A DNA stretch of 64,000 nt. It comes from a virus. Its lineage: Duplodnaviria > Caudoviricetes. The notes under the pieces were generated by a model that was not told where the DNA came from, searched no databases, and was given only the letters and a program-made list of their open reading frames with translations. Below, piece after piece: positions 1-64,000 of the stretch (position 1 is its first letter; each line of letters opens with the position of its first letter). A program made the position numbers and the translations under genes. The stretch covers positions 1 to 64,000 of IMG/VR virus record IMGVR_UViG_3300037067_013150. One strand, written 5' to 3'.

Positions 1-2
1 GT

Positions 3-797
3 GGAACAGTAACTGAAACTGGTGGAGAAGTAATTATAAGAACTAATACTACTACAAGTGGATCTGCAATTATAAATTCAATTAGAAAAGCAAGGTATGT
101 TGCTGGATCTGCAAATCAATTTGTAAGTGTCGGGCATACTAGTTATGGTGTTGCAGGAAATATCAGAAGATGGGGAGCATTCACTACTACTGATGGTGTA
201 TTTTTTGAGTTAAATGGAACTTCTTTTAAATGTGTTACAAGAAATTCAAGTGTGGACTTAGGTACAAGTAGTGGCTACTTTGAAGGAGAAATTGGAACAG
301 ATTATTTACTAGATGATGGTTTACACAGATTTGAAATTTATTGGACAACACAAAAAGTATGGTTTGTAATAGATGATAAGTTAATTCATTCTATTACTCC
401 TTCCATTGTACCCTGGTCATCTACATTTCATTTGCCTATTAGAGCAGAAAATATAAATACGGGTATATCTAATGATATTGTACTCTATACACGCGGAGCT
501 ACCACAAGTAGATTAGGAAAAGCAGAAACGGAGCCTATTTATAGATATTTAAGTTCTGCTGCAGCTTATGTTTTAAAGTACAGTCCGGGTAAATTACATT
601 TAATATTTTCAAATGATGGTGCAACAGGATCAAGTATAACAGTATATGATAATACATCTGCTACTGGTACTCTTATAACAACTATAAATACAGCTAAAAT
701 AGCATCTCCAATTACAATACCAATAGATTGTGATTTTTATACTGGGTTGACAGTAGTAGTTACGGGTGTTGTAACTTGTACTATAGTATATGAATAA
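3..797 (+). CDS. 5'-truncated beta-rich protein, probably virion/tail-associated
   Basis: Frame is open from nt 3 (GTVTETGGEVIIRTNTTTSGS...) through the ORF-track segment 252-797; Thr/Ser/Gly-rich beta-strand composition. Function is inference. Confidence 0.6.
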   Translation, partial: GTVTETGGEVIIRTNTTTSGSAIINSIRKARYVAGSANQFVSVGHTSYGVAGNIRRWGAFTTTDGVFFELNGTSFKCVTRNSSVDLGTSSGYFEGEIGTDYLLDDGLHRFEIYWTTQKVWFVIDDKLIHSITPSIVPWSSTFHLPIRAENINTGISNDIVLYTRGATTSRLGKAETEPIYRYLSSAAAYVLKYSPGKLHLIFSNDGATGSSITVYDNTSATGTLITTINTAKIASPITIPIDCDFYTGLTVVVTGVVTCTIVYE

Positions 798-862
798 ATA
801 TTTTTAAATATATATTAATTTAAATTAATTAAAATAAATAATTATATTAGAAAGGTAATTTT

Positions 863-1642
863 ATGTTTTCTTGGTTATCTCAACTACCACAATGGTTTCA
901 AATTTCTTTTTCTGTTATTGCTCTAGGAGGTTCTGGTGTGGCACTTATTACTATAGGTAAGATTATTTATCAAGCTATAAAACTTGGTATAAAATGGAAA
1001 TCAACAAAAGGCACTTTAGAAGTTGGATCAAAAGATAAAGATTATACGACAGATGAATTAAAAAACCCCCATGCTACTTGTCCTTATCATACAGATATTA
1101 TATTTCTTTTAAATGAAAGTAATAAAATACAACATGAAAAACTTGTTAATCTTCATGTAAATCAAATAAGAGATCAAATGAATGTAGCAGAACAAACAAC
1201 AGATAGAATACGATCTTATATGCTTTCTAATTATTTAAAACTTTTAGAAAGTAAAGGATTAGATAAAATTGTAGGAAGTATTAGTTATCATTGTTATAGA
1301 TTAGTATTAAAAGACATTGGTGTTGAATTACTTAGAGAGATTAGACAATCTTTTAGGGAAAACCATTTTATTGATATGAATGATGTATCTTTTAATTCTT
1401 ATATAAGTAGTAAATTTGAGTTTTTTAGAAGTAATGCTAGTGAGCTAATTAATCAATATTATTTTTATGATAGAGATATAAAAAGAGAAGAGCTTTTTAA
1501 ATATAATATGGATAATATTCAGAAAATAAAAGAATTATTTTTCTTAGTATTTATTAGGGCTAAAGAAATAGCACTTGAATATAAACAAAAAGAATTAGAA
1601 TTAGATGAAAAACTTGAAAAATTATTAGAGAAATATGTTTAA
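863..1642 (+). CDS. Membrane protein with N-terminal TM helix (holin-like candidate)
   Basis: Hydrophobic stretch FQISFSVIALGGSGVALITIGKII followed by a soluble helical domain; follows a putative virion gene. Confidence 0.5.
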   Translation: MFSWLSQLPQWFQISFSVIALGGSGVALITIGKIIYQAIKLGIKWKSTKGTLEVGSKDKDYTTDELKNPHATCPYHTDIIFLLNESNKIQHEKLVNLHVNQIRDQMNVAEQTTDRIRSYMLSNYLKLLESKGLDKIVGSISYHCYRLVLKDIGVELLREIRQSFRENHFIDMNDVSFNSYISSKFEFFRSNASELINQYYFYDRDIKREELFKYNMDNIQKIKELFFLVFIRAKEIALEYKQKELELDEKLEKLLEKYV

Positions 1643-1830
1643 TCTTCAGGTCTTTGAATAGAATAATACAATTTAATATTTTTATTTTTTGCTATTAACT
1701 CCAAGACTAATAAATAATCTTGGAGTTTTTGCATTGTTGAGAAAGAATATAATACTGTATTTCCATTTTGAATGGTCTTTAAAAGAAAGAAAGGTTCGAT
1801 TCCGGCTTCATATTTTTCATGTAAAGGCAT
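1639..1830 (-). CDS. Hypothetical protein
   Basis: 63 aa ORF abutting the upstream minus-strand gene. Confidence 0.65.
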   Translation of the reverse strand: MPLHEKYEAGIEPFFLLKTIQNGNTVLYSFSTMQKLQDYLLVLELIAKNKNIKLYYSIQRPED

Positions 1831-1831
1831 T

Positions 1832-2392
1832 TTACCACCTATAATTTATAACTGCATCAATACCAGCAGAATACATAGATTTATCTATAGCACCATAAGC
1901 TCTTACTTGGGGGCCAAATCCGAAGTTTCCCCACCAATGGGTATAAGATATATTAGCTCCAACTAATGGAGTAAATTTTTTATTTAAATTATCATAAGTA
2001 AATAATAAACCCAATCCAAATCCTATTTGATTTTTAAGAGTAGGACAACTAAATATTAGATCAAAGTTTTTAATAGTTTGTACATAATGTGTTTTAGCAG
2101 TAACTTCTATCTTTTTATTATTAATCATTTTTGCAGATAGATCTATAGGATCATTATATTTAGGATCTTTAATAATTATTGTAGTCTTTTCTTTTGGTTT
2201 CTCACTTGGTTTAATTTCTGTTGGTGCTGTAGGTTTACAGGTTTTTGTTCCTAAACAATAAAAACCCAAATCATTAACTCCAAGTATAACTATACAAATT
2301 GATCCAATTATTAATACTTTTTTCCATGTTGCCATAGATGCTAATTTAGTTGGTATTGCTTTAAATGCATCTAAAAATTCTTGTTTTGTCAT
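1832..2392 (-). CDS. Membrane-anchored protein with C-terminal amphipathic beta-strands (spanin-like candidate)
   Basis: Start moved to MTKQEF (GGAG upstream); TM KKVLIIGSICIVILGV, Pro/Lys linker, four alternating beta-strands ending in YRW. Confidence 0.5.
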   Translation of the reverse strand: MTKQEFLDAFKAIPTKLASMATWKKVLIIGSICIVILGVNDLGFYCLGTKTCKPTAPTEIKPSEKPKEKTTIIIKDPKYNDPIDLSAKMINNKKIEVTAKTHYVQTIKNFDLIFSCPTLKNQIGFGLGLLFTYDNLNKKFTPLVGANISYTHWWGNFGFGPQVRAYGAIDKSMYSAGIDAVINYRW

Positions 2393-2488
2393 ATTATTTA
2401 TCTCCAGAAAGTACAAATTTTCTATACTTATTATAGGAAGTAAGTATATAATAATAATGTACTGAAGATAGTTAATATTAAAGCAAAT

Positions 2489-2656
2489 TTATTTATTATT
2501 TTTTATTATTTCTTCCATTCCTTTAATAAACAACTCCAAATTACTACCCATAATAGTCATGTTCTTTTTCTTAACAATTTCCTTATATTGTTCATATAAA
2601 GGAAACTTATCTTTAGTAAGTGATATTAAGATATCATGCTTAGTTTTATTTTTCAT
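2489..2656 (-). CDS. Small protein, ribbon-helix-helix-like
   Basis: 55 aa MKNKTKHDILISLTKDKFPLYEQYKEIVKKKNMTIMGSNLELFIKG..., missed by track; GGAGG upstream; ATGA overlap with the upstream stop. Confidence 0.55.
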   Translation of the reverse strand: MKNKTKHDILISLTKDKFPLYEQYKEIVKKKNMTIMGSNLELFIKGMEEIIKNNK

Positions 2657-3195
2657 ACAGCCTCCTTTATGGGATCGATTCTGGCTTTAGCTTTCTTATC
2701 AGCCCACATCTTTTGCATACGTTCTCTACGTTGTTGTCTTACTTCTTCTGATATAACTCGTTTTTGTTTCTCTTTAGGTTTATTATCTATATAACCTTCA
2801 GATGGTGTTTCTTCATATGTTTTAATAATTTTACCATTTCTTGATCGTCCTACAGTAAGAGTACCATTCATAAAATCTTCTTTTTCTTTTTCTTTTTTAC
2901 TTTTCTTTTTAACATCTTCCATAACAGCAATTTCTACCATTTTATTCATTAGTATAACATATTCAGATGTATCATTTATATCCACTATTTCTTTACATTC
3001 TATACATTCAATAATATCAAATATCTTTTTTTGTTCAATAAAATTTATAGCTTTATCATATAATTCTTTTGATATTTTATTAATAGATTTCTTATCATTT
3101 ATATAAATTTGTCTACTTTCTATATAAAATTTTGTTGGTGAATCATTAAGAGATTTATATGACATTTCTAATTTACTATTACATTTTGGACACAT
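2653..3195 (-). CDS. Hypothetical Zn-finger protein with basic C-terminal tail
   Basis: CPKC and CIEC pairs; start at MCPKC after GGAG. Confidence 0.75.
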   Translation of the reverse strand: MCPKCNSKLEMSYKSLNDSPTKFYIESRQIYINDKKSINKISKELYDKAINFIEQKKIFDIIECIECKEIVDINDTSEYVILMNKMVEIAVMEDVKKKSKKEKEKEDFMNGTLTVGRSRNGKIIKTYEETPSEGYIDNKPKEKQKRVISEEVRQQRRERMQKMWADKKAKARIDPIKEAV

Positions 3196-3196
3196 T

Positions 3197-3607
3197 TTAT
3201 TTACTCCCATTGGTTTTTTTAAATATATAATCTAATTCTTTTTGAGTTATTGTTGTAATAAAATAACCATCTCCAATCATAGATAGAAATGTTATTTGAT
3301 ATAATTTATCTGAATTTGTATTTTCAATTGGTTCAATTAATATACGATCAATTTTAGCATAAGGATCTTTATCTATTAAAACTTTTCCATTTAATTGTTT
3401 AAGCTTATCTAATACTATTAAATTTATTATAATACTAAATAGTAGTATAAAATAACAAACATATTTCATTATTAATATAATTATTTTCTTTTTATAAAAT
3501 GGTATTTTAATTTTAAGAATATAAAATATATTTAATATTTTTATTCTAATAAATATTAATAATTTAAGTATTATTATATATATATTATACATTGTTTTAT
3601 ATTTCAT
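3197..3607 (-). CDS. Hypothetical membrane protein (true start may be 3469)
   Basis: Hydrophobic segment YVCYFILLFSIIINLIVL. Confidence 0.65.
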   Translation of the reverse strand: MKYKTMYNIYIIILKLLIFIRIKILNIFYILKIKIPFYKKKIIILIMKYVCYFILLFSIIINLIVLDKLKQLNGKVLIDKDPYAKIDRILIEPIENTNSDKLYQITFLSMIGDGYFITTITQKELDYIFKKTNGSK

Positions 3608-3615
3608 ATGTTTTC

Positions 3616-4035
3616 CTATGTTGATAATTTTTTAATTTCATCATACTTATCTAATATTTCTATAGTTTGAGATTCCATTAATTCTTTTATTTGTTTTGCA
3701 TGGAAATTAATATCAGATATAATTTCTTTATAATTATCTTTAAACAAGTTTTTAGCTTGTGGTGTTTTAAGAAACTCTATTATTTCTTCAAGATTATTTT
3801 GATCTTTTTGTAAATCTCTATTATTTTGTTTTAATGATATTAACTCAGATTGTTTCTTATTACGATTACTCATTATTTGACTTATAAGAATCATTGCAAA
3901 TCCACAAGAACCTGTCATGATATAAAAGAATATAGATAAATATCCTTCTGTTACTTCTCCTAATTTATAAAATAAAAGAAAGGCTATTGCAAACATAGTA
4001 ATTGTAAATAGATCTCTTTTACTTTCTGTACTCAT
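3616..4035 (-). CDS. Hypothetical 2-TM protein with coiled coil
   Basis: Two hydrophobic helices, then heptad-like segment. Confidence 0.8.
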   Translation of the reverse strand: MSTESKRDLFTITMFAIAFLLFYKLGEVTEGYLSIFFYIMTGSCGFAMILISQIMSNRNKKQSELISLKQNNRDLQKDQNNLEEIIEFLKTPQAKNLFKDNYKEIISDINFHAKQIKELMESQTIEILDKYDEIKKLST

Positions 4036-4373
4036 ATATCCTCCTGTATAATATTATTAATTCTTCGTATTTGATCTAAAGATAAAGAACATCTACCGTA
4101 TCTTTCAAAAATTTTTCTTATATTTTCAACTTTGGTAAAATACTCTGTTTCTTCTTCAATTTCTTTCATTGATTCATACACAATGAAGTTAGAACTATAC
4201 TCAGAAATGTCTCTTTTTTCTTCAATAGAAAATTTATATCTGTAATATCCCTTAAGATAAAAATATTTATTTCCTACCTTTTCTATTGTTTCTTCGGTAA
4301 CTAAATCTTTTTCATCTCTACGACGAGCAGCATTACCTACTCTTTTCACATAAACAACTTGTCCTACTTTCAT
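4032..4373 (-). CDS. Hypothetical protein
   Basis: Packed co-directional ORF; no family recognised. Confidence 0.8.
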   Translation of the reverse strand: MKVGQVVYVKRVGNAARRRDEKDLVTEETIEKVGNKYFYLKGYYRYKFSIEEKRDISEYSSNFIVYESMKEIEEETEYFTKVENIRKIFERYGRCSLSLDQIRRINNIIQEDI

Positions 4374-4381
4374 AAAACCCC

Positions 4382-4579
4382 CTAAATTTTTATTCTATAA
4401 TTCAAGGCCCAATTTTGTATAGCTTCTAGAATATATGCATAATAAAAAACATGTCCTCTATGGCATATTCTTTTTTGTATACCCCATATCATTGTCCACT
4501 CTGCTTTTGAAATACTACCACATTGAGGACATTTTATCTTTTCATACTTTTTTCTTGTTTTATACTGTGTAGATATCAT
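4382..4579 (-). CDS. Zn-ribbon hypothetical protein
   Basis: CPQCG...CHRGH. Confidence 0.75.
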   Translation of the reverse strand: MISTQYKTRKKYEKIKCPQCGSISKAEWTMIWGIQKRICHRGHVFYYAYILEAIQNWALNYRIKI

Positions 4580-4782
4580 TAAACCTCCCTATTAGATAAT
4601 AGTTCTTTAACTAAAGGATTTTTATATTCATCTGGAAATTCAGTTAAATAAAATTTAAATACCTCTTCCCAATCAATAATAGATAATGAAAAAAGTATAT
4701 GTCTTATAAAAAATTCATTTTGTTTTGGTATCTTTTCAGCCACTAAAATTTTAATAGCATTAATTTTTTCTATGGGTAGCAT
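4579..4782 (-). CDS. Hypothetical protein
   Basis: Packed co-directional ORF. Confidence 0.75.
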   Translation of the reverse strand: MLPIEKINAIKILVAEKIPKQNEFFIRHILFSLSIIDWEEVFKFYLTEFPDEYKNPLVKELLSNREV

Positions 4783-4800
4783 TAAATTTTCTCCTTTAAT

Positions 4801-5136
4801 CTATTTTTTACCTTTTTTCCATTCTATAAATAATCTTTGAAATTCTCTTTCCGTATATTCCTGTTTAGTTTTAAGTTCTTTTTCTTCTAAATCAGATTTA
4901 TATTCAGTTACCAATTCATCTACATTTTTTGGTATAATTCTTTCTGATATATTATAAATTGCTCTCCCAGCTTTATAAGTAATAAATATAAAAGGAGTAA
5001 GTAGTATAGTAATTATCTTTGCTAATATTTTACTAAAACCATAAATAAATACAGCAGTAAAAAATTCACCTTTCATTTTATTCAAAGTACCCTTATTAAA
5101 ACTTGATTGATATTCATTATAATCATTTGTATACAT
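4801..5136 (-). CDS. Hypothetical membrane protein
   Basis: Central hydrophobic helix. Confidence 0.75.
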   Translation of the reverse strand: MYTNDYNEYQSSFNKGTLNKMKGEFFTAVFIYGFSKILAKIITILLTPFIFITYKAGRAIYNISERIIPKNVDELVTEYKSDLEEKELKTKQEYTEREFQRLFIEWKKGKK

Positions 5137-5141
5137 AATAA

Positions 5142-5303
5142 TTACCCCAAATTTATAAACATTTTTAATAGAAATATAGAAATTGCTACTTTAATAAGAA
5201 ACCTAAATACTGTACCTAATATAGCTGACATTGCTGTATACATACCTAGAAAATTAACAAATCCTTCTACTTTTGTTCCTAATTTCCTATTTACTTCCTT
5301 CAT
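5142..5303 (-). CDS. Small membrane protein (53 aa, not in track)
   Basis: MKEVNRKLGTKVEGFVNFLGMYTAMSAILG...; GGAG upstream. Confidence 0.65.
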   Translation of the reverse strand: MKEVNRKLGTKVEGFVNFLGMYTAMSAILGTVFRFLIKVAISIFLLKMFINLG

Positions 5304-5373
5304 TTAATTTCTCCTTTGATGTACTATTAAAATGTTTAAAAAAACATTTTTAATCTGAACAAATAAATTTTTG

Positions 5374-5628
5374 TTATATGTTCCTATCCTCTTCCTCCTT
5401 CTCTGATGGCGACAGGATCAAAGAAAAACTTGCCAATGATTTTCTAATCTGTATTCCATCGCCTTCATATGATTTATTTTCCCTTAAAACCGTATTGGTT
5501 TCTCCATCAATTATTATTCCCGATATCCATTCGTCATTAACAGATGTCACCTGTAAAACAAATATCCCCTTGCGATCATGAATAACTTTGTATATTTTTC
5601 CAACTTCAATATTCATTTCAATATTCAT
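5374..5628 (-). CDS. Hypothetical protein
   Basis: Start moved to MNIEMNIE after GGAGG. Confidence 0.75.
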   Translation of the reverse strand: MNIEMNIEVGKIYKVIHDRKGIFVLQVTSVNDEWISGIIIDGETNTVLRENKSYEGDGIQIRKSLASFSLILSPSEKEEEDRNI

Positions 5629-5971
5629 CCCCTTCCTCCTTCCCCGATGGCGGGGCGGCAAAATCTGGTGGGCTTAATATCTGCCATGCAATAACCATTC
5701 CTTCCATAACCGGGTATTCAGTTTCCCAATGGTCCCTATATATTTGATTGACATAATCCCCCCGATCGGTGAAGGTTGAGCAATACGTTCCCCTCGCCGG
5801 CAACTCCTCCCGCACATCCCTCCAATCGTAATATTTACATTTCATTTCTTTATCATTTAATAATCTGTGTATTTCTTCAATCTTTTGAGTTAATTCTAAC
5901 GATAGTCTTTCATATAGCCATTCATCAGATTTACCCGGCCATATTTTTCTGGCATCAATTAATTTAGTCAT
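5618..5971 (-). CDS. Hypothetical protein, DUF551-like C-terminus
   Basis: W-x-D-V-x-EELP ... VIAWQxLxxP pattern; locally higher GC. Confidence 0.6.
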   Translation of the reverse strand: MTKLIDARKIWPGKSDEWLYERLSLELTQKIEEIHRLLNDKEMKCKYYDWRDVREELPARGTYCSTFTDRGDYVNQIYRDHWETEYPVMEGMVIAWQILSPPDFAAPPSGKEEGDEY

Positions 5972-6164
5972 ATTAATCTTCCTTCTTATATATATATAAT
6001 TATTCAATTATTTAACTTCAATAAAAGAAAATATCCATTTTGATATATCCCATTTTCCTGAATCCATTGGAACAGATTTCCATACATATCCACCATCATC
6101 AGAATATAAAACTGTTCCGCATTCATGAGCATGTTTTTTATATACTTTTTGTATTTCATCTTTT

Positions 6165-6392
6165 TTATATATTTTTATTTTTTTCATTTTTTATCCCCAC
6201 AATTATTACTTCTTTTGCACTATCTTTTTTATAAGGGCATTCTGATGGAATTATATCGATATGATATGATTGACCAACCAAATTACACGAAATACAATTA
6301 TATGGCTGATCATACTCATTGTCACTATATTCCCATTCTGTGTAGTGCTCGCATTTATTTCTTTCACACCAATCATCATGCCATTCGCTCAT
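6165..6392 (-). CDS. Cys-rich hypothetical protein
   Basis: Start at MSEWHD; CERNKC, CISC, CPY. Confidence 0.7.
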   Translation of the reverse strand: MSEWHDDWCERNKCEHYTEWEYSDNEYDQPYNCISCNLVGQSYHIDIIPSECPYKKDSAKEVIIVGIKNEKNKNI

Positions 6393-6397
6393 ACTTT

Positions 6398-6952
6398 CTA
6401 CTCCTTTCTGAGTGGTAGAATGGGTATATCTCCAGAACATTTACATTCAGTATATTTACCATCATTACCCTCAATTATTATTTCATCTAAATAATATGGA
6501 CACTTCGTATAATATTCTTTATCATTACTTTTATTGTGTTTACAATCTCTCGGATGAATGGTTATAATATTAATTGGTTTTATAGGTGATGTTGAATAAG
6601 ATACATCCACAATACGTTCATAAAAAAATGTAGAACCGCAAGCACCACAATCTATTTCACCATCATCGTTTGTACACTCCCACGAATCCTTATTTTGATG
6701 ACCACAATAAGGACAAGTAATATATTTCTCAAACGTATATTCGTTTTTTTGTCCGGTAGAATCAAATTCAGTTTCCTCTACTCCCATAACTCCTTTCTTT
6801 TGACTTATCATGCAAATTCGATAATGCTTTCCATTATGATATATTATATTAGGAATCATAATCTGAAAATCTGGTAGTTCAAATAAAATCTTGTCTGCTT
6901 CGTAATTATAATCAGTTGCAAACATATTCATATTATATTTATATGCTTTCAT
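6398..6952 (-). CDS. Zn-ribbon phage protein
   Basis: CPYCG and CGACG pairs. Confidence 0.75.
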   Translation of the reverse strand: MKAYKYNMNMFATDYNYEADKILFELPDFQIMIPNIIYHNGKHYRICMISQKKGVMGVEETEFDSTGQKNEYTFEKYITCPYCGHQNKDSWECTNDDGEIDCGACGSTFFYERIVDVSYSTSPIKPINIITIHPRDCKHNKSNDKEYYTKCPYYLDEIIIEGNDGKYTECKCSGDIPILPLRKE

Positions 6953-7245
6953 TAATTTTCTCCTTCATTTGAATTTGAACTTGTATCTACAATTTGTTTT
7001 ACTTTTTGTAATGTATCATATCCATCTGCTTCTGGATCTATTATATTATTAGAATTAGACCAATCATTATAAACCATTAATAGTACAGTTTCAACTTCAG
7101 TAATCCGATTATAAAGTATAGATATTTCATCATAAAGTGCTTGTGATTCTCTATCTATTAATGATAATATTCTAATGGTTCCATAATCCAATTCAGATGG
7201 TTCATTATTACGAATTGATTCTGTATATTTTATAATATTATTCAT
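6952..7245 (-). CDS. Hypothetical protein
   Basis: Packed co-directional ORF. Confidence 0.75.
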   Translation of the reverse strand: MNNIIKYTESIRNNEPSELDYGTIRILSLIDRESQALYDEISILYNRITEVETVLLMVYNDWSNSNNIIDPEADGYDTLQKVKQIVDTSSNSNEGEN

Positions 7246-8417
7246 TATATGATCTCCTTAATATAACCCCATTCAACCATTATTTGATATACTTGTCTCA
7301 TATCTTTCTTATCAAACCATTGAGATAATTGTCTCATAATAAATCCTTTATCTCCATCCGTATCAATTAGCTTGCTGCAATCTGCAACCTTTTGTCTAAA
7401 CAAGATTTTAGCTATACCAATTTGTATATCCTTTTTAATACGTTCCCAAGACTTATCAATTTGAAGTTGAGAATACTCTTCTTTGAGCAATTCAATTACA
7501 TGATTAAAGAAAGTCTCTGTAGTAATATCATCTCCTGAGTAATCTTCTACTGCATTTAAAGTAGTATTAATAATAGAATAATGGGGAATCGAATCATTTA
7601 CCCAATGAATTGCTTCAATATCTTCCGGCTTGCATTTGAATTGCATATACTCATCTGTTTCTGTTTGAACATATAATACAAATCCTTCAGATCCAGATAC
7701 AGAACCATCCTCATTATGAACATTATTATCTTTAGCTTCTTTTCTTAACTCATCATAAAATTTAGTAATATCTGCAGTAGAAGTCAATTCCTTTAAACAC
7801 TCTAAAGAAGGTTTAACATCAAAAATTTGGGGTATAAGAACTAGATGTCTTGATTGTTCTACTCCAAACAATAAACGAGTATCAAGAGATACATCATATT
7901 TAATAAGTAAAGGATTCCTAGTACCATACATTTCAAATGATAAAGACCATTTCCCTTCTAATACATCTTTAGGTTTTCTCAAATCAGGATACATTTTAAG
8001 AACATCATTCCACATTTCCAAAAAATTACCAAATTTGCTTTCTTTAAGTATAGGAGTTAAACGAGTTTTAAAAGTAACATATCTTACATTATCTGCATCA
8101 GCATAAGAATATATACACACGTTCGTTCCATCTAATTTTGTATACACGTATACTCTTTTAAATTTAGGCCATTTATAATTTCTATCTCCTATATCTGAAG
8201 TAGAAAAGGGATAATGAAGTTTAGGTGTACAATAAATTACTTGGGGTTCGACTTCCCTTCCATTCACTTTATATATAACCAAAGCTCCATATCTATGATC
8301 AGAACGTCTACATAAATAACCTGATATTATATTATTATTATATGGATCATTTTCTTCAAAATGATTTAATTCATTATCTTTAATATCTAATAGTTTAGCT
8401 GCATCTTCTATATTCAT
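7245..8417 (-). CDS. ATP-dependent RNA ligase
   Basis: Nucleotidyltransferase motifs I (YTKLDGTN), Ia (FKTR), III (FEMYG), IV (SEGFVL), V (FKCK); close to Pnk. Confidence 0.85.
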   Translation of the reverse strand: MNIEDAAKLLDIKDNELNHFEENDPYNNNIISGYLCRRSDHRYGALVIYKVNGREVEPQVIYCTPKLHYPFSTSDIGDRNYKWPKFKRVYVYTKLDGTNVCIYSYADADNVRYVTFKTRLTPILKESKFGNFLEMWNDVLKMYPDLRKPKDVLEGKWSLSFEMYGTRNPLLIKYDVSLDTRLLFGVEQSRHLVLIPQIFDVKPSLECLKELTSTADITKFYDELRKEAKDNNVHNEDGSVSGSEGFVLYVQTETDEYMQFKCKPEDIEAIHWVNDSIPHYSIINTTLNAVEDYSGDDITTETFFNHVIELLKEEYSQLQIDKSWERIKKDIQIGIAKILFRQKVADCSKLIDTDGDKGFIMRQLSQWFDKKDMRQVYQIMVEWGYIKEII

Positions 8418-8427
8418 AGAATCCTCC

Positions 8428-8988
8428 TTAAAAATTATATCTCATTTTACAATTTATTTTTGTAATAAAAACTCTAGATAATCCAAATAATTCACCAATT
8501 TCTTTATGAGTATATTTTTTTAATTCTAACAATTTAATAATCTTATTATAAACATCTTTATTTATTTTTGCTCGTGAATTTTTATATCCAATATCATCTG
8601 TTCCATGTAATTTTTTTCTTAATAAATTATCTTTTTGTGTTTCCCACATTAAATTTAATGATTTATTATTTAAACAGTTTCCATCTAAATGAGATGCTGT
8701 ATATTTTTTAGTTGGAGGTAATCCATGAAAAGTCATACAAATGATACGATGTAAAGTTGTAGTAAAATATTTTCCTTTTTCTACTCTTAAAGATATATGT
8801 AAATAATTGTTATTATTTAATTTACGTGGTATTAGTTTTTTTAATTTATTTGTATCTATATGACTATCCTTTCCTGTAACCCAGGCTGAATAAATATTAC
8901 CATTTATATCTGCATAATATCCCTTATATACAGGAACAGATTTCATTATATTTTTATCATATTTAACCAGTTTATTTTTAGTTTTCAT
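8428..8988 (-). CDS. HNH homing endonuclease (NUMOD4-HNH type)
   Basis: VPVYKGYYADINGNIYS N-terminus; LHRIICMTFHG...SHLDGNCLNN...NLMWETQKDN; C-terminal HTH-like segment. Confidence 0.9.
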   Translation of the reverse strand: MKTKNKLVKYDKNIMKSVPVYKGYYADINGNIYSAWVTGKDSHIDTNKLKKLIPRKLNNNNYLHISLRVEKGKYFTTTLHRIICMTFHGLPPTKKYTASHLDGNCLNNKSLNLMWETQKDNLLRKKLHGTDDIGYKNSRAKINKDVYNKIIKLLELKKYTHKEIGELFGLSRVFITKINCKMRYNF

Positions 8989-8989
8989 A

Positions 8990-9901
8990 TTAAAAGTTAT
9001 TTCCTTTACAATCTAAACAGCATATTCCTAATTCATTTCTTACCATATCTACTACTTGTCTTCTATCATCCACCCAATATAAACAATTATATTGACCTTT
9101 AATCTGAGCATTAAACATCTCTTTCTTAACAATTGAATCCTTACGCCTATCTCCTGTTCTTCTCATATAAATAAAATCATAATATACATAATTCTCTTTC
9201 AACCATTTCTCTGTATCTTCCATACAAGAATCATCCCTACCAGAGAAGATAATAACCTTAAATAGATGTGGTTTATAATAACCCTTTCTAATAAGATCTA
9301 TAAGATTTTTAATTGGTGTATTAAGTGTATCTTCTAGTACCTTACCAAAATCATATGGACTTCTATCACAACGAATAGCTAAAGTAGAATCTACATCAAA
9401 AATAATACAATCACATAGATCTGGATTATATTCTATTTTAATATCTGATTGTCTCCTCTCTATCATATCATTAAGTTCTTTAGAATACTTATTCCATGTA
9501 TTAGTAAGTACCTTTTCTCCAATAGGAAAATCTCTTTGTTTATCTCGTTCAATAGCTTCTTCTAGTTTAATAGGAAATTCCCTTACTTCAAATTCAGGAA
9601 CTCCCAAAGCATTTAGTTCACAATATTTAATTATTAATTCTTTATCTTTATTAAAATCATCTTTATTAAGATTCATCTTATCAATAACTACATTACATTG
9701 TGATGAGAGAATTTGGAATATACAATCTATTTCTATTTTTGTAATCAATCGTTCATTATCTTTAGTAAACTTATATCCATTAACCATATGCCTTAAATCG
9801 TCCCTGCACACTCTTTTATAATCTTGATTCTTTAATATAAAATCTTTAGCCCATGTACTTTTACCACTCGCTTGCATTCCTCGCATAAACAAAATTTTCA
9901 T
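8990..9901 (-). CDS. pseT: Polynucleotide 5'-kinase / 3'-phosphatase
   Basis: P-loop GMQASGKST, RDDLR, HAD DVDST, SGR, DDRRQVVDM as in T4 Pnk. Confidence 0.92.
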   Translation of the reverse strand: MKILFMRGMQASGKSTWAKDFILKNQDYKRVCRDDLRHMVNGYKFTKDNERLITKIEIDCIFQILSSQCNVVIDKMNLNKDDFNKDKELIIKYCELNALGVPEFEVREFPIKLEEAIERDKQRDFPIGEKVLTNTWNKYSKELNDMIERRQSDIKIEYNPDLCDCIIFDVDSTLAIRCDRSPYDFGKVLEDTLNTPIKNLIDLIRKGYYKPHLFKVIIFSGRDDSCMEDTEKWLKENYVYYDFIYMRRTGDRRKDSIVKKEMFNAQIKGQYNCLYWVDDRRQVVDMVRNELGICCLDCKGNNF

Positions 9902-9912
9902 TTATTATCTCC

Positions 9913-10137
9913 TTAAAATATAATATACATTATTAATATAAACATTAATATAATTATTATTACTATAGCTGGAATAGCAGATACAAATCCATTCATAAAA
10001 GCCATTCCATTCTTTGCTAGACCTTGTTTCAATTCATGAACATAATCAGGTGATTCATCTTTAGATCCTTCTTCTAGAAAAATCTTTTTATATGTATTAT
10101 TAAATGTTTCTTCTAGACAAGCTTTTTTATTATACAT
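9913..10137 (-). CDS. Hypothetical membrane protein
   Basis: C-terminal TM helix. Confidence 0.75.
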   Translation of the reverse strand: MYNKKACLEETFNNTYKKIFLEEGSKDESPDYVHELKQGLAKNGMAFMNGFVSAIPAIVIIIILMFILIMYIIF

Positions 10138-10394
10138 TATACCTCCATTAATTTTAATAATAATATTAAACTTTTAATTCTTTTATCTCTTCTTATCTTC
10201 CATGTATATAAATTTAATACTTTTTTATATGCATATATATCTCCAAATGAAGATCCCATACCATAACTAAAATCAAAAGGTGATGTATCTGCTTCTACCC
10301 TATTAGAACCTATATAATTTAATTCTTTAAATTTATCTATTATATTATAAAATTTATTTGTATTAATATTAAATACATATTGTTTATTTAACAT
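10137..10394 (-). CDS. Hypothetical protein
   Basis: Packed co-directional ORF. Confidence 0.7.
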   Translation of the reverse strand: MLNKQYVFNINTNKFYNIIDKFKELNYIGSNRVEADTSPFDFSYGMGSSFGDIYAYKKVLNLYTWKIRRDKRIKSLILLLKLMEV

Positions 10395-10398
10395 AATA

Positions 10399-10713
10399 TT
10401 ATTCCTTAAGTAATAAAGTAAGTGCTTTACCAGAACTAATTTCTTTAATTTTAAAAGTAGAAGAATTAAATATAATCTTTTCTTTACCTAAATAAAAACA
10501 TCTAATAGAAAATATTTGTAAATCGTCTGTTCCCCATAATAATAATTCACTTTTTTTTAAGTACCATTGAAGAGATTCCCCTACATTATTTACTAATACA
10601 TGATCTGATTCTTGTACTTCAATTAAATAATATTTATTAATAGTTGTTTTTAATAAACAAGATTTATTATCTACTACTGATATATTATTAATTATAGCTA
10701 TTAATTTATTCAT
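10399..10713 (-). CDS. Hypothetical protein
   Basis: Packed co-directional ORF. Confidence 0.75.
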   Translation of the reverse strand: MNKLIAIINNISVVDNKSCLLKTTINKYYLIEVQESDHVLVNNVGESLQWYLKKSELLLWGTDDLQIFSIRCFYLGKEKIIFNSSTFKIKEISSGKALTLLLKE

Positions 10714-11045
10714 ATATTTTGTACCATAAGAGATAATACTTCAGCTTTTTTTATATATCTTACTTTAATATTAATATTAACATTATTAGGTAAATTATCT
10801 ACTAACATATAATGGTTTAAATAATTACGTGATATTTTATAATATCCACCTATAAAACCATATTGTATTATTTTATTAAAAAAAGGATTACTTGGTGTAG
10901 ATTTAATTAAATAATATTTATTTTTCATAGGTCCACTATTTCTAAATATAAGATAATCATTTCCCTTATAGTATAAAACTATATTCCATGTTTTTTGTTG
11001 TAAAACTCTTAAAGCCATAATATCACCATTTAAAATATATGTCAA
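10710..11045 (-). CDS. Hypothetical protein
   Basis: Packed co-directional ORF. Confidence 0.7.
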   Translation of the reverse strand: MTYILNGDIMALRVLQQKTWNIVLYYKGNDYLIFRNSGPMKNKYYLIKSTPSNPFFNKIIQYGFIGGYYKISRNYLNHYMLVDNLPNNVNINIKVRYIKKAEVLSLMVQNI

Positions 11046-11056
11046 TTAAATTTTAA

Positions 11057-11287
11057 TTATTTTTTAATTTCTGGTTTAATATAAAGTTCATAAAAGAATT
11101 CATTTGCTTGATCATAACTAACTTTAAAACCAATTTTCTTTTCAAGAATTTTCCAACGTTTATTTATAAAAGAAACTTTTTGTTTAATTTGTGTACGAGT
11201 ACATTCACCATCACAAGAAAGATTTTCTGGTGATAGTTCACCAATTAAAGAACAAAATTGTTCTTTAATATCTTTAGTTACTTTCAT
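11057..11287 (-). CDS. Hypothetical phage protein (LSPENLSCDGE motif)
   Basis: Start moved to MKVTKD after GGAG. Confidence 0.75.
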   Translation of the reverse strand: MKVTKDIKEQFCSLIGELSPENLSCDGECTRTQIKQKVSFINKRWKILEKKIGFKVSYDQANEFFYELYIKPEIKK

Positions 11288-11588
11288 TTTTTGTTCTCCA
11301 AGATAATTTTTCATCTGATTTCTTTATATATTCTTCTCTTTCAATATCCATTTCATGGTGTTCTCTTGTTTTTCTAAAATCGCTTACCCATATAATAAAA
11401 AGAGTTCCTTCTTCAGAAAAAGATTCACCACTTCCTACATTAGGATTTTTTTCCATAATCTGTTCAGAAAGAGAGTTAATCAGCTTCACAGCCTCTTCTT
11501 CAGTTACATTAACTGAAATAAGACCATCTTTTAATTTAATGGGTTGTGACCGCTTATTTCTACTCTTATTTATAATGGTTATATTCAT
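11274..11588 (-). CDS. Hypothetical protein
   Basis: Packed co-directional ORF. Confidence 0.75.
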   Translation of the reverse strand: MNITIINKSRNKRSQPIKLKDGLISVNVTEEEAVKLINSLSEQIMEKNPNVGSGESFSEEGTLFIIWVSDFRKTREHHEMDIEREEYIKKSDEKLSWRTKNESN

Positions 11589-11603
11589 ATTTTTTCTCCT
11601 CTT

Positions 11604-12335
11604 TTATTTCTTTACTTCCTTAATACGTTTAGTAGCTATAGCACAATACTCTTTAGAGATTTCACTACCAATGTAATTCCTACCTGTCTTCTTACTGACT
11701 GTAGCAGTTGTTCCACTCCCAGTAAAAGGATCATATATAAGATCCCCCTCATTAGAAAACATAGTTATAACTCTATTAGCAAGCTCTTCAGGAAAGATAG
11801 CACTATGCTTTTCGGTTACTTGCCTTCCCCTATTGATTTGCCATACATCATTTAGACATCCACGTTCAAAGTTATACTTCTTAAATTGTCTGCTAATAGC
11901 TCCATCCTTTTCTAAAACAATAACAAGTTCACTTTGTCTATTAAGGACACCTGCTTTCATAGCAGGTTGTCCATAACCCTTATCCCATATAACAATATCT
12001 TTAATATAATCAGAAAAGTCTCCAATCATTTTAAAGAAAGCACGTTTACTACCTGTTACAATTTGTATATTATAAAATACAATTTTACTAACACGAATCA
12101 ATTCAGATAATATTTGACTATGTAGTTTATAGAATTCTTCTATTGGAAGATTATCATCAAAACCTACATATTTTGTACTAAATTCCTTTACAATCTGTCT
12201 GGAACAATACTTACCATTTCTAATTCTTAAATTCATATTATAAGGTGGACTAGTAAGAGTAAGATCAACAAAGTTATCTGGCATCTTTTTCATAGTATCC
12301 AAACAGCTTTCATTATATATCTTATTAATTTTCAT
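11604..12335 (-). CDS. Beta-class N4-C/N6-A DNA methyltransferase
   Basis: TSPPY (motif IV) before DPFTGSGTT (motif I); start MKINKI with TAATG overlap. Confidence 0.92.
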   Translation of the reverse strand: MKINKIYNESCLDTMKKMPDNFVDLTLTSPPYNMNLRIRNGKYCSRQIVKEFSTKYVGFDDNLPIEEFYKLHSQILSELIRVSKIVFYNIQIVTGSKRAFFKMIGDFSDYIKDIVIWDKGYGQPAMKAGVLNRQSELVIVLEKDGAISRQFKKYNFERGCLNDVWQINRGRQVTEKHSAIFPEELANRVITMFSNEGDLIYDPFTGSGTTATVSKKTGRNYIGSEISKEYCAIATKRIKEVKK

Positions 12336-12484
12336 TATTCCTCCCAAGATTCAAACTCATAGTTCTCAACAAGTATTTCATTTCCATACCAATTAAGAGA
12401 AAATTCTTCTTTAAATTGTTTCATTTCTTCTTCATCTTTTACTCTAACTTCTGCAGTTACTGTAACTTTAATAACAATAGACAT
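12335..12484 (-). CDS. Small acidic protein (49 aa, not in track)
   Basis: MSIVIKVTVTAEVRVKDEEEMK...; fills the gap exactly, stop overlaps the MTase start. Confidence 0.7.
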   Translation of the reverse strand: MSIVIKVTVTAEVRVKDEEEMKQFKEEFSLNWYGNEILVENYEFESWEE

Positions 12485-12694
12485 TTAATCTTCCTCCTTA
12501 TCTTCATCTTTCTCGATAATAATACGCTTTTCTTCACGAACAGTATAACCTCTTTTTTCTAGTTTATTAAGAATAAATTCATATTTTGCTATATCGCTAG
12601 CAGAATAACAATCAAATATAAAAATTGAGTTATATAAAGATTCGGCATTTTTTATTAGTATTTCATCTGATCTATTAGTCATATAGTTCCTCAA
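12485..12694 (-). CDS. Hypothetical protein
   Basis: Packed co-directional ORF. Confidence 0.7.
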   Translation of the reverse strand: MRNYMTNRSDEILIKNAESLYNSIFIFDCYSASDIAKYEFILNKLEKRGYTVREEKRIIIEKDEDKEED

Positions 12695-12845
12695 TTGTTT
12701 TCATAAGATCATCCATAGTTTGTTCTTTTTCCATATCAAATAGCATTGCTAAAAGAGAGGATGCTTTAAATGCATCTAGTATTTTAGTTGTAATAGCACT
12801 ACTCATAATAGTTAGTGACCAAGCATAAGTAATCTTTTTATCCAT
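12675..12845 (-). CDS. Hypothetical protein
   Basis: Start moved to MDKKIT after GGAGG. Confidence 0.65.
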   Translation of the reverse strand: MDKKITYAWSLTIMSSAITTKILDAFKASSLLAMLFDMEKEQTMDDLMKTIEELYD

Positions 12846-13233
12846 TTTTTTCCTCCATTTTAAGATAAAGTTTAATAATTTCAGGCGTAAATTTATATTC
12901 TTTACCATCAGATGCTGAACAGATAATAGGCATTTTTCTTTTTCGGGGATCGATTCTGGCTATTGTAAAGGTTTTATTACCTTTCTTAAATGATTTACCA
13001 TAATCTTCATTATTCAATCCAAATAGAATAGCATATTGATTAAAATGTTCTCTAAAATTTTCTTTAATCTTATTCTCTATAACAGCTTCAAGTTTAGTAC
13101 TAAAGTTATAAGTATTATAACTAATATTATTAATAGAAAATTTAATACCAGTTTCTTTCCTCAACTCTTCCAACTTTTTATTTAAAATTTCCCTTATAGT
13201 CAAAAGATTTGTTTTATCAAATTTAGTAAACAT
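12838..13233 (-). CDS. Hypothetical protein
   Basis: Start moved to MFTKFD after GGAG. Confidence 0.8.
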   Translation of the reverse strand: MFTKFDKTNLLTIREILNKKLEELRKETGIKFSINNISYNTYNFSTKLEAVIENKIKENFREHFNQYAILFGLNNEDYGKSFKKGNKTFTIARIDPRKRKMPIICSASDGKEYKFTPEIIKLYLKMEEKNG

Positions 13234-13237
13234 AGTT

Positions 13238-13648
13238 TTATTTCTCCTTATTTTTAATATAAACATCTATAAGATCTTTAAGTGGTTCTTCCATATACGT
13301 CTTAACTACTCTAGGAACTATATTAGCATATTTTTCAGGTACATAAATAGTAACTCCTTTATAATGATTTATTTTATTATTAATTATATCTATGTAACCC
13401 ATATTTTCATCATCATATTCACCCTTATAGTGAATAGTTCCATTAAGATTATATCCATATCTTTTAAAGAAAGGGACAATTTCATTAATTAAATCTATTA
13501 CATCTGTTCTTGTTTCAAATCCAAAATCTAATGTAGTATATTCCATAGTGAAGATATCTTGATCTATCTTATCAAATAATTTTTTAAATTGTTCAGTTGG
13601 TTGGGGGGATATTAATAATCCATCTCCCTCTAATATACAATATCCCAT
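13238..13648 (-). CDS. Hypothetical protein
   Basis: Start moved to MGYCIL after GAGGAG. Confidence 0.75.
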   Translation of the reverse strand: MGYCILEGDGLLISPQPTEQFKKLFDKIDQDIFTMEYTTLDFGFETRTDVIDLINEIVPFFKRYGYNLNGTIHYKGEYDDENMGYIDIINNKINHYKGVTIYVPEKYANIVPRVVKTYMEEPLKDLIDVYIKNKEK

Positions 13649-13981
13649 ATTATTTCTCCTCATCTATATTAAATAAATTTAATTTAATACCATTAATAAA
13701 TTTCTCTTTTTCATACCAAGTAATAGCTGTAAACATTCTTTCATCAATCTTTGATTTTCTAGTTTGCATATTAATTAATATAGTCATTTTATCAAATGTG
13801 AATATATATTCAGTCACAAATCCTCCTTAATCTTTTATTGCTGAAATAATAAATCCAGCGGCAATATAAATATTTGCAATAATCATATATGAATCTTTTT
13901 GCTCAAAACAAATATAACATATTAGCCACGTAATAAACATTAAAAAACAACATACAAATGAATATATTTTATTAGATTTCA

Positions 13982-14623
13982 TTATATATTCTCCTTCTTT
14001 TCTCTCTTCAAAAGTTCAGTAATATTTTCAGGACCGTCTAGTTTATAACAACTTTGACAAGAAATACAACTCCTACCACCACAATTAATTTCAATATTAT
14101 TTTCCTTTACAAACTTACGAGAGTATACTGTGAATACTTTATCAAATCCAATTGGTTTAATTGGATCTAATACATCAACTCTAGGAGTTGAATAGATAGT
14201 AATAAGATTTTCTGGTTTAACATCTTTAATATGTTTAATAATATCAGCTCTTTTACTCCACAATGCAAACATCTTTTCAGGAGCTGCTTTAGCTATATTA
14301 ACATAGTTATAAGCATGAGTCAAATTCAACAGTTCTCCAAAGGCATGAAATCTTACTATATTAAACTTCTTCAATTTCTTTATTACCTTACCAATTTGTT
14401 CTTCATTTAACATACGTTTAGATAATATATCTCCATTCTTTTTATATGAAGGAATGAATTTACCTCCATGACTATAGAAAGCTTCTAGTTGAAAGGCATA
14501 GCATTTCTTACAAATAGTATCTGTTTTAGCTGCTTTAATACAAAAAGGATTCTTCATAGTAGATGTATTAATAGATACCATACCTTCCATTTTCTTCGTG
14601 TGTTTATCAGTTATAAATAACAT
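13982..14623 (-). CDS. Gp88-like phage protein
   Basis: C-x8-CKKCYA and VRFHAFGE pattern, C-terminal CxxCxxC cluster; family recalled from motif only. Confidence 0.6.
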   Translation of the reverse strand: MLFITDKHTKKMEGMVSINTSTMKNPFCIKAAKTDTICKKCYAFQLEAFYSHGGKFIPSYKKNGDILSKRMLNEEQIGKVIKKLKKFNIVRFHAFGELLNLTHAYNYVNIAKAAPEKMFALWSKRADIIKHIKDVKPENLITIYSTPRVDVLDPIKPIGFDKVFTVYSRKFVKENNIEINCGGRSCISCQSCYKLDGPENITELLKREKKENI

Positions 14624-14634
14624 ATTATTCCTCC

Positions 14635-16710
14635 TTAATTTACCGGTTTAATTATGATATAGTCCCAATACCCTATATCATTTAATAGTTTAGATAATCT
14701 TTCTCTTAAATCTTTACGAAGAGCTTTATAATCTATCTCTTCTTTCTTCATTAATTCAATTACTTTTTCTATAGTAGTATCAAGACAGGGTTCATCTTTA
14801 TACTTCTCTAATAGATCTTTAACAGCTTTTGTTTGTTCTGGTGTACCAAATATTATTTCTTTCATTGTATCTGTAAATCCTATTAATCCTTTTGTATAAT
14901 TATGTGCTATTTCATTTACTAAATTCCATATAATAAGATAGGATAATATTAACTGATTTTCTTTAATTGTAAAATCTGTAGGCATATGTACATATGCACC
15001 ATTGAAATAGAATGGATTATTTAATCCCATACCATTAATACCAACTGCTGTACTCCACAATCCATATATCAGTTCACTAGGAAAATTACTAAATGATATA
15101 TCTTTTTTAACATTATCCTTGTTAACTTTTGAACCTCCAGATGTGGGTGAAATATGAAAAATGGGTGGTTGTGATACATTAAATGTTTCTCTATGTGCTA
15201 TTGTTAAATCACCTAAATTTCCATCTCTTTCATCATATTTCCATCCATCTTTTAAATGAAATCCTTCTTTCAATTTTATTTCTTTATCATTATAATTAAA
15301 TTTTAAATTAATATGTTTTGTATTACCACAAAATTTCCATATTGTTAATACAATAGGTTTTTCTTTATTAACAGAATTAAATTCATCACCTTTGATTATT
15401 TCACCCTCTAAAAATGTAAAATTATCAAGAAGTTCTTTTAATACTTTATTATATCTTTTACGTCCACACATAATATCAAATGGACTAAAAAAGGCTAAAT
15501 AGCCTTTTCCTAATTTTTTAATTAATTCTATCTGCTGACCTATTGCAGGAAGAACCAAATCACCTTTACCATACTTAAGTAATTCATCACGATATTTAAT
15601 TTCTATTTTTCGTGATTCGCCTTTTTTAAGATCCCCATCTGAAAATCTTGTTGTTGCAGAAGTACCAAAAGGAGGATTAGAATAAACCAATAAATTATCA
15701 GAAGGTTCGATTTCCCATCTCTTAATCAATTCTTCTGCACTATAATCCATAACATCAATAGTATCAAATTTTATATCCTGTCCTTCAAAAGATAATTTAG
15801 CTACTTCAATATCTTCTTTAGATATATCATTAGCTATCATTTTAGTTCCTATAAAAGGAAGAAGTAAAGAACCTGTACCTGCATAAGGTTCTACTATTAG
15901 AGAAGGTTCTACATATTTTCTTATAATATCTGCTACTTTATCTGATAGTTTAGGTTGGGTATAGAATTTACCCAGTTTTCTTCTGTCACCTATTTTTTGA
16001 TATTCATCCAGATGAGCAGATAAATTAGTTAAGTCATGAGGAGTTATTCTTAATGCCTTAACAAAGGATTCATCAACTGGTTTAATAGGTTTAGATTTTA
16101 CTATGCTTCCATCAATATTATCCTGAATACCCCCCTTTTTAAGAACACTTATATCTCCTTTATTATTATATACATCAGATATTTTAGATATCAATTCTCT
16201 TATTTCAATATCATATTTTTCTAGTCGAGACATAATATAAAATATATTAGTAGGAGATATAAATATATATGGAACTTCAAAATCTAAAGGAGTATCATAA
16301 TGATTTATATGAATAGGCTGTCCTAATATTTGTAGAGCTTCTGCATTAAAACTTTTTGGAACCATAGAAGGAGCTAACTTTCCTGTTGAATCTATTTTCT
16401 GATAGAAAGCTTTTAATATCATCCAATTAGGTACTTTATAAAAACTTATCTCATTTGGAGTAGCCAATCCAAACATTTGAGGAATGAAGTTAAGTTCACT
16501 TCCATTACCATATTCTCTTACTGCTCCATATAACAATTGAGCAGCAGCAAATTCATCTTTAACTTTAACTTCTATATAAATATTATAGAAATCATCTAGT
16601 ACATCACAAAAGAAACTAGATGAACCTATTCTAAATGTATACTTATCATTAGATATTTTTCTAGCTATCTTTCTTTGTAAGTCTCTTTCATCATCATAAT
16701 TTATTTTCAT
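14635..16710 (-). CDS. Gamma-class N6-adenine methyltransferase with N-terminal nuclease-like domain (Type IIG-like RM)
   Basis: GKFYTQP, VEPYAGTGSLL (motif I), NPPF (motif IV); N-terminal D-x8-EVK and AQLLY. Confidence 0.75.
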   Translation of the reverse strand: MKINYDDERDLQRKIARKISNDKYTFRIGSSSFFCDVLDDFYNIYIEVKVKDEFAAAQLLYGAVREYGNGSELNFIPQMFGLATPNEISFYKVPNWMILKAFYQKIDSTGKLAPSMVPKSFNAEALQILGQPIHINHYDTPLDFEVPYIFISPTNIFYIMSRLEKYDIEIRELISKISDVYNNKGDISVLKKGGIQDNIDGSIVKSKPIKPVDESFVKALRITPHDLTNLSAHLDEYQKIGDRRKLGKFYTQPKLSDKVADIIRKYVEPSLIVEPYAGTGSLLLPFIGTKMIANDISKEDIEVAKLSFEGQDIKFDTIDVMDYSAEELIKRWEIEPSDNLLVYSNPPFGTSATTRFSDGDLKKGESRKIEIKYRDELLKYGKGDLVLPAIGQQIELIKKLGKGYLAFFSPFDIMCGRKRYNKVLKELLDNFTFLEGEIIKGDEFNSVNKEKPIVLTIWKFCGNTKHINLKFNYNDKEIKLKEGFHLKDGWKYDERDGNLGDLTIAHRETFNVSQPPIFHISPTSGGSKVNKDNVKKDISFSNFPSELIYGLWSTAVGINGMGLNNPFYFNGAYVHMPTDFTIKENQLILSYLIIWNLVNEIAHNYTKGLIGFTDTMKEIIFGTPEQTKAVKDLLEKYKDEPCLDTTIEKVIELMKKEEIDYKALRKDLRERLSKLLNDIGYWDYIIIKPVN

Positions 16711-16907
16711 TATTCCTCCATTAGATATTTAAATTTATTAAATAGTTTATCTGGTAAATAACTTACCAAATTAAATATAGGTACAAACTTTAACATCTCT
16801 TCTATTGAATCAACATCTCCACCTTCAATATCATATTGAATTTGTTTAAGTACAACATCTATTAATTCTTGATGATCGGGTCTATTTATAATATCAATTT
16901 CTTTCAT
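16710..16907 (-). CDS. Hypothetical protein
   Basis: Packed co-directional ORF. Confidence 0.75.
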   Translation of the reverse strand: MKEIDIINRPDHQELIDVVLKQIQYDIEGGDVDSIEEMLKFVPIFNLVSYLPDKLFNKFKYLMEE

Positions 16908-16942
16908 ATTTCCTCCTTAATTTTATTAATAATTAATATAAT

Positions 16943-17167
16943 TTATAATACTTTTGATTCATACCAATGAATTTCATAATCAGAATCCCAAGTATATTCG
17001 TCATAATATTCATGATGTTCTATTTTTTTATCAACCATTTTAAGATATTTTATTCCTTGATCTTTAAATTGTTTTTTAATAAAATTTCTTGCTTTTCTTT
17101 CTGTTGAAAATATAATAGGATCTTCAACAATTCCTTGAAATGTATATAAAATAACTTGTACTTTCAT
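16943..17167 (-). CDS. Hypothetical protein
   Basis: GGAGG upstream. Confidence 0.75.
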   Translation of the reverse strand: MKVQVILYTFQGIVEDPIIFSTERKARNFIKKQFKDQGIKYLKMVDKKIEHHEYYDEYTWDSDYEIHWYESKVL

Positions 17168-17234
17168 ATTTCCTCCTTAATTTTAAAACTCAAAAAGATC
17201 CTGCATATAAATGCAGGATTAATTTCAGTCTTAA

Positions 17235-17441
17235 TTATCGCCATCCGAAATGATTACCTTCAGAATCTACTCCAAACATACAACCAGGTCCATTCCCTTC
17301 TGAATCTTGTGATGGATATATAATAGTACCATCTACAAGTTCTATTACTATGGGTCGAGTCCCTGTCCAATACTCTTTCCTCATCTCTTTAGCAGTCATA
17401 GGACGAATAGCTTTAATTTCTTTACAGCTCATTTTTATCAT
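17235..17441 (-). CDS. Hypothetical phage protein (SQDSEGNGPG motif)
   Basis: Packed co-directional ORF. Confidence 0.75.
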   Translation of the reverse strand: MIKMSCKEIKAIRPMTAKEMRKEYWTGTRPIVIELVDGTIIYPSQDSEGNGPGCMFGVDSEGNHFGWR

Positions 17442-17776
17442 TAGTCTTTTACCTCCTTATCATTACTAAAAAACATAAAGAATTTATTACCATCTGTATG
17501 AGTATCAACCATAATCATTGTATATTTATCACCACGATAGATATGTTTCTTATAAAACCTTTGAGTATAAATTTGAAATGAATAACAGTGACCATCTTCT
17601 TCATTAATAGTTATATCTTCTATTTCGTCACCACATACTACTTCCTTATTATTCTTAATTTTCCAAAACATATCTATATGTTGAAAATCTGGTGCTAATA
17701 CAACCCAATCCTCCACAAAACCAACATGATCATATAAATCTTGTAAAGCTCTTTTATAATTATTAATTATACTCAT
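17441..17776 (-). CDS. Hypothetical protein
   Basis: GGAG upstream. Confidence 0.8.
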   Translation of the reverse strand: MSIINNYKRALQDLYDHVGFVEDWVVLAPDFQHIDMFWKIKNNKEVVCGDEIEDITINEEDGHCYSFQIYTQRFYKKHIYRGDKYTMIMVDTHTDGNKFFMFFSNDKEVKD

Positions 17777-17788
17777 TATAAATATCTC

Positions 17789-18802
17789 CTATATATGACA
17801 ATCTACGACAGTAATAAGTGTATCATCATCTACACTATCAAGAAGATCTGCTTGTTGCTTAAACCATTCTTTCTCATCAACTTCGTTAGTAGATATTCCC
17901 CACCAACCCATTGTACCTCTTTCATACCATTCACCATTAATAAGTACAGCATAGAAAGATACAGCAGAGTTTTTAGCATGTTCAATATATGTTTCTTTAG
18001 TACATTGATAATCCTCAAGTCGCATCCGACTTAATATTTGATAGTCTTTTTCTGAATAATTCTTTTTATTTGCTTCAATTTCCTTTTTAATCTTATTACA
18101 CTTTTTAATGGCTGGTTGATTATGATATAATTCCCTAGCTTGATTGATATCTTTTTTAACTGCTTCATCTTCCCTTACTTCTTTCCATGACCTTTTAATC
18201 TTCGGAATCTTACCACCAAAAGCTTTTTCAATAAGTTCATATTCCTTTTTAGCTCTATTACCAGCATCCTTTTTCATACCAGAAAAATCAATATCCTCTT
18301 TATAAGCTTGATCTACCCAACCCTCACGATCAGATTCACCTGAATTGGTCCAACTTTTATGACCCATACTTCCATTCTTACCCTTTTTAAGTTTGAGCGA
18401 ACCAGACCAACGACCACCTATTGAATACCAATCCCATTTAGAATTGGGATTACACATATATCCATACCTTTTCTTTACAATATTACGTTTCTCAAATCCA
18501 CAATAATCTTTCATATACTCTTCAAAGGTAGGATATAGTTCATTATATTTAACTTTAATCTTTTTAGATCCTTTAGGATATAAGATATCAGTTGAATCTT
18601 TCTTAAAACGATCATCCCACGGATCAAACAAACTTCCATCTGCAAGTTTAATCTTATCTGCCTTTTCTGTTGTATACTTCTTTAGATATTCATCTTCTAC
18701 ATCTTCAAATTCCAAGAATTCTCCTTCTGTTGTTTGCTCATTAAATGGAGCAAGTTGTTCATCTATATCATCGCCAATAATTAATACAGTAAAATGTGAA
18801 AT
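17789..18802 (-). CDS. Conserved phage protein (SHFTVL...KWDWY.IGGRW family), apparent ATT start
   Basis: Frame stays open upstream of the track start to GGAGG-8nt-ATT TCA CAT TTT ACT GTA (xSHFTVLIIGDDIDEQLAPF). Confidence 0.75.
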   Translation of the reverse strand: MSHFTVLIIGDDIDEQLAPFNEQTTEGEFLEFEDVEDEYLKKYTTEKADKIKLADGSLFDPWDDRFKKDSTDILYPKGSKKIKVKYNELYPTFEEYMKDYCGFEKRNIVKKRYGYMCNPNSKWDWYSIGGRWSGSLKLKKGKNGSMGHKSWTNSGESDREGWVDQAYKEDIDFSGMKKDAGNRAKKEYELIEKAFGGKIPKIKRSWKEVREDEAVKKDINQARELYHNQPAIKKCNKIKKEIEANKKNYSEKDYQILSRMRLEDYQCTKETYIEHAKNSAVSFYAVLINGEWYERGTMGWWGISTNEVDEKEWFKQQADLLDSVDDDTLITVVDCHI

Positions 18803-18838
18803 TTTGGGTTCCTCCCATTAATAATTATAAATTTTTAC

Positions 18839-18867
18839 TTGACATTTTTTATACATTTTGTTATACT
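18839..18867 (+). promoter_or_regulatory. Sigma70-type promoter
   Basis: TTGACA-17-TATACT, then AGGAG and ATG 18888. Confidence 0.8.
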
Positions 18868-18887
18868 TGTATTAGGAGAATAATCTT

Positions 18888-19508
18888 ATGTACACCAGAA
18901 AATGCCCAAACTGTAATAAAATAATTAATTATACATTTAAAAGATCATTAGATAGAGCTAATAAAAGAAATGCTATTTGTAGACATTGTTTTGAAAATAA
19001 ACCACAATTATTAACTCGTTTATGTCCTCAATGTAATAAAGAAATTAAACATAAACACCATTGGGTTAGAAATAAACTTGATAAAGAACAAAGACTTTGT
19101 AAAGAATGTTCTAATAAAAATAAAACTTTATCTTTACAAAATAAATGGAGTAAAGATTTTGATTGTTGTATTCATTGTGGTACAACTATTAAAAAGCATA
19201 GAGCAGAAGGAATGTGTGACCAATGTTATAATAGATATAGTATTAAAAGAAGAATTGATATTATGTATGCTAGAGCTAAACGAAGATCTAAAGATTTTAA
19301 CAGAACTATTTGTTCTAAAAATGATTTCATAGTTCATGCATATAATAATATTAATATTATAAAAGAACTCCATTCAAATTGGATCGATTCTGGCTTCAGT
19401 AATACTATGGTTCCTTCTGTTGATAGAATTAATAATGATTTAGGATATTTTCCAAATAATATTCAGTTCATTACTAAATCAGATAATTGTAAAAAAAGAA
19501 ATCATTAA
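18888..19508 (+). CDS. Free-standing HNH-like (His-Me finger) endonuclease with Zn-finger repeats
   Basis: Several CxxC pairs; C-terminal PSVDRINNDLGYFPNNIQFITKSDNCKK; only long plus-strand gene inside the minus block. Confidence 0.75.
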   Translation: MYTRKCPNCNKIINYTFKRSLDRANKRNAICRHCFENKPQLLTRLCPQCNKEIKHKHHWVRNKLDKEQRLCKECSNKNKTLSLQNKWSKDFDCCIHCGTTIKKHRAEGMCDQCYNRYSIKRRIDIMYARAKRRSKDFNRTICSKNDFIVHAYNNINIIKELHSNWIDSGFSNTMVPSVDRINNDLGYFPNNIQFITKSDNCKKRNH

Positions 19509-19523
19509 TCTCCTTTATTTTAT

Positions 19524-19946
19524 TTAACCAAAGTTTACCCAATTAGCATGAACAGGAAATAGATTAGCATCAGATAAAGTTTTACCAATATCTGTATATT
19601 TCCTTTCATATAAAACTTCTTCATCAAATACAAAATAATACCCATCTTCTAGATCATCATATCTATCACCAGATTCATCAGAATATCTAAATATAGTAAT
19701 ATAAAATACAGTATCATTAATTGAAGCTTCTATATCTTTTTGTTCATCTGCATAATACTGAATAACTTGCTCTATTTCATCCCAATATTCTTCATCTGAT
19801 AAACCATTATTATTAATATGATCCCATTCTTCTTTTGTATAAACTTCTTTTACATCATCTTCATCAAAATGAATATTAAGTTTATTAAAATATTCTAGTG
19901 TAGCAGGTAATACATAAGCATTACAAGCAGCATATCCCATTCCCAT
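19524..19946 (-). CDS. Acidic hypothetical protein
   Basis: GGAGG upstream. Confidence 0.8.
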   Translation of the reverse strand: MGMGYAACNAYVLPATLEYFNKLNIHFDEDDVKEVYTKEEWDHINNNGLSDEEYWDEIEQVIQYYADEQKDIEASINDTVFYITIFRYSDESGDRYDDLEDGYYFVFDEEVLYERKYTDIGKTLSDANLFPVHANWVNFG

Positions 19947-19947
19947 A

Positions 19948-20262
19948 TTAATCCTCCCAATTAAATTGTTTTAGTTCATCATATTGAGGACCATCACAAT
20001 CGAAATTAATCCATTTACATTTAAGACTTTTAGCTATATCAAATATATTAATAAATTCATCAGTATAGCCATCTCTTTTTAAAGTTTTACGTGTATCTAC
20101 ATCTACACCAATATAAACTCTCCAACCAAAAGGAGTTGGATCTGCTGAAACATAAGAACTATTATCATTAGATTCATCTAATAGTTTACTATCTTCTATA
20201 GATATGTGTACAGTAGATACTACAAGATGTTTTTCTATTTCTGGATTCTTTATATTAATCAT
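19948..20262 (-). CDS. Hypothetical protein, DUF5983-like
   Basis: VVSTVHIS...CKWINFDCDG...F.W pattern (recalled, unverified). Confidence 0.55.
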   Translation of the reverse strand: MINIKNPEIEKHLVVSTVHISIEDSKLLDESNDNSSYVSADPTPFGWRVYIGVDVDTRKTLKRDGYTDEFINIFDIAKSLKCKWINFDCDGPQYDELKQFNWED

Positions 20263-20437
20263 CTATATCCTCCTCTAAATCAGGATGATTATAATCTAAT
20301 AGAACTACATTACAAGTAATACATTCAATAGTTATATTTTCTGGCTCTTCTACATCACCATAACAAACACATTCTATTTCATGTCCTATATGATTAAGCA
20401 ATTTTTTATAATTATTTTTATTTAAATCCAATGCCAT
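20255..20437 (-). CDS. Hypothetical protein
   Basis: HIGHEIECVCYG...IECITC. Confidence 0.75.
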   Translation of the reverse strand: MALDLNKNNYKKLLNHIGHEIECVCYGDVEEPENITIECITCNVVLLDYNHPDLEEDIDD

Positions 20438-20486
20438 TTTATTTACTCCTTTTTTATAAAATATTTATAATTTTTTACATTTAATA

Positions 20487-20699
20487 TTATTTATCTTCTT
20501 CATAATTCATATGTTCTATATGATAAACTCCTACAAAAGCTACTGCTTTATTTATATATTTGAATTTTTCATCAAAGTTATTATTAAAATATGCTAATGC
20601 CCATACTTCGGGTTCGATACCCTCTTCATCGGGTGTATCTATAGTAACAATCTCCCATGTTTTATCTTGAAAACCAACATATAATTCTACACAATACAT
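20487..20699 (-). CDS. Hypothetical protein
   Basis: GGAGG upstream. Confidence 0.75.
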   Translation of the reverse strand: MYCVELYVGFQDKTWEIVTIDTPDEEGIEPEVWALAYFNNNFDEKFKYINKAVAFVGVYHIEHMNYEEDK

Positions 20700-20894
20700 T
20701 ATATTCCTCCTATTTTATTTTGGATAGATTAGCTATAGTAGTAAGAAATTCTATAGATATTTTATTTATTTTAGTTTGAGTTAAGTCAGAACTTGTTTTT
20801 AATCCTTTAATCATTCCTGTCGATATAGCATGAATTCTAGATAATCTATTAATATATTCTTTACCAAATATTTCTTTAAACATTCTATTCCTCC

Positions 20895-21143
20895 TTATAT
20901 CGTAATAAAATTTAAAATAAATGATTTCATTGAAAGAAGTATTCCTCTTTTAGCAACATCAAAATAAAAATATTGTTCTGATTTCATATTAGGAAGATTA
21001 TATTTAACATGCCAAACACCTCTATTTTTAAAATTTAGTTCTGTAGATTTTACATACTTCAATGTACCTATACAAATATCTCCACATAAACATTTATATG
21101 AATTTGTTTCAATCTTTTTTAAAACAATTGTTTTTAATTTCAT
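20895..21143 (-). CDS. Hypothetical protein
   Basis: GGAG upstream. Confidence 0.7.
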   Translation of the reverse strand: MKLKTIVLKKIETNSYKCLCGDICIGTLKYVKSTELNFKNRGVWHVKYNLPNMKSEQYFYFDVAKRGILLSMKSFILNFITI

Positions 21144-21167
21144 ATATTCTCCTTAATATTATTTATT

Positions 21168-21512
21168 TTATTCTGCAGCCAATCCAAAAAAGAAATATCC
21201 TTTAACTCCTTTTTGACCTTTAAATCCTCTTGATACTTTTAATTTAGTAAGAGCTACCCCAGTAACTTCTATACCAATACACTCTCTTTTATCTATCTTA
21301 TCAAATTCTTTATCTAACCATTTAATGAATTTAGCAGACCCAAATCTAGGATGGTCTTTAACCAATGCAAAACCAACTGTAGTAGATATAGTTCCATTAT
21401 ATCCATCTTGGGTACCAGCATATTCTTCTGCTCGTCTACAAGCAGTTCTATATGCTTCATTCATATCTTTATATTTACCTATTTCAAATTGTTTAAATGA
21501 ACAAGCTCCCAT
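21168..21512 (-). CDS. Hypothetical phage protein (MGA.SF...GYNGTIST)
   Basis: Packed co-directional ORF. Confidence 0.8.
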   Translation of the reverse strand: MGACSFKQFEIGKYKDMNEAYRTACRRAEEYAGTQDGYNGTISTTVGFALVKDHPRFGSAKFIKWLDKEFDKIDKRECIGIEVTGVALTKLKVSRGFKGQKGVKGYFFFGLAAE

Positions 21513-21514
21513 AA

Positions 21515-21727
21515 TTATTCATCCTCTTTAGTTAAAGATTTATTACATAATTCACAAGTATATTTAGTATCCTCGTAATAAGGATGAGGACAATTTACAT
21601 TTCCTTCCCAATCTTCAAACTCAGCTTTATTATCTTCAACTTCTTTTTTAAAATTATCAATACCATCTATCCAACAATCTTTACAATAATCTAAAGGATT
21701 ATTATCCATATCATATATTCTTGGCAT
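21515..21727 (-). CDS. Cys/His-rich hypothetical protein
   Basis: CKDC, CPH, CELC. Confidence 0.75.
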   Translation of the reverse strand: MPRIYDMDNNPLDYCKDCWIDGIDNFKKEVEDNKAEFEDWEGNVNCPHPYYEDTKYTCELCNKSLTKEDE

Positions 21728-22062
21728 TATATTTCTCCTATTATTTTAACCTTATTGGCCAATAGAACACCAGGATTACCTCTTGGTTTCTTATGCCAAT
21801 CTGTAGCATTACACATAATAATAGTTTTATTACTTTTATCTTTAAATCTATTCAAATATTTCCGACAAAGTTCTTCTGTTTGTATAACATGAATACCACT
21901 AAGATATATCTTTTTCTTATTAGTTTTCTTATCATAAGATTCATAGACCATTTTCTTTTTAGCAATAAGAATAGATCCATTAGTAAACATATTCTTTCTT
22001 TCATGGAATAGATATTTATATTTATTAGTATCAACTTTTTCTACAATTTTATATGTAATCAT
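21727..22062 (-). CDS. Hypothetical protein
   Basis: GAGGAGG upstream. Confidence 0.75.
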   Translation of the reverse strand: MITYKIVEKVDTNKYKYLFHERKNMFTNGSILIAKKKMVYESYDKKTNKKKIYLSGIHVIQTEELCRKYLNRFKDKSNKTIIMCNATDWHKKPRGNPGVLLANKVKIIGEI

Positions 22063-22218
22063 TTATCCTCCTCTATTATAGAATTCCATTTTCCTATTTC
22101 ATCAAACCAATAATCATATATTACTGACTCATTTTCTATAAAAAAATTTTCTATTGTATCTTCTCCATAAGATATAATTAATTTATTAACTATATTAGTA
22201 AGCATATTATTAATTGTA

Positions 22219-22434
22219 TTATTTTTTGAGTTCATGTAAATCTTTCCTTACATACTTAATTTTTGTTAGTGACCAATCATCAGAATTAGGATAACAAGTT
22301 TCTATACATGACATTGCTTCTCTATCTGCATCATGTTCTGTTCTGTCTTTTATAATCCAAGAAGCTATCATTTTATTATTTTTATTATAAACTCTAACTT
22401 CCCAATTAAACAATTTTTCAAATGATTTATTCAT
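22219..22434 (-). CDS. Hypothetical protein
   Basis: Packed co-directional ORF. Confidence 0.7.
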   Translation of the reverse strand: MNKSFEKLFNWEVRVYNKNNKMIASWIIKDRTEHDADREAMSCIETCYPNSDDWSLTKIKYVRKDLHELKK

Positions 22435-22446
22435 TATCTATCTCTC

Positions 22447-22692
22447 TTAAATATAAATATCAATCACATCCCAATTAATACCTATAGTAGCATCATGATG
22501 TTTTTCAATATCAGCTAGTATTTCTCTTGCTTTTTTCTTTCCTATTTTAATACCCCTTTCTTTTGCTCTATCAATAATATCTTCAATACCCCAAGTAATA
22601 AATATCTCATCATTAGTATTAATAATTTTTAAAGCTTCATCAATTTTACCATCTTTAAGTAATTCAATTGTTCTATTTATTGTATATGACAT
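22447..22692 (-). CDS. Hypothetical protein (HDATIGINW motif)
   Basis: Packed co-directional ORF. Confidence 0.75.
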   Translation of the reverse strand: MSYTINRTIELLKDGKIDEALKIINTNDEIFITWGIEDIIDRAKERGIKIGKKKAREILADIEKHHDATIGINWDVIDIYI

Positions 22693-22693
22693 A

Positions 22694-22906
22694 TTAATTC
22701 ACCCAATCCTCTATAGTATTTAATCTTTTACATTCTTTTACTAATCCATCATAAACTTCTTCTGTTAAAAGCATAACCTTTTCTATTTTAGGCATTTTAT
22801 CTCCAGCATCTGCATCATCATAATCAAATAGATGCAATTCTATTTCTGTGTCAGATAGTATTTGTTGTATTGTTCCACCACCTATTACGACAACTACACG
22901 ATTCAT
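22694..22906 (-). CDS. Hypothetical protein
   Basis: GGAGG upstream. Confidence 0.75.
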   Translation of the reverse strand: MNRVVVVIGGGTIQQILSDTEIELHLFDYDDADAGDKMPKIEKVMLLTEEVYDGLVKECKRLNTIEDWVN

Positions 22907-22928
22907 ATTAACCTCCTATAATAAAGAT

Positions 22929-22953
22929 AAAAAAGCCCTGTACTTGACAGGGT
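22929..22953 (-). terminator. Intrinsic terminator
   Basis: Minus strand ACCCTGT-caagt-ACAGGGC followed by T6. Confidence 0.7.
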
Positions 22954-22966
22954 AATTTTATCCTTG

Positions 22967-23563
22967 TTATCGGCAATTCTTTTTACATCGTTTATCTAAC
23001 TTATCCATAGCATCCCTAGTAGCTTCTTTAAAAGGATATTTAGCATAAAGTCTTACAGGATAATATTTATCTCCTTTATTCTTTTCCATTGATTTAAATC
23101 TATCCTTCTTTGGAAGAGGTGCTTTATTAAATCCTTTATATACTTCCAATACTTTATTATCTAAATCAAGTACATATGCCCACTCACAAAACAAAGAATC
23201 TGCAGCAAAATCAATACTATCTTGTAATTCTCTTACTCCTCCATCTTGAATATATGATAGAATATCTCCACCACATTCTCTAACAAGATGAGGCCATTTA
23301 GCTGCAAATTTATCTGATATATCCATATTTACCCATTCTGATTTTGGATCAGCACCAACAGATACATATCTTCTTTGAATTTCTTTGGATGATATAAATT
23401 TACATTCTTTAAGAGCTTTCTTAAATTTTGTAAGTTTCATTTCATTCTGAATAAAATCACAAATGATAATACCCTGACCAGTAGGATAACCATCCCATTG
23501 ACCATACTGAGCTACTTTATATTCTCCTTTTAATACTACTGCAATCAAATGTCTTGTACCCAT
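22967..23563 (-). CDS. Conserved phage protein (MGTR...DGYP family)
   Basis: MGTRHLI...YGQWDGYPTG...FCEWAYVLDLD. Confidence 0.8.
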   Translation of the reverse strand: MGTRHLIAVVLKGEYKVAQYGQWDGYPTGQGIIICDFIQNEMKLTKFKKALKECKFISSKEIQRRYVSVGADPKSEWVNMDISDKFAAKWPHLVRECGGDILSYIQDGGVRELQDSIDFAADSLFCEWAYVLDLDNKVLEVYKGFNKAPLPKKDRFKSMEKNKGDKYYPVRLYAKYPFKEATRDAMDKLDKRCKKNCR

Positions 23564-23724
23564 TATTTATCTCCTATAATTGTTTACTATATTCTTTAAG
23601 AAATTCACCATCAGATAAATTATAACAATATTTACATACATTAAATTTACCATGAAGTTCTTGATCTATATTTCTAAAATCCTTAACAATAGCTTCTTTA
23701 CGTCTACAACATTCACATATCATT

Positions 23725-24225
23725 TTATTTAATCCTCCCTAATTCAAATGCTAAAATGGATGCTTGTATAAACTGCCATTCATTTTTAGTATATTCTTCA
23801 TCACTCCATTTAAGATATTCCATAATATCTTTAATATTAATATTATTATTTATTAAATAAATAATTAAATCGGGTTCGATTCTCCTTTCTGGTCCATTTA
23901 TACCCAATCCTTCAAAGAATTCTATTGGACAAAAATTATATAATGATTCTAATAAATCATTATTATCTTTTTTATAAAATATATTTAAAAATACTATTAA
24001 TTTATGTACATTAGGAAAAGTACAAGTATGACTATCTTTACTATCATATCTTCCATAATAATCATCAGAATAATAATAAGTAATATAATCAGTACAAAAT
24101 TTACAACACCCTTTACCCTCTCCTAATTTATTAGATTTATATGGACAATCTGTTCCATCAATATAATCAAGTTCATTATAATAATTATAACTATCTCCAT
24201 AATCAGTTTTTTTATAAATGTACAT
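23725..24225 (-). CDS. Hypothetical protein
   Basis: Packed co-directional ORF. Confidence 0.7.
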   Translation of the reverse strand: MYIYKKTDYGDSYNYYNELDYIDGTDCPYKSNKLGEGKGCCKFCTDYITYYYSDDYYGRYDSKDSHTCTFPNVHKLIVFLNIFYKKDNNDLLESLYNFCPIEFFEGLGINGPERRIEPDLIIYLINNNINIKDIMEYLKWSDEEYTKNEWQFIQASILAFELGRIK

Positions 24226-24640
24226 CTGCTTTATTCTCCTTCTTCAATAATACAGTTAATCTCTTAGCAGAAGATGTATTATACATTTCTTCACTAATAT
24301 TATGATTAAATTTATATATACAAGGAAGACATAAACGTGCATACTTCTTGTCTGGTGTTGTTCCATTCCAAATATATGGGATATAAATAATAATTAAAGC
24401 CCATACATTTATAGGAATTAATTCCTGACAACAAGAACATTTAGTATTTTCATATTTTATTGGGGCAGTAAAATGCCAACCTCTTCCAGAGGATTCCTCT
24501 TTATCTAATAGATTACCAAAGTATTTAAGACAATGCATACATATATGATCATAAGCATTAGTCATATATGGTTCATCTTTAATAATTGGTTTCTTACAAT
24601 TACTACATTTTTTCATTCGTCTATTGATTTCTTCATGCAT
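24212..24640 (-). CDS. Double Zn-finger hypothetical protein
   Basis: CSNC/CMHC and CSCC/CLPC. Confidence 0.75.
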   Translation of the reverse strand: MHEEINRRMKKCSNCKKPIIKDEPYMTNAYDHICMHCLKYFGNLLDKEESSGRGWHFTAPIKYENTKCSCCQELIPINVWALIIIYIPYIWNGTTPDKKYARLCLPCIYKFNHNISEEMYNTSSAKRLTVLLKKENKADVHL

Positions 24641-24662
24641 ATAATTATCCCTTAATTAAGAT

Positions 24663-24692
24663 AAAAATGCCTAGATAAGAATCTATCTAGGC
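24663..24692 (-). terminator. Intrinsic terminator
   Basis: GCCTAGATA stem / TATCTAGGC, T-run on the minus strand. Confidence 0.65.
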
Positions 24693-24712
24693 TAATTTAA
24701 TTCAATTAATAT

Positions 24713-24991
24713 TTATAAATCTTTCTTTCGTTGTACATCATCACAAAATATTAACCAATTATCTCTTCCACCACAACGTTCCATTGTTTGCCAGAATACT
24801 TCTTTCTCGTTATCAAAATCTATATATCCAGCAGTTTTTAAAGCATCTCTGGCAGTATATTTATATTGATCATCATATCCATAGTTAAAAGGAACATGAG
24901 CTACAAGTTTATTATCAATATATACTTTAACACTATGATATGTATTACCAGCCCTTTTATCAAACCATCGTTTAGCTTTTATAATATACAT
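24713..24991 (-). CDS. Hypothetical phage protein (WFD..GNTYHS..YGY)
   Basis: Packed co-directional ORF. Confidence 0.8.
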   Translation of the reverse strand: MYIIKAKRWFDKRAGNTYHSVKVYIDNKLVAHVPFNYGYDDQYKYTARDALKTAGYIDFDNEKEVFWQTMERCGGRDNWLIFCDDVQRKKDL

Positions 24992-24995
24992 AATA

Positions 24996-25490
24996 TTAAT
25001 ATCCTTCTTTAAATTTAGAAAGTGCTCCAGATACTACCAATTTAATTTTCAATTCATTCCATTCATCTTCTTTTGTAATAGGAATAGTAAGAATAGTTTT
25101 AAATCGTTGTTTCTTTCCATATGAAACTTCTTTAACAATTAATTCATCTGGAGTAACTTCATACAAAAATTCTATATCTCCATGAATTCCATTAGATATT
25201 CCATTAGATAAACAACCCATATCTACTATATTATAATAATCATATCCTCTGGATTTAATCATATGATGCATACACCATGCTGCTGCATAAGAAGTATCAC
25301 TTAATCCTCTATTTCTTTGAAATGCAAATAGAAAAGGAATAAGATAAGGAAGGATACCAGAAGGATATCCATCCATATGAAAATATAGTATATAATCTGG
25401 TTTCTTTTGAATACCATCTTTTATCAATCTACCAGTTTCATCTTTTTTTGTTTTATAATTATGAAATGTTACATGACTTCTTGTTGACAT
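24996..25490 (-). CDS. Conserved phage protein (MSTR...DGYP family)
   Basis: MSTRSHV...YFHMDGYPSG...HGDIEFLYEV. Confidence 0.8.
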   Translation of the reverse strand: MSTRSHVTFHNYKTKKDETGRLIKDGIQKKPDYILYFHMDGYPSGILPYLIPFLFAFQRNRGLSDTSYAAAWCMHHMIKSRGYDYYNIVDMGCLSNGISNGIHGDIEFLYEVTPDELIVKEVSYGKKQRFKTILTIPITKEDEWNELKIKLVVSGALSKFKEGY

Positions 25491-25641
25491 TATTTAACTC
25501 CTTTCTTATGTCTATAATTATTTTCTAAATCTTCTATTAGTTCATACATCTTTTTTGCTTCTTGAGGATTTTGTGATTCTATGCTAACTGCTTTCCAAAA
25601 GAAATCATTTATCTCTTTATAAGGACGACCCCTTTCATTGT

Positions 25642-26049
25642 TCATTTTGTTTTCTCCACAAGAAATTTATTTTTTATATCTTTCATGGTTTTTTTATACC
25701 AAATATTTGTAAGAAGTCTTTTTTTAGAATATGGTATTTTACTATAATCATTATCATCTTCTCCATTACACTCACCATGAGTCTTTCTATAAGGACACAT
25801 AGTACAATCAGAATTATATCTACTTGTACTAAAAAATACACAGAAAGGACAAACTGTTGGTCCGAGTTCTTCTTCACCCATAGTAACATTTTTATATATT
25901 ATATTCCAAGCTCTTTTAGCCTTCCTAACACCAATAGTTAACATATATTTATGATCTGCTTCTATATAATATCTTTTAATACGTAGTTTGTTTCTCTTTT
26001 TTTTCATTAACTCATCAAGACATAATGCATATACATTTGGTTCTTTCAT
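25642..26049 (-). CDS. Cys-cluster paralog (CPFC...CxxCxY)
   Basis: CPFCVFF...CTMCPYRKTHGEC. Confidence 0.75.
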   Translation of the reverse strand: MKEPNVYALCLDELMKKKRNKLRIKRYYIEADHKYMLTIGVRKAKRAWNIIYKNVTMGEEELGPTVCPFCVFFSTSRYNSDCTMCPYRKTHGECNGEDDNDYSKIPYSKKRLLTNIWYKKTMKDIKNKFLVEKTK

Positions 26050-26669
26050 ACATCCTCCTTATTTAAGTCCTTAATTTTCATCTCCAAATCTTTAGCTTCT
26101 ATATATTCTATATCATAGTTATGTAATGATTTAATCTTTAGTTTATATAATTCTCCTAAAAGATTAGTATTATATTTTGTATTTTCAATAACTTCTCTTA
26201 TAAAAATATAATTAATATTTCTATCTGTTACCATATGTAATATTTTTTTGTTATCTATCTTAATATAAAAATATGTACCTATTTTTAAGGTCTTTGCTAA
26301 ATATTTTCTTTTATTAATTATTTCCCACATCTTCTTTCTCCATTCAATAGCATAGTTAGATTCAGTTGGAGTAAGAAGTTTCATTATTCTTTCTGGACAG
26401 TTATACATACCAGGTCCGCAAGACTCATCCATATCTTTATAACCAAAATTATAATAACCTCTATTAAATCTAACTAGATAAGTAGCAGCGAATACATACT
26501 CTTTATTAGATTCAATATCTTGATATTTTATAGCTGCATAAGCCTCTTGTCTATTTACTAATGATGAATCAAGTACAGTAAATTTAATATTTTCACTATC
26601 AGTTCTAAATTGCTTTTCAAAAAATTCTTGAATTGTTTTCCAATTTTTATAATAATAAGTCCAACCCAT
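26046..26669 (-). CDS. Hypothetical protein, DUF6927-like
   Basis: MGWT...FGYKDMDESCGP...CPERIMKLLTP...A.EWR pattern (recalled, unverified). Confidence 0.6.
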   Translation of the reverse strand: MGWTYYYKNWKTIQEFFEKQFRTDSENIKFTVLDSSLVNRQEAYAAIKYQDIESNKEYVFAATYLVRFNRGYYNFGYKDMDESCGPGMYNCPERIMKLLTPTESNYAIEWRKKMWEIINKRKYLAKTLKIGTYFYIKIDNKKILHMVTDRNINYIFIREVIENTKYNTNLLGELYKLKIKSLHNYDIEYIEAKDLEMKIKDLNKEDV

Positions 26670-26856
26670 AGTTACCTCCTGTTTTATTTACTATAATAGT
26701 ATAATCTTCTATAGTAGTATCAAGTATATCAGCATGACCTGTCTTATCAATAATATTATAATCCAATTCTTGGATAACCTCTTCAATTTCTGTACCTTCA
26801 TCTACTATTGCAATAACTTTAATATCAAGATGAAAATAAACTTTTCTACTTGCCAT
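26647..26856 (-). CDS. Hypothetical protein
   Basis: Packed co-directional ORF. Confidence 0.75.
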   Translation of the reverse strand: MASRKVYFHLDIKVIAIVDEGTEIEEVIQELDYNIIDKTGHADILDTTIEDYTIIVNKTGGNYGLDLLL

Positions 26857-26858
26857 GA

Positions 26859-27110
26859 TTACCTCTCAAATCCTATTAAAATAGGTATATATAATGTAAG
26901 TATAGTACCTAATAATGCACCACATACATAAGCTATTCGATCATATCCATTAGCAATGGATAAGTCTTTAACATTATAAGTCCATATTATGGATATAAAA
27001 GAACTTATAATTATAGCTCCTATATACATCTTATGTGATATAAGCCATATATTGGCTGTAGTTAAAGATACTATACCAAAAGCTCTTATAAATATAAATA
27101 ATCTTTTCAT
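26859..27110 (-). CDS. Small multi-TM membrane protein
   Basis: Three hydrophobic segments; GGAGG upstream. Confidence 0.8.
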   Translation of the reverse strand: MKRLFIFIRAFGIVSLTTANIWLISHKMYIGAIIISSFISIIWTYNVKDLSIANGYDRIAYVCGALLGTILTLYIPILIGFER

Positions 27111-27130
27111 GTATCCTCCTTAATTAATTT

Positions 27131-27156
27131 AAAGAAAAGCCCCTCCGAAGAGGGGC
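27131..27156 (-). terminator. Intrinsic terminator
   Basis: GCCCCTC-loop-GAGGGGC with TTTTCTTT on the minus strand. Confidence 0.8.
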
Positions 27157-27171
27157 ATGATTTCAAATCAA

Positions 27172-27489
27172 TTATGATTTTACTACTACAAGTTTATTTG
27201 TAGATACATAATATACAACATCTTTTATTTGTTCAGATGAAAGATATTTCTCTGCCATCTTTACAGATACACCAATAGAATCTTGAAATTGTTTAGGTGT
27301 AACTGATTTCTTATACAAATTAATATCAATCTTACGAAGATCATTCTTTGATGTTATCAAAGAAAATCTACCTTGTTTTTGTATATCCTTAAATTTGATA
27401 TAAGTAAGTAGTTTAATTCTTTCTTTCTTGAATTCGATAAGTTTCTTATCAATCTCATACAACTGTTTAAGATAATTTTTTTCAAACAT
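27172..27489 (-). CDS. Hypothetical protein
   Basis: Packed co-directional ORF. Confidence 0.75.
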   Translation of the reverse strand: MFEKNYLKQLYEIDKKLIEFKKERIKLLTYIKFKDIQKQGRFSLITSKNDLRKIDINLYKKSVTPKQFQDSIGVSVKMAEKYLSSEQIKDVVYYVSTNKLVVVKS

Positions 27490-27652
27490 AAATGTCCTCG
27501 ATTCTTAGTTCTGTTTTACAAACAGAACAATAATATATTTTTTCTAACTTTTTTGTAATTGTTCCATCAAGATTTGTTTCCTCTAATACAATTACTTGAT
27601 TAGGATATTCACATTCAGAACAATTAGCAATCTCTTTAACATATTTTATCAT
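27482..27652 (-). CDS. Small Zn-finger protein (56 aa, not in track)
   Basis: CSEC...CSVC; stop overlaps the next start. Confidence 0.7.
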   Translation of the reverse strand: MIKYVKEIANCSECEYPNQVIVLEETNLDGTITKKLEKIYYCSVCKTELRIEDIYV

Positions 27653-27761
27653 TTAAGTTACCTTTTATTTCTTTTACTACACCATTAATAAATATATTAT
27701 TGGTGTTATTATATTAAATTTATTTAACAAACTTTTATATGTTTCCAAGTTTTATTTGCTC

Positions 27762-27836
27762 TTATTCATTATTTGTTTTATAATCAACATATCTTTTTAA
27801 TTTTTCTATTTCACGCTGAGTCCATACTTTTTTCAT
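27762..27836 (-). pseudogene. Possible truncated HTH/Myb-like remnant
   Basis: GGAG + MKKVWTQREIEKLKRYVDYKTNNE*; helix-like continuation fragments lie in other frames. Confidence 0.3.
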
Positions 27837-27845
27837 TCTATTCTC

Positions 27846-29462
27846 CTAACTTTTTATTTCAATAATTCCTTTATTCCATTTAGGTACATATCTTTTATCA
27901 TAATATCCTGCTAAAATAAACATGGTATTTATACAGGGTTTGTTTGGATATATTGACATTGCATCTGTAAAAGTAAACAACAAATTATTTGTTTTATTAT
28001 ATCTCTTTTCTTTTATATAATCATATAAGACTTCGTGTGAAGTTCCTCCACCACCATGTATTTTAATATTCATAATTTTTGATACATTACCATTTTTAAT
28101 TAGGTAATCATCATGTACTTTTGCATCGTGTGTAATAACACGCATTTCAGCACCGGGAAAAGACCTAGCTAAAGATATAATCCCTGTCATAAAGATAGAT
28201 AAAGTATGAGGATCAACAGATCCAGAAGTATCTATAGCTATTAATACAACTGGATGTTCACCAACAACAGATGGTAAATATAGTTTCTGACTTATATATT
28301 TACGATTAGGTTTAGACCATACAAAATCCTGTGGCATACTTCTTTGTATTTGTCTTGAAAGAATAGCATACCAATTAATATAATTCTTATTATATATCTC
28401 AAATTCTCTTCCCAATCCAGCAGGAATCTTTCCTCTTTGCTTGGCATAATTATATGCAGTTGAATTGATCCTATCCCAATCCTTCTCTGTAGTAGATGGT
28501 TGTGGGTTCGATTTCCCCTTTTCACTTCCTTTGCTATCCTGTAGTTCTTTATCTACATCTGATTCCTTTTTATCAAATTCATGAGTATCTAATCCTTCGG
28601 ATTCTTCTTTAGGAACATATACCTCCAGATTACCAGTTTGTTTACCTTTACTCTTTGAACCCCCATCTTCACTTTCTTCTCCTTCTCCTTCTCCTTCCCC
28701 TTCTTTGTCTGACTTCTCTCCATCACCAGAAGATTTATTACCTTTCTTTTTCTTTTGTTGTTCCTTTTGCTTATCAAATAATCCTTTCTTTAAATCTTCA
28801 TAGATCTCTTCTGAACTCTTTTTACTAATATCAGTTATAGTAACACCAGCAAATTCATATGTATCATTCTTTGGTACACATATCTTCTCTGGTGGGATTA
28901 AACCACTATTAACTAATATGTTATTATCAACAAGATCAATAGCTATATTCCATAAAGAAAAATATATCTTTGAGTAAAAAGATAGTTCCTTTCCTATTGG
29001 TATAACATTATTATGAGTTAAAGATACTATACCAGTTTTATAATCAATAATATAATCTACATCTTCTTTATAAATTGTATTAGTTAAATCATCTGCAACT
29101 ACCATATGATTCTTACTAGGAATAAATTTTAATGTAATAAAGCTATTAGTTTTATTAGGAAATATATATTTATCTGGTTCAGTTATAGCAGATAAAGTAA
29201 TTGTTCTACCTTTACCTCTCTCATGATGTTTTAAAGCTAGATGTTCTCCTTCATGAGCTAAAGCAAATACTAACTCATCATCATTTAAAGATAATATAAA
29301 TGATGGATTATAATATAGATTTCCATATCTATCTATAGCCAATGTTCTTTCCGTAGCCCTTTCTATTATAGTTAAGTGTTCAACTATATAGGAGAAGTAT
29401 GGCATACGGGAATACATTCTTATTTTGGCTCTACTTATTTTCTCTCTAGGTGTTAGTGCCAT
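27846..29462 (-). CDS. DUF2201-type metallopeptidase + VWA domain protein
   Basis: HEGEH, LWNIAID, acidic/Gly-Ser linker, MIDAS IDTSGS...GGGGT...FTD. Confidence 0.88.
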   Translation of the reverse strand: MALTPREKISRAKIRMYSRMPYFSYIVEHLTIIERATERTLAIDRYGNLYYNPSFILSLNDDELVFALAHEGEHLALKHHERGKGRTITLSAITEPDKYIFPNKTNSFITLKFIPSKNHMVVADDLTNTIYKEDVDYIIDYKTGIVSLTHNNVIPIGKELSFYSKIYFSLWNIAIDLVDNNILVNSGLIPPEKICVPKNDTYEFAGVTITDISKKSSEEIYEDLKKGLFDKQKEQQKKKKGNKSSGDGEKSDKEGEGEGEGEESEDGGSKSKGKQTGNLEVYVPKEESEGLDTHEFDKKESDVDKELQDSKGSEKGKSNPQPSTTEKDWDRINSTAYNYAKQRGKIPAGLGREFEIYNKNYINWYAILSRQIQRSMPQDFVWSKPNRKYISQKLYLPSVVGEHPVVLIAIDTSGSVDPHTLSIFMTGIISLARSFPGAEMRVITHDAKVHDDYLIKNGNVSKIMNIKIHGGGGTSHEVLYDYIKEKRYNKTNNLLFTFTDAMSIYPNKPCINTMFILAGYYDKRYVPKWNKGIIEIKS

Positions 29463-29703
29463 TGAATCCTCCTTGTATTAAATAAATTAATTGTTCTGCT
29501 AAACTATATATAGATAGATTCTGTTGTAAAAATTCAATTAAACTTTTTCCATCTATAAATAAATAACATGAATTAGGTCTTGTAAATAAACAATTTTTAC
29601 AATTAAGGTTATGAATTCCAAGACAAGTTGGTTGACCAAGTACTTTATTATTTAATATTAAATACATTTGTATAAAATTTTTATAATTCTTTTTTAGCAT
29701 CAT
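29446..29703 (-). CDS. Hypothetical protein
   Basis: CLG...CKNC...C; between AAA and VWA genes. Confidence 0.65.
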   Translation of the reverse strand: MMLKKNYKNFIQMYLILNNKVLGQPTCLGIHNLNCKNCLFTRPNSCYLFIDGKSLIEFLQQNLSIYSLAEQLIYLIQGGFNGTNT

Positions 29704-29739
29704 ATTAATTCCCTTACTTTTAGTCTTAGGATAGAAAGT

Positions 29740-29761
29740 AGAGGGAGCAATTGCTCCCTCT
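29740..29761. terminator. Perfect 22-bp palindrome, probable terminator
   Basis: AGAGGGAGCAATTGCTCCCTCT just after the AAA stop. Confidence 0.6.
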
Positions 29762-29771
29762 CTAATCTATA

Positions 29772-30917
29772 TTAAGCAGCCCCAAGAAGTTTTATATATT
29801 TTTCAGATGCTTTACCAACCAACTTAGCAGCAGTTTTAATTTCTAGTAAATCTATTAGCATATTTGGAGTAACTTCAATAGCATTACGAAGAAGTAATAC
29901 TGCATGTTCATCATCAAATTGAAAGATAATTTCAAGTAATGCTTCAGCTGATTCCTTATCTTTCAATTTCTCATAATAACTAGAGATAGCAGCTATAAGA
30001 GCATACTTTTCTGATGTTTCAGTAGGAACATCAACATGCCTTGTTTTATATATCTTAGCTATATCATATGTTTTTGACATACGTACAAAGTCAATAACAT
30101 TCTTACCTATACTTGCACCAACAAATGAACCAATAAACATCTCTAACATAGGATAGTTTGATTCTATAAACTCAATGCCATCTATCTGTTTAGATGCTTT
30201 CTCCCATGTTCTTGGTGTAGCTATAACTGTAAGATCTTCTTCAATACTATCAGGATTATAATTATGTAATAGATCATCTCTAAACATTAAAAAGTATTGA
30301 ATATACTTATTAATATTATGAGTGGATGCATAATCTTCAATCCAACCAGTTCTTTCAGGATGACCATAGTTAGATACAAGAGGGATCATGAGTTCAACAT
30401 GAGCTACCCTATTCTTCAATGGCATATCCATTTCATTAACACCAGCCCTATCTGTCATAGTATTACCTGCACCTATAACCAAGAATCCTTCAGGTACATA
30501 GTAATCACCAAGCTTCCTTTCTTCCAACAACTGATACATATTCTTTTGTACCGCAGGAAAAGCACCATTACCTTCATCAAAGAATATGATACCTAATCCT
30601 TTCATGGGAAGCAAATCTGTAGTAAAATACTCTGCTGTCTTCCTTTCATAGTTAGGAACCATTAAACCTTTAATTTCACCAACATCAAATTGATGAAGAG
30701 GAATAACAATAACAGCAAAAGTATCATCAGAACAATCCTTTGCAGACCGAACAAACTTGAGGCCATGTTTCTCTGCATAAGCCCTACCAAATGCTTCTAT
30801 GATAGATGATTTACCTACACCAAATGTACCATGAACCCACATTGGTAGTTTAGTTGTAAAACATCTGTCAACAATCATAGTTAATTGTTTATGACTAACT
30901 TGTATTACATCTTTCAT
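29772..30917 (-). CDS. MoxR-like AAA+ ATPase
   Basis: Walker A GTFGVGKS, Walker B IFFDE, GAGN sensor, LKNR finger, ATPRTWE. Confidence 0.9.
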   Translation of the reverse strand: MKDVIQVSHKQLTMIVDRCFTTKLPMWVHGTFGVGKSSIIEAFGRAYAEKHGLKFVRSAKDCSDDTFAVIVIPLHQFDVGEIKGLMVPNYERKTAEYFTTDLLPMKGLGIIFFDEGNGAFPAVQKNMYQLLEERKLGDYYVPEGFLVIGAGNTMTDRAGVNEMDMPLKNRVAHVELMIPLVSNYGHPERTGWIEDYASTHNINKYIQYFLMFRDDLLHNYNPDSIEEDLTVIATPRTWEKASKQIDGIEFIESNYPMLEMFIGSFVGASIGKNVIDFVRMSKTYDIAKIYKTRHVDVPTETSEKYALIAAISSYYEKLKDKESAEALLEIIFQFDDEHAVLLLRNAIEVTPNMLIDLLEIKTAAKLVGKASEKYIKLLGAA

Positions 30918-30928
30918 TTAGTTCTCCT

Positions 30929-30957
30929 ATTATAATATGGACTAATTAAATAGTCAA
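30929..30957 (-). promoter_or_regulatory. Sigma70-type promoter
   Basis: Minus strand TTGACT-17-TATAAT directly upstream of the AAA gene. Confidence 0.6.
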
Positions 30958-30996
30958 TAAAATTGGCTAAAGAATATCTTTAGCCAATAGAATTCA

Positions 30997-31275
30997 CTAC
31001 TTAATACTATTCTTTTTCTTTCTTTTTATCTCCCTATCATATGCTTTATGCCATTTATTAATCAAATCTAATTCAGCAACAAAATGAACACTTTCATAAA
31101 CTGAAGGACCAAAATCTTTATAACCATGATATTTAATATAATTCCTCAATCGCATAGTTATATGTGGCATATCATTAAATACTTTTGTTATTGTTTGTAA
31201 TGTCCAACCAGCTATAGTATCAGTTTGTTTCTCTTCAAGATCTATATCTAATGGTTTAAATTTATTAAAAAACAT
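30997..31275 (-). CDS. Hypothetical protein
   Basis: Packed co-directional ORF. Confidence 0.7.
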   Translation of the reverse strand: MFFNKFKPLDIDLEEKQTDTIAGWTLQTITKVFNDMPHITMRLRNYIKYHGYKDFGPSVYESVHFVAELDLINKWHKAYDREIKRKKKNSIK

Positions 31276-31277
31276 TA

Positions 31278-31505
31278 TTATATCCTTATTATAAAATTAT
31301 ACACTTTATTTAATCTGTCTATTATTGTTTGAACATATTCTGCTTCATCTAATATTTCTTCAGGATTATTAATAAAGAGAGTAAGTTCAGTAATACATAT
31401 AGATAATTCTTGAGCCAACGATTCTTGTTTGTTTAAAGTAATACTATTTCTTTTTGGGTTTTTTCTTCTCATCTTTCTTTTTTTCCTCTTTAAAAAGATA
31501 ATCAA
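31278..31505 (-). CDS. Hypothetical protein (start may be 31472)
   Basis: Packed co-directional ORF. Confidence 0.6.
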   Translation of the reverse strand: MIIFLKRKKRKMRRKNPKRNSITLNKQESLAQELSICITELTLFINNPEEILDEAEYVQTIIDRLNKVYNFIIRI

Positions 31506-32436
31506 TAGCTTTTTCAGCTAGAGAAGATGCTGATAGAAGAATTTCTGGTTCAGCATCAAGAGTTTGCATCCATTTATCTACATGAAATGCAGATGATTTA
31601 GGTACGTCCATACCAAAGATATGACAAAGACCAGCAGAACCAATCTCTACTACCAATTGCTCTTTAGAATAATCCTCATCTTTTGTATCATTATCTTTAT
31701 ATCGTTTTAATATAGTAGGCATACCAGTTGCTGATATAATTTCTTTAAAAAGATCAATATAATAATTATTCTCTGATACAAATCTAGTAATCAAAGGTAT
31801 TGTAATTGTATTATCTAATACATTATAATAGGTTCGATTCCCTCCTTCAACCTTTTTGATACCAAATTTATTAAGAACTCGTTCAATGAATTGATCTGCA
31901 GATTCATTTCTCTTATTCTTTGATAGTTTATCTACAGACAATTCTTTTACAGGCAATCCTTCTACATCAGTAATAGGATATACAGTAAAGGCACGATAAG
32001 TCCATCCCCAAAAACCTGTCCTCTTTTTATACTCCTCATCTGTTTCCCCTTTCCTTTTTGGTTTAGGAAACCAAGCCACAACTACATAAGGAGTAGCATT
32101 AGGTTTAAGAGTTGCATTATAATCCTTCTCTGCATTACTTTTAGTAATAAACAAATCACAAGGTACATAAGAAAGCAAAGGAACATTCCATCCACGATAC
32201 GGTTTCAGTGTAGTATAATTCATCTTACGTTGCTCAATCCATTCTTTTTCTTGAAATGGAAGAACGATATCTTCATTAGATTCTTGTATACGTTTGGTAA
32301 GGATCTGTGCATTCATCCTCTTAATAACTTGCTCCAATGCTATTTGTACTTGTTGTCTACTCGTTGGCCCTTTATGAAGGGTTTCTCCTTCAGGAAGAGT
32401 AGTTCCTTTAGTTTCTTTTTCAATAGTTTCTACCAT
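31444..32436 (-). CDS. ArdC-like ssDNA-binding / zincin-fold protein, metal site degenerate
   Basis: PYRGWNVPLL N-domain; YYIDLFKEIISATG and YSKEQLVVEIGSAGLC where ArdC-type proteins have HExxH and EELxAE. Confidence 0.75.
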   Translation of the reverse strand: MVETIEKETKGTTLPEGETLHKGPTSRQQVQIALEQVIKRMNAQILTKRIQESNEDIVLPFQEKEWIEQRKMNYTTLKPYRGWNVPLLSYVPCDLFITKSNAEKDYNATLKPNATPYVVVAWFPKPKRKGETDEEYKKRTGFWGWTYRAFTVYPITDVEGLPVKELSVDKLSKNKRNESADQFIERVLNKFGIKKVEGGNRTYYNVLDNTITIPLITRFVSENNYYIDLFKEIISATGMPTILKRYKDNDTKDEDYSKEQLVVEIGSAGLCHIFGMDVPKSSAFHVDKWMQTLDAEPEILLSASSLAEKAIDYLFKEEKKKDEKKKPKKK

Positions 32437-32458
32437 ATTTATCTCCTTCTATTTTTAA

Positions 32459-32743
32459 TTATATTAAAGGTAAATACATTTTATCTTTAACTTTAGCAAC
32501 AATCTCTCGACACATTAATACACTAGCTTCATTACGCAAATCAAAATAATTATCAGGTAATTCAGCTGTTTGATGAATAAGTTCTACAACCATTCTCCAA
32601 AAAGCTTGTTGCAATGTCCTATGTTCATGTTGTAATTCTTCTTTAAATACTTTAGTAAGCATATGATCCGCACCATTAATTTTTCTAAACATATTTTTAA
32701 CAATGTCTATACATTCTTGTTCTTCTTTTTTTTCGTCATACAT
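32459..32743 (-). CDS. Hypothetical protein (EHRTLQQ...DLRNEAS)
   Basis: Packed co-directional ORF. Confidence 0.8.
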   Translation of the reverse strand: MYDEKKEEQECIDIVKNMFRKINGADHMLTKVFKEELQHEHRTLQQAFWRMVVELIHQTAELPDNYFDLRNEASVLMCREIVAKVKDKMYLPLI

Positions 32744-33147
32744 GTTTCATCTCCTATTTTATTGAAATGTATTATTGTATCAAATGAACCATCTCCACCA
32801 GTACTTATAAAATGTGTATACTCTGATTGTTTTTCAAAGTATTTTGTTTTCTTTAAGAAAGGCATCCACTTCTCATCACTAGGTTCACCAGATGAAAACA
32901 AATAACATACATCACCAATGACTACTTTTCCAGTAGTATATAAAATAAATCTTTTTATAGCACACTCATGAATAAATACATCAACTTCATATTTTCCTGG
33001 TTTAAGTTTAACCAATTTACAACATCTTTTTGCAGTAGCTCCATAATAACCACCACAATATTTTATATAATCCAAATCAACAACACTTATATTACCCGCA
33101 TCAACACCAAATACATCTTTAATAACTATATGATTTAAAAGTTTCAT
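32707..33147 (-). CDS. Hypothetical phage protein (IGDVCY...TGGDGSF)
   Basis: Packed co-directional ORF. Confidence 0.75.
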   Translation of the reverse strand: MKLLNHIVIKDVFGVDAGNISVVDLDYIKYCGGYYGATAKRCCKLVKLKPGKYEVDVFIHECAIKRFILYTTGKVVIGDVCYLFSSGEPSDEKWMPFLKKTKYFEKQSEYTHFISTGGDGSFDTIIHFNKIGDETCMTKKKKNKNV

Positions 33148-33515
33148 TGTATTGCCTCTTTTATTTGTACAAAATCAACACATTCTGAATAGTAACCATT
33201 AGATTCACCAAACCAAGTTATATCTACACTACCTTTATTAGTTCTAAACTTATAAAAGGTCCATGTACTGCTTTCAAAACTATCTTCTTCACTACCATCT
33301 TGACTTACTTCTTCAGCAGATATAATAGGTGAATCTATAAGATCCATTATATCTCCATGTATCTCTTTAATTTCAACAGATTCACAACAATCTTGTTCAT
33401 GATACATACGATATTCAGATCCATCGTCACATCTAAATGTTAATTCATTAACATCTTGTATAATAGTTTTAATAACTTTTCCTATTAATTCAGTAAGTGA
33501 TACAACATTTTTCAT
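33144..33515 (-). CDS. Conserved phage protein (HEQDCCE / SNGYYSE, DUF7448-like)
   Basis: Motif recognition only. Confidence 0.7.
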   Translation of the reverse strand: MKNVVSLTELIGKVIKTIIQDVNELTFRCDDGSEYRMYHEQDCCESVEIKEIHGDIMDLIDSPIISAEEVSQDGSEEDSFESSTWTFYKFRTNKGSVDITWFGESNGYYSECVDFVQIKEAIQ

Positions 33516-33622
33516 AATACTTTACTCCTCATAAGTAATCTAGAAAAGCTCCTCTCCTGCAGTAGAAGAGCTAAATTGGATTACTCATGAGTTCCTCCTT
33601 TTATATTTTAATAATTTTATAT

Positions 33623-34327
33623 TCATGGTATATCTTGATAAGATTCAATTGTATTATTATTTGTATAGTTATTACCATTATTATCTTTCTTATTAATTAA
33701 TGAATTAGTTATGATTTCTTTTTCATTCTCTTCTATAATCATTTGTTGTTTCATGGCCTCTTCTTTTTCTTTTTTAATACGTTGTTGTACTAACCATATT
33801 TGTACTCGTCTATTCCATTCCTTCTGTACAATTTCTGTTGATATACCTGTCACAAGATCAAATTGATTTATACTTTTAGGAAGATACAAATATTTAAGTT
33901 GAATAATAAAATTCTGAAAAATATTATTATTAGCTGGTATAATTTGAACAAGTAAATTAGTTTCTTTATTATAAATATAAGTATCATTTTGTACACCAAT
34001 TACTTTTTCAATATAATTAAAAATAAATTTTCCAAAATCTGCTTCTTCAATAATCTTAGGATTATCAATTGTACTTTGTGAAAGAATATGTTCTTCAGAA
34101 AATTCTATATTAGCTGTTGCTCCATTATAATTTTCTTCAAATGAAAGTTTTTCATTTAACTGTTTTTGCATATGAAATATACCTACATTATATTTATATG
34201 TTTTATAAAAATATATCATGCAAGTACACATAAAAATTATTGTTATAAGTTTATAAGCTATAGTCGTTATTGACATAATTTTATTAATCGGATGCATAGA
34301 TCCGAAATCAATTGCTTGTGCATTCAT
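33623..34327 (-). CDS. Membrane-anchored hypothetical protein
   Basis: N-terminal TM helix. Confidence 0.75.
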   Translation of the reverse strand: MNAQAIDFGSMHPINKIMSITTIAYKLITIIFMCTCMIYFYKTYKYNVGIFHMQKQLNEKLSFEENYNGATANIEFSEEHILSQSTIDNPKIIEEADFGKFIFNYIEKVIGVQNDTYIYNKETNLLVQIIPANNNIFQNFIIQLKYLYLPKSINQFDLVTGISTEIVQKEWNRRVQIWLVQQRIKKEKEEAMKQQMIIEENEKEIITNSLINKKDNNGNNYTNNNTIESYQDIP

Positions 34328-34439
34328 CTTGAGACCTCCATAAATAAATTATTAAGTTCAGTGATTAATTAAATCAAAGTACTTAAAAAAAAGCCCTCTA
34401 TTACTAAAAGGGCTTAAGTTCAAATGCTCTGTTTAAATT

Positions 34440-34955
34440 TTATATATTTGATTTAAATTGATGTTCTGAAACTTTATTAAAAAATTCTTCTATTTCTTTT
34501 TGTGTAGATATTCTATAACACAATCTAGATTCAGGAAGATTGTTTCCAATGTTTCCATCTATTCTAATATGTCCACCTTGTTGATAACTTTTAAGAATAA
34601 GTGGTGTATTAAGAGGATAATTATGAGAATTAGGATTTTTAGTGGGTACTACAGAAATAAAAGGAATAATTGTACATGAATCTTTATATATAATTTTTTC
34701 TCCAATAACAATCGACAAAAAATCACAAGCAGCTTTTTGTTTACAACCAAAATTAACTTGTCCTTTATTAAAAAGATCTCCAATATCTTTTGCCAACTTT
34801 GACCTATCGTCTTTTAAATCTTCTCTAGCAGCGTACAATTCTGTTCTCTTTTTTATAATATTAATAATATTATCAAGAGACTCTTTTTTCATATAAGTTG
34901 CAAGTTCTTTTTGTGATAGTGACAAATCTTCATAAAATTTCACAGATTTTTTCAT
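34440..34955 (-). CDS. Tandem paralog 3 (HNYPL family)
   Basis: VP...HNYPL..P...DG..GN...T.KEI shared with its neighbours. Confidence 0.85.
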   Translation of the reverse strand: MKKSVKFYEDLSLSQKELATYMKKESLDNIINIIKKRTELYAAREDLKDDRSKLAKDIGDLFNKGQVNFGCKQKAACDFLSIVIGEKIIYKDSCTIIPFISVVPTKNPNSHNYPLNTPLILKSYQQGGHIRIDGNIGNNLPESRLCYRISTQKEIEEFFNKVSEHQFKSNI

Positions 34956-34971
34956 AATATATAATCTCCTA

Positions 34972-35427
34972 TTAAAGTTTTATATTTGCAATAAATTCTT
35001 TTATTTCTTTTTCAGTAGCAGGTCGAATAAATTCTAACTTCGTTGTTAAACTATTACCAAGATTACCATCAAATGTAATACCATGCTGTCCAAATACTAT
35101 TAGTGTTGGTTTATTCAAAGGATAATTATGACTATCTACTATTTTTTCTATGGGTACAATCATAGTAAAAGGTTTAAAAAAGTCAGTAGAACTAATATTA
35201 ATAGGTTCATCCAAAACAATAGAAAAAAGTTCAGCAATTTGAGATTGTCTATTATCAAAATTATTAATATTTTTAAGAAAATTTTCAATCTCTAGTACTC
35301 GTTTACTTTTAGATATATTTTTTTCTTTTATATATCCTTTATATCCATTTTTAGCAGCCCATTTATAAGTGTTATTAATAATAATTTGATCCAAAGTAAG
35401 CTCTTTTTTAGGCATTTTAATCTCCAT
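34972..35427 (-). CDS. Tandem paralog 2 (HNYPL family)
   Basis: Same motifs. Confidence 0.85.
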   Translation of the reverse strand: MEIKMPKKELTLDQIIINNTYKWAAKNGYKGYIKEKNISKSKRVLEIENFLKNINNFDNRQSQIAELFSIVLDEPINISSTDFFKPFTMIVPIEKIVDSHNYPLNKPTLIVFGQHGITFDGNLGNSLTTKLEFIRPATEKEIKEFIANIKL

Positions 35428-35516
35428 TTTTAAAAATATTTATCTATATATTTAAAATAGATAAGAATGCCCTCCTATAAATAGAAGGGCATATATTATT
35501 TATTTTAAATTAATAC

Positions 35517-36008
35517 TTATTTTTTATATTCTTCAAAGAATTTATAAATTTCTTCTTTAGTAGCGGGTCGAATGGAGTTCTTTTGAACTGTCATATTATT
35601 TCCACTTATTCCATCACTTCTTATACCTATTTGACTACTATTACACATAAGAACAGGAAAATCCAAAGGATAATTATGTCCATTATCAGATATAAGAGGG
35701 ACAATCATTACTCCTTTCTCAAAAGATACTTTCTTATTATCATTAATAATTATTTCTTCACCAATAATTAGGCTAATAATTTTAGCTAAATCTTCTTCTT
35801 TACCATTAAAATTGTTTGTTTTTAGACATTGTTCAATTTTAATTGCCTTCTCACTCTTAATCCTTTCTATGCAATAACCAGGATATTCATATTTTCCAGC
35901 CCATTTATTTGTACGTTCAAGTGTGATATCTTCAATTGATTTAATTTCACTTGATTTAATTTCACTTTTTGATTGTTCAACAATTTTTTTAGATACTTTT
36001 TTAGTCAT
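35517..36008 (-). CDS. Tandem paralog 1 (HNYPL family)
   Basis: Same motifs. Confidence 0.85.
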   Translation of the reverse strand: MTKKVSKKIVEQSKSEIKSSEIKSIEDITLERTNKWAGKYEYPGYCIERIKSEKAIKIEQCLKTNNFNGKEEDLAKIISLIIGEEIIINDNKKVSFEKGVMIVPLISDNGHNYPLDFPVLMCNSSQIGIRSDGISGNNMTVQKNSIRPATKEEIYKFFEEYKK

Positions 36009-36031
36009 AAAAATCTCCTTTTTAAATTAAT

Positions 36032-36157
36032 TTAAAATATAATATCATTTGATAAATATACTTCAATATCCTTTTTATCACATTTGGAACATTGAGAATT
36101 TGGTATACAATCATAAACTTCAGCCCATTTATGATTACAATTAGGACATTTATACAT
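36032..36157 (-). CDS. Small Zn-ribbon protein
   Basis: MYKCPNC...CSKC; start uncertain. Confidence 0.6.
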   Translation of the reverse strand: MYKCPNCNHKWAEVYDCIPNSQCSKCDKKDIEVYLSNDIIF

Positions 36158-36195
36158 ATTAAGATATCCAATAAAAGAGGTTCGATTCCCCTCCA

Positions 36196-36462
36196 TTATA
36201 CACAACCCCCACAACAAACATAATACTCTGATAGCTTATCAGATACAGCTTTTTGTACCTCTTCACTATATTCTTTAGCATCCTCCTCATTCCAAATAAG
36301 TTCTCCTGATTCAACATGATCATTCCAATCATCATCAAACCATACAGAACCAGTAGAATGACAACAATACTTCTCTTGATATATTTCAATCCCATCCTTA
36401 ATAATGGTTAAATTACCCATACAAGTACAAGGATATTCACCATCATATTCTACTTGTATCAT
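36196..36462 (-). CDS. Hypothetical phage protein (YDGEYPCTCMG...CCGGCV)
   Basis: GGAG upstream. Confidence 0.8.
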   Translation of the reverse strand: MIQVEYDGEYPCTCMGNLTIIKDGIEIYQEKYCCHSTGSVWFDDDWNDHVESGELIWNEEDAKEYSEEVQKAVSDKLSEYYVCCGGCV

Positions 36463-36472
36463 ATATTATCTC

Positions 36473-36817
36473 CTATTTAAAAAGACTATTAATAATTTTA
36501 TATGTTTCTTTATACCATTTATATGATATTTTATTTATATTAGTAAAGTCGTTTTTATAACATATAGTTCTACTTCCTGTATATTGACACCCACTACATC
36601 CAAACTCCATCATAAGACAAAAAGGACACACAATAGTCTCTAAACCTTTAATATTTTTACTACTTTCTATAGTTTCTCCTATAGTTTTCCAAATCCGTTT
36701 AGATTCTTCTTTTGAAAGATTATTAATTGTTATTACATCATCAAGTGTATGATAATTAGGTTCTTCTAATATTCTTCCCTTTTCATATTGAAAGAGATTA
36801 ATTTTTTTACTACTCAT
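36473..36817 (-). CDS. Cys-cluster paralog
   Basis: CPFC...CSGCQY. Confidence 0.75.
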   Translation of the reverse strand: MSSKKINLFQYEKGRILEEPNYHTLDDVITINNLSKEESKRIWKTIGETIESSKNIKGLETIVCPFCLMMEFGCSGCQYTGSRTICYKNDFTNINKISYKWYKETYKIINSLFK

Positions 36818-36931
36818 TATATTACTCCAATATCATATTTTATCTTATTACAATTAGAACATAAATATAAAAATACTACTTTTATATTGGGTATCTTTAC
36901 TGTATATCTATATTGTAATTTGGTATTACAA

Positions 36932-37435
36932 TTAGGACAATTCATTTTCCTTTAATACCTCTTTCAAAAGTTTAGTTATAGTTTCAACATTCGTATTAAT
37001 ATTTTTTAAAGTTGTATCAATAAACAATAGTTTAGTTTGTCTATCATGTTTCTTTTCTTCAATAGTTCTAGTATCATTAATCTTTTCAATAGTTTTTATA
37101 AACCATTCTTCAGACAAAGAATTTTTAATATCAGGATTTTCTTTTAATTGTTTTTGAAAATTTGAACTATTATCTGAACATTCTTTATTATTATGATGTT
37201 TCCTATACAAACATTTAATACAATCATACCCATAATATATACAAAATGGACAAGAGTTTGATTCAACACCAAAAAAATAAGCCTTATTTTTACAAATATG
37301 TTTCCAAACTTCTTCTGATTTAGTATTATTCCATTTTTTAATACATTCTTTATCTTTTGATATGAAATATGTTTTCCATAACATATCTCTTTTAGCTTCC
37401 ATAAATTTAATAATTTTTTCTTTAGATGCGTTCAT
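36932..37435 (-). CDS. Cys-cluster paralog
   Basis: CPFC...CIKCLY. Confidence 0.8.
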   Translation of the reverse strand: MNASKEKIIKFMEAKRDMLWKTYFISKDKECIKKWNNTKSEEVWKHICKNKAYFFGVESNSCPFCIYYGYDCIKCLYRKHHNNKECSDNSSNFQKQLKENPDIKNSLSEEWFIKTIEKINDTRTIEEKKHDRQTKLLFIDTTLKNINTNVETITKLLKEVLKENELS

Positions 37436-37512
37436 ATAATCTCCTTATCATTTTATTTTAAATACCTAAAAAGTGGCTCCATAATTTAGAGCCGTAATTT
37501 AATTATTTAAAA

Positions 37513-38127
37513 TTATAGCCTAACTAAAAAACTCTTATATCGTTTTAAATATTTATGTCTTTTCTGTTTCAAGTGTGGATAAAAATAACCACTAGGTCCA
37601 CAATTATATGCAACAAAATGAGCATATTTTTCATTTACTCCTCTCTTTCGTAATTGTTTCTTAAAATCTTTTAATACCAAAGCTCCTGACATAACATTAA
37701 CTGATATATCAAATATATTATTTGTATATGTTATATTATGTTTCTTCAATAATCGTTTAGCTGCAGTATATCGTTTTTTAAGATGTGGACTATTTTGTTG
37801 TACTAATCCATAATCATATGATTTATTATTATTAGGTCCACCTATTACATATATATCCATATCAGATTCAGTAAGTATAGTTGATAGCATCTTTTTATGA
37901 TTAATACCTACATATTTTTCTACAGCTATAAGAACAATTGTTAATTTATTAACATTTTTTGGTGTCCATTGTTTAAGTATTCGTTTATTATCTCCTTCAA
38001 ATTTATGTAATGCTTTGTATATATTTGATTTAACATATTCTCTATACGGTTTATTCATAGTAGAATAAGCACTTGTTTGTACAAATAAACATACAAAGCA
38101 TATAAGAAATATGATTTTCTTAATCAT
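37513..38127 (-). CDS. Secreted lytic transglycosylase (SLT-like)
   Basis: Signal peptide; catalytic TES, YGLVQ, N..SGA..L, AYNCG. Confidence 0.85.
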   Translation of the reverse strand: MIKKIIFLICFVCLFVQTSAYSTMNKPYREYVKSNIYKALHKFEGDNKRILKQWTPKNVNKLTIVLIAVEKYVGINHKKMLSTILTESDMDIYVIGGPNNNKSYDYGLVQQNSPHLKKRYTAAKRLLKKHNITYTNNIFDISVNVMSGALVLKDFKKQLRKRGVNEKYAHFVAYNCGPSGYFYPHLKQKRHKYLKRYKSFLVRL

Positions 38128-38138
38128 GTTAATCTCCT

Positions 38139-38405
38139 TTAATTATCATTAAATTTATCTCCATATTCTAATAAAACTGTTAATATTTCAGCATTATTAA
38201 AATCTTTTAAAGCTTCTTTAATAAAATATTTTTTTTGAGAACCAAAAGCAGTCCCATCATAAGCAGGCTGACATTGTTTTCGTATATAACACTCACTACA
38301 ATATATATGTCCAAAAGCATAAAAAGGATTACATCTTTCAAAAGTTTTTATACTTAATAAGGCAACTAATTGTTTCTTTCTTAAATCATCCATAATAATC
38401 TCCAA
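38139..38405 (-). CDS. Hypothetical protein
   Basis: C...CSEC...C cluster. Confidence 0.7.
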   Translation of the reverse strand: MEIIMDDLRKKQLVALLSIKTFERCNPFYAFGHIYCSECYIRKQCQPAYDGTAFGSQKKYFIKEALKDFNNAEILTVLLEYGDKFNDN

Positions 38406-38412
38406 TTAAGTA

Positions 38413-38460
38413 TTTAAGGATCGACTCTCCATTCAAGAGAGTCTTACCTTAATTATTTAA
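38413..38460. repeat. Intergenic hairpin element, copy 1
   Basis: TTTAAGGATCGACTC ... AGTCTTACCTTAATTATTTAA; arms identical to 40804-40857. Confidence 0.8.
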
Positions 38461-38678
38461 TCTTCTTCTTTATATGCTTCTTCATTAAGTTCATTATCAA
38501 TATCTTTTTCTTTTCTATTATCAGGTATTCCCATCATTGTAGAAAAGGCAGCACATAAAGCTACAACAATAATAACTATACCTTGACTACTAAAAGCAGA
38601 TATAGCTATTAATGAAACCCAAGGTATCGCATAAATAATAATTTGTTTTATAGTTATATCTTCACTATCAATTTTCAT
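38457..38678 (-). CDS. Small 2-TM membrane protein
   Basis: Hydrophobic hairpin. Confidence 0.8.
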   Translation of the reverse strand: MKIDSEDITIKQIIIYAIPWVSLIAISAFSSQGIVIIVVALCAAFSTMMGIPDNRKEKDIDNELNEEAYKEED

Positions 38679-38699
38679 ATTCTATTCTCCTAAATCTAA

Positions 38700-39407
38700 T
38701 TAATCAGTACTCAATTCACCAACATCCAATTTACTTTTTACTTGATTAACAAATAATTGCAATGTTTCATTTGAAAGGTGTCTTGATCCTATATACATAA
38801 AATAATGAGAACATTCTTCTTTACAATATGTATTATTTCTATTTTTTGCATAATCACAATTTTCACATCGAATAGAACCATAATTACTACGTTTAGCTTT
38901 TATACAAAAACAACAACTACTGGACTTATAATCTTTTGCAAACTTATAAAAAATATTATTATATAGTTCATTATAAACTTCTTTAGCTTCTTCATCAGAC
39001 CATTGCATTATAGCTTTTTCATCTTCTTCAGTATGATATTTAGAATCATTTATATAATCTGATTTCATTTTCTGGATAAGAATTAACAATCTTTGATATA
39101 ATTTATAACCTGATTTTATAATTTCAGATTCTTTTTCAATAACACTAAATCCTTGTCTATTAAGTTCATCTTCTATAATACTATTCATATTAGAACAAAC
39201 TATATTTGGTGCTACTTCTGGATTATATTTTTTATTATGCAAAGAATTAAATTTATAATCTTTATCTTTTATGATCAAATCCATTAACTCAGAATGATTA
39301 CACAAATGAAAAAACAATCTAGCTTCTGATACAGTTTGAATTGTAAATTCAATATTAAAAGGTGTAAATTCTTTTTTGATTTCATCTTTTTTAATGGTTG
39401 CTTTCAT
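38700..39407 (-). CDS. Two-domain protein with C-terminal Cys-cluster paralog domain
   Basis: FTPFNIEFTI N-domain; CCFC...CENCDY. Confidence 0.8.
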   Translation of the reverse strand: MKATIKKDEIKKEFTPFNIEFTIQTVSEARLFFHLCNHSELMDLIIKDKDYKFNSLHNKKYNPEVAPNIVCSNMNSIIEDELNRQGFSVIEKESEIIKSGYKLYQRLLILIQKMKSDYINDSKYHTEEDEKAIMQWSDEEAKEVYNELYNNIFYKFAKDYKSSSCCFCIKAKRSNYGSIRCENCDYAKNRNNTYCKEECSHYFMYIGSRHLSNETLQLFVNQVKSKLDVGELSTD

Positions 39408-39817
39408 TATATATCTTCCTTAATAGGATATTTTTTATTTATTTTGTGTATCCAAGTACATAAAATATCATTAGATACTAAAGATTTTTTACTATTTGCT
39501 AAATTCTTATAAAAATAAGATTTTTTACTATAACAATTTTTATTTCTAATTATTGAATATTCACATGTAGAACATTCTTCATCATTTTTTATACAAAAAC
39601 AGCATGTTTTATTACCAATATATTCTTCTTGATTAAATAAAATATTTTCTTCTAAATACTGCCATACTTCTTCTGCAACAGTATCATTCCAAAATAGTAT
39701 AGCTAGTTCATCTTCTGGCAAATTATATTTATTCAATTTCATATATTTTGCCTTTTCTCTTTGAAACATTATTAATTTTTTATGTATCTTTTTACCTTTT
39801 ATTTTAGATAAGTCCAT
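39407..39817 (-). CDS. Cys-cluster paralog
   Basis: CCFC...CSTCEY. Confidence 0.8.
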   Translation of the reverse strand: MDLSKIKGKKIHKKLIMFQREKAKYMKLNKYNLPEDELAILFWNDTVAEEVWQYLEENILFNQEEYIGNKTCCFCIKNDEECSTCEYSIIRNKNCYSKKSYFYKNLANSKKSLVSNDILCTWIHKINKKYPIKEDI

Positions 39818-39829
39818 ATTAACTCCTTA

Positions 39830-40243
39830 TTACCAAATAATTTCTCCAGTATCAAGTACAGTATATTTACAATAATTACCATCAGTAGTTGTATATTCTC
39901 CAGATGTCAATACTTTAAGATATTCTTTACAACCAAGCACATCTTTAAAATAAACTATAAGAGTACCATCTGATAGCCGAAGAAGTGTTTCACCCTCATT
40001 ATTATTACAAGGATGTATTACTTCAATAATAGCATCTTCTCCATTATCTCCATCTTCTCCATTTGTAAGAAATATTGATTCAGAATCACCACATTTAATA
40101 GTATAGCCACCAGTTACTTTAGTAGTTGTACATTTTTCTATTTTAGTTTGAATAGGAATAATAGTATTAACATCTCCTACATCATCACAAGAAATAATTC
40201 CTATAAACATAAAAAACATAAGTATAAAAATAAATTTCTTCAT
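39830..40243 (-). CDS. Lipoprotein with short collagen-like repeat
   Basis: Signal peptide ending IISC; NGEDGDNGED. Confidence 0.8.
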   Translation of the reverse strand: MKKFIFILMFFMFIGIISCDDVGDVNTIIPIQTKIEKCTTTKVTGGYTIKCGDSESIFLTNGEDGDNGEDAIIEVIHPCNNNEGETLLRLSDGTLIVYFKDVLGCKEYLKVLTSGEYTTTDGNYCKYTVLDTGEIIW

Positions 40244-40507
40244 TTAAACATCCTTATTTATTAATAGTTTTATTACATCTTATTGTTATATCATTTCCCA
40301 TTACTTTACATCCACCTTTCTTAACTTTACATACTTCATTAACTTCATATATTTTATATATAAGAAGTGATATAATTAATAATGAAAATAATATTAATAC
40401 ATAAAATATTTTTTGTTTAATATCTTTCATATATTTAACTTATAAAATTTTTATAAACATATAATAGAAACAATACAATAAAATGAAATGCCCAAAAAAC
40501 TGTACAC

Positions 40508-40783
40508 TTAATCTTTTCCGTCATTTAATTCACCTCTTACGTCTTCATCATATACAAATCTATTTGATTTATGAACACCAGAATAATTTGTAATAAATTT
40601 AGTTAATATAGGTATCAATTCATGTAAATCATCAACAGATAATTGTACATAACCATATTTAGTATCTTCTTGTAATGCAGTTAATTGTACACATATTCCT
40701 TTATTACCACCAGAATATCTTGTTACAGATAAATCTACATTACGACTACCACTTTCTTTTAATACACCTATTTCTGTACTCAT
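40508..40783 (-). CDS. Hypothetical protein
   Basis: GGAGG upstream. Confidence 0.75.
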   Translation of the reverse strand: MSTEIGVLKESGSRNVDLSVTRYSGGNKGICVQLTALQEDTKYGYVQLSVDDLHELIPILTKFITNYSGVHKSNRFVYDEDVRGELNDGKD

Positions 40784-40803
40784 ATATCCTCCTTAATTAA
40801 ATG

Positions 40804-40857
40804 TTTAAGGATCGACTCCCCATAAATAGATCAGGAAGTCTTACCTTAATTATTTAA
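40804..40857. repeat. Intergenic hairpin element, copy 2
   Basis: Same 15-bp and 21-bp arms as 38413-38460 with a different loop. Confidence 0.8.
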
Positions 40858-41015
40858 TTATTAATATTTATAATAATAATTGCTAGTACAATTAAATGAA
40901 TTAATGCACAAATCCATCCACTAAAAGCAGTAAAATTATGATTTGTTATTGCAATTACTATATTTAAAATATATACAATAAAAGCAATTATAAATAATAT
41001 ATTTGTTATAATCAT
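40854..41015 (-). CDS. Small membrane protein (53 aa, not in track)
   Basis: Two hydrophobic helices. Confidence 0.6.
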   Translation of the reverse strand: MIITNILFIIAFIVYILNIVIAITNHNFTAFSGWICALIHLIVLAIIIININN

Positions 41016-41030
41016 TTTTATACTTCTATA

Positions 41031-41819
41031 TTATATTTGATTCAAACTAAATTCAATATAATCAGCACCAGAAAAATCTTTATTATATATTTGATTAAGC
41101 TGTAAACAAAATCTTTTAGGACTTGTTGATTTATTCCCACTCATACAATTAAACATATGTGCATATTTTTTAAGATTAAACATCATACGTTTATGACAAT
41201 AATTATTTTGAGTTAGAACCATAATAAGAGCAATCTTAAATGATTTCATAGAACAAAGAAGAGGTATTTTACCTTTTTCTATTGATATAATATCATTAAA
41301 ATGAGTAATTCTATTTATAATTCGTTGTTCTATATCTTTAGTCATAACAAATGATCCATCTTTAAAAGAACTATTTGAATTCCTCAAATGTTTTCCAATA
41401 AGAGCCATAAAATGATTAAGAGTCAACCCACTTTGTTGTTTATAATTATACAATTTAATATAATTTTTATTACCTTGTTTAATAAACTTTTGTAAATAAT
41501 CTTCAAGCTTCCATCTAGTACATATTTGATATCCAGATACATATTCTTCAGCTTCTTTTAAAGTCATATCCAAAACTGCATAATTAATTGGTTCACCCAA
41601 TTCTATTAGACCTTTAATTTTATGTTGCCAATCAAAAACATGCAATTTATTTTTATTTTTAATAACCAATGCATTACCAATTACACCACTATTATTAAAT
41701 ATTTTACCCCATTTCTTTACTTTTGATTCATTGATCTCACGATTATTTTTCATAAATACAAATTTATTATAATCTTTTGTACAACCAATTTCTACAATAG
41801 GATACATTCTTATTGACAT
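41031..41819 (-). CDS. ParB-like N-terminal domain protein
   Basis: TKDYNKF..MKNNREI...VFDWQHK (DGQHR-like)...PINYAV. Confidence 0.65.
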   Translation of the reverse strand: MSIRMYPIVEIGCTKDYNKFVFMKNNREINESKVKKWGKIFNNSGVIGNALVIKNKNKLHVFDWQHKIKGLIELGEPINYAVLDMTLKEAEEYVSGYQICTRWKLEDYLQKFIKQGNKNYIKLYNYKQQSGLTLNHFMALIGKHLRNSNSSFKDGSFVMTKDIEQRIINRITHFNDIISIEKGKIPLLCSMKSFKIALIMVLTQNNYCHKRMMFNLKKYAHMFNCMSGNKSTSPKRFCLQLNQIYNKDFSGADYIEFSLNQI

Positions 41820-41909
41820 ATTATACTCCTTAATTTATATGAGCTATTTGTATAGCTAAATAAAACTTTTAACTCTTAAACATTTCCACTACTATTAATA
41901 TAAATCATA

Positions 41910-42416
41910 TTATTTTACCCTTTCTATAAGGGTAATTTCATTACAAAAAATAGTTCCATCAGGCCAAGGAGATTCTCCTATCATATAAGAATCTATAATA
42001 GTTTTAAAATTTTTTCGATTACTTACACCATTACAAGTATAAGCAAATAGATTTTCAAAAGATCTAGGATGTATTTTTTTATAATATCTCTTATTTACTA
42101 TTGCTTTACATTTCCATATTTGAAATTTTCCTCTAGCATTATAATAATCATCCAAAAATTCTTCTGCATTCCTTTTTGTGCCAAAAGCTAGTAAATCATA
42201 ATTACCTACAAATTCCCTATTAGGATATACTGAAACTCCAGGTATATACTCAATTATAATACCTTTCTTCTTAAGAAAATTCCTTACAAGTAAATCAAAT
42301 CCTTTACGAGCTATAGCCCAATTATAATCTAAACCATATGTAAATGAATATAACTTATTCTTTTTAACAGATACTACTTTATAAACAATTTTTTCATTAT
42401 TATTATTTTCTTCCAT
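41910..42416 (-). CDS. Hypothetical phage protein (IVYKVV...WPDGTIFC)
   Basis: Start moved to MEENNN after AAGGAG. Confidence 0.75.
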   Translation of the reverse strand: MEENNNNEKIVYKVVSVKKNKLYSFTYGLDYNWAIARKGFDLLVRNFLKKKGIIIEYIPGVSVYPNREFVGNYDLLAFGTKRNAEEFLDDYYNARGKFQIWKCKAIVNKRYYKKIHPRSFENLFAYTCNGVSNRKNFKTIIDSYMIGESPWPDGTIFCNEITLIERVK

Positions 42417-42533
42417 TTGTATCTCCTTTATTTTAATATAAAAAGGATCGAATCCCTCTATACAGCAATGCTTAAAAAGATTATCCACAATATTTAATAA
42501 TTTTATTGTGGATAATTATATTAATAATTGCTA

Positions 42534-42908
42534 TTACTTAATCATTTCTATTTGTTGTACACCTTTAGGATAAAAAATTCCTACCCACATAGATTTCTGA
42601 TATTCTTTAGTAGATGCAAGATTAGTATTAAGTTTAATAATTGTTTGAGTAATAGCAGCTCGTTCAATATCTGAATTAGATTTTCTTGACTCTTCAAGAC
42701 TAATACGTGCTTGATTATATTCAGCTTTCATGGGTTCCAAAGATATATAATTAGTCATTATTATTAGCAAAGACACTAAAAGAAAAACTCCTCCAAAAAG
42801 AGCTATAATAGTTGATGTTAGTTCATATTCCATACTTTTATTAGAATTAAATATACAAAGAATAATTCCGATTCCTAGAAAAAGAATAATAATTGATAGT
42901 ATAATCAT
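42534..42908 (-). CDS. 2-TM membrane protein
   Basis: Two TM helices, then a helical domain. Confidence 0.8.
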   Translation of the reverse strand: MIILSIIILFLGIGIILCIFNSNKSMEYELTSTIIALFGGVFLLVSLLIIMTNYISLEPMKAEYNQARISLEESRKSNSDIERAAITQTIIKLNTNLASTKEYQKSMWVGIFYPKGVQQIEMIK

Positions 42909-43108
42909 TTGATCTCCTTATATTGTTTTAATATTAAATACTGTTTAAATGTTTCCCTTCTTTTATACCAATAGGTGTATTCTTTTCTATAGTTAAACCA
43001 ATCTTTAAAAGAAAAATCACTACCTATTGTTATAGCTTTTAAACCTGTAAACCAAATAATAACATATATTATATAATATAATATATTTATTACTGTCTCT
43101 ATATTCAT
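42905..43108 (-). CDS. Small membrane protein
   Basis: N-terminal TM. Confidence 0.7.
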   Translation of the reverse strand: MNIETVINILYYIIYVIIWFTGLKAITIGSDFSFKDWFNYRKEYTYWYKRRETFKQYLILKQYKEIK

Positions 43109-43109
43109 A

Positions 43110-43631
43110 CTATTGCCATCTCTTTTGTCTATTTGATTTCTTTTTAAATATTTTCCAAAAATATTCTATTTTTTCTTTATCTTGATTCATATACATATAC
43201 TGATATACTCTGTCCTTTGTTATTGAAGTAATATTTGAATCTCTAATAATATCTTCCAATGTATCATATTTATCATCAATTTTTTTAACTTCTTTATTAT
43301 ATTTTTTTACTGATTCAGCATTAAGAAGATCAGAAGGATTATCTGGTATTCCTACTTTACTCATATCTCCACGTTTAATAGCATTAACTATTATAAGAGG
43401 AATTTTATTCGGATATTTTAAAGTACATTCTTCTTTCTCATTAGAAGAAAATGTAGCAGAATTAATATTAAAATACTTTTTAATAGCACCATGACCTATT
43501 ATATCCTCATAAAATTCAGTAGTAAGATATTTTTTTAATTGTTCTCCTTTATAAGTATCAAGTTCTTTATTACTTATAAAATAAACTTTATCATTAATAT
43601 TATCTTCAATCCACGATACAAAATCACACAT
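43110..43631 (-). CDS. Hypothetical phage protein (MCDFVSW...GHGAI)
   Basis: GGAG upstream. Confidence 0.8.
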   Translation of the reverse strand: MCDFVSWIEDNINDKVYFISNKELDTYKGEQLKKYLTTEFYEDIIGHGAIKKYFNINSATFSSNEKEECTLKYPNKIPLIIVNAIKRGDMSKVGIPDNPSDLLNAESVKKYNKEVKKIDDKYDTLEDIIRDSNITSITKDRVYQYMYMNQDKEKIEYFWKIFKKKSNRQKRWQ

Positions 43632-43662
43632 ATATTTTCTCCTATTATAAATTAATTATTAA

Positions 43663-43929
43663 TTATACTACAACTAAAGTAATCTCATCTCCTTTTTTAA
43701 GTTTCTTTACCATTATCTTTGCTTGAATAGAAGGATAAGTCCAACATTTATTCTCTCCAGGTTTAGATAATGACATTACTTCAAACTTAGAATCACTAGA
43801 AGTTCTCATTACAATTTCACCAAAATAATTACAAGACCTATTAACTATTACAGCTATTTCGCATGGTTTTAATTCTCCAATTCCTATTAAACCATCTTCT
43901 GCAAAATAATTTTCTTTTATTTTAAACAC
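43663..43929 (-). CDS. Hypothetical protein (GTG start)
   Basis: GGAGG upstream; palindromic terminator at 43957-43978. Confidence 0.75.
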   Translation of the reverse strand: MFKIKENYFAEDGLIGIGELKPCEIAVIVNRSCNYFGEIVMRTSSDSKFEVMSLSKPGENKCWTYPSIQAKIMVKKLKKGDEITLVVV

Positions 43930-44145
43930 CTCAAACCTCCTTAATATTATTAAAAAAAGCTAGTTAATTAACTAGCTTAATTTGATAACATTAAATACTC
44001 AAATGAATACCTTTTATTTCTTTTTCAAGCAATCTATTATCAAACTTCAATTGCCTAATCTCCCTATTAATAGGATCTTCAATCAACTTCATTATTCTCT
44101 TTCTACGTCCTATTATAAACATAGGTAAACCTCCAAATATTATTA

Positions 44146-44307
44146 TTAATTAAATTTTACATCCCTATTTGATAGGGTTTTTTCTTTACCACAACAAGGA
44201 CATTTAAACTTATCCTTATTATTATTATTAATATTACTTACAATTTTCATCTCTTCTTTACATTTATTACAACGATGTATAGAATTATAATATTTAATAG
44301 TCTTCAA
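44146..44307 (-). CDS. Small Zn-ribbon protein (TTG start, not in track)
   Basis: GGAGG; CNKC...CPCCG. Confidence 0.65.
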   Translation of the reverse strand: MKTIKYYNSIHRCNKCKEEMKIVSNINNNNKDKFKCPCCGKEKTLSNRDVKFN

Positions 44308-44373
44308 TCAAACCTCCTTAATTATTACTAAAAAAGCCTTTAATATCTCTATTAAAGGCTAACTTACTACTAA

Positions 44374-44844
44374 CTAAACAAGCCCAGTAGATGTATATAC
44401 TTTTATATATACCTTATCATCAGGCTTCTTAAGACTAACTCCAATAATAGGAGCCATAGCATCAAAGTCAGTCATAGCCTTAATAACCTCAAGATTCAAT
44501 TGCTCAACAGTTTTGATACAATCAAACTTCTTAAGATTCTTAAGCTGTGCTATAGTAAATACTTCATCAGGTACAATAAGGCTCGATTTCCCCTTGGCCT
44601 CCACAGAGATCTCACCATTGGTAAACTTAACCTTATGTTCAAAATCTGTATCTTTATTAGCAAGACACAATGTTTTCAACGCATTCTCTGTAACTTCAAG
44701 TTCTGTCTTAAGAGGATCAATAGCTTTATTAAGCCTTGTTTTAATAGCAATGATCTCCTTGTTAGCTTCCTCTTCCTTCTCTGCAATCTTGTTGTTAAGC
44801 TTTGCTATCTTCAATAGATAGTTGTTGTACATAGTTGAATCCAT
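44374..44844 (-). CDS. Mu Gam-like host-nuclease inhibitor
   Basis: Long N-terminal coiled coil, F.NGEIS, IKT.EQLN.E.I, IGVSL..PDD.VYI pattern. Confidence 0.55.
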   Translation of the reverse strand: MDSTMYNNYLLKIAKLNNKIAEKEEEANKEIIAIKTRLNKAIDPLKTELEVTENALKTLCLANKDTDFEHKVKFTNGEISVEAKGKSSLIVPDEVFTIAQLKNLKKFDCIKTVEQLNLEVIKAMTDFDAMAPIIGVSLKKPDDKVYIKVYTSTGLV

Positions 44845-44858
44845 TTATTTTCTCCTTG

Positions 44859-45689
44859 TTATTTTATATTTTTATAAATAGCACTAATATATTTTATAGC
44901 TTCATTATATTCTATATAATATTTATTATTTTTATGTTTTTTAGTAACCAATTTTTTAAATTCTTTTATTGTACAAAATTGACAACCACAAAGAACTATT
45001 ATTCCTTTTGTTGTAAAATAAAAAATAGCATGAGAATTTCTTGAACCAATATGATTAATAGTAATACTTCCTCTTCCTATTAATTTATATCCATTAAGTG
45101 TTCTTTTACCTTTTATAAATTGATCACCTTTTACATGTTGAACCCCTTCTATAACTTGATTACCTTTTATAAATTTATAACCTTCTATAGATTGATAACC
45201 TTCTATAGATTGATAACCTTCTATAGATTGATAACCTTCTATAGATTGATTACCTTCTATAGATTGATAACCTTCTATAGATTGATAACCTTCTATAACT
45301 TGATTACCTTTTATAAATTGATCACCTTTTACATATTGACTACCTTTTATAACTTGATTACCTTTTACATATTGACTACCTTTTATAACTTGATTACCTT
45401 CTATATATTGATAACCTTTTATAACTTGATTACCTTTTATAACTTGATTACCTTTTATAAATTGATTACCTTTTATAAATTGATCACCTTTTACATATTG
45501 ACTACCTTTTATAACTTGATGACCTTCTATATAAATTGATTCATTAAAAATACAATCACAATTTATTATTATTGATTTATTAAATTCATATCTATTATTT
45601 TTTATATTAAAAAATTCTTTTTTTATAAATACATTTTGTTTATCAAAATCATTTTTTGAAAATATATATTTATCTTTTAATTCTTTCAT
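44859..45689 (-). CDS. Hexapeptide-repeat beta-helix protein
   Basis: 23 [IV][EK]GxQx repeats; C-terminal IGSRN...CGCQ...EF...H...EY domain. Confidence 0.85.
   Translation of the reverse strand: MKELKDKYIFSKNDFDKQNVFIKKEFFNIKNNRYEFNKSIIINCDCIFNESIYIEGHQVIKGSQYVKGDQFIKGNQFIKGNQVIKGNQVIKGYQYIEGNQVIKGSQYVKGNQVIKGSQYVKGDQFIKGNQVIEGYQSIEGYQSIEGNQSIEGYQSIEGYQSIEGYQSIEGYKFIKGNQVIEGVQHVKGDQFIKGKRTLNGYKLIGRGSITINHIGSRNSHAIFYFTTKGIIVLCGCQFCTIKEFKKLVTKKHKNNKYYIEYNEAIKYISAIYKNIK
45117..45530 (-). repeat. 18-bp coding tandem repeat (about 23 units)
   Basis: Plus-strand unit e.g. GATAACCTTCTATAGATT, several exact copies. Confidence 0.95.
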
Positions 45690-46054
45690 TTTAAAACCTT
45701 CTTGTATTATTCTAATTCTTTTATAATAAAAGTTATAGGTATATTACTCTTTTTATTTTCATATTAATATTCTCCTCTATATATAAGTTACATTACCACA
45801 ATCAAAACAAACATATGATTGTGGTTTCCAATCCTTAAATGATCTATAATGTTTCTTATCCATTATAATCATCTTACCACCACAATTATTACATTTCATA
45901 TTAATACTATCCCTATTATTGCCATTATAATGATAATAAACTGTACAAAAAAACCCGTATAATTATCATCCGCATAATATTGAAGCATTCCTACAAACCT
46001 ACCAGAAATAAGTAAACATAATAGAATGATTATATATATTTTCATTATAATCTC

Positions 46055-46264
46055 CTATAATGTATAATTATTACACCATTCTTCAAACTTAAGAATGGCA
46101 TTAGCTATTTGTGGTATATATGTAGCATACTTATCTTCTAATTTCCTCCTTTCTTTATCACCAAAGTATTCATATACTAATCCCTTCTTCATAACTTTAA
46201 CCATTAATTGACCTTTAATCTTGTTAATCTCTAACTCACAATCATATAAACTTTCACTTACCAT
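46055..46264 (-). CDS. Hypothetical protein
   Basis: GGAGG upstream. Confidence 0.75.
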   Translation of the reverse strand: MVSESLYDCELEINKIKGQLMVKVMKKGLVYEYFGDKERRKLEDKYATYIPQIANAILKFEEWCNNYTL

Positions 46265-46274
46265 TTAAACCTCC

Positions 46275-46580
46275 TTATTTCTTTTTATTCTTATTTGAAA
46301 AAGGTTTCTTCAAACTGCCCCCAAAATCTGTTATAGTATATGTACCATTAAATTGTTTAACTATAACTTTACCATCAAAATCATTAAAACATAAAGCTCT
46401 TCCAAATACAATACCTATAGATCTATTACATGATAATAGCTCTACCTCTTTACCTCCAGAATATAAAAGTATTGATTCATAACTCTCTTTATTATTAACA
46501 AGATAATAAAGAGGTGAAAAAGCATCTGATATAAATATAAGACAAATTAATATTATTGATAATTTTAATATAAAATTCAT
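46275..46580 (-). CDS. Secreted hypothetical protein
   Basis: Signal-peptide-like N-terminus. Confidence 0.75.
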   Translation of the reverse strand: MNFILKLSIILICLIFISDAFSPLYYLVNNKESYESILLYSGGKEVELLSCNRSIGIVFGRALCFNDFDGKVIVKQFNGTYTITDFGGSLKKPFSNKNKKK

Positions 46581-46671
46581 TTATCCTCCTTATAATATTA
46601 TTATTAATTATCAACAAGTAGCAGTAAAAAGGATCGAATCCCCTTTACTGCTCTATATTCATAATTACTAA

Positions 46672-47361
46672 TTATTCAGGACCAATATTTTCTTCTCCAT
46701 AAAATTCATCCCTTGTATCTGAATAAATATCATATACTTTCTTCGCATCTATAGGACTTATCATCATATCCTCTGTATTATTTATAGGTAAGTCACTACC
46801 ATCTTTCTTTGTTATCCCACTCTCTCCAGGATATAACATAACAGAATGATAATCAAATGGATATTTATACCAATAATATCCTAACTTGTTATAATTAACC
46901 ATACCTATTGGTAATTTTATATTATCTGGTATATTTATATATAAACTACTATCAGGTCTTAATATCTCATCTATTAATCCTAAAACATGACCCAATTCAT
47001 GTAATATTATTCCCCTATCAAAATTATTAGAAAATATTATAAAATTAGTATCATTAAAATATCCTAATGAAGATGTTGCTGCTAATATATGTCCAGCATA
47101 CTTTATCTTAAAAATCTTTAATACTTTACAATCATCTTCTATATGTTTATCATCTGCTAATTGAATATTTATAAACTTAACCCTAAATTGTGATGCTATT
47201 TCCCATAGCATCATACAAGATTGTACTTCTAAACTCTCTTCTATTGATAAACCTATTACCTCATATGGGATATGATGATTAGGCCAAACATCTTTTGGTT
47301 CTACCATACATCTCATATTAATTATATTAAATAATATTATTAATACTATAAGAAATCTCAT
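46672..47361 (-). CDS. Astacin-like metzincin peptidase (M12A-like), secreted or lipoprotein
   Basis: WPNHHIPY, HELGHVLGLIDE, RPD, Met-turn DYHSVMLY; hydrophobic N-terminus ending in Cys. Confidence 0.85.
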   Translation of the reverse strand: MRFLIVLIILFNIINMRCMVEPKDVWPNHHIPYEVIGLSIEESLEVQSCMMLWEIASQFRVKFINIQLADDKHIEDDCKVLKIFKIKYAGHILAATSSLGYFNDTNFIIFSNNFDRGIILHELGHVLGLIDEILRPDSSLYINIPDNIKLPIGMVNYNKLGYYWYKYPFDYHSVMLYPGESGITKKDGSDLPINNTEDMMISPIDAKKVYDIYSDTRDEFYGEENIGPE

Positions 47362-47498
47362 CTCTTTCACCTCCTTTATTAATTTAAAATCTTAATGTTG
47401 CTTACTATATATATAGTAAGCAAAGGTTAAAACTTTAAATGTAATTAAAGCTGTGTATCTGTCTTAATACCAACAGGCTCATAAAGATACCAATTTGT

Positions 47499-47693
47499 TT
47501 ATTTATTTTCAGAAAGTTGTTCTATTTTAGTCTCATAATATTTAGAAAAACAATTAAATATTTCTTTAAGATCTAATTGTTTATCTAATGAATTAATAAT
47601 TTTAATAAAATCCCCAACAGAAAGTTTAGAATCTATTTTAATCGTATCATCTGATATAGATTTAAGTTTTATTATCGCTTCAGAAACTTTCAT
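47499..47693 (-). CDS. Hypothetical protein
   Basis: Co-directional ORF. Confidence 0.7.
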   Translation of the reverse strand: MKVSEAIIKLKSISDDTIKIDSKLSVGDFIKIINSLDKQLDLKEIFNCFSKYYETKIEQLSENK

Positions 47694-47715
47694 ATATATC
47701 TAACCTTAATATTAA

Positions 47716-47979
47716 TTAATAATTATTTAAAGGAACCAGCTTACCATTAATAAACTTATTACGTTTTGTAATCCCTTGACCTCTTCCCCAATCAAAACGT
47801 TCATTAGTAGGATGAGCTTTTTCTATCATATCTGTATAGTTTGCTATATTTTCATCAATCATATCGCCTGCAGATACAAACGTAAATACAGATAAACAAT
47901 ACATAAATCCATTCTTTTCCGCTTTCTCAATCTCCTTTAATGCTTTCTTTAATTCTTTAGTCTCAATACAAAATTCCAT
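47716..47979 (-). CDS. Hypothetical protein
   Basis: GGAG upstream. Confidence 0.75.
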   Translation of the reverse strand: MEFCIETKELKKALKEIEKAEKNGFMYCLSVFTFVSAGDMIDENIANYTDMIEKAHPTNERFDWGRGQGITKRNKFINGKLVPLNNY

Positions 47980-48272
47980 ATCTTACTCCTTATTATTAAT
48001 ATTTATATTACTTATTCATATAATATACTATATAACTGATTATTCATAAAATTCTTTAATGCCTATTATAACTAATAAGCATTAAAAAATAGCCTATTAT
48101 TATAAATAGGCTAATAACTATCTCTTACATAAACCCATACATAGAAGCAATTTGCATTACCTTACTTGCTTCCTTAAACATCTCCCTCTCTTTACTTGTT
48201 AGATGTGAAGCTTTCATTATTAAAACTTTCATATTAAAACCTCCAATCTATATTAAAAGTGTCGATTCCCCG

Positions 48273-48647
48273 TTAAACAATTAACTTCTTCTTCAAAACC
48301 CTACTTGCATATCTCCTTAATTGCTTAACAATAAGATCAGCATACTTTTGAGCCTCTTTTTTATTAGTCGCTCTACAAAAATTAACATAGTTACTTAATT
48401 CACTACAACATGAAGCTAAAGGACACTTATATATACACCAACATCTACCATTAAAAGATTTATCTCTGTCTTCTCTTTGTTTTAAATATTCACATAAAGG
48501 ACATAAACATCTCATATAATATATATAACTAATAACAGATCTATGCTTTACTTGAAGCTTACTCGTATATCCTTTGTCCCTTATATGTTCCCATAACCGT
48601 ATAGTTAATTCAACCGCTTCTATTAAACTTAATCTCTTATAATACAT
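48273..48647 (-). CDS. Cys-rich hypothetical protein (CPLC...CPL..C)
   Basis: GGAGG upstream. Confidence 0.75.
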   Translation of the reverse strand: MYYKRLSLIEAVELTIRLWEHIRDKGYTSKLQVKHRSVISYIYYMRCLCPLCEYLKQREDRDKSFNGRCWCIYKCPLASCCSELSNYVNFCRATNKKEAQKYADLIVKQLRRYASRVLKKKLIV

Positions 48648-48732
48648 TTATACCTCCTTTATTATTAATTTTTAAATACTATTAAAAAATAGCTGATATT
48701 AATAATAATATCAGCCTGATTTTAATTTTACT

Positions 48733-48966
48733 TTATACCTCATATTCTGACACAATTACCTTTTTCTTTTCTATTTTCTCTTCTTTTTTAATCTTACGCT
48801 TCTCTACAAAATCTTCTATTAATTTCTCCGCACTCTCTTTATCTATAAATCCTACAACTTCATAATCAGGACTGGCTACTAATTCTTTTGTTAATGTTAT
48901 CCATATCCCTAATACTTTTCTCTGGGCTGAATAATAACCATCCTTTTTTATTATCCTTACTTTCAT
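48733..48966 (-). CDS. Hypothetical phage protein (YSAQRKVLGIW)
   Basis: Co-directional ORF. Confidence 0.75.
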   Translation of the reverse strand: MKVRIIKKDGYYSAQRKVLGIWITLTKELVASPDYEVVGFIDKESAEKLIEDFVEKRKIKKEEKIEKKKVIVSEYEV

Positions 48967-49012
48967 TTCTTATACCTCTTATTATAATTAATTTTTAAAT
49001 CCCGACCGATTT

Positions 49013-49681
49013 TTAAAGATTGTTCCTCCTCAATACCCTCTGATTATAATCTTTATAATGATCATAATCCTCATCAGCTCTACCACTATTAATATAATCA
49101 TTCATTGCTTCTATCTCTGATATAGTTGGTTCTCTCTCCCTTTCCTCTGAAATATACTTCTCATATTCCTCTGCCATCTTCCTCTCTGTTTCATAATATT
49201 TATCCTGTCTCCTTATCTCTTCCCTTCCACATCTTTTAGAACATACATGATTAATCTCATACTCACCATTAACTTCATAACCCTTATTAGATGAATAGGC
49301 TTTGTTACATATACAACATGAATATACTTCAGATATATAATACTTACATATCTTCCCTATGTAATCTTCTATATCATCAATATACTTATTATTAATAATA
49401 TGATTAATCTTATTTATAATAAATAACTTATTTATTCCCTTATTAAATAACCATTTATTATAATATCTCTCATATCTATCCACTATATTATCATAATATC
49501 CTTCTGACATCTTTGCACCGCAATCCTCTATACTTGCTGTTTCACCTGGGTCCCAAAAAGTTTGACGAGATCCTTTAGATCTATAACCTATACTATGTTC
49601 ACAACTCCAACATGAATGTTTACCTTTGTATATTCTCTTATTATCCTTAAAAAACTTATTTATTTTATTAAAAAGTAACAT
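49013..49681 (-). CDS. Cys-rich hypothetical protein
   Basis: CWSC, CCIC, CSKRC; GGAGG upstream. Confidence 0.75.
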   Translation of the reverse strand: MLLFNKINKFFKDNKRIYKGKHSCWSCEHSIGYRSKGSRQTFWDPGETASIEDCGAKMSEGYYDNIVDRYERYYNKWLFNKGINKLFIINKINHIINNKYIDDIEDYIGKICKYYISEVYSCCICNKAYSSNKGYEVNGEYEINHVCSKRCGREEIRRQDKYYETERKMAEEYEKYISEEREREPTISEIEAMNDYINSGRADEDYDHYKDYNQRVLRRNNL

Positions 49682-49738
49682 TCTTTACCTCCTTTACTAT
49701 CTTTACTTTACTATCTTTAGATCTCTTACTACCTCCTT

Positions 49739-49930
49739 TCATTCTTTACTATTCATAAATTCTTCTATCTTGTCTATTAATGATACATCTTCTATTGGTT
49801 CTCCTTCTTCCAATATTAGTGTATTAGTATAAGATTGATTAACATTATATGTCCTTATTACAGAAAAATATCGTCCATCTAATTCAACACTAAATGTTGT
49901 TTGTTCTTGTTCTACATTTACACTATTCAT
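49739..49930 (-). CDS. Hypothetical protein
   Basis: GGAG upstream. Confidence 0.75.
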   Translation of the reverse strand: MNSVNVEQEQTTFSVELDGRYFSVIRTYNVNQSYTNTLILEEGEPIEDVSLIDKIEEFMNSKE

Positions 49931-50030
49931 TCTTTACTCCTTTTATTTAATTTTTATTAATTTTAATAATAAATTTAAATAAGTTATTAACATATGTTTA
50001 TAACTTGTTAATAACTTTGTTAATAAATTA

Positions 50031-50207
50031 TTATTTGTATCTTTTCCTAAACATACCAAATTTATGAGTAGCATAATATACATTATAATGCTCATCATAA
50101 TCTTCTATTACAACAGTAAACCAATCTATACTACCATACCACGGAGTCTTAAAACCAAATTGGATACATAAGGCTCGATTCCCTTTTAATGCTATCTTAA
50201 TTTCCAC
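50031..50207 (-). CDS. Small protein (58 aa, GTG start, not in track)
   Basis: AGGAGG + MEIKIALKGNRALCIQFGFKTPWYG... Confidence 0.65.
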   Translation of the reverse strand: MEIKIALKGNRALCIQFGFKTPWYGSIDWFTVVIEDYDEHYNVYYATHKFGMFRKRYK

Positions 50208-50373
50208 CTTTAATCCTCCTATTATTATTAAATTTATTAATTTAAACCGTTATTCATCTTCCCGATCTCTCCCATGATAAAAAATTCTGGATAATTATTA
50301 ATAATATAATTATTATAATTATATTATTAATAAAAAGCCCTTGCCTACATGACATAAGCAAGGGCATTGAAAT

Positions 50374-50432
50374 ACCGGTTTCTAAACCAGTATATTAAAC
50401 CGGTTTCTAAACCAGTATATTAAACCGGTTTC
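50374..50432. repeat. 25-bp tandem repeat (two units plus a partial)
   Basis: ACCGGTTTCTAAACCAGTATATTAA x2 + ACCGGTTTC, overlapping the stop of 50420-50773. Confidence 0.9.
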
Positions 50433-50773
50433 ACAAACGTAAATCTTTCTTGTGTGCTGTACACATAACCCTTTGCCTTAAGAAAATCATTATAAGGCTT
50501 TTTGAAATGTGTAGGAAGTTTCTCTGGCAGGAGTTCCTCATTGAAGAACACAGGTACTTTATTTTCATCATCCCATTTAGCACAAACTCTTTTGAGCATA
50601 TCTTCATCAGTAGGGATACGACGAACCCACTTATGATCTTCACTCATAAGAACCCATGCTTTAAGGTCCAGTTCTTCCTTTGCTCTTTCAGCTTTTTGAA
50701 GAGCTAAAGTAACAACTTCAAGCTGTTTTTTGTACCTTTTGATTTGTTCTTCTTGATACTGTTTACCATTCAT
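50420..50773 (-). CDS. Hypothetical early-type protein
   Basis: GGAG upstream. Confidence 0.8.
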   Translation of the reverse strand: MNGKQYQEEQIKRYKKQLEVVTLALQKAERAKEELDLKAWVLMSEDHKWVRRIPTDEDMLKRVCAKWDDENKVPVFFNEELLPEKLPTHFKKPYNDFLKAKGYVYSTQERFTFVKPV

Positions 50774-50874
50774 AATAAACTCCTTTTTAAATTATTATTT
50801 TTATTTAACAGTTTTAAAACTGTTAAGTAGTCCCTGAAAGGTTCGATTCTCCGTTTCAGGGCTAACTTAATAGC

Positions 50875-51111
50875 TTAAATCAAATGTCTTGCTTTAGCTA
50901 TAGAATAAGCAACAGCTAAAGGATCACCAAAGAATTTATCATCGTAATACTTTTTAGCTGTTTTCATACCAGCAATAACTTTTTGACCATTACCAAAACG
51001 AGCTATGACTGTATCATCTTTAGTACAATAATACAAATCATATCTTTTAGTTTTTAATTCAACTTGACCTAACAATAGACATTCTTTACATTCATTTTTA
51101 TACAGTGTCAT
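50875..51111 (-). CDS. Hypothetical protein (YDLYYC...VIARFG)
   Basis: GGAG upstream. Confidence 0.8.
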   Translation of the reverse strand: MTLYKNECKECLLLGQVELKTKRYDLYYCTKDDTVIARFGNGQKVIAGMKTAKKYYDDKFFGDPLAVAYSIAKARHLI

Positions 51112-51173
51112 TAATTACTCCTTTAATTAATAAATTTATGTAAGCCCTGTATATATACAAGGCAAACATAAAT

Positions 51174-51482
51174 TTACTTTACTTTATTACAAGCTACAAA
51201 GTAATCACCGGGAGATTTAACCTTGTAATTCCTGTGGAAACAAGCACTTCTACAATAACCAGAATTTACTTTAACAATGTCATTCATCCATTGTTCTTTT
51301 AAAGGGCAGTTAAAAACTGACCTTGAATCAATAATAATTATATTATTATCTTCAAAAATATAATTATTCTTTTTAAATTTTTGTTCATCCTTTGCACTAT
51401 TTCTTGCAGCTTTAGCAAAAGGAAATGAGAAAGCCATAACTAAAAGAATAGCCATAACTATAAAAAAGGCTATATGTTCCAT
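51174..51482 (-). CDS. Membrane-anchored hypothetical protein
   Basis: N-terminal TM; Cys-containing tail. Confidence 0.8.
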   Translation of the reverse strand: MEHIAFFIVMAILLVMAFSFPFAKAARNSAKDEQKFKKNNYIFEDNNIIIIDSRSVFNCPLKEQWMNDIVKVNSGYCRSACFHRNYKVKSPGDYFVACNKVK

Positions 51483-51564
51483 TAAGAACCTCCTTTTTAA
51501 ATATAAATAGTCTCAATAAAGCCCCCAGGCTTCATCAGGAAGCCCAGGGGGAGAGTTCAGACTA

Positions 51565-51960
51565 CTACTTGGCTACTTCAGCCTTTACAGGCTCTGCGGG
51601 GGCTGTGGTGGCTTGTACTTGCTTCTTGTACAGCTTGTACTCACCCTTCTTGCCCTCATAACCGAATGTTTTCAACTCGGCGTTATAGCCATAGACAGGA
51701 ATGGTCGGGCAGACTTCAGGAAGTTTATCCATGTTCGCCGTATTGTAGCGATTGGTTTCCCGATTGTATTTGATCATCGGGAGAGCCATATCTGCATCAT
51801 ACGGCTTTCTGCAGACCCATTTTTCGCTTCCCAGCGGGAGAATCCACATCTTTTCAGATGCAGATGCCTTTGCATTAATCGCTTTTTCAAAGCGAGTAAC
51901 TTGAGCCTTCATCTCTTCCCGCAGTTGCTCGATTGACATTCCCTTCAGTGACTTTTTCAT
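51565..51960 (-). CDS. Hypothetical protein, GC-rich
   Basis: GGAG upstream; hairpins on both sides. Confidence 0.8.
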   Translation of the reverse strand: MKKSLKGMSIEQLREEMKAQVTRFEKAINAKASASEKMWILPLGSEKWVCRKPYDADMALPMIKYNRETNRYNTANMDKLPEVCPTIPVYGYNAELKTFGYEGKKGEYKLYKKQVQATTAPAEPVKAEVAK

Positions 51961-52047
51961 ATTGAGTCTCCTTTTTGGTTTAATTTGGCCTGATTCACAG
52001 GCTTCTTATGCCTTATATAAAAATCTATATAAGGCTAAAGAAGATTG

Positions 52048-52179
52048 TTAATCTTTTAATACTGCACCATTAGGATCTATACGCACCATAAAATCATGGT
52101 GAGATTTTAATATAGATCTCGCATAGACTTTTTGAGCTTGTCTATCAATCATTAACGGCAATCCTGATTTATTAATCAT
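52048..52179 (-). CDS. Small protein (43 aa, not in track)
   Basis: AAGGAG + MINKSGLPLMIDRQAQK... Confidence 0.55.
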   Translation of the reverse strand: MINKSGLPLMIDRQAQKVYARSILKSHHDFMVRIDPNGAVLKD

Positions 52180-52359
52180 AGTTTTTACAGCTCCTTTAAT
52201 ACTACAGGTTTCAAAGTCTTTTTGCTAATAAGAATATGCTTATGAAACAAATTAATTGTATAAAACTCTTTAGTTTGCATATAAAAGCTCCTTTATTTTA
52301 ATTTAAATGCTTTTATATAGGCATCATAAACAGGATTATGATGCCCGATAAAAACACTA

Positions 52360-52704
52360 TTAGCGAAGCTCAAAATAACCGGTTTTATAATTACCGGTTT
52401 TTACCCAGGTATAGCCCAGATCGGCCAATGCCTGGGCCAGATATTGATTCATGCCCCATACCTTGATTTGCGGTATGCGGACGGGCAAAATTTCGGGTAT
52501 GCCGATAATTCCATGATAGGATTTATAGACTACGCCTCCAAAATTAAAGCTCCGGTCAGCGTGGTTGTATTTCCACGTTTCGGCCCGTTTTGTGACCTTT
52601 TCGGCCTGTTTTTTGGCGATTTCAGCGGATATTTCAGCCGACCGATTCGCCCAGAAGATCGCCTGCATTTCAGCGATTTGTTTAGACTCTTGAAGATTTT
52701 TCAT
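52360..52704 (-). CDS. Hypothetical protein, GC-rich
   Basis: GAGG upstream. Confidence 0.75.
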   Translation of the reverse strand: MKNLQESKQIAEMQAIFWANRSAEISAEIAKKQAEKVTKRAETWKYNHADRSFNFGGVVYKSYHGIIGIPEILPVRIPQIKVWGMNQYLAQALADLGYTWVKTGNYKTGYFELR

Positions 52705-52731
52705 AAAAACCTCACTTATTATTTTAATTTT

Positions 52732-52831
52732 AGTTCACTTTAAGTGAACTTGATACTATACGGGTGTATGGGTACTATACGCCTGTGCAGTATAAAGTTC
52801 ACTTGATACCATACGGGTGTATGGTATCAAG
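52732..52831. other. Nested inverted/direct repeat element (structured DNA or RNA)
   Basis: AGTTCACTT-t-AAGTGAACT; CTTGATACCATAC-gggt-GTATGGTATCAAG; ATACGGGTGTATGG x2. Confidence 0.7.
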
Positions 52832-52842
52832 CATTTTAGAAT

Positions 52843-52965
52843 TTAATTAAATATGTTTCTCGGTCTGACACGAATTGAACGTTTTTCGGATTCTGTTAAC
52901 AAGAATCCGTTAGAGTCTGTGACATAATACGGCTTAATACCGACATTTTGTGTTGATTTGTTCAT
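52843..52965 (-). CDS. Small protein (40 aa), first gene of the leftward block
   Basis: GGAGG + MNKSTQNVGIKPYYVTDSNG... Confidence 0.6.
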   Translation of the reverse strand: MNKSTQNVGIKPYYVTDSNGFLLTESEKRSIRVRPRNIFN

Positions 52966-52976
52966 GTTTCCTCCTG

Positions 52977-53661
52977 GCCTATTTTAAATAGGCAAAATTA
53001 AAGCCTATAATATATATTATAGGCTTTAAAAATGACACAATTTATATATATATGGGTTTTACTTTATATAGCTCATTTTTATTTTTGAGCATACCTTTCC
53101 ATATACAGGCGAAAGTATATTTCAATCCCATACAATTAAATTAAATTATGTCTATATCAAATATAGTCATATAAAAATTTATTATGCTATCCAACAAAAT
53201 AGCAATTTATATTTTCTATATAACTATATAGTAGTTATTAAAAAATTTGGCAGTCAGTTTTAAAGTTTAACTGTAACTATACTTATAAGATACTAAAAAA
53301 ATATTGCCTTGAGTGCTGAAATTAAAAATTTTTTAAAAAAAATTAAAATTAAAAAATCCATACAAATTAAAATACCGGTATATAAATTTGCATACCATAT
53401 ACCGTATACCAGTAATTTAGTATATACTAAAATACCGGTATACCTGACATGGGGTCATCGGTATGGCATACCGGTAACGGCAGCCAATGTTTACGCTACC
53501 AGAATAAAAATGAGATTAAAAAATTATTAATTTTTGATATGGGGTTCTATTTTTTAAAAATAAAAATTTTTTCTTGACTTTTTTAGAATAGTATATAGAT
53601 TTAATAATAATACAATAATAAAATAATAGTAAAATAATAATAAAATAATGGAGTAAAATAA
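52977..53661. other. Divergent non-coding switch region; candidate origin or genome end
   Basis: 32-bp perfect palindrome 52998-53029, three TACCGGTA palindromes (53373, 53433, 53469), AT-rich flanks. Confidence 0.5.
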
Positions 53662-54027
53662 ATGACATTAACAGAACGTAGATCAAGATTTGTATATAAC
53701 GGGGCAAGATTAGCAGCAGAAGCTGCAGAAGCACCGATTATACCAGTAATATGGGAAGAAAGGGAAGAATCATTTAAGAAACAATTTATGGAAGTAATAG
53801 ATCGTCAATGTGGAGATATGAGATCTAATTCACCAGAAGAATTACATGGTGGATGGATGCAAGCATATATAGCGATGGGTTGGAAATATGGGGAGGTATA
53901 TAGTAGGGAAGATAAGACACATCCTGATCTTGTACCATATTCTCAACTTGGTCAATTGGAGCGAGATAAGGATGCCGTGTTTGTAGCATTGTGTGAAATA
54001 GCGAGACAATGGATATATGAAGATTAA
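53662..54027 (+). CDS. RyR-domain protein
   Basis: H..WM......GWKYG......KTHPDLVPYSQL...ERDKD. Confidence 0.85.
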   Translation: MTLTERRSRFVYNGARLAAEAAEAPIIPVIWEEREESFKKQFMEVIDRQCGDMRSNSPEELHGGWMQAYIAMGWKYGEVYSREDKTHPDLVPYSQLGQLERDKDAVFVALCEIARQWIYED

Positions 54028-54038
54028 GGAGGGGTGAT

Positions 54039-54329
54039 GTGATTGAATGTGGATTAACCGATTGTTCTTATTATGATGCAAAAATGACCGCCAATTGTTC
54101 ACGTGGCCCTGATGGGTCACACGCCGAATGGTGCTGTACTCACAGATATTGCTATAAGTCTCCAATGTGTATCGATTACAAGCATCTCTACGACATCGAG
54201 CATCGCCGCAGGGTGGCGGCAGAGAAAACAATATTAGAGATGCGGAGTCTGTGGGCAAAAGACATAGATTTTGAAATGGGATACAATTATAAAAAATGGC
54301 AATCCATCATTAAGGAGGCAGGGGAATGA
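54039..54329 (+). CDS. Cys-rich hypothetical protein
   Basis: GGAGG upstream, GTG start. Confidence 0.7.
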   Translation: MIECGLTDCSYYDAKMTANCSRGPDGSHAEWCCTHRYCYKSPMCIDYKHLYDIEHRRRVAAEKTILEMRSLWAKDIDFEMGYNYKKWQSIIKEAGE

Positions 54330-54544
54330 AGTTTTGCAAAGATTGTAGGAATTTTTGCCGGTCTATAGATGGAGACTTAAAAACTGGATGGTGGTGTTTT
54401 ATTCCTATTGGATATGTGCGTACTGCGATAAGAATTGAAAAAGCCTATCGTAATTTTGACCCAACGAAGCGTAATGCAATGAATAATTGTGTTGATTATC
54501 ACCGTAAGTGGTGGAAATTTTGGATACGGGAAACAATGAAATAA
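54326..54544 (+). CDS. Cys-rich hypothetical protein (paralog of 61221-61460)
   Basis: FCKDCRNFC...WC...N..NNC.DY.RKWW. Confidence 0.75.
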   Translation: MKFCKDCRNFCRSIDGDLKTGWWCFIPIGYVRTAIRIEKAYRNFDPTKRNAMNNCVDYHRKWWKFWIRETMK

Positions 54545-54774
54545 AGGATAATAGATACTTAACAATGATGAGATAGATATATTAATAATTTTATTATAAA
54601 AAAAACATAAGGAAATGGATATAATACAATGAAAAATAATGGATTAAAGCCTATTAAATTACCTGGTTTAAGGATATTAACTAAGAAACAGTATTTTGCA
54701 TTGATTGCAAGGATTCAAGAATTAGAAAAAGAGGCTCATGATTTAGTTTATGAGCTTATTAAATGGAGATAAAG

Positions 54775-55221
54775 ATGAAAAGATTTTTATTTAGTTTTTT
54801 TATATTATGTGGATTAGTATCATGTGCTACAGATGAATATTATGTACCATATAAATATACACAAGAATTAAATGCTCAAATATGGGTTAAAGAAAATGGG
54901 GATAGTATTTTAAGGGAGTATGATCTAGTTGAAAACAGAAAAGAGTATATCTCTAATTCTTTTATCATAGAAAATCCTTCTCCAACCGGTTATCTTAAGT
55001 ATGAAATATCTTTTGATCATAATATGGTTACACTAGATCCAGAAGCAAATCTTTCTGATTCTACTGATCCATATACTTCTAAAGAATTTACTATAAGTTC
55101 ATATGGATGTAGTTATAGACTTGGTAGTGTATGTATTACTGAATATCAATCTGTAGAAGTTACTGTTAAATTTGGTCCTACATTAGATTTTAAGAAGACA
55201 TTTATTTTAAGAAGGAGTTAA
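54775..55221 (+). CDS. Lipoprotein
   Basis: MKRFLFSFFILCGLVSC after GGAG. Confidence 0.8.
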   Translation: MKRFLFSFFILCGLVSCATDEYYVPYKYTQELNAQIWVKENGDSILREYDLVENRKEYISNSFIIENPSPTGYLKYEISFDHNMVTLDPEANLSDSTDPYTSKEFTISSYGCSYRLGSVCITEYQSVEVTVKFGPTLDFKKTFILRRS

Positions 55222-55230
55222 TATATAGAT

Positions 55231-55692
55231 ATGAAAGAAGAATTTAAGAAATTAGATAATCAAGAACTATTTCATATTGGTATAGAAGCAGCTAAAGTAG
55301 AATTTATACATCGTCTTTATCGAGAATTAGTAGAATTAGGATATTTTGATAGGGAACTTATATTAAGTCTACTTTGGGAATGCTATTTTAGTATTTGTAG
55401 CCCAATAGAACAGACACTATACACTTTTTATAGATACAGCAAAGCCAGAAAAAGTGAGAAGTGGAAACACGTATGTCAACATGATTGGGAAGCATATAAA
55501 AATCAAAAGAAATATTCAAGAAAATCAAAAGAAGATATGATAAAAGAATTTGCTTATGTTCTTGACATACCGGAAAAATATGCTATGCCATCTAAATTTT
55601 TTCAGATTAGATTTAGAATAAAAAGAAGTTTTAAAAAGAGTATTAAAAAAGTTATTAACTATGTTAAATCTAAAAGGGGTATAAGAGATTAA
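55231..55692 (+). CDS. Hypothetical protein
   Basis: Packed co-directional ORF. Confidence 0.75.
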   Translation: MKEEFKKLDNQELFHIGIEAAKVEFIHRLYRELVELGYFDRELILSLLWECYFSICSPIEQTLYTFYRYSKARKSEKWKHVCQHDWEAYKNQKKYSRKSKEDMIKEFAYVLDIPEKYAMPSKFFQIRFRIKRSFKKSIKKVINYVKSKRGIRD

Positions 55693-55710
55693 GAGACTCT
55701 TTAAATGATA

Positions 55711-56302
55711 ATGTACTCAACTAAACAAGTTATAGTAATAAGAACTGATTTAAATATGCGAAAAGGGAAGATGTGTGCTCAAGCAGCACATGCTTCTATG
55801 AAAGTATTTTTTTGATAGGATGAGTACAGAAGAAATTGAAGTTCCTGTATTTCAATTAGATGAACAACAGAAAAATTGTTCTGGATATATAATGACTCCA
55901 TTAATTACAAAAAAATTACATTTTATTAAAAATGATCCGATGTTAGAATGGATGGAAGGTTCTTTTGCTAAAATAGTTGTAGGAGTTGACTCATTAGAAA
56001 AACTACTTGAATTACAAAAACAAGCAGAAGAGTCTGGTATAGTTAATGCTCTTATTACTGATAATGGAAGCACAGAGTTTAAAGAAGAATGCCCGGTTTG
56101 TCATGGCAGAGGAATAACTTTTGATAAATTGTTTTTAAAACAAACAGAGCCTGATATAGAAAAAAGGAAAAAAATTGATTGTTCATGCTATAAATGTAGT
56201 AGTACAGGTAAAATAAGAAAGCCTACTATAACGTGTTTGGCAATAGGACCCGATCTTTCAAATAAAATAGATAAAATAACTAAAGAGTTAAAACTATTAT
56301 GA
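55711..56302 (+). CDS. pth2: Peptidyl-tRNA hydrolase Pth2, split by a +1 frame break at T7 (55807-55813), with Zn-finger insertion
   Basis: Frame 1 KQVIVIRTDLNMRKGKMCAQAAHASMKVFF*; +1 frame DRMS...KIVV...ITDNGSTEF...TCLAIGP...IDKITKELKLL. Confidence 0.85.
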
Positions 56303-56664
56303 GAGTATTAAAGTTTAGGGCGTGGGATAAAGTTAAAAAAGAATGGATTTTTCATACAAATGAAAACCCATTTCACATCATAGGTGAAGTTACAGTCTTT
56401 GATATGTTGGGACAATATAGTGTATCTCAATTCAATGATATTGAGATTACTCAATATACTGGATTGCAAGATAGTAAAGGTAAAGAGATTTATGAGGGTG
56501 ATGTCGTCGAGTATATTGATGATCGTGACATAAAAAAGAAAAGGCTCGTTTTTTACGAATATGGCGGGTTTCTTCCCTTCGCTGATAATGACGACGGAAT
56601 ACCCTACCCGAAGCCGTATGAGTGCGAGATTATCGGAAATATTTATGAGAATCCAGAATTATGA
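56299..56664 (+). CDS. YopX family protein
   Basis: KFRAWDK...QYTGLQDSKGKEIYEGDVV...IIGNIYENPEL. Confidence 0.92.
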   Translation: MRVLKFRAWDKVKKEWIFHTNENPFHIIGEVTVFDMLGQYSVSQFNDIEITQYTGLQDSKGKEIYEGDVVEYIDDRDIKKKRLVFYEYGGFLPFADNDDGIPYPKPYECEIIGNIYENPEL

Positions 56665-56709
56665 AAGGAAATTCAAACTGAAATGATGAAGAACAGGAGA
56701 ATTATTTAA

Positions 56710-56961
56710 ATGAAACATGATAAAGAAATAAATTATTTAGATATACCAGAAATTAAAATGCCTGAATTTGATCCAAATGGTCCTATAAACATCAATCTGG
56801 AAGATTTAGATCATCCACAATTTAATCTTATTACCAGAGAAAAATGGACCAAAGAAACTGCCCTTACAAGTGAAGAATTAGATAAACTTTTAGAAATAAT
56901 GGGAATAAAACACGAAAACAATGCTGCAATTCTCATAGATGATAATAAGATAATAAAATGA
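56710..56961 (+). CDS. Hypothetical protein
   Basis: GGAG upstream. Confidence 0.7.
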   Translation: MKHDKEINYLDIPEIKMPEFDPNGPININLEDLDHPQFNLITREKWTKETALTSEELDKLLEIMGIKHENNAAILIDDNKIIK

Positions 56962-57000
56962 GTGCACAAGATTTAGAAGCACTTAAAAAAGGAGTATAAT

Positions 57001-57369
57001 ATGTTTGGATGGTTGTCAATGAACGTATTAGTTATAACAATAGCAGTAACACTTATATTTCTTCTAGTATCTCTTGGGATAGCATCAGAAATCGAGAGGG
57101 CAAAGTATGTAGTACTTGGTTTTTTTGTTCTAATTATTTTAGAATCTGTCTTGCTTTTTGTGGGGGTACAAACAAAAGAGATTAAGTATCAACAAGTAAA
57201 TGTAATTGAACAAAAAAGAATGGCAGATAAATCTATTCTACAATTAGAAGATAATACAGTTTTAGTTAAGAATGAAATAGCATGGTTAGATGCTAAAATT
57301 GTTTATAAAAAGATACGCATAAACTATTTTGGAGATACAGGTGAAGACTATGTTGTTTCAAAAAAATAA
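57001..57369 (+). CDS. 2-TM membrane protein
   Basis: GGAG upstream; two TM helices. Confidence 0.8.
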   Translation: MFGWLSMNVLVITIAVTLIFLLVSLGIASEIERAKYVVLGFFVLIILESVLLFVGVQTKEIKYQQVNVIEQKRMADKSILQLEDNTVLVKNEIAWLDAKIVYKKIRINYFGDTGEDYVVSKK

Positions 57370-57579
57370 TTGATTACTATGATAATATTAATGACAATAG
57401 CTTTTTTTATAATGTGTGGTATTTGTATTAAGATAATAGAAGAGAAAAGACTATTACAACGTAAATATGAATTTATGTGTGAACAATATGAGTATATTAT
57501 TAGAATATTACATAAAGATAAAACTGATAAAGATAAACTAAATGAATTGTTGTGGTATCTTGATAATACTCCATTTTAA
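57370..57579 (+). CDS. Small membrane protein
   Basis: N-terminal TM. Confidence 0.75.
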   Translation: MITMIILMTIAFFIMCGICIKIIEEKRLLQRKYEFMCEQYEYIIRILHKDKTDKDKLNELLWYLDNTPF

Positions 57580-57604
57580 TAAATAATAAATTAAGAGATA
57601 ATAT

Positions 57605-57787
57605 ATGTCTTCATTAAAATTAATAACAAAATATAATTCAGAGATAATAAATCAGCAAATATTATTTGAAATAGATGGTATAGAAAGTAAATTAATAGAA
57701 CAAATAATATTATTACAAGACAAGCATATAAAGAAAGCTCTTATTGATTTAGGATGGACACCACCAGAAAACGAGAATAAATCATAA
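57605..57787 (+). CDS. Hypothetical protein (ALIDLGWTPP)
   Basis: Co-directional ORF. Confidence 0.75.
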   Translation: MSSLKLITKYNSEIINQQILFEIDGIESKLIEQIILLQDKHIKKALIDLGWTPPENENKS

Positions 57788-57840
57788 ACATTAACTTTTT
57801 TAAAGATATACAATCAAGGTAATATAAAAGGTAATATAAA

Positions 57841-58176
57841 ATGAAATGTAAATATTATAAACATTTAGCACATCCTATTAATATATGTAAATGTCATGGA
57901 GAACTTCCTGATTATTGGACTTCTGAAGAAGTTGAATCTATTAGAAAGGTATGGGGATTACCTCAAGAAGGAATATGTGACATATGTAATAAAAAAACAG
58001 ATGCATTTGCAGGAGATCCTGATAAATGGCCTGTTGAATTACCATATAAAGATGGTAATGGTAAGAAGAAGATATATCATATAGGCTGTGTTGTAGATAG
58101 TATTGAAAGTTATACTATTATACAAGAAATAAATAGAGAATATTCAGATGAAAATAAGGAAGTAAAGGAAAATTAA
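57841..58176 (+). CDS. Hypothetical protein
   Basis: CDIC...H.GC. Confidence 0.75.
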   Translation: MKCKYYKHLAHPINICKCHGELPDYWTSEEVESIRKVWGLPQEGICDICNKKTDAFAGDPDKWPVELPYKDGNGKKKIYHIGCVVDSIESYTIIQEINREYSDENKEVKEN

Positions 58177-58177
58177 T

Positions 58178-58360
58178 ATGGTTTTTTTAATTATATTTGG
58201 GATTTGGTGGTTAATAGGAACAATATTAACTTTTATTTATTGTATACAAAAAAACAATAAAATTAAATTAATAATGAATTTAATATCTTGTATATTTTCG
58301 GGTTTTTTGGGTATATTTGCAATAATATTTTTTATTAATATAGAAAAGGTACAACAATGA
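58178..58360 (+). CDS. Small 2-TM membrane protein
   Basis: Hydrophobic throughout. Confidence 0.75.
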   Translation: MVFLIIFGIWWLIGTILTFIYCIQKNNKIKLIMNLISCIFSGFLGIFAIIFFINIEKVQQ

Positions 58361-58866
58361 ATAGAGTACTTGCTGAATTAACATGGCCTATAAGACGTAG
58401 ATGGTATAAGATACGATTATTTTGGAATTGTAGTAAAGAATTTTATGCTCCTTGGGAAGCAGTTGAGATGTTATTAACTGTTAATTTTGAAATACTTGTT
58501 GATGTTTATAAAAATGGTGAGCTTGATATTATTAATTGGGATAGTGATGATTGTCATAAATTAGTTAAGAATGAGATAGATTATTTATATAATTGGTGGA
58601 CAAAGGAAAGAAAAGAAGAGGAAGATGAATTAGATTATTTATTAGATATTTGGTCAGAACATCATGTATCATGGTTTGAAAAAATTATAGAAAAAGATCA
58701 TCCTGATGGTTATAAAATTGGTGAATGGTCAGAATGGAAATCTGTTAATTCAAAATATGGTAATTATATTAATAAATTATATATGGAAAAAGAAGAAAGT
58801 ATGCTTAAAAAAGAACAAGATAATTTAATTAGATTGATTAAAATAAGAGGATATTTATGGACATAA
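58357..58866 (+). CDS. Hypothetical phage protein
   Basis: Ends LIRLIKIRGYLWT. Confidence 0.8.
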   Translation: MNRVLAELTWPIRRRWYKIRLFWNCSKEFYAPWEAVEMLLTVNFEILVDVYKNGELDIINWDSDDCHKLVKNEIDYLYNWWTKERKEEEDELDYLLDIWSEHHVSWFEKIIEKDHPDGYKIGEWSEWKSVNSKYGNYINKLYMEKEESMLKKEQDNLIRLIKIRGYLWT

Positions 58867-58879
58867 AAGGAGAATAAAA

Positions 58880-59350
58880 TTGTTTAAAAATAAAATTGAT
58901 TTTTATTTGGGTTTAGCAGAAACAATCTCCAAGCAATCAAAATGTCATGGAGGTAATTGGGGAGTAGTTATAGTAAAGAATGATATTATTCTTGGGACAG
59001 GCTATAATGGTCCAGCTAGGGGAGTTGCTCATTGTAATCCCTGTAGAAGAACAGGGTTTCAAAAGGGGGAAGGATATGATAAATGTATTGCTGTTCACGC
59101 TGAAGTTAATGCCATTATTCAATCCGGTGGAAGAGAGCGTTGCTTGGGAGCTACCTTGTATATAGCTTCTCATAATCGCCCCTGGGATGCTTCAGTTAAA
59201 TATAATATGGGTATGGGAAATTTTCCTTGTAATAATTGTGCAAGAACTATTGTTAATGCTGGTATTAAATATGTTATTCAAAGAGAAGAGCGGGGAGAGC
59301 CTAATTTATATGATATTGAACAATTAGTTAACAATGGAAAAATAATATGA
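58880..59350 (+). CDS. dCMP deaminase (cytidine/deoxycytidylate deaminase family)
   Basis: GTGYNG, HAEVNAII, PCNNC; TTG start after AAGGAG. Confidence 0.9.
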   Translation: MFKNKIDFYLGLAETISKQSKCHGGNWGVVIVKNDIILGTGYNGPARGVAHCNPCRRTGFQKGEGYDKCIAVHAEVNAIIQSGGRERCLGATLYIASHNRPWDASVKYNMGMGNFPCNNCARTIVNAGIKYVIQREERGEPNLYDIEQLVNNGKII

Positions 59351-59465
59351 AAAAAGTGTCTTATTCTAATTATAAATTTCTTGATGTTCTTATTTTAAAA
59401 ATGTTTTTTAATTACCTTAAAGGTTTTAAAGATTAATTAAATATTAATATTATTTATTATATAAG

Positions 59466-59496
59466 ACCGATATTTGATATAAATATCGGTTTTTTT
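59466..59496 (+). terminator. Intrinsic terminator
   Basis: ACCGATATTT-gatat-AAATATCGGT + T6. Confidence 0.85.
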
Positions 59497-59679
59497 ATGT
59501 AAAAAATTATTAATAATAAAAATTAAATTAAATAAATGTCAAATTTAGGTATTATTTATATATGAACATTTAAAAATTATTGGTATAATTCTGATAGTTT
59601 TTAGTGTGTTTTACTTGGGAATCAATGATTATATTTATATAAAATTTTATATAGAATAGTTTTAAAAAGGAGAAATCTA

Positions 59680-59991
59680 ATGATAAAAGATTATGGAAGA
59701 GAATATAAAGAAGCATCTGAACCCCAATTTAAAGCTGAATTGGAAGATCGAGGTTCTTTATTTAATAGATTATATAAAACATATGAGTCTTTATCTTTAC
59801 TTACGCACAATGCTGAATTATCAGTAAAAAATGATCCAAAGAGGCAAAGTATTCTTCCTGATGAGATTAATGAGTTATATAAAATTAAAGATATGTTTAA
59901 TAATGTTCTTGGTCAAATGATCCAAAGATTCACAAAAGAGACTTCTCCAAATGAATTCCCTACTCTTGATTCAAAAGGAGAAATAATATAA
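59680..59991 (+). CDS. Hypothetical protein starting MIKDYGREYKEASE
   Basis: AAGGAG upstream. Confidence 0.8.
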   Translation: MIKDYGREYKEASEPQFKAELEDRGSLFNRLYKTYESLSLLTHNAELSVKNDPKRQSILPDEINELYKIKDMFNNVLGQMIQRFTKETSPNEFPTLDSKGEII

Positions 59992-60485
59992 TGATTAAGG
60001 ATTATGGTAGAGATAAAAGATCATTTGAACCTGTAAGTGAAATAAAAAAAATATCTCCTATAGAACCAATAGAAAAAACAAATAAAGATATTCCTCAAAA
60101 AGAAGAACAAAGTAGATCAAAAGATCCTAATAAGGGTAAAATTGTAGATATAATAGCATCTTTAAGAAGCGATACAATGATTAGGGATTATGGAAGAGAA
60201 TATAAATATTCTTTTGAAGAACATATGGAAAATAATTTTAAATTATCTATACAAGGAACAACTAAAGATCTTATTACTGGTAGATCTGGAATTGCTGATC
60301 CAATTGAAAGTTTTTATTCTTCTTTTGAAGAAGCAAAGAAAGAAGCTGAAAAATTTTTAGATGAACATTTAGATAATTTTGGTCAAATAGATGTTTCTAT
60401 TGAAGATATTAAAAATGATAAATATTTCTTTATTTATTATTATAAAGAGGGAGATACTTTAAAATATAAATGGAAAACTTTATAG
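59991..60485 (+). CDS. Hypothetical protein with two MI(K/R)DYGR repeats
   Basis: Repeats at 59991 and 60177, in frame. Confidence 0.8.
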   Translation: MIKDYGRDKRSFEPVSEIKKISPIEPIEKTNKDIPQKEEQSRSKDPNKGKIVDIIASLRSDTMIRDYGREYKYSFEEHMENNFKLSIQGTTKDLITGRSGIADPIESFYSSFEEAKKEAEKFLDEHLDNFGQIDVSIEDIKNDKYFFIYYYKEGDTLKYKWKTL

Positions 60486-60505
60486 GATAAATTTTATGAT
60501 TAAAA

Positions 60506-60889
60506 ATGGATATAAAAATGAATAATTCATTAAAAATAAAATTATTACATACTCTTAAAATAATGAGTACTCATAATGATTATTATAATCCATCTGGAGA
60601 ATTATCTGATTTAGGTAATAAACTTAAACCTATTTTTCAAAGATATATAGTTACTATAATTCAATCAGAAGATATTCTTGAAGAATTATTATCTAGATTA
60701 GAAGTTGAATATACTAATATTCAAGAATTAAATGAAGGTAAAGATATTCAAATAGAAAAAAATAATGATATTATATATGAGACTTTATGGAATATTTTAT
60801 TAGAAAAACCAGAAGAAGATAAGTTTCATTCATATAATAGTAATAATAAATTTGCTGGATATAAAAATATTAATGAATTATTAAAATAA
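60506..60889 (+). CDS. Hypothetical protein
   Basis: Co-directional ORF before the terminator. Confidence 0.75.
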   Translation: MDIKMNNSLKIKLLHTLKIMSTHNDYYNPSGELSDLGNKLKPIFQRYIVTIIQSEDILEELLSRLEVEYTNIQELNEGKDIQIEKNNDIIYETLWNILLEKPEEDKFHSYNSNNKFAGYKNINELLK

Positions 60890-60928
60890 ACAATATTTAA
60901 TAATAATTTCTCCTTTTTTTAATTTTAT

Positions 60929-60956
60929 ACCGGTACTTTATAGTATCGGTTTTTTT
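60929..60956 (+). terminator. Intrinsic terminator
   Basis: ACCGGTACT-ttat-AGTATCGGT + T6. Confidence 0.8.
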
Positions 60957-60990
60957 ATTATAATTTTTATTAAAAATTAATAATTTTTTG

Positions 60991-61019
60991 TTGACAAATT
61001 ACTAAATAATATATATTAT
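60991..61019 (+). promoter_or_regulatory. Sigma70-type promoter
   Basis: TTGACA-17-TATTAT, then AAGGAG and ATG 61042. Confidence 0.75.
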
Positions 61020-61041
61020 ATCTTATATTAAGGAGATAATT

Positions 61042-61215
61042 ATGAAAAATAAGATTAAATTAATGGATGTAATAGTTACAATTAATTTCTTTAGTGCAAT
61101 TGGTTGTTTATTGCTTTCTGGTATTGTAATTAGATCTGGTTTAATTATGGAAGGTTATTTTTTACTTATTGGTGCTATATTAAATTGTATATTAATGTAT
61201 TATATTAATAGGTAA
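61042..61215 (+). CDS. Small 2-TM membrane protein (57 aa, not in track)
   Basis: AAGGAG upstream. Confidence 0.7.
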   Translation: MKNKIKLMDVIVTINFFSAIGCLLLSGIVIRSGLIMEGYFLLIGAILNCILMYYINR

Positions 61216-61220
61216 TATAT

Positions 61221-61460
61221 ATGAATTCAACAAAAAAGGTTTATTGTTCATTTTGTAAATATTATTGTTGTATATTTCCAGGACAACATTCTATTCGTGT
61301 ATGGTGTGAATCCATGAAACATATTAAAACTATAGTTCAAGATACACCTATTTATCCTGGAGAAAAACTAAAAGATTATTCTTTTATAAATCCATATATT
61401 TGTAATAAAAATAATGATTGTTTTTATTACAAAAGAAAATGGTATTTATTTTGGAGATAA
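61221..61460 (+). CDS. Cys-rich hypothetical protein (paralog of 54326-54544)
   Basis: YCSFCKYYC...WC...NKNNDCFYYKRKWY. Confidence 0.75.
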   Translation: MNSTKKVYCSFCKYYCCIFPGQHSIRVWCESMKHIKTIVQDTPIYPGEKLKDYSFINPYICNKNNDCFYYKRKWYLFWR

Positions 61461-61462
61461 CT

Positions 61463-61630
61463 ATGAAACAATATTGTAAGCACTTTAAAAAAGAAATAAC
61501 AAAAGAAGAGTGTTATAAAAATAAAGAGAATTTTACTATTTGTAAACAAGGAATTGCCTATGCATTTTTTAGATTTTGTTGTTTTTTAGAAAAGAATCAA
61601 ATGGATAGAACAAAGCCATATAAAGGATAA
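61463..61630 (+). CDS. Small Cys-rich protein
   Basis: Start moved to MKQYCK after GGAG. Confidence 0.65.
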   Translation: MKQYCKHFKKEITKEECYKNKENFTICKQGIAYAFFRFCCFLEKNQMDRTKPYKG

Positions 61631-61639
61631 TTAATTTTT

Positions 61640-61828
61640 ATGAAAAGAAAATTAACAATAACATTAACTGAAGAAGAATTGGATACTATTTGTAATGCTT
61701 TGTGTTCTTATTCTATACGATATATTGATAAATTTTGGGGTATATATGCTCATAAAATTTATATAAAAATATGTAAACTTATTCCCGATGAGTGGGGTTG
61801 GTCTGGAGATATTGAAGGAGAAGAATAA
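61640..61828 (+). CDS. Hypothetical protein
   Basis: Packed co-directional ORF. Confidence 0.7.
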   Translation: MKRKLTITLTEEELDTICNALCSYSIRYIDKFWGIYAHKIYIKICKLIPDEWGWSGDIEGEE

Positions 61829-62148
61829 TGGCTCCAATGATTGATATTATTAATTTAGCTCAAAAGAAAGCTAAACAAAGTTATTGTAGATATAAAATAT
61901 CTGCAGTTGGATTGGATAAAAATGGTAAAATAATTGGTAGTTCTATGAATAAATTACGATTTCATCATAAAGGTGGGGGTGTTCATGCAGAAATAGCATT
62001 AATTAAGAAATATGGTATTAGATTAAAAAGTATGTTTATATGTAGAATTAATAAACAAGGACAACTACAAAATATACATCCGTGTAAATCTTGTAGTGAG
62101 GTGGCTAAAAAATTAGGTATTAAAATATATTCAATTAAGGAGATATAA
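61828..62148 (+). CDS. Minimal cytidine-deaminase-fold protein
   Basis: HAEIALI and PCKSC Zn motifs. Confidence 0.8.
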   Translation: MAPMIDIINLAQKKAKQSYCRYKISAVGLDKNGKIIGSSMNKLRFHHKGGGVHAEIALIKKYGIRLKSMFICRINKQGQLQNIHPCKSCSEVAKKLGIKIYSIKEI

Positions 62149-62391
62149 ATGAAAAAGTTTATAGTTGGAGTATTTATTCTATTTACTGGTTGTGTTAGTA
62201 TTGAAACATATCAAACTGATATAAAAAAAGTAGAAGTTGAACGAGATAAATATAGAGAATCTGCTCTTAATGCTAGAGTAGATAATGAGCATTTAAAGGG
62301 TTTTATTAGAGAATCTGTAGAATATATAAAAGATTTAAAATTTGAATTGGATCTTTGTAAAAACCACAAAGAAATTGATATTAGTAAATAG
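62149..62391 (+). CDS. Lipoprotein with coiled coil
   Basis: MKKFIVGVFILFTGC. Confidence 0.8.
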   Translation: MKKFIVGVFILFTGCVSIETYQTDIKKVEVERDKYRESALNARVDNEHLKGFIRESVEYIKDLKFELDLCKNHKEIDISK

Positions 62392-62486
62392 AAATTTATT
62401 ATATGAAATTTTTAATTAAAATTAGTATGAGTATTATTATATTTTTTAAAAGTAGAAAATATAGAAATAAGAAATTGGATTAATAA

Positions 62487-63239
62487 ATGATAGTAGATAA
62501 AAACCAATTTGATAAATTTATAGAAATATTACCCGATTTACAAAAGGATGAAGTATATTTTGTATCATTATCTGCAAGAAATAAATATCTTACTCAAGAA
62601 GAAAGAGATGAGTTTTCTTTGGGTAGAACAGAAATGTTTTCTAGAGAAGTAGCAAGAGATAAAGAAGGACTTTATTATGCTATGAAGAAACTTAGAACCT
62701 CTTTACAATATAAACATACAAATAACGGTAAAGAAATACCAGAAAAAGCTATTGTTGTTTATGGTAATATTAATCCTTCTTCTATGGTAAGAGCCTATCA
62801 GTTATTTACTCAAGAAATAGATAAAGAAATAGGTTTTATTACTGCAGCATATATGAATGAAAAAGATACTGAACCCAATTTTACTGAAGTTAAACTATTA
62901 AATAGAACATTAATGAATTGTATTCAAAAATCTAGATCTAGAAAATATTATATTGATATTGATTTAGATTTATATAGTTCAATAGATTATACTGGAGTTA
63001 TACCTGAATTAACTGATTTTCTTAATGAGAATAAGGCTGTTTGGTATAAAATAAAGACATTTTCTGGTTATCATTTTTTAATTAAAAAAGATACAGTTCC
63101 TAATACTTTATATAAAGAAATAGAATTATGTAGAAATAGATTATCAGTAAAAGAAATTGAATTTAATAGAAATGAAATGATTCCTATACCAGGAACACTT
63201 CAAGCTGGAAAAGTTGTAGAATTTATAGGAGATATTTAA
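62487..63239 (+). CDS. Hypothetical protein, possible AEP (primase-polymerase) fold
   Basis: YIDIDLD and KTFSGYH motifs. Confidence 0.5.
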   Translation: MIVDKNQFDKFIEILPDLQKDEVYFVSLSARNKYLTQEERDEFSLGRTEMFSREVARDKEGLYYAMKKLRTSLQYKHTNNGKEIPEKAIVVYGNINPSSMVRAYQLFTQEIDKEIGFITAAYMNEKDTEPNFTEVKLLNRTLMNCIQKSRSRKYYIDIDLDLYSSIDYTGVIPELTDFLNENKAVWYKIKTFSGYHFLIKKDTVPNTLYKEIELCRNRLSVKEIEFNRNEMIPIPGTLQAGKVVEFIGDI

Positions 63240-63430
63240 TGAATAATTTAATAGAAATAATAACTAATGTAAAATTTCAAATTATATTTAGTTTTATTAG
63301 TTGGTTTATAATAACTGTAATTTGGTCTGCTGTTAAAGATGAAACTAAAGGTGAGGTTTTATTTCGATTTATATTTACTTTTTTCTTCAATTTATTTATT
63401 TTGTGTATATATTTAGGGTTTAAAAAATGA
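63239..63430 (+). CDS. Small 2-TM membrane protein
   Basis: Hydrophobic hairpin. Confidence 0.75.
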   Translation: MNNLIEIITNVKFQIIFSFISWFIITVIWSAVKDETKGEVLFRFIFTFFFNLFILCIYLGFKK

Positions 63431-63633
63431 GAAGATATTCAATTTATAAAATAAATTGTAGTTGTTCTATAAATTTAATTGCAATTTATAATGCAAAACC
63501 AACACTTAAAATTAAATGTCCAATTTGTAATAAAACTTTAGATACAGAACATTATTCTTTTTGTGGTGATATTATGGAATATAATAAAAATAAAGCTATA
63601 CAAAAATATAAAGAATTAGATGTTGAGGAATAA
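63427..63633 (+). CDS. Zn-ribbon hypothetical protein
   Basis: CSC...CPIC. Confidence 0.7.
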   Translation: MRRYSIYKINCSCSINLIAIYNAKPTLKIKCPICNKTLDTEHYSFCGDIMEYNKNKAIQKYKELDVEE

Positions 63634-63817
63634 TATGAAAAAATTAATGAATTTATTGGATAAAATATACATTTTTGTACTATGGATTTGTATTTTAACT
63701 GGATTTTTATTCTCAATTTTAGTAGCTAAAAATATGGTTGATAAAATTCTAGGAGTTGCTGTTGGATTTTTTGGTATTTTTAATCTTTTTTTAAATAAAA
63801 AATATAAAAATACTTGA
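63620..63817 (+). CDS. Small 2-TM membrane protein (start may be 63635)
   Basis: Hydrophobic hairpin. Confidence 0.7.
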   Translation: MLRNNMKKLMNLLDKIYIFVLWICILTGFLFSILVAKNMVDKILGVAVGFFGIFNLFLNKKYKNT

Positions 63818-63842
63818 CGTTCACTTTTATATTCAGTATATT
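63814..63842 (+). promoter_or_regulatory. Sigma70-type promoter
   Basis: TTGACG-17-TATATT. Confidence 0.6.
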
Positions 63843-63872
63843 AAAATTAATAATTTTATAAAGGATATAGAT

Positions 63873-64000
63873 ATGAAAGATACAGCACCAATTTTGAGAC
63901 ATATTATAGAAACTGTTAATTCTGGAAAAAGAATTAAAGTTAAATGTAAAAAGGAATGGGAAACAGACGGTCCTGATGAAAATATGATATGTGATATTAT
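63873..64000 (+). CDS. 3'-truncated hypothetical protein
   Basis: AAGGA + MKDTAPILRH..., open to the window end. Confidence 0.65.
   Translation, partial: MKDTAPILRHIIETVNSGKRIKVKCKKEWETDGPDENMICDI

Follow-up and report, generated by a model that had tools for sequence, protein, structure and literature searches.

A strand-polar 16-base word in the leftward gene block of an uncultured phage, probably a nick-associated motif

The gene block and its word

The window analysed here, the whole stretch of 64,000 nucleotides, belongs to a 75,168-bp record and contains a leftward gene block (1639-52704, coding on the minus strand) made up of accessory cassettes with many terminators. Its genes include those for tRNA repair (RNA ligase and PNK), two DNA MTase-type genes (11604-12335, an N6_N4_Mtase; 14635-16710, D12-like with NPPF) and an HNH endonuclease gene. 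Copies of one word, read as GGNTCGANTYY on the plus strand, run through genes and intergenic DNA of this block. The HNH gene and the copies are listed below.

8428-8988, minus strand, HNH_3 + HTH endonuclease gene, 186 aa, candidate nickase
1793-1803, minus strand, sense form GGAATCGAACC, within a 63-aa ORF
2672-2682, minus strand, sense form AGAATCGATCC, in the final 19 nt of a gene, next ATG 15 nt on
7585-7595, plus strand, sole reverse-oriented near copy, GGAATCGAATC on the plus strand, one mismatch, within the RNA ligase gene
8245-8255, minus strand, within the RNA ligase gene
12947-12957, minus strand, in a gene, frame 0, ARIDP
15704-15714, minus strand, middle of a 691-aa MTase-like gene, RWEIEP
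17352-17362, minus strand, within a 68-aa ORF
19381-19391, minus strand, intergenic
20611-20621, minus strand, one mismatch, within a 70-aa ORF
23873-23883, minus strand, within a 166-aa gene
28505-28515, minus strand, middle of a 538-aa DUF2201/VWA gene, frame 2
31831-31841, minus strand, within an ArdC-like gene, frame 1
36179-36189, minus strand, intergenic or in a small ORF
38418-38428, minus strand, intergenic hairpin, twin of the 40809 element
40809-40819, minus strand, intergenic hairpin
42445-42455, minus strand, intergenic, ATG 28 nt downstream
44580-44590, minus strand, within a Mu Gam-like gene
46631-46641, minus strand, tip of a long intergenic hairpin
48259-48269, minus strand, one mismatch, intergenic
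50172-50182, minus strand, 25 nt into a 58-aa ORF
50840-50850, minus strand, loop of an intergenic hairpin

GGNTCGANTYY has 18 exact matches, all on the plus strand between 1793 and 50850, against 0.36 expected by chance (dinucleotide shuffles, maximum 2). Variants with one mismatch add two further plus-strand copies, at 20611 (GGTTCGATACC on the plus strand, sense form GGTATCGAACC) and 48259 (GTGTCGATTCC on the plus strand, sense form GGAATCGACAC), and bring the total to 20. In the full record the exact matches number 18 forward and 0 reverse, and the remaining ~23 kb (52-75 kb) holds zero copies. The gene-strand consensus, A-N-S-S-R-R-A-N-TCGA-N-CC-Y, covers 16 positions with ~24 bits, and position 0 is a purine in every copy. 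With a position matrix derived from the 20 copies, these score 20.6-27 bits; the runner-up on both strands of the record is the reverse near copy at 7581-7596 (17.4 bits), and apart from these no site exceeds 12 bits. The record has 50 TCGA tetramers and the gene block 37; 20 of them lie within the word. Inter-copy spacing has a CV of 0.53, a value equally even in just 0.2% of random placements.

An earlier note, made from the letters of this DNA, had claimed 20 same-strand copies, a single near-match on the other strand at 7583-7595 (the 7581-7596 site), less than one chance copy per strand, and about half of the TCGA tetramers within the motif. All of this is borne out, with the coordinate of every copy confirmed as one of 18 exact or two one-mismatch sites; the shuffle and both-strand check that it proposed gave counts far above the shuffled background, on a single strand across 75 kb. 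Its further claims, that protein selection is insufficient and that the signal is strand-polar and acts at the level of nucleic acid, hold as well. Twelve copies lie in genes and eight between them, all three reading frames are used, the four largest genes of the block all carry copies, and the word-carrying genes show no paralogy among them. A synonymous-codon shuffle that keeps all protein sequences predicts 0.23 in-gene copies, with 11 observed. The MTase-like family consensus is RWG[LI], and the phage reads RWEIEP where the word sits; the RNA ligase of genome G001, 75% identical, has no word at the equivalent place and reads GGATGTCGAGTCT. Judged against these homologues, the word overrides the protein consensus where the gene that carries it has relatives. 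The 16-base word is genuine and selected at the DNA level.

The placement of the copies bears on the rather unlikely reading of the word as a phage-specific transcription signal of the leftward early/accessory arm, that is, a promoter or start site used by a phage RNA polymerase or sigma factor whose gene would lie elsewhere in the genome. Every copy is co-oriented with the genes, the word territory (1793-50850) matches the gene block with its edge less than 2 kb from the strand switch, intergenic DNA is enriched in copies (8 of 20 versus 13% of the DNA, P 0.002), five stand 15-28 nt upstream of a start codon and ahead of the ribosome site, and the constant purine at position 0 would also suit such a signal. 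T7 has 17 co-oriented promoters, a density comparable to that of the word; like promoters of the T7 group, the word has about one co-oriented copy per 2.5 kb, a length of at least 16 nt and some copies in upstream genes. T7 promoters, however, cluster irregularly and precede transcription units, whereas here the spacing is even and most copies lie deep in genes. The twelve in-gene copies, some of them 850-1080 nt away from the next start, speak against a transcription signal, as does the fact that copies are not positioned after the 9-17 intrinsic terminators on the minus strand. No RNA polymerase or sigma gene was seen among the scanned ORFs of the 75-kb fragment, which is ~35% of the genome.

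The word also resembles the tRNA T-arm/T-loop (GGTTCGAATCC) and integrase attachment cores, and 10 of the 20 copies fit GGTTCGANTCC on the plus strand. ARAGORN finds 0 tRNAs in the window, in agreement with the earlier statement that no copy lies in a cloverleaf. Unlike a T-arm, the word has no cloverleaf and no 5-bp T-stem, the bases flanking GG/CC show neither pairing nor stem covariation, and the base facing the invariant T54 is free (A9 T7 G2 C2; position 54 itself reads T10, A7, G2, C1 over the 20 copies); T-arm identity was rejected on the cloverleaf, the T-stem and the variable T54. Unlike integrase attachment cores, none of the copies lies at a tRNA gene, and no integrase was found among the 59 block ORFs of at least 95 aa. 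The word is in itself a near-palindrome, GG-N-TCGA-NT-CC, and its T-loop likeness is best taken as accidental.

A polar DNA-translocase guide (Chi-, KOPS- or packaging/ejection-type) could also show strict polarity and even spacing, and the T-loop likeness, together with the RNA ligase and PNK genes, could point to a signal in the RNA, for instance an endonuclease site or a stretch that pairs with T-arms or fragments of tRNAs. We consider both very improbable. The ~24 bits over 16 positions compare with Chi- and KOPS-type words of just 5-8 nt that are frequent in the host chromosome; no Chi or KOPS known to us comes near this specificity, and the phage encodes Mu Gam. The unconstrained base facing T54 and the missing stem covariation count against an RNA signal, as do stable hairpins, which hold intergenic copies only and are absent from in-gene copies. 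Neither a translocase guide nor an RNA signal would lead one to expect that DNA contigs end at one fixed base, as described below.

Contig ends in independent assemblies

Three assemblies were compared with the record: ENA ERZ27247358 (identical phage, independent), Logan SRR6484325 and, as a second sample, Logan SRR18595300. The ENA contigs span 2682..1794, 3459..7590, 7585..40819, 42500..48239 and 48251..54955. Five of these ten ends fall within the 11-mers of the word, which make up 0.31% of the record (P about 7e-11). Since one contig spans an untranscribed divergent promoter gap, the sample is DNA.

The ends follow a fixed geometry. Downstream of a broken copy, each of the three contigs has position 0, the first purine of RRANTCGANCC, as its first base, and those upstream of a break stop 3-9 bases into the word (+9 and +5 in ENA, +3 in Logan SRR6484325). 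At copy 1793 the ENA contig ends at 1794 (+9), and at copy 2672 it starts exactly at 2682 (position 0), so that this contig, 889 bp long, covers exactly one segment between neighbouring copies. In the near copy, the 33-kb ENA contig has its start exactly at 7585 and its neighbour an end at 7590, and at copy 40809 the 33-kb contig starts at 40819 (position 0, with one non-matching T ahead); a Logan SRR6484325 contig ends in the same copy at 40816 (+3). At copy 48259, contigs end 4-8 nt past the word, in an AT-rich 9-nt direct repeat. Contigs sharing one break overlap by 4-6 nt and not by k-1 (140 nt).

Most copies remain intact: 17 of the 21 copies are crossed unbroken in the ENA assembly, 13 of them within the 33-kb contig, and 4 of 21 are broken; the broken copy 2672 and the unbroken copy 12947 have identical 15-mers. 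In Logan SRR18595300, contigs cross 10 copies and 0 of 6 contig ends lie at the word.

The reverse near copy at 7585, antisense to its gene, breaks too, with mirror-imaged geometry, as would be expected of an enzyme acting on DNA rather than of a signal in the transcript. The break in this antisense copy, and the occurrence of breaks in a DNA assembly, thus argue further against a transcription signal. The suggestion in the earlier note that the mRNA pairs with tRNA T-arms is not supported: this copy acts like the others in the assemblies, the T54-facing base is free, and cloverleaf and T-stem are missing. Among the four explanations that note had offered, a polar protein-recognition site comes nearest; the contig ends of independent assemblies, which fall on one fixed position of the word, point more narrowly to a site of cleavage or nicking. 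Its Chi/KOPS-type version is very improbable.

Double-strand cleavage, or a site of site-specific or nick-stimulated recombination, could produce breaks at the same places; recombination sites were among the explanations in the earlier note and are retained as a rival. Segments of the accessory arm would then be exchanged, inverted or excised, and the breaks would stem from more than one junction partner or from a discrete 33.2-kb DNA species between the inverted copies 7585/40819. Several features are in line with this: the 33,236-bp contig lies between the sole inverted pair of copies and starts with the word at either end, the 889-bp contig matches one inter-motif segment, the flanks are assembled in far shorter contigs than the 33-kb segment, suggestive of an abundance step at the words, and accessory cassettes with many terminators make up the block. 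Nevertheless, none of the 59 block ORFs of at least 95 aa belongs to a recombinase, integrase or invertase family, and 20 direct repeats of such a site would delete the genome. Where contigs meet at a branch point, an overlap of k-1 would be expected, far more than the few nucleotides seen, and the upstream contigs continue 3-9 nt into their own native copy rather than that of a partner. In addition, copies sit inside conserved genes, which align collinearly with homologous genes, and not at cassette borders. This explanation is therefore unlikely in our view.

Site-specific DNA modification, by a phage MTase or an unseen hypermodifying enzyme, might also hinder polymerases, with a loss of reads over some copies. 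The core, TCGA, is well known as a target of methylation, and the block carries two DNA MTase-type genes; the MTase target put forward in the earlier note gained nothing in its favour beyond these genes. Over-representation, a single orientation and even spacing are not required of a modification target, sequencing is not blocked by simple methylation, and a one-strand lesion leaves the other strand copyable. A strand break agrees better with contigs that always start at position 0 but end variably on the opposite side. Modification is very improbable.

The proposed nick site and its candidate enzyme

On balance, the word is probably a new motif associated with nicks. We propose that it is recognised by a strand-specific DNA endonuclease of the phage, which would make localized single-strand interruptions, as in T5, the phiKMV-like phages and the tf/LUZ24 group. 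The site on the minus strand would be 5'-A-N-S-S / R-R-A-N-T-C-G-A-N-C-C-Y-3', with the break at the slash, just 5' of the first purine. The discontinuity would thus be a nick on the minus strand, the coding strand of the 1.6-52.7 kb block. We infer a nick because fragments broken at a nick and then end-repaired always have the 5' terminus of the nicked strand as their start; those from the opposite side stop a few variable bases beyond the nick, and this is the pattern seen here. Since a one-strand nick leaves the other strand for spanning reads, complete breaks need an added assumption, either preferential shearing at nicks or cutting of both strands. Heavy nicking would occur at some sites only, comparable to the major and minor nicks of T5. 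Against a nick site stand the 17 copies crossed unbroken, the second sample with no contig end at the word, the intergenic enrichment of copies and the edge of the word territory close to the strand switch.

The homing endonuclease I-HmuI cuts a single strand. This HNH enzyme (1U3E) is the sole solved-structure match to the product of gene 8428-8988, which belongs to Pfam HNH_3, and the I-HmuI-like protein may be the nicking enzyme. Relative to G001, the gene is an insertion between the RNA ligase and PNK genes. As a point against this candidate, HNH homing endonucleases are frequent in phages. No close relatives bearing the word were found; G001, L045-L051 and L054 share no more than single genes with this phage and are without the word.

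Comparable motifs have been described in other phages. Phage tf has 14 nicks at TACT/RTGMC, on a single strand and unevenly distributed (PMC3517423), and Rembedalsseter carries 13 copies of WACTRTGAC on one strand, mostly in genes (PMC11780129). The motif of these tf/LUZ24/Rembedalsseter Pseudomonas phages is a short word with two degenerate positions and 13-14 copies per 45 kb (PMC3517423, PMC11780129), which similarly keeps to one strand, far above chance, mostly in genes and in any frame, and is uneven along the genome. The word described here is unrelated in sequence and longer (about 16 nt), and its phage is AT-rich, large and uncultured. Its copies are evenly spaced in one arm and enriched intergenically, whereas the LUZ24-group motif has no intergenic enrichment. 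Nicks were measured directly in those phages and are deduced here from contig ends; their motif is conserved in 60 relatives, in contrast to the lack of word-bearing relatives found in our case.

T5 is nicked at R/GCGCRGG, at the 5' edge of the word (PMC3517423), and resembles the present phage in its one-strand breaks at the 5' edge of a conserved word and in the varying occupancy of sites; T5-like occupancy differences would explain why 4 of 21 copies break the assembly. The short T5 word is also present on the un-nicked strand, so that extra context is needed (PMC3517423), while here no further match to the word exists on either strand. The phiKMV-like motif (CGACNNNNNCCTA/CTCCGG) is likewise a long bipartite word with free positions, and nicks are limited to one strand of a genome whose genes are all unidirectional. 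Only 3-4 sites per genome occur there, however, and the nicks are reported on the non-coding strand, whereas the break proposed here would be on the coding strand.

As a long shot, we speculate that the nicks could be programmed entry points for recombination or strand-displacement copying, spaced so that one strand of the arm is split into ~2.5-kb units. Segments bounded by copies, such as the 33.2 kb between the inverted copies 7585/40819, might then exist as separate or over-replicated DNA species, and the arm might be reshuffled there between co-infecting phages. An I-HmuI-type homing nuclease would in that case have been domesticated as a genome-wide nickase.

The word and its gene block

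Record G000 is a 75,168-bp IMG/VR contig (IMGVR_UViG_3300037067_013150) with a completeness rated at about 35% and a G+C content of 26.7%, of which the window represents the first 64 kb. Between 1.6 and 52.7 kb the genes are carried by the - strand and preceded by strong AGGAGG ribosome sites, and the + strand shows a strong negative GC skew there. The block forms an arm of accessory or early type, and Gam and SLT among its genes indicate a bacterial host. A search of its 59 ORFs of at least 95 aa brought up no RNA polymerase, sigma factor or recombinase.

Genes of the 1.6-52.7 kb block (all - strand)
RNA ligase and polynucleotide kinase
ArdC-like anti-restriction protein
MoxR-type ATPase with a DUF2201/VWA partner
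two DNA methyltransferase-type genes
Mu Gam
SLT transglycosylase
astacin peptidase
ParB-like protein
8428-8988, HNH endonuclease

Other features of the record
44859-45689 (-), gene composed of about 22 units of 18 nt in tandem, each encoding (I/V)KG(N/S/D/Y)Q(V/F/Y/S), and matching PHROGs of tail-fibre and collagen-like type; 276 aa in the window versus 246 aa in the ENA contig L058, so that the repeat number is polymorphic
34440-36008, 25642-26049, 36473-37435 and 38700-39817, paralogous small genes of two families, one with three tandem members and an HNYPL...GIRxDG motif, the other with five members and a zinc-ribbon-like CPFC...CxxC motif
52710-52830 and 53370-53480, long palindromes (TTGATACCATACGGGTGTATGGTATCAA and a near repeat) in the divergent control region between gene blocks, which also holds several ATACCGGTAT palindromes; these look like operators
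about 53570, rightward sigma-70-like promoter (TTGACT...TATAGAT)
73706-73777 (-), outside the window, tRNA-Pro(TGG), the only tRNA of the record, which accounts for a GGATCGAAC match at 73718

The earlier note had described a word over-represented on one strand, and this is fully borne out: GGNTCGANTYY has 18 matches, all on the + strand, against 0.36 expected, and two more copies differ by one mismatch. The other 23 kb of the record hold no further copy on either strand, and in the opposite orientation there is only one near copy, at 7581-7596, with one mismatch. Aligned on the gene strand, the copies give an information content of about 24 bits and the consensus A(-4) N S S R R A N T C G A N C C Y, the first purine of RRANTCGANCC being position 0. 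In a matrix scan the 20 copies score 20.6-27 bits, apart from all other sites, and the reverse copy (17.4 bits) is the sole other site above 12 bits.

Twelve copies lie within genes, in all three frames, and eight between genes, compared with 13% intergenic DNA (P 0.002). The genes concerned are not paralogues of each other, in agreement with the claim that they are unrelated, and protein selection is indeed not the cause, since shuffling synonymous codons with the proteins kept leaves 0.23 in-gene copies expected versus 11 observed. Spacing ranges from 668 to 5573 nt (CV 0.53) and is evener than 99.8% of random placements. No analogous word was found in the other gene blocks of the record; a second candidate, AAGGTNATCAA (23 copies), is in fact an 18-nt tandem repeat within one gene.

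A tRNA T-arm reading of the word is not supported. ARAGORN detects no tRNA in the window and the flanks form no T-stem, in agreement with the earlier statement that no copy lies in a cloverleaf; the base that corresponds to the invariant T54 varies freely among the copies, and the two free positions show no covariation. The word is a near-palindrome, GG-N-TCGA-NT-CC, which is sufficient by itself to explain its resemblance to GGTTCGAATCC.

Homologous genes and the search for relatives

One of the genes that carry a copy encodes a 691-aa methyltransferase-like protein, in which this phage has RWEIEP (encoded by GAAATCGAACC) and 12 homologues have RW(G/N/R)(L/I); the contigs with its nearest homologues (49-67% identity) contain zero copies of the word. 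Likewise, a 75%-identical homologue of the RNA ligase in another phage has GGATGTCGAGTCT at the place of the word. By these comparisons the word is imposed on the genes that carry it; it is selected at the DNA level and probably lineage-specific.

14635-16710 (-), 691-aa methyltransferase-like protein with an NPPF motif and no Pfam match, from a large family of ~700-aa proteins with members of 35-40% identity in Asgard archaea (Heimdall-, Hod-, Atabeyarchaeia), Nitrososphaerota MAGs and phage contigs

A search for related loci with the RNA ligase returned a single match, the phage contig G001, which has only rnl and pnk in common with this phage and one chance match to the word; a candidate word of its own, AGAAGTTA, proved to be a tail-fibre protein repeat. 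Related loci for the 308-aa protein, the ATPase, the paralogue family, HNH and Gam yielded nothing usable among viral and JGI contigs. Identity to cultured phages reached 44% at most by tblastn, blastn gave no match, and the exact 15-mer GGATCGATTCTGGCT has 31 matches in IMG/VR, each single and unrelated. Altogether, no relative bearing the word was found in the viral, JGI, IMG/VR or cultured-phage searches.

Contig ends at the word

Contigs of the identical phage (100% identity) were retrieved from other assemblies by look-up of window proteins. ENA ERZ27247358 is a MEGAHIT k141 assembly, and Logan SRR6484325 apparently stems from the same reads.

Contigs of the identical phage
ENA, 2682..1794, 889 bp
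ENA, 3459..7590
ENA, 7585..40819, 33,236 bp, with an additional non-matching T at the 40819 end
ENA, 42500..48239
ENA, 48251..54955
Logan SRR6484325, 40816..42329
Logan SRR6484325, 48255..50403

Five of the ten ENA contig ends fall within the 21 eleven-mers, which make up 0.31% of the record (P 7e-11). Taking the word's own direction, all contigs on the downstream side of a broken copy start exactly at the first purine (AGAATCGATCC at 2682, GGAGTCGATCC at 40819 and, at the reverse copy, GGAATCGAATC at 7585 in + strand reading), and those on the other side end at +9, +5 and +3. Where two contigs meet at one break, their overlap is 4-6 nt instead of k-1, which implies that no reads bridge the broken copies. 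The 889-bp contig coincides exactly with one segment between copies. One contig spans the 0.9-kb divergent promoter gap, which identifies the data as DNA. Elsewhere this phage's contigs stop at a palindrome, a tandem repeat or AT-rich runs, and for another low-coverage phage of this sample the contig ends have arbitrary sequences.

50375-50430, 25-nt tandem repeat CCGGTTTAATATACTGGTTTAGAAA directly upstream of a strong terminator, where two independent Logan assemblies end

Adapter trimming was rejected as a cause of these ends because GATCG is absent in copies 1793 and 7585, a restriction-enzyme library because HinfI, TaqI and Sau3AI do not cut at position 0, and repeats of at least k because none are present. 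The same ENA assembly crosses 17 copies unbroken, 13 of them in the 33-kb contig, and a broken copy can match an unbroken one at all of 15 nt; in a second sample, SRR18595300, ten copies are crossed with no break.

A probable nick-associated motif and its candidate enzyme

For T5, nicks at specific sites of the phage DNA have been on record for more than 50 years; for phiKMV- and LUZ24-type phages they are a more recent finding. No purpose is known for them, nor, in most cases, an enzyme. We hold with moderate confidence that the word is a new nick-associated motif, and rank this reading above the alternatives considered below. The geometry of the contig ends would be accounted for by a nick between -1 and 0 on the strand that reads as the word: after breakage at the nick and end repair, the downstream piece would always acquire a blunt terminus at the nicked strand's 5' end, and the upstream piece would be filled in or trimmed to the snap point of the intact strand, a few variable bases off. 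The extra T at 40819 may be the first adapter base (dA tail) left on many fragments with one common end. As a one-strand nick alone would leave bridging reads, either occupancy would vary by site and sample, as in T5, or both strands would be broken. That the breaks are junctions of cleavage or recombination seems unlikely to us; such junctions would suit the 33-kb piece, which is bounded by the only inverted copy pair and may be a separate or more abundant DNA species.

We regard a phage-specific promoter or transcription signal as slightly less probable still; the enrichment of copies between genes and the motif territory, which coincides with the leftward gene block, speak for it. The mirror-image break at the reverse copy is unfit for a signal read in a transcript and would fit an enzyme reading double-stranded DNA. 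Intrinsic terminators are frequent on the - strand (17 versus 3 expected in 35-54 kb; 9 in the block by a stricter scan), no regular order of copies before or after them was seen, and for several copies the next start codon is 850-1080 nt away. Intergenic copies lie in unusually stable hairpins (P 3e-4), for in-gene copies folding is no better than when the word is placed in random contexts (P 0.38), and no fold is common to all copies; the essential signal thus does not include the hairpins.

38390-38460 and 40780-40860, twin intergenic elements with common 15- and 22-nt flanks, stems GACUCUC/GAGAGUC and GACUUCC/GGGGAGUC whose 3' arm is the 5' half of the motif, and outer pairing AAGG...CCUU

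As the candidate nickase we put forward, as a hypothesis, the product of the HNH gene at 8428-8988 (-), a 186-aa protein with HNH_3 and HTH parts that has a single relative of solved structure, I-HmuI (1U3E, E 2.5e-6), an enzyme that nicks one strand only. In the otherwise unrelated G001, rnl and pnk are adjacent (L010:7283-7319; 74-78% DNA identity), and here the HNH gene is inserted between them, so that by gene order it resembles a mobile, free-standing homing endonuclease gene that has entered a tRNA-repair cassette shared by horizontal transfer.

Motifs of this kind are known. T5 carries major and minor nicks at R/GCGCRGG, and phage tf has 14 TACT/RTGMC sites, which all lie in one strand and of which one half holds 11 (PMC3517423); in Rembedalsseter and 60 relatives, 88% of the WACTRTGAC copies lie inside genes (PMC11780129). 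New here are the lineage and its word, the layout, and detection via assembly breaks. The phage, AT-rich, uncultured and probably large, would be an unrelated lineage with a word of its own that is much more specific. The layout is unusually clean, with even spacing, a single arm, one reverse copy and a plausible nickase gene adjoining. Nick-type sites would then be detectable from the break points of public metagenome assemblies, which would offer a cheap screen for nicked phage genomes without phage isolation.
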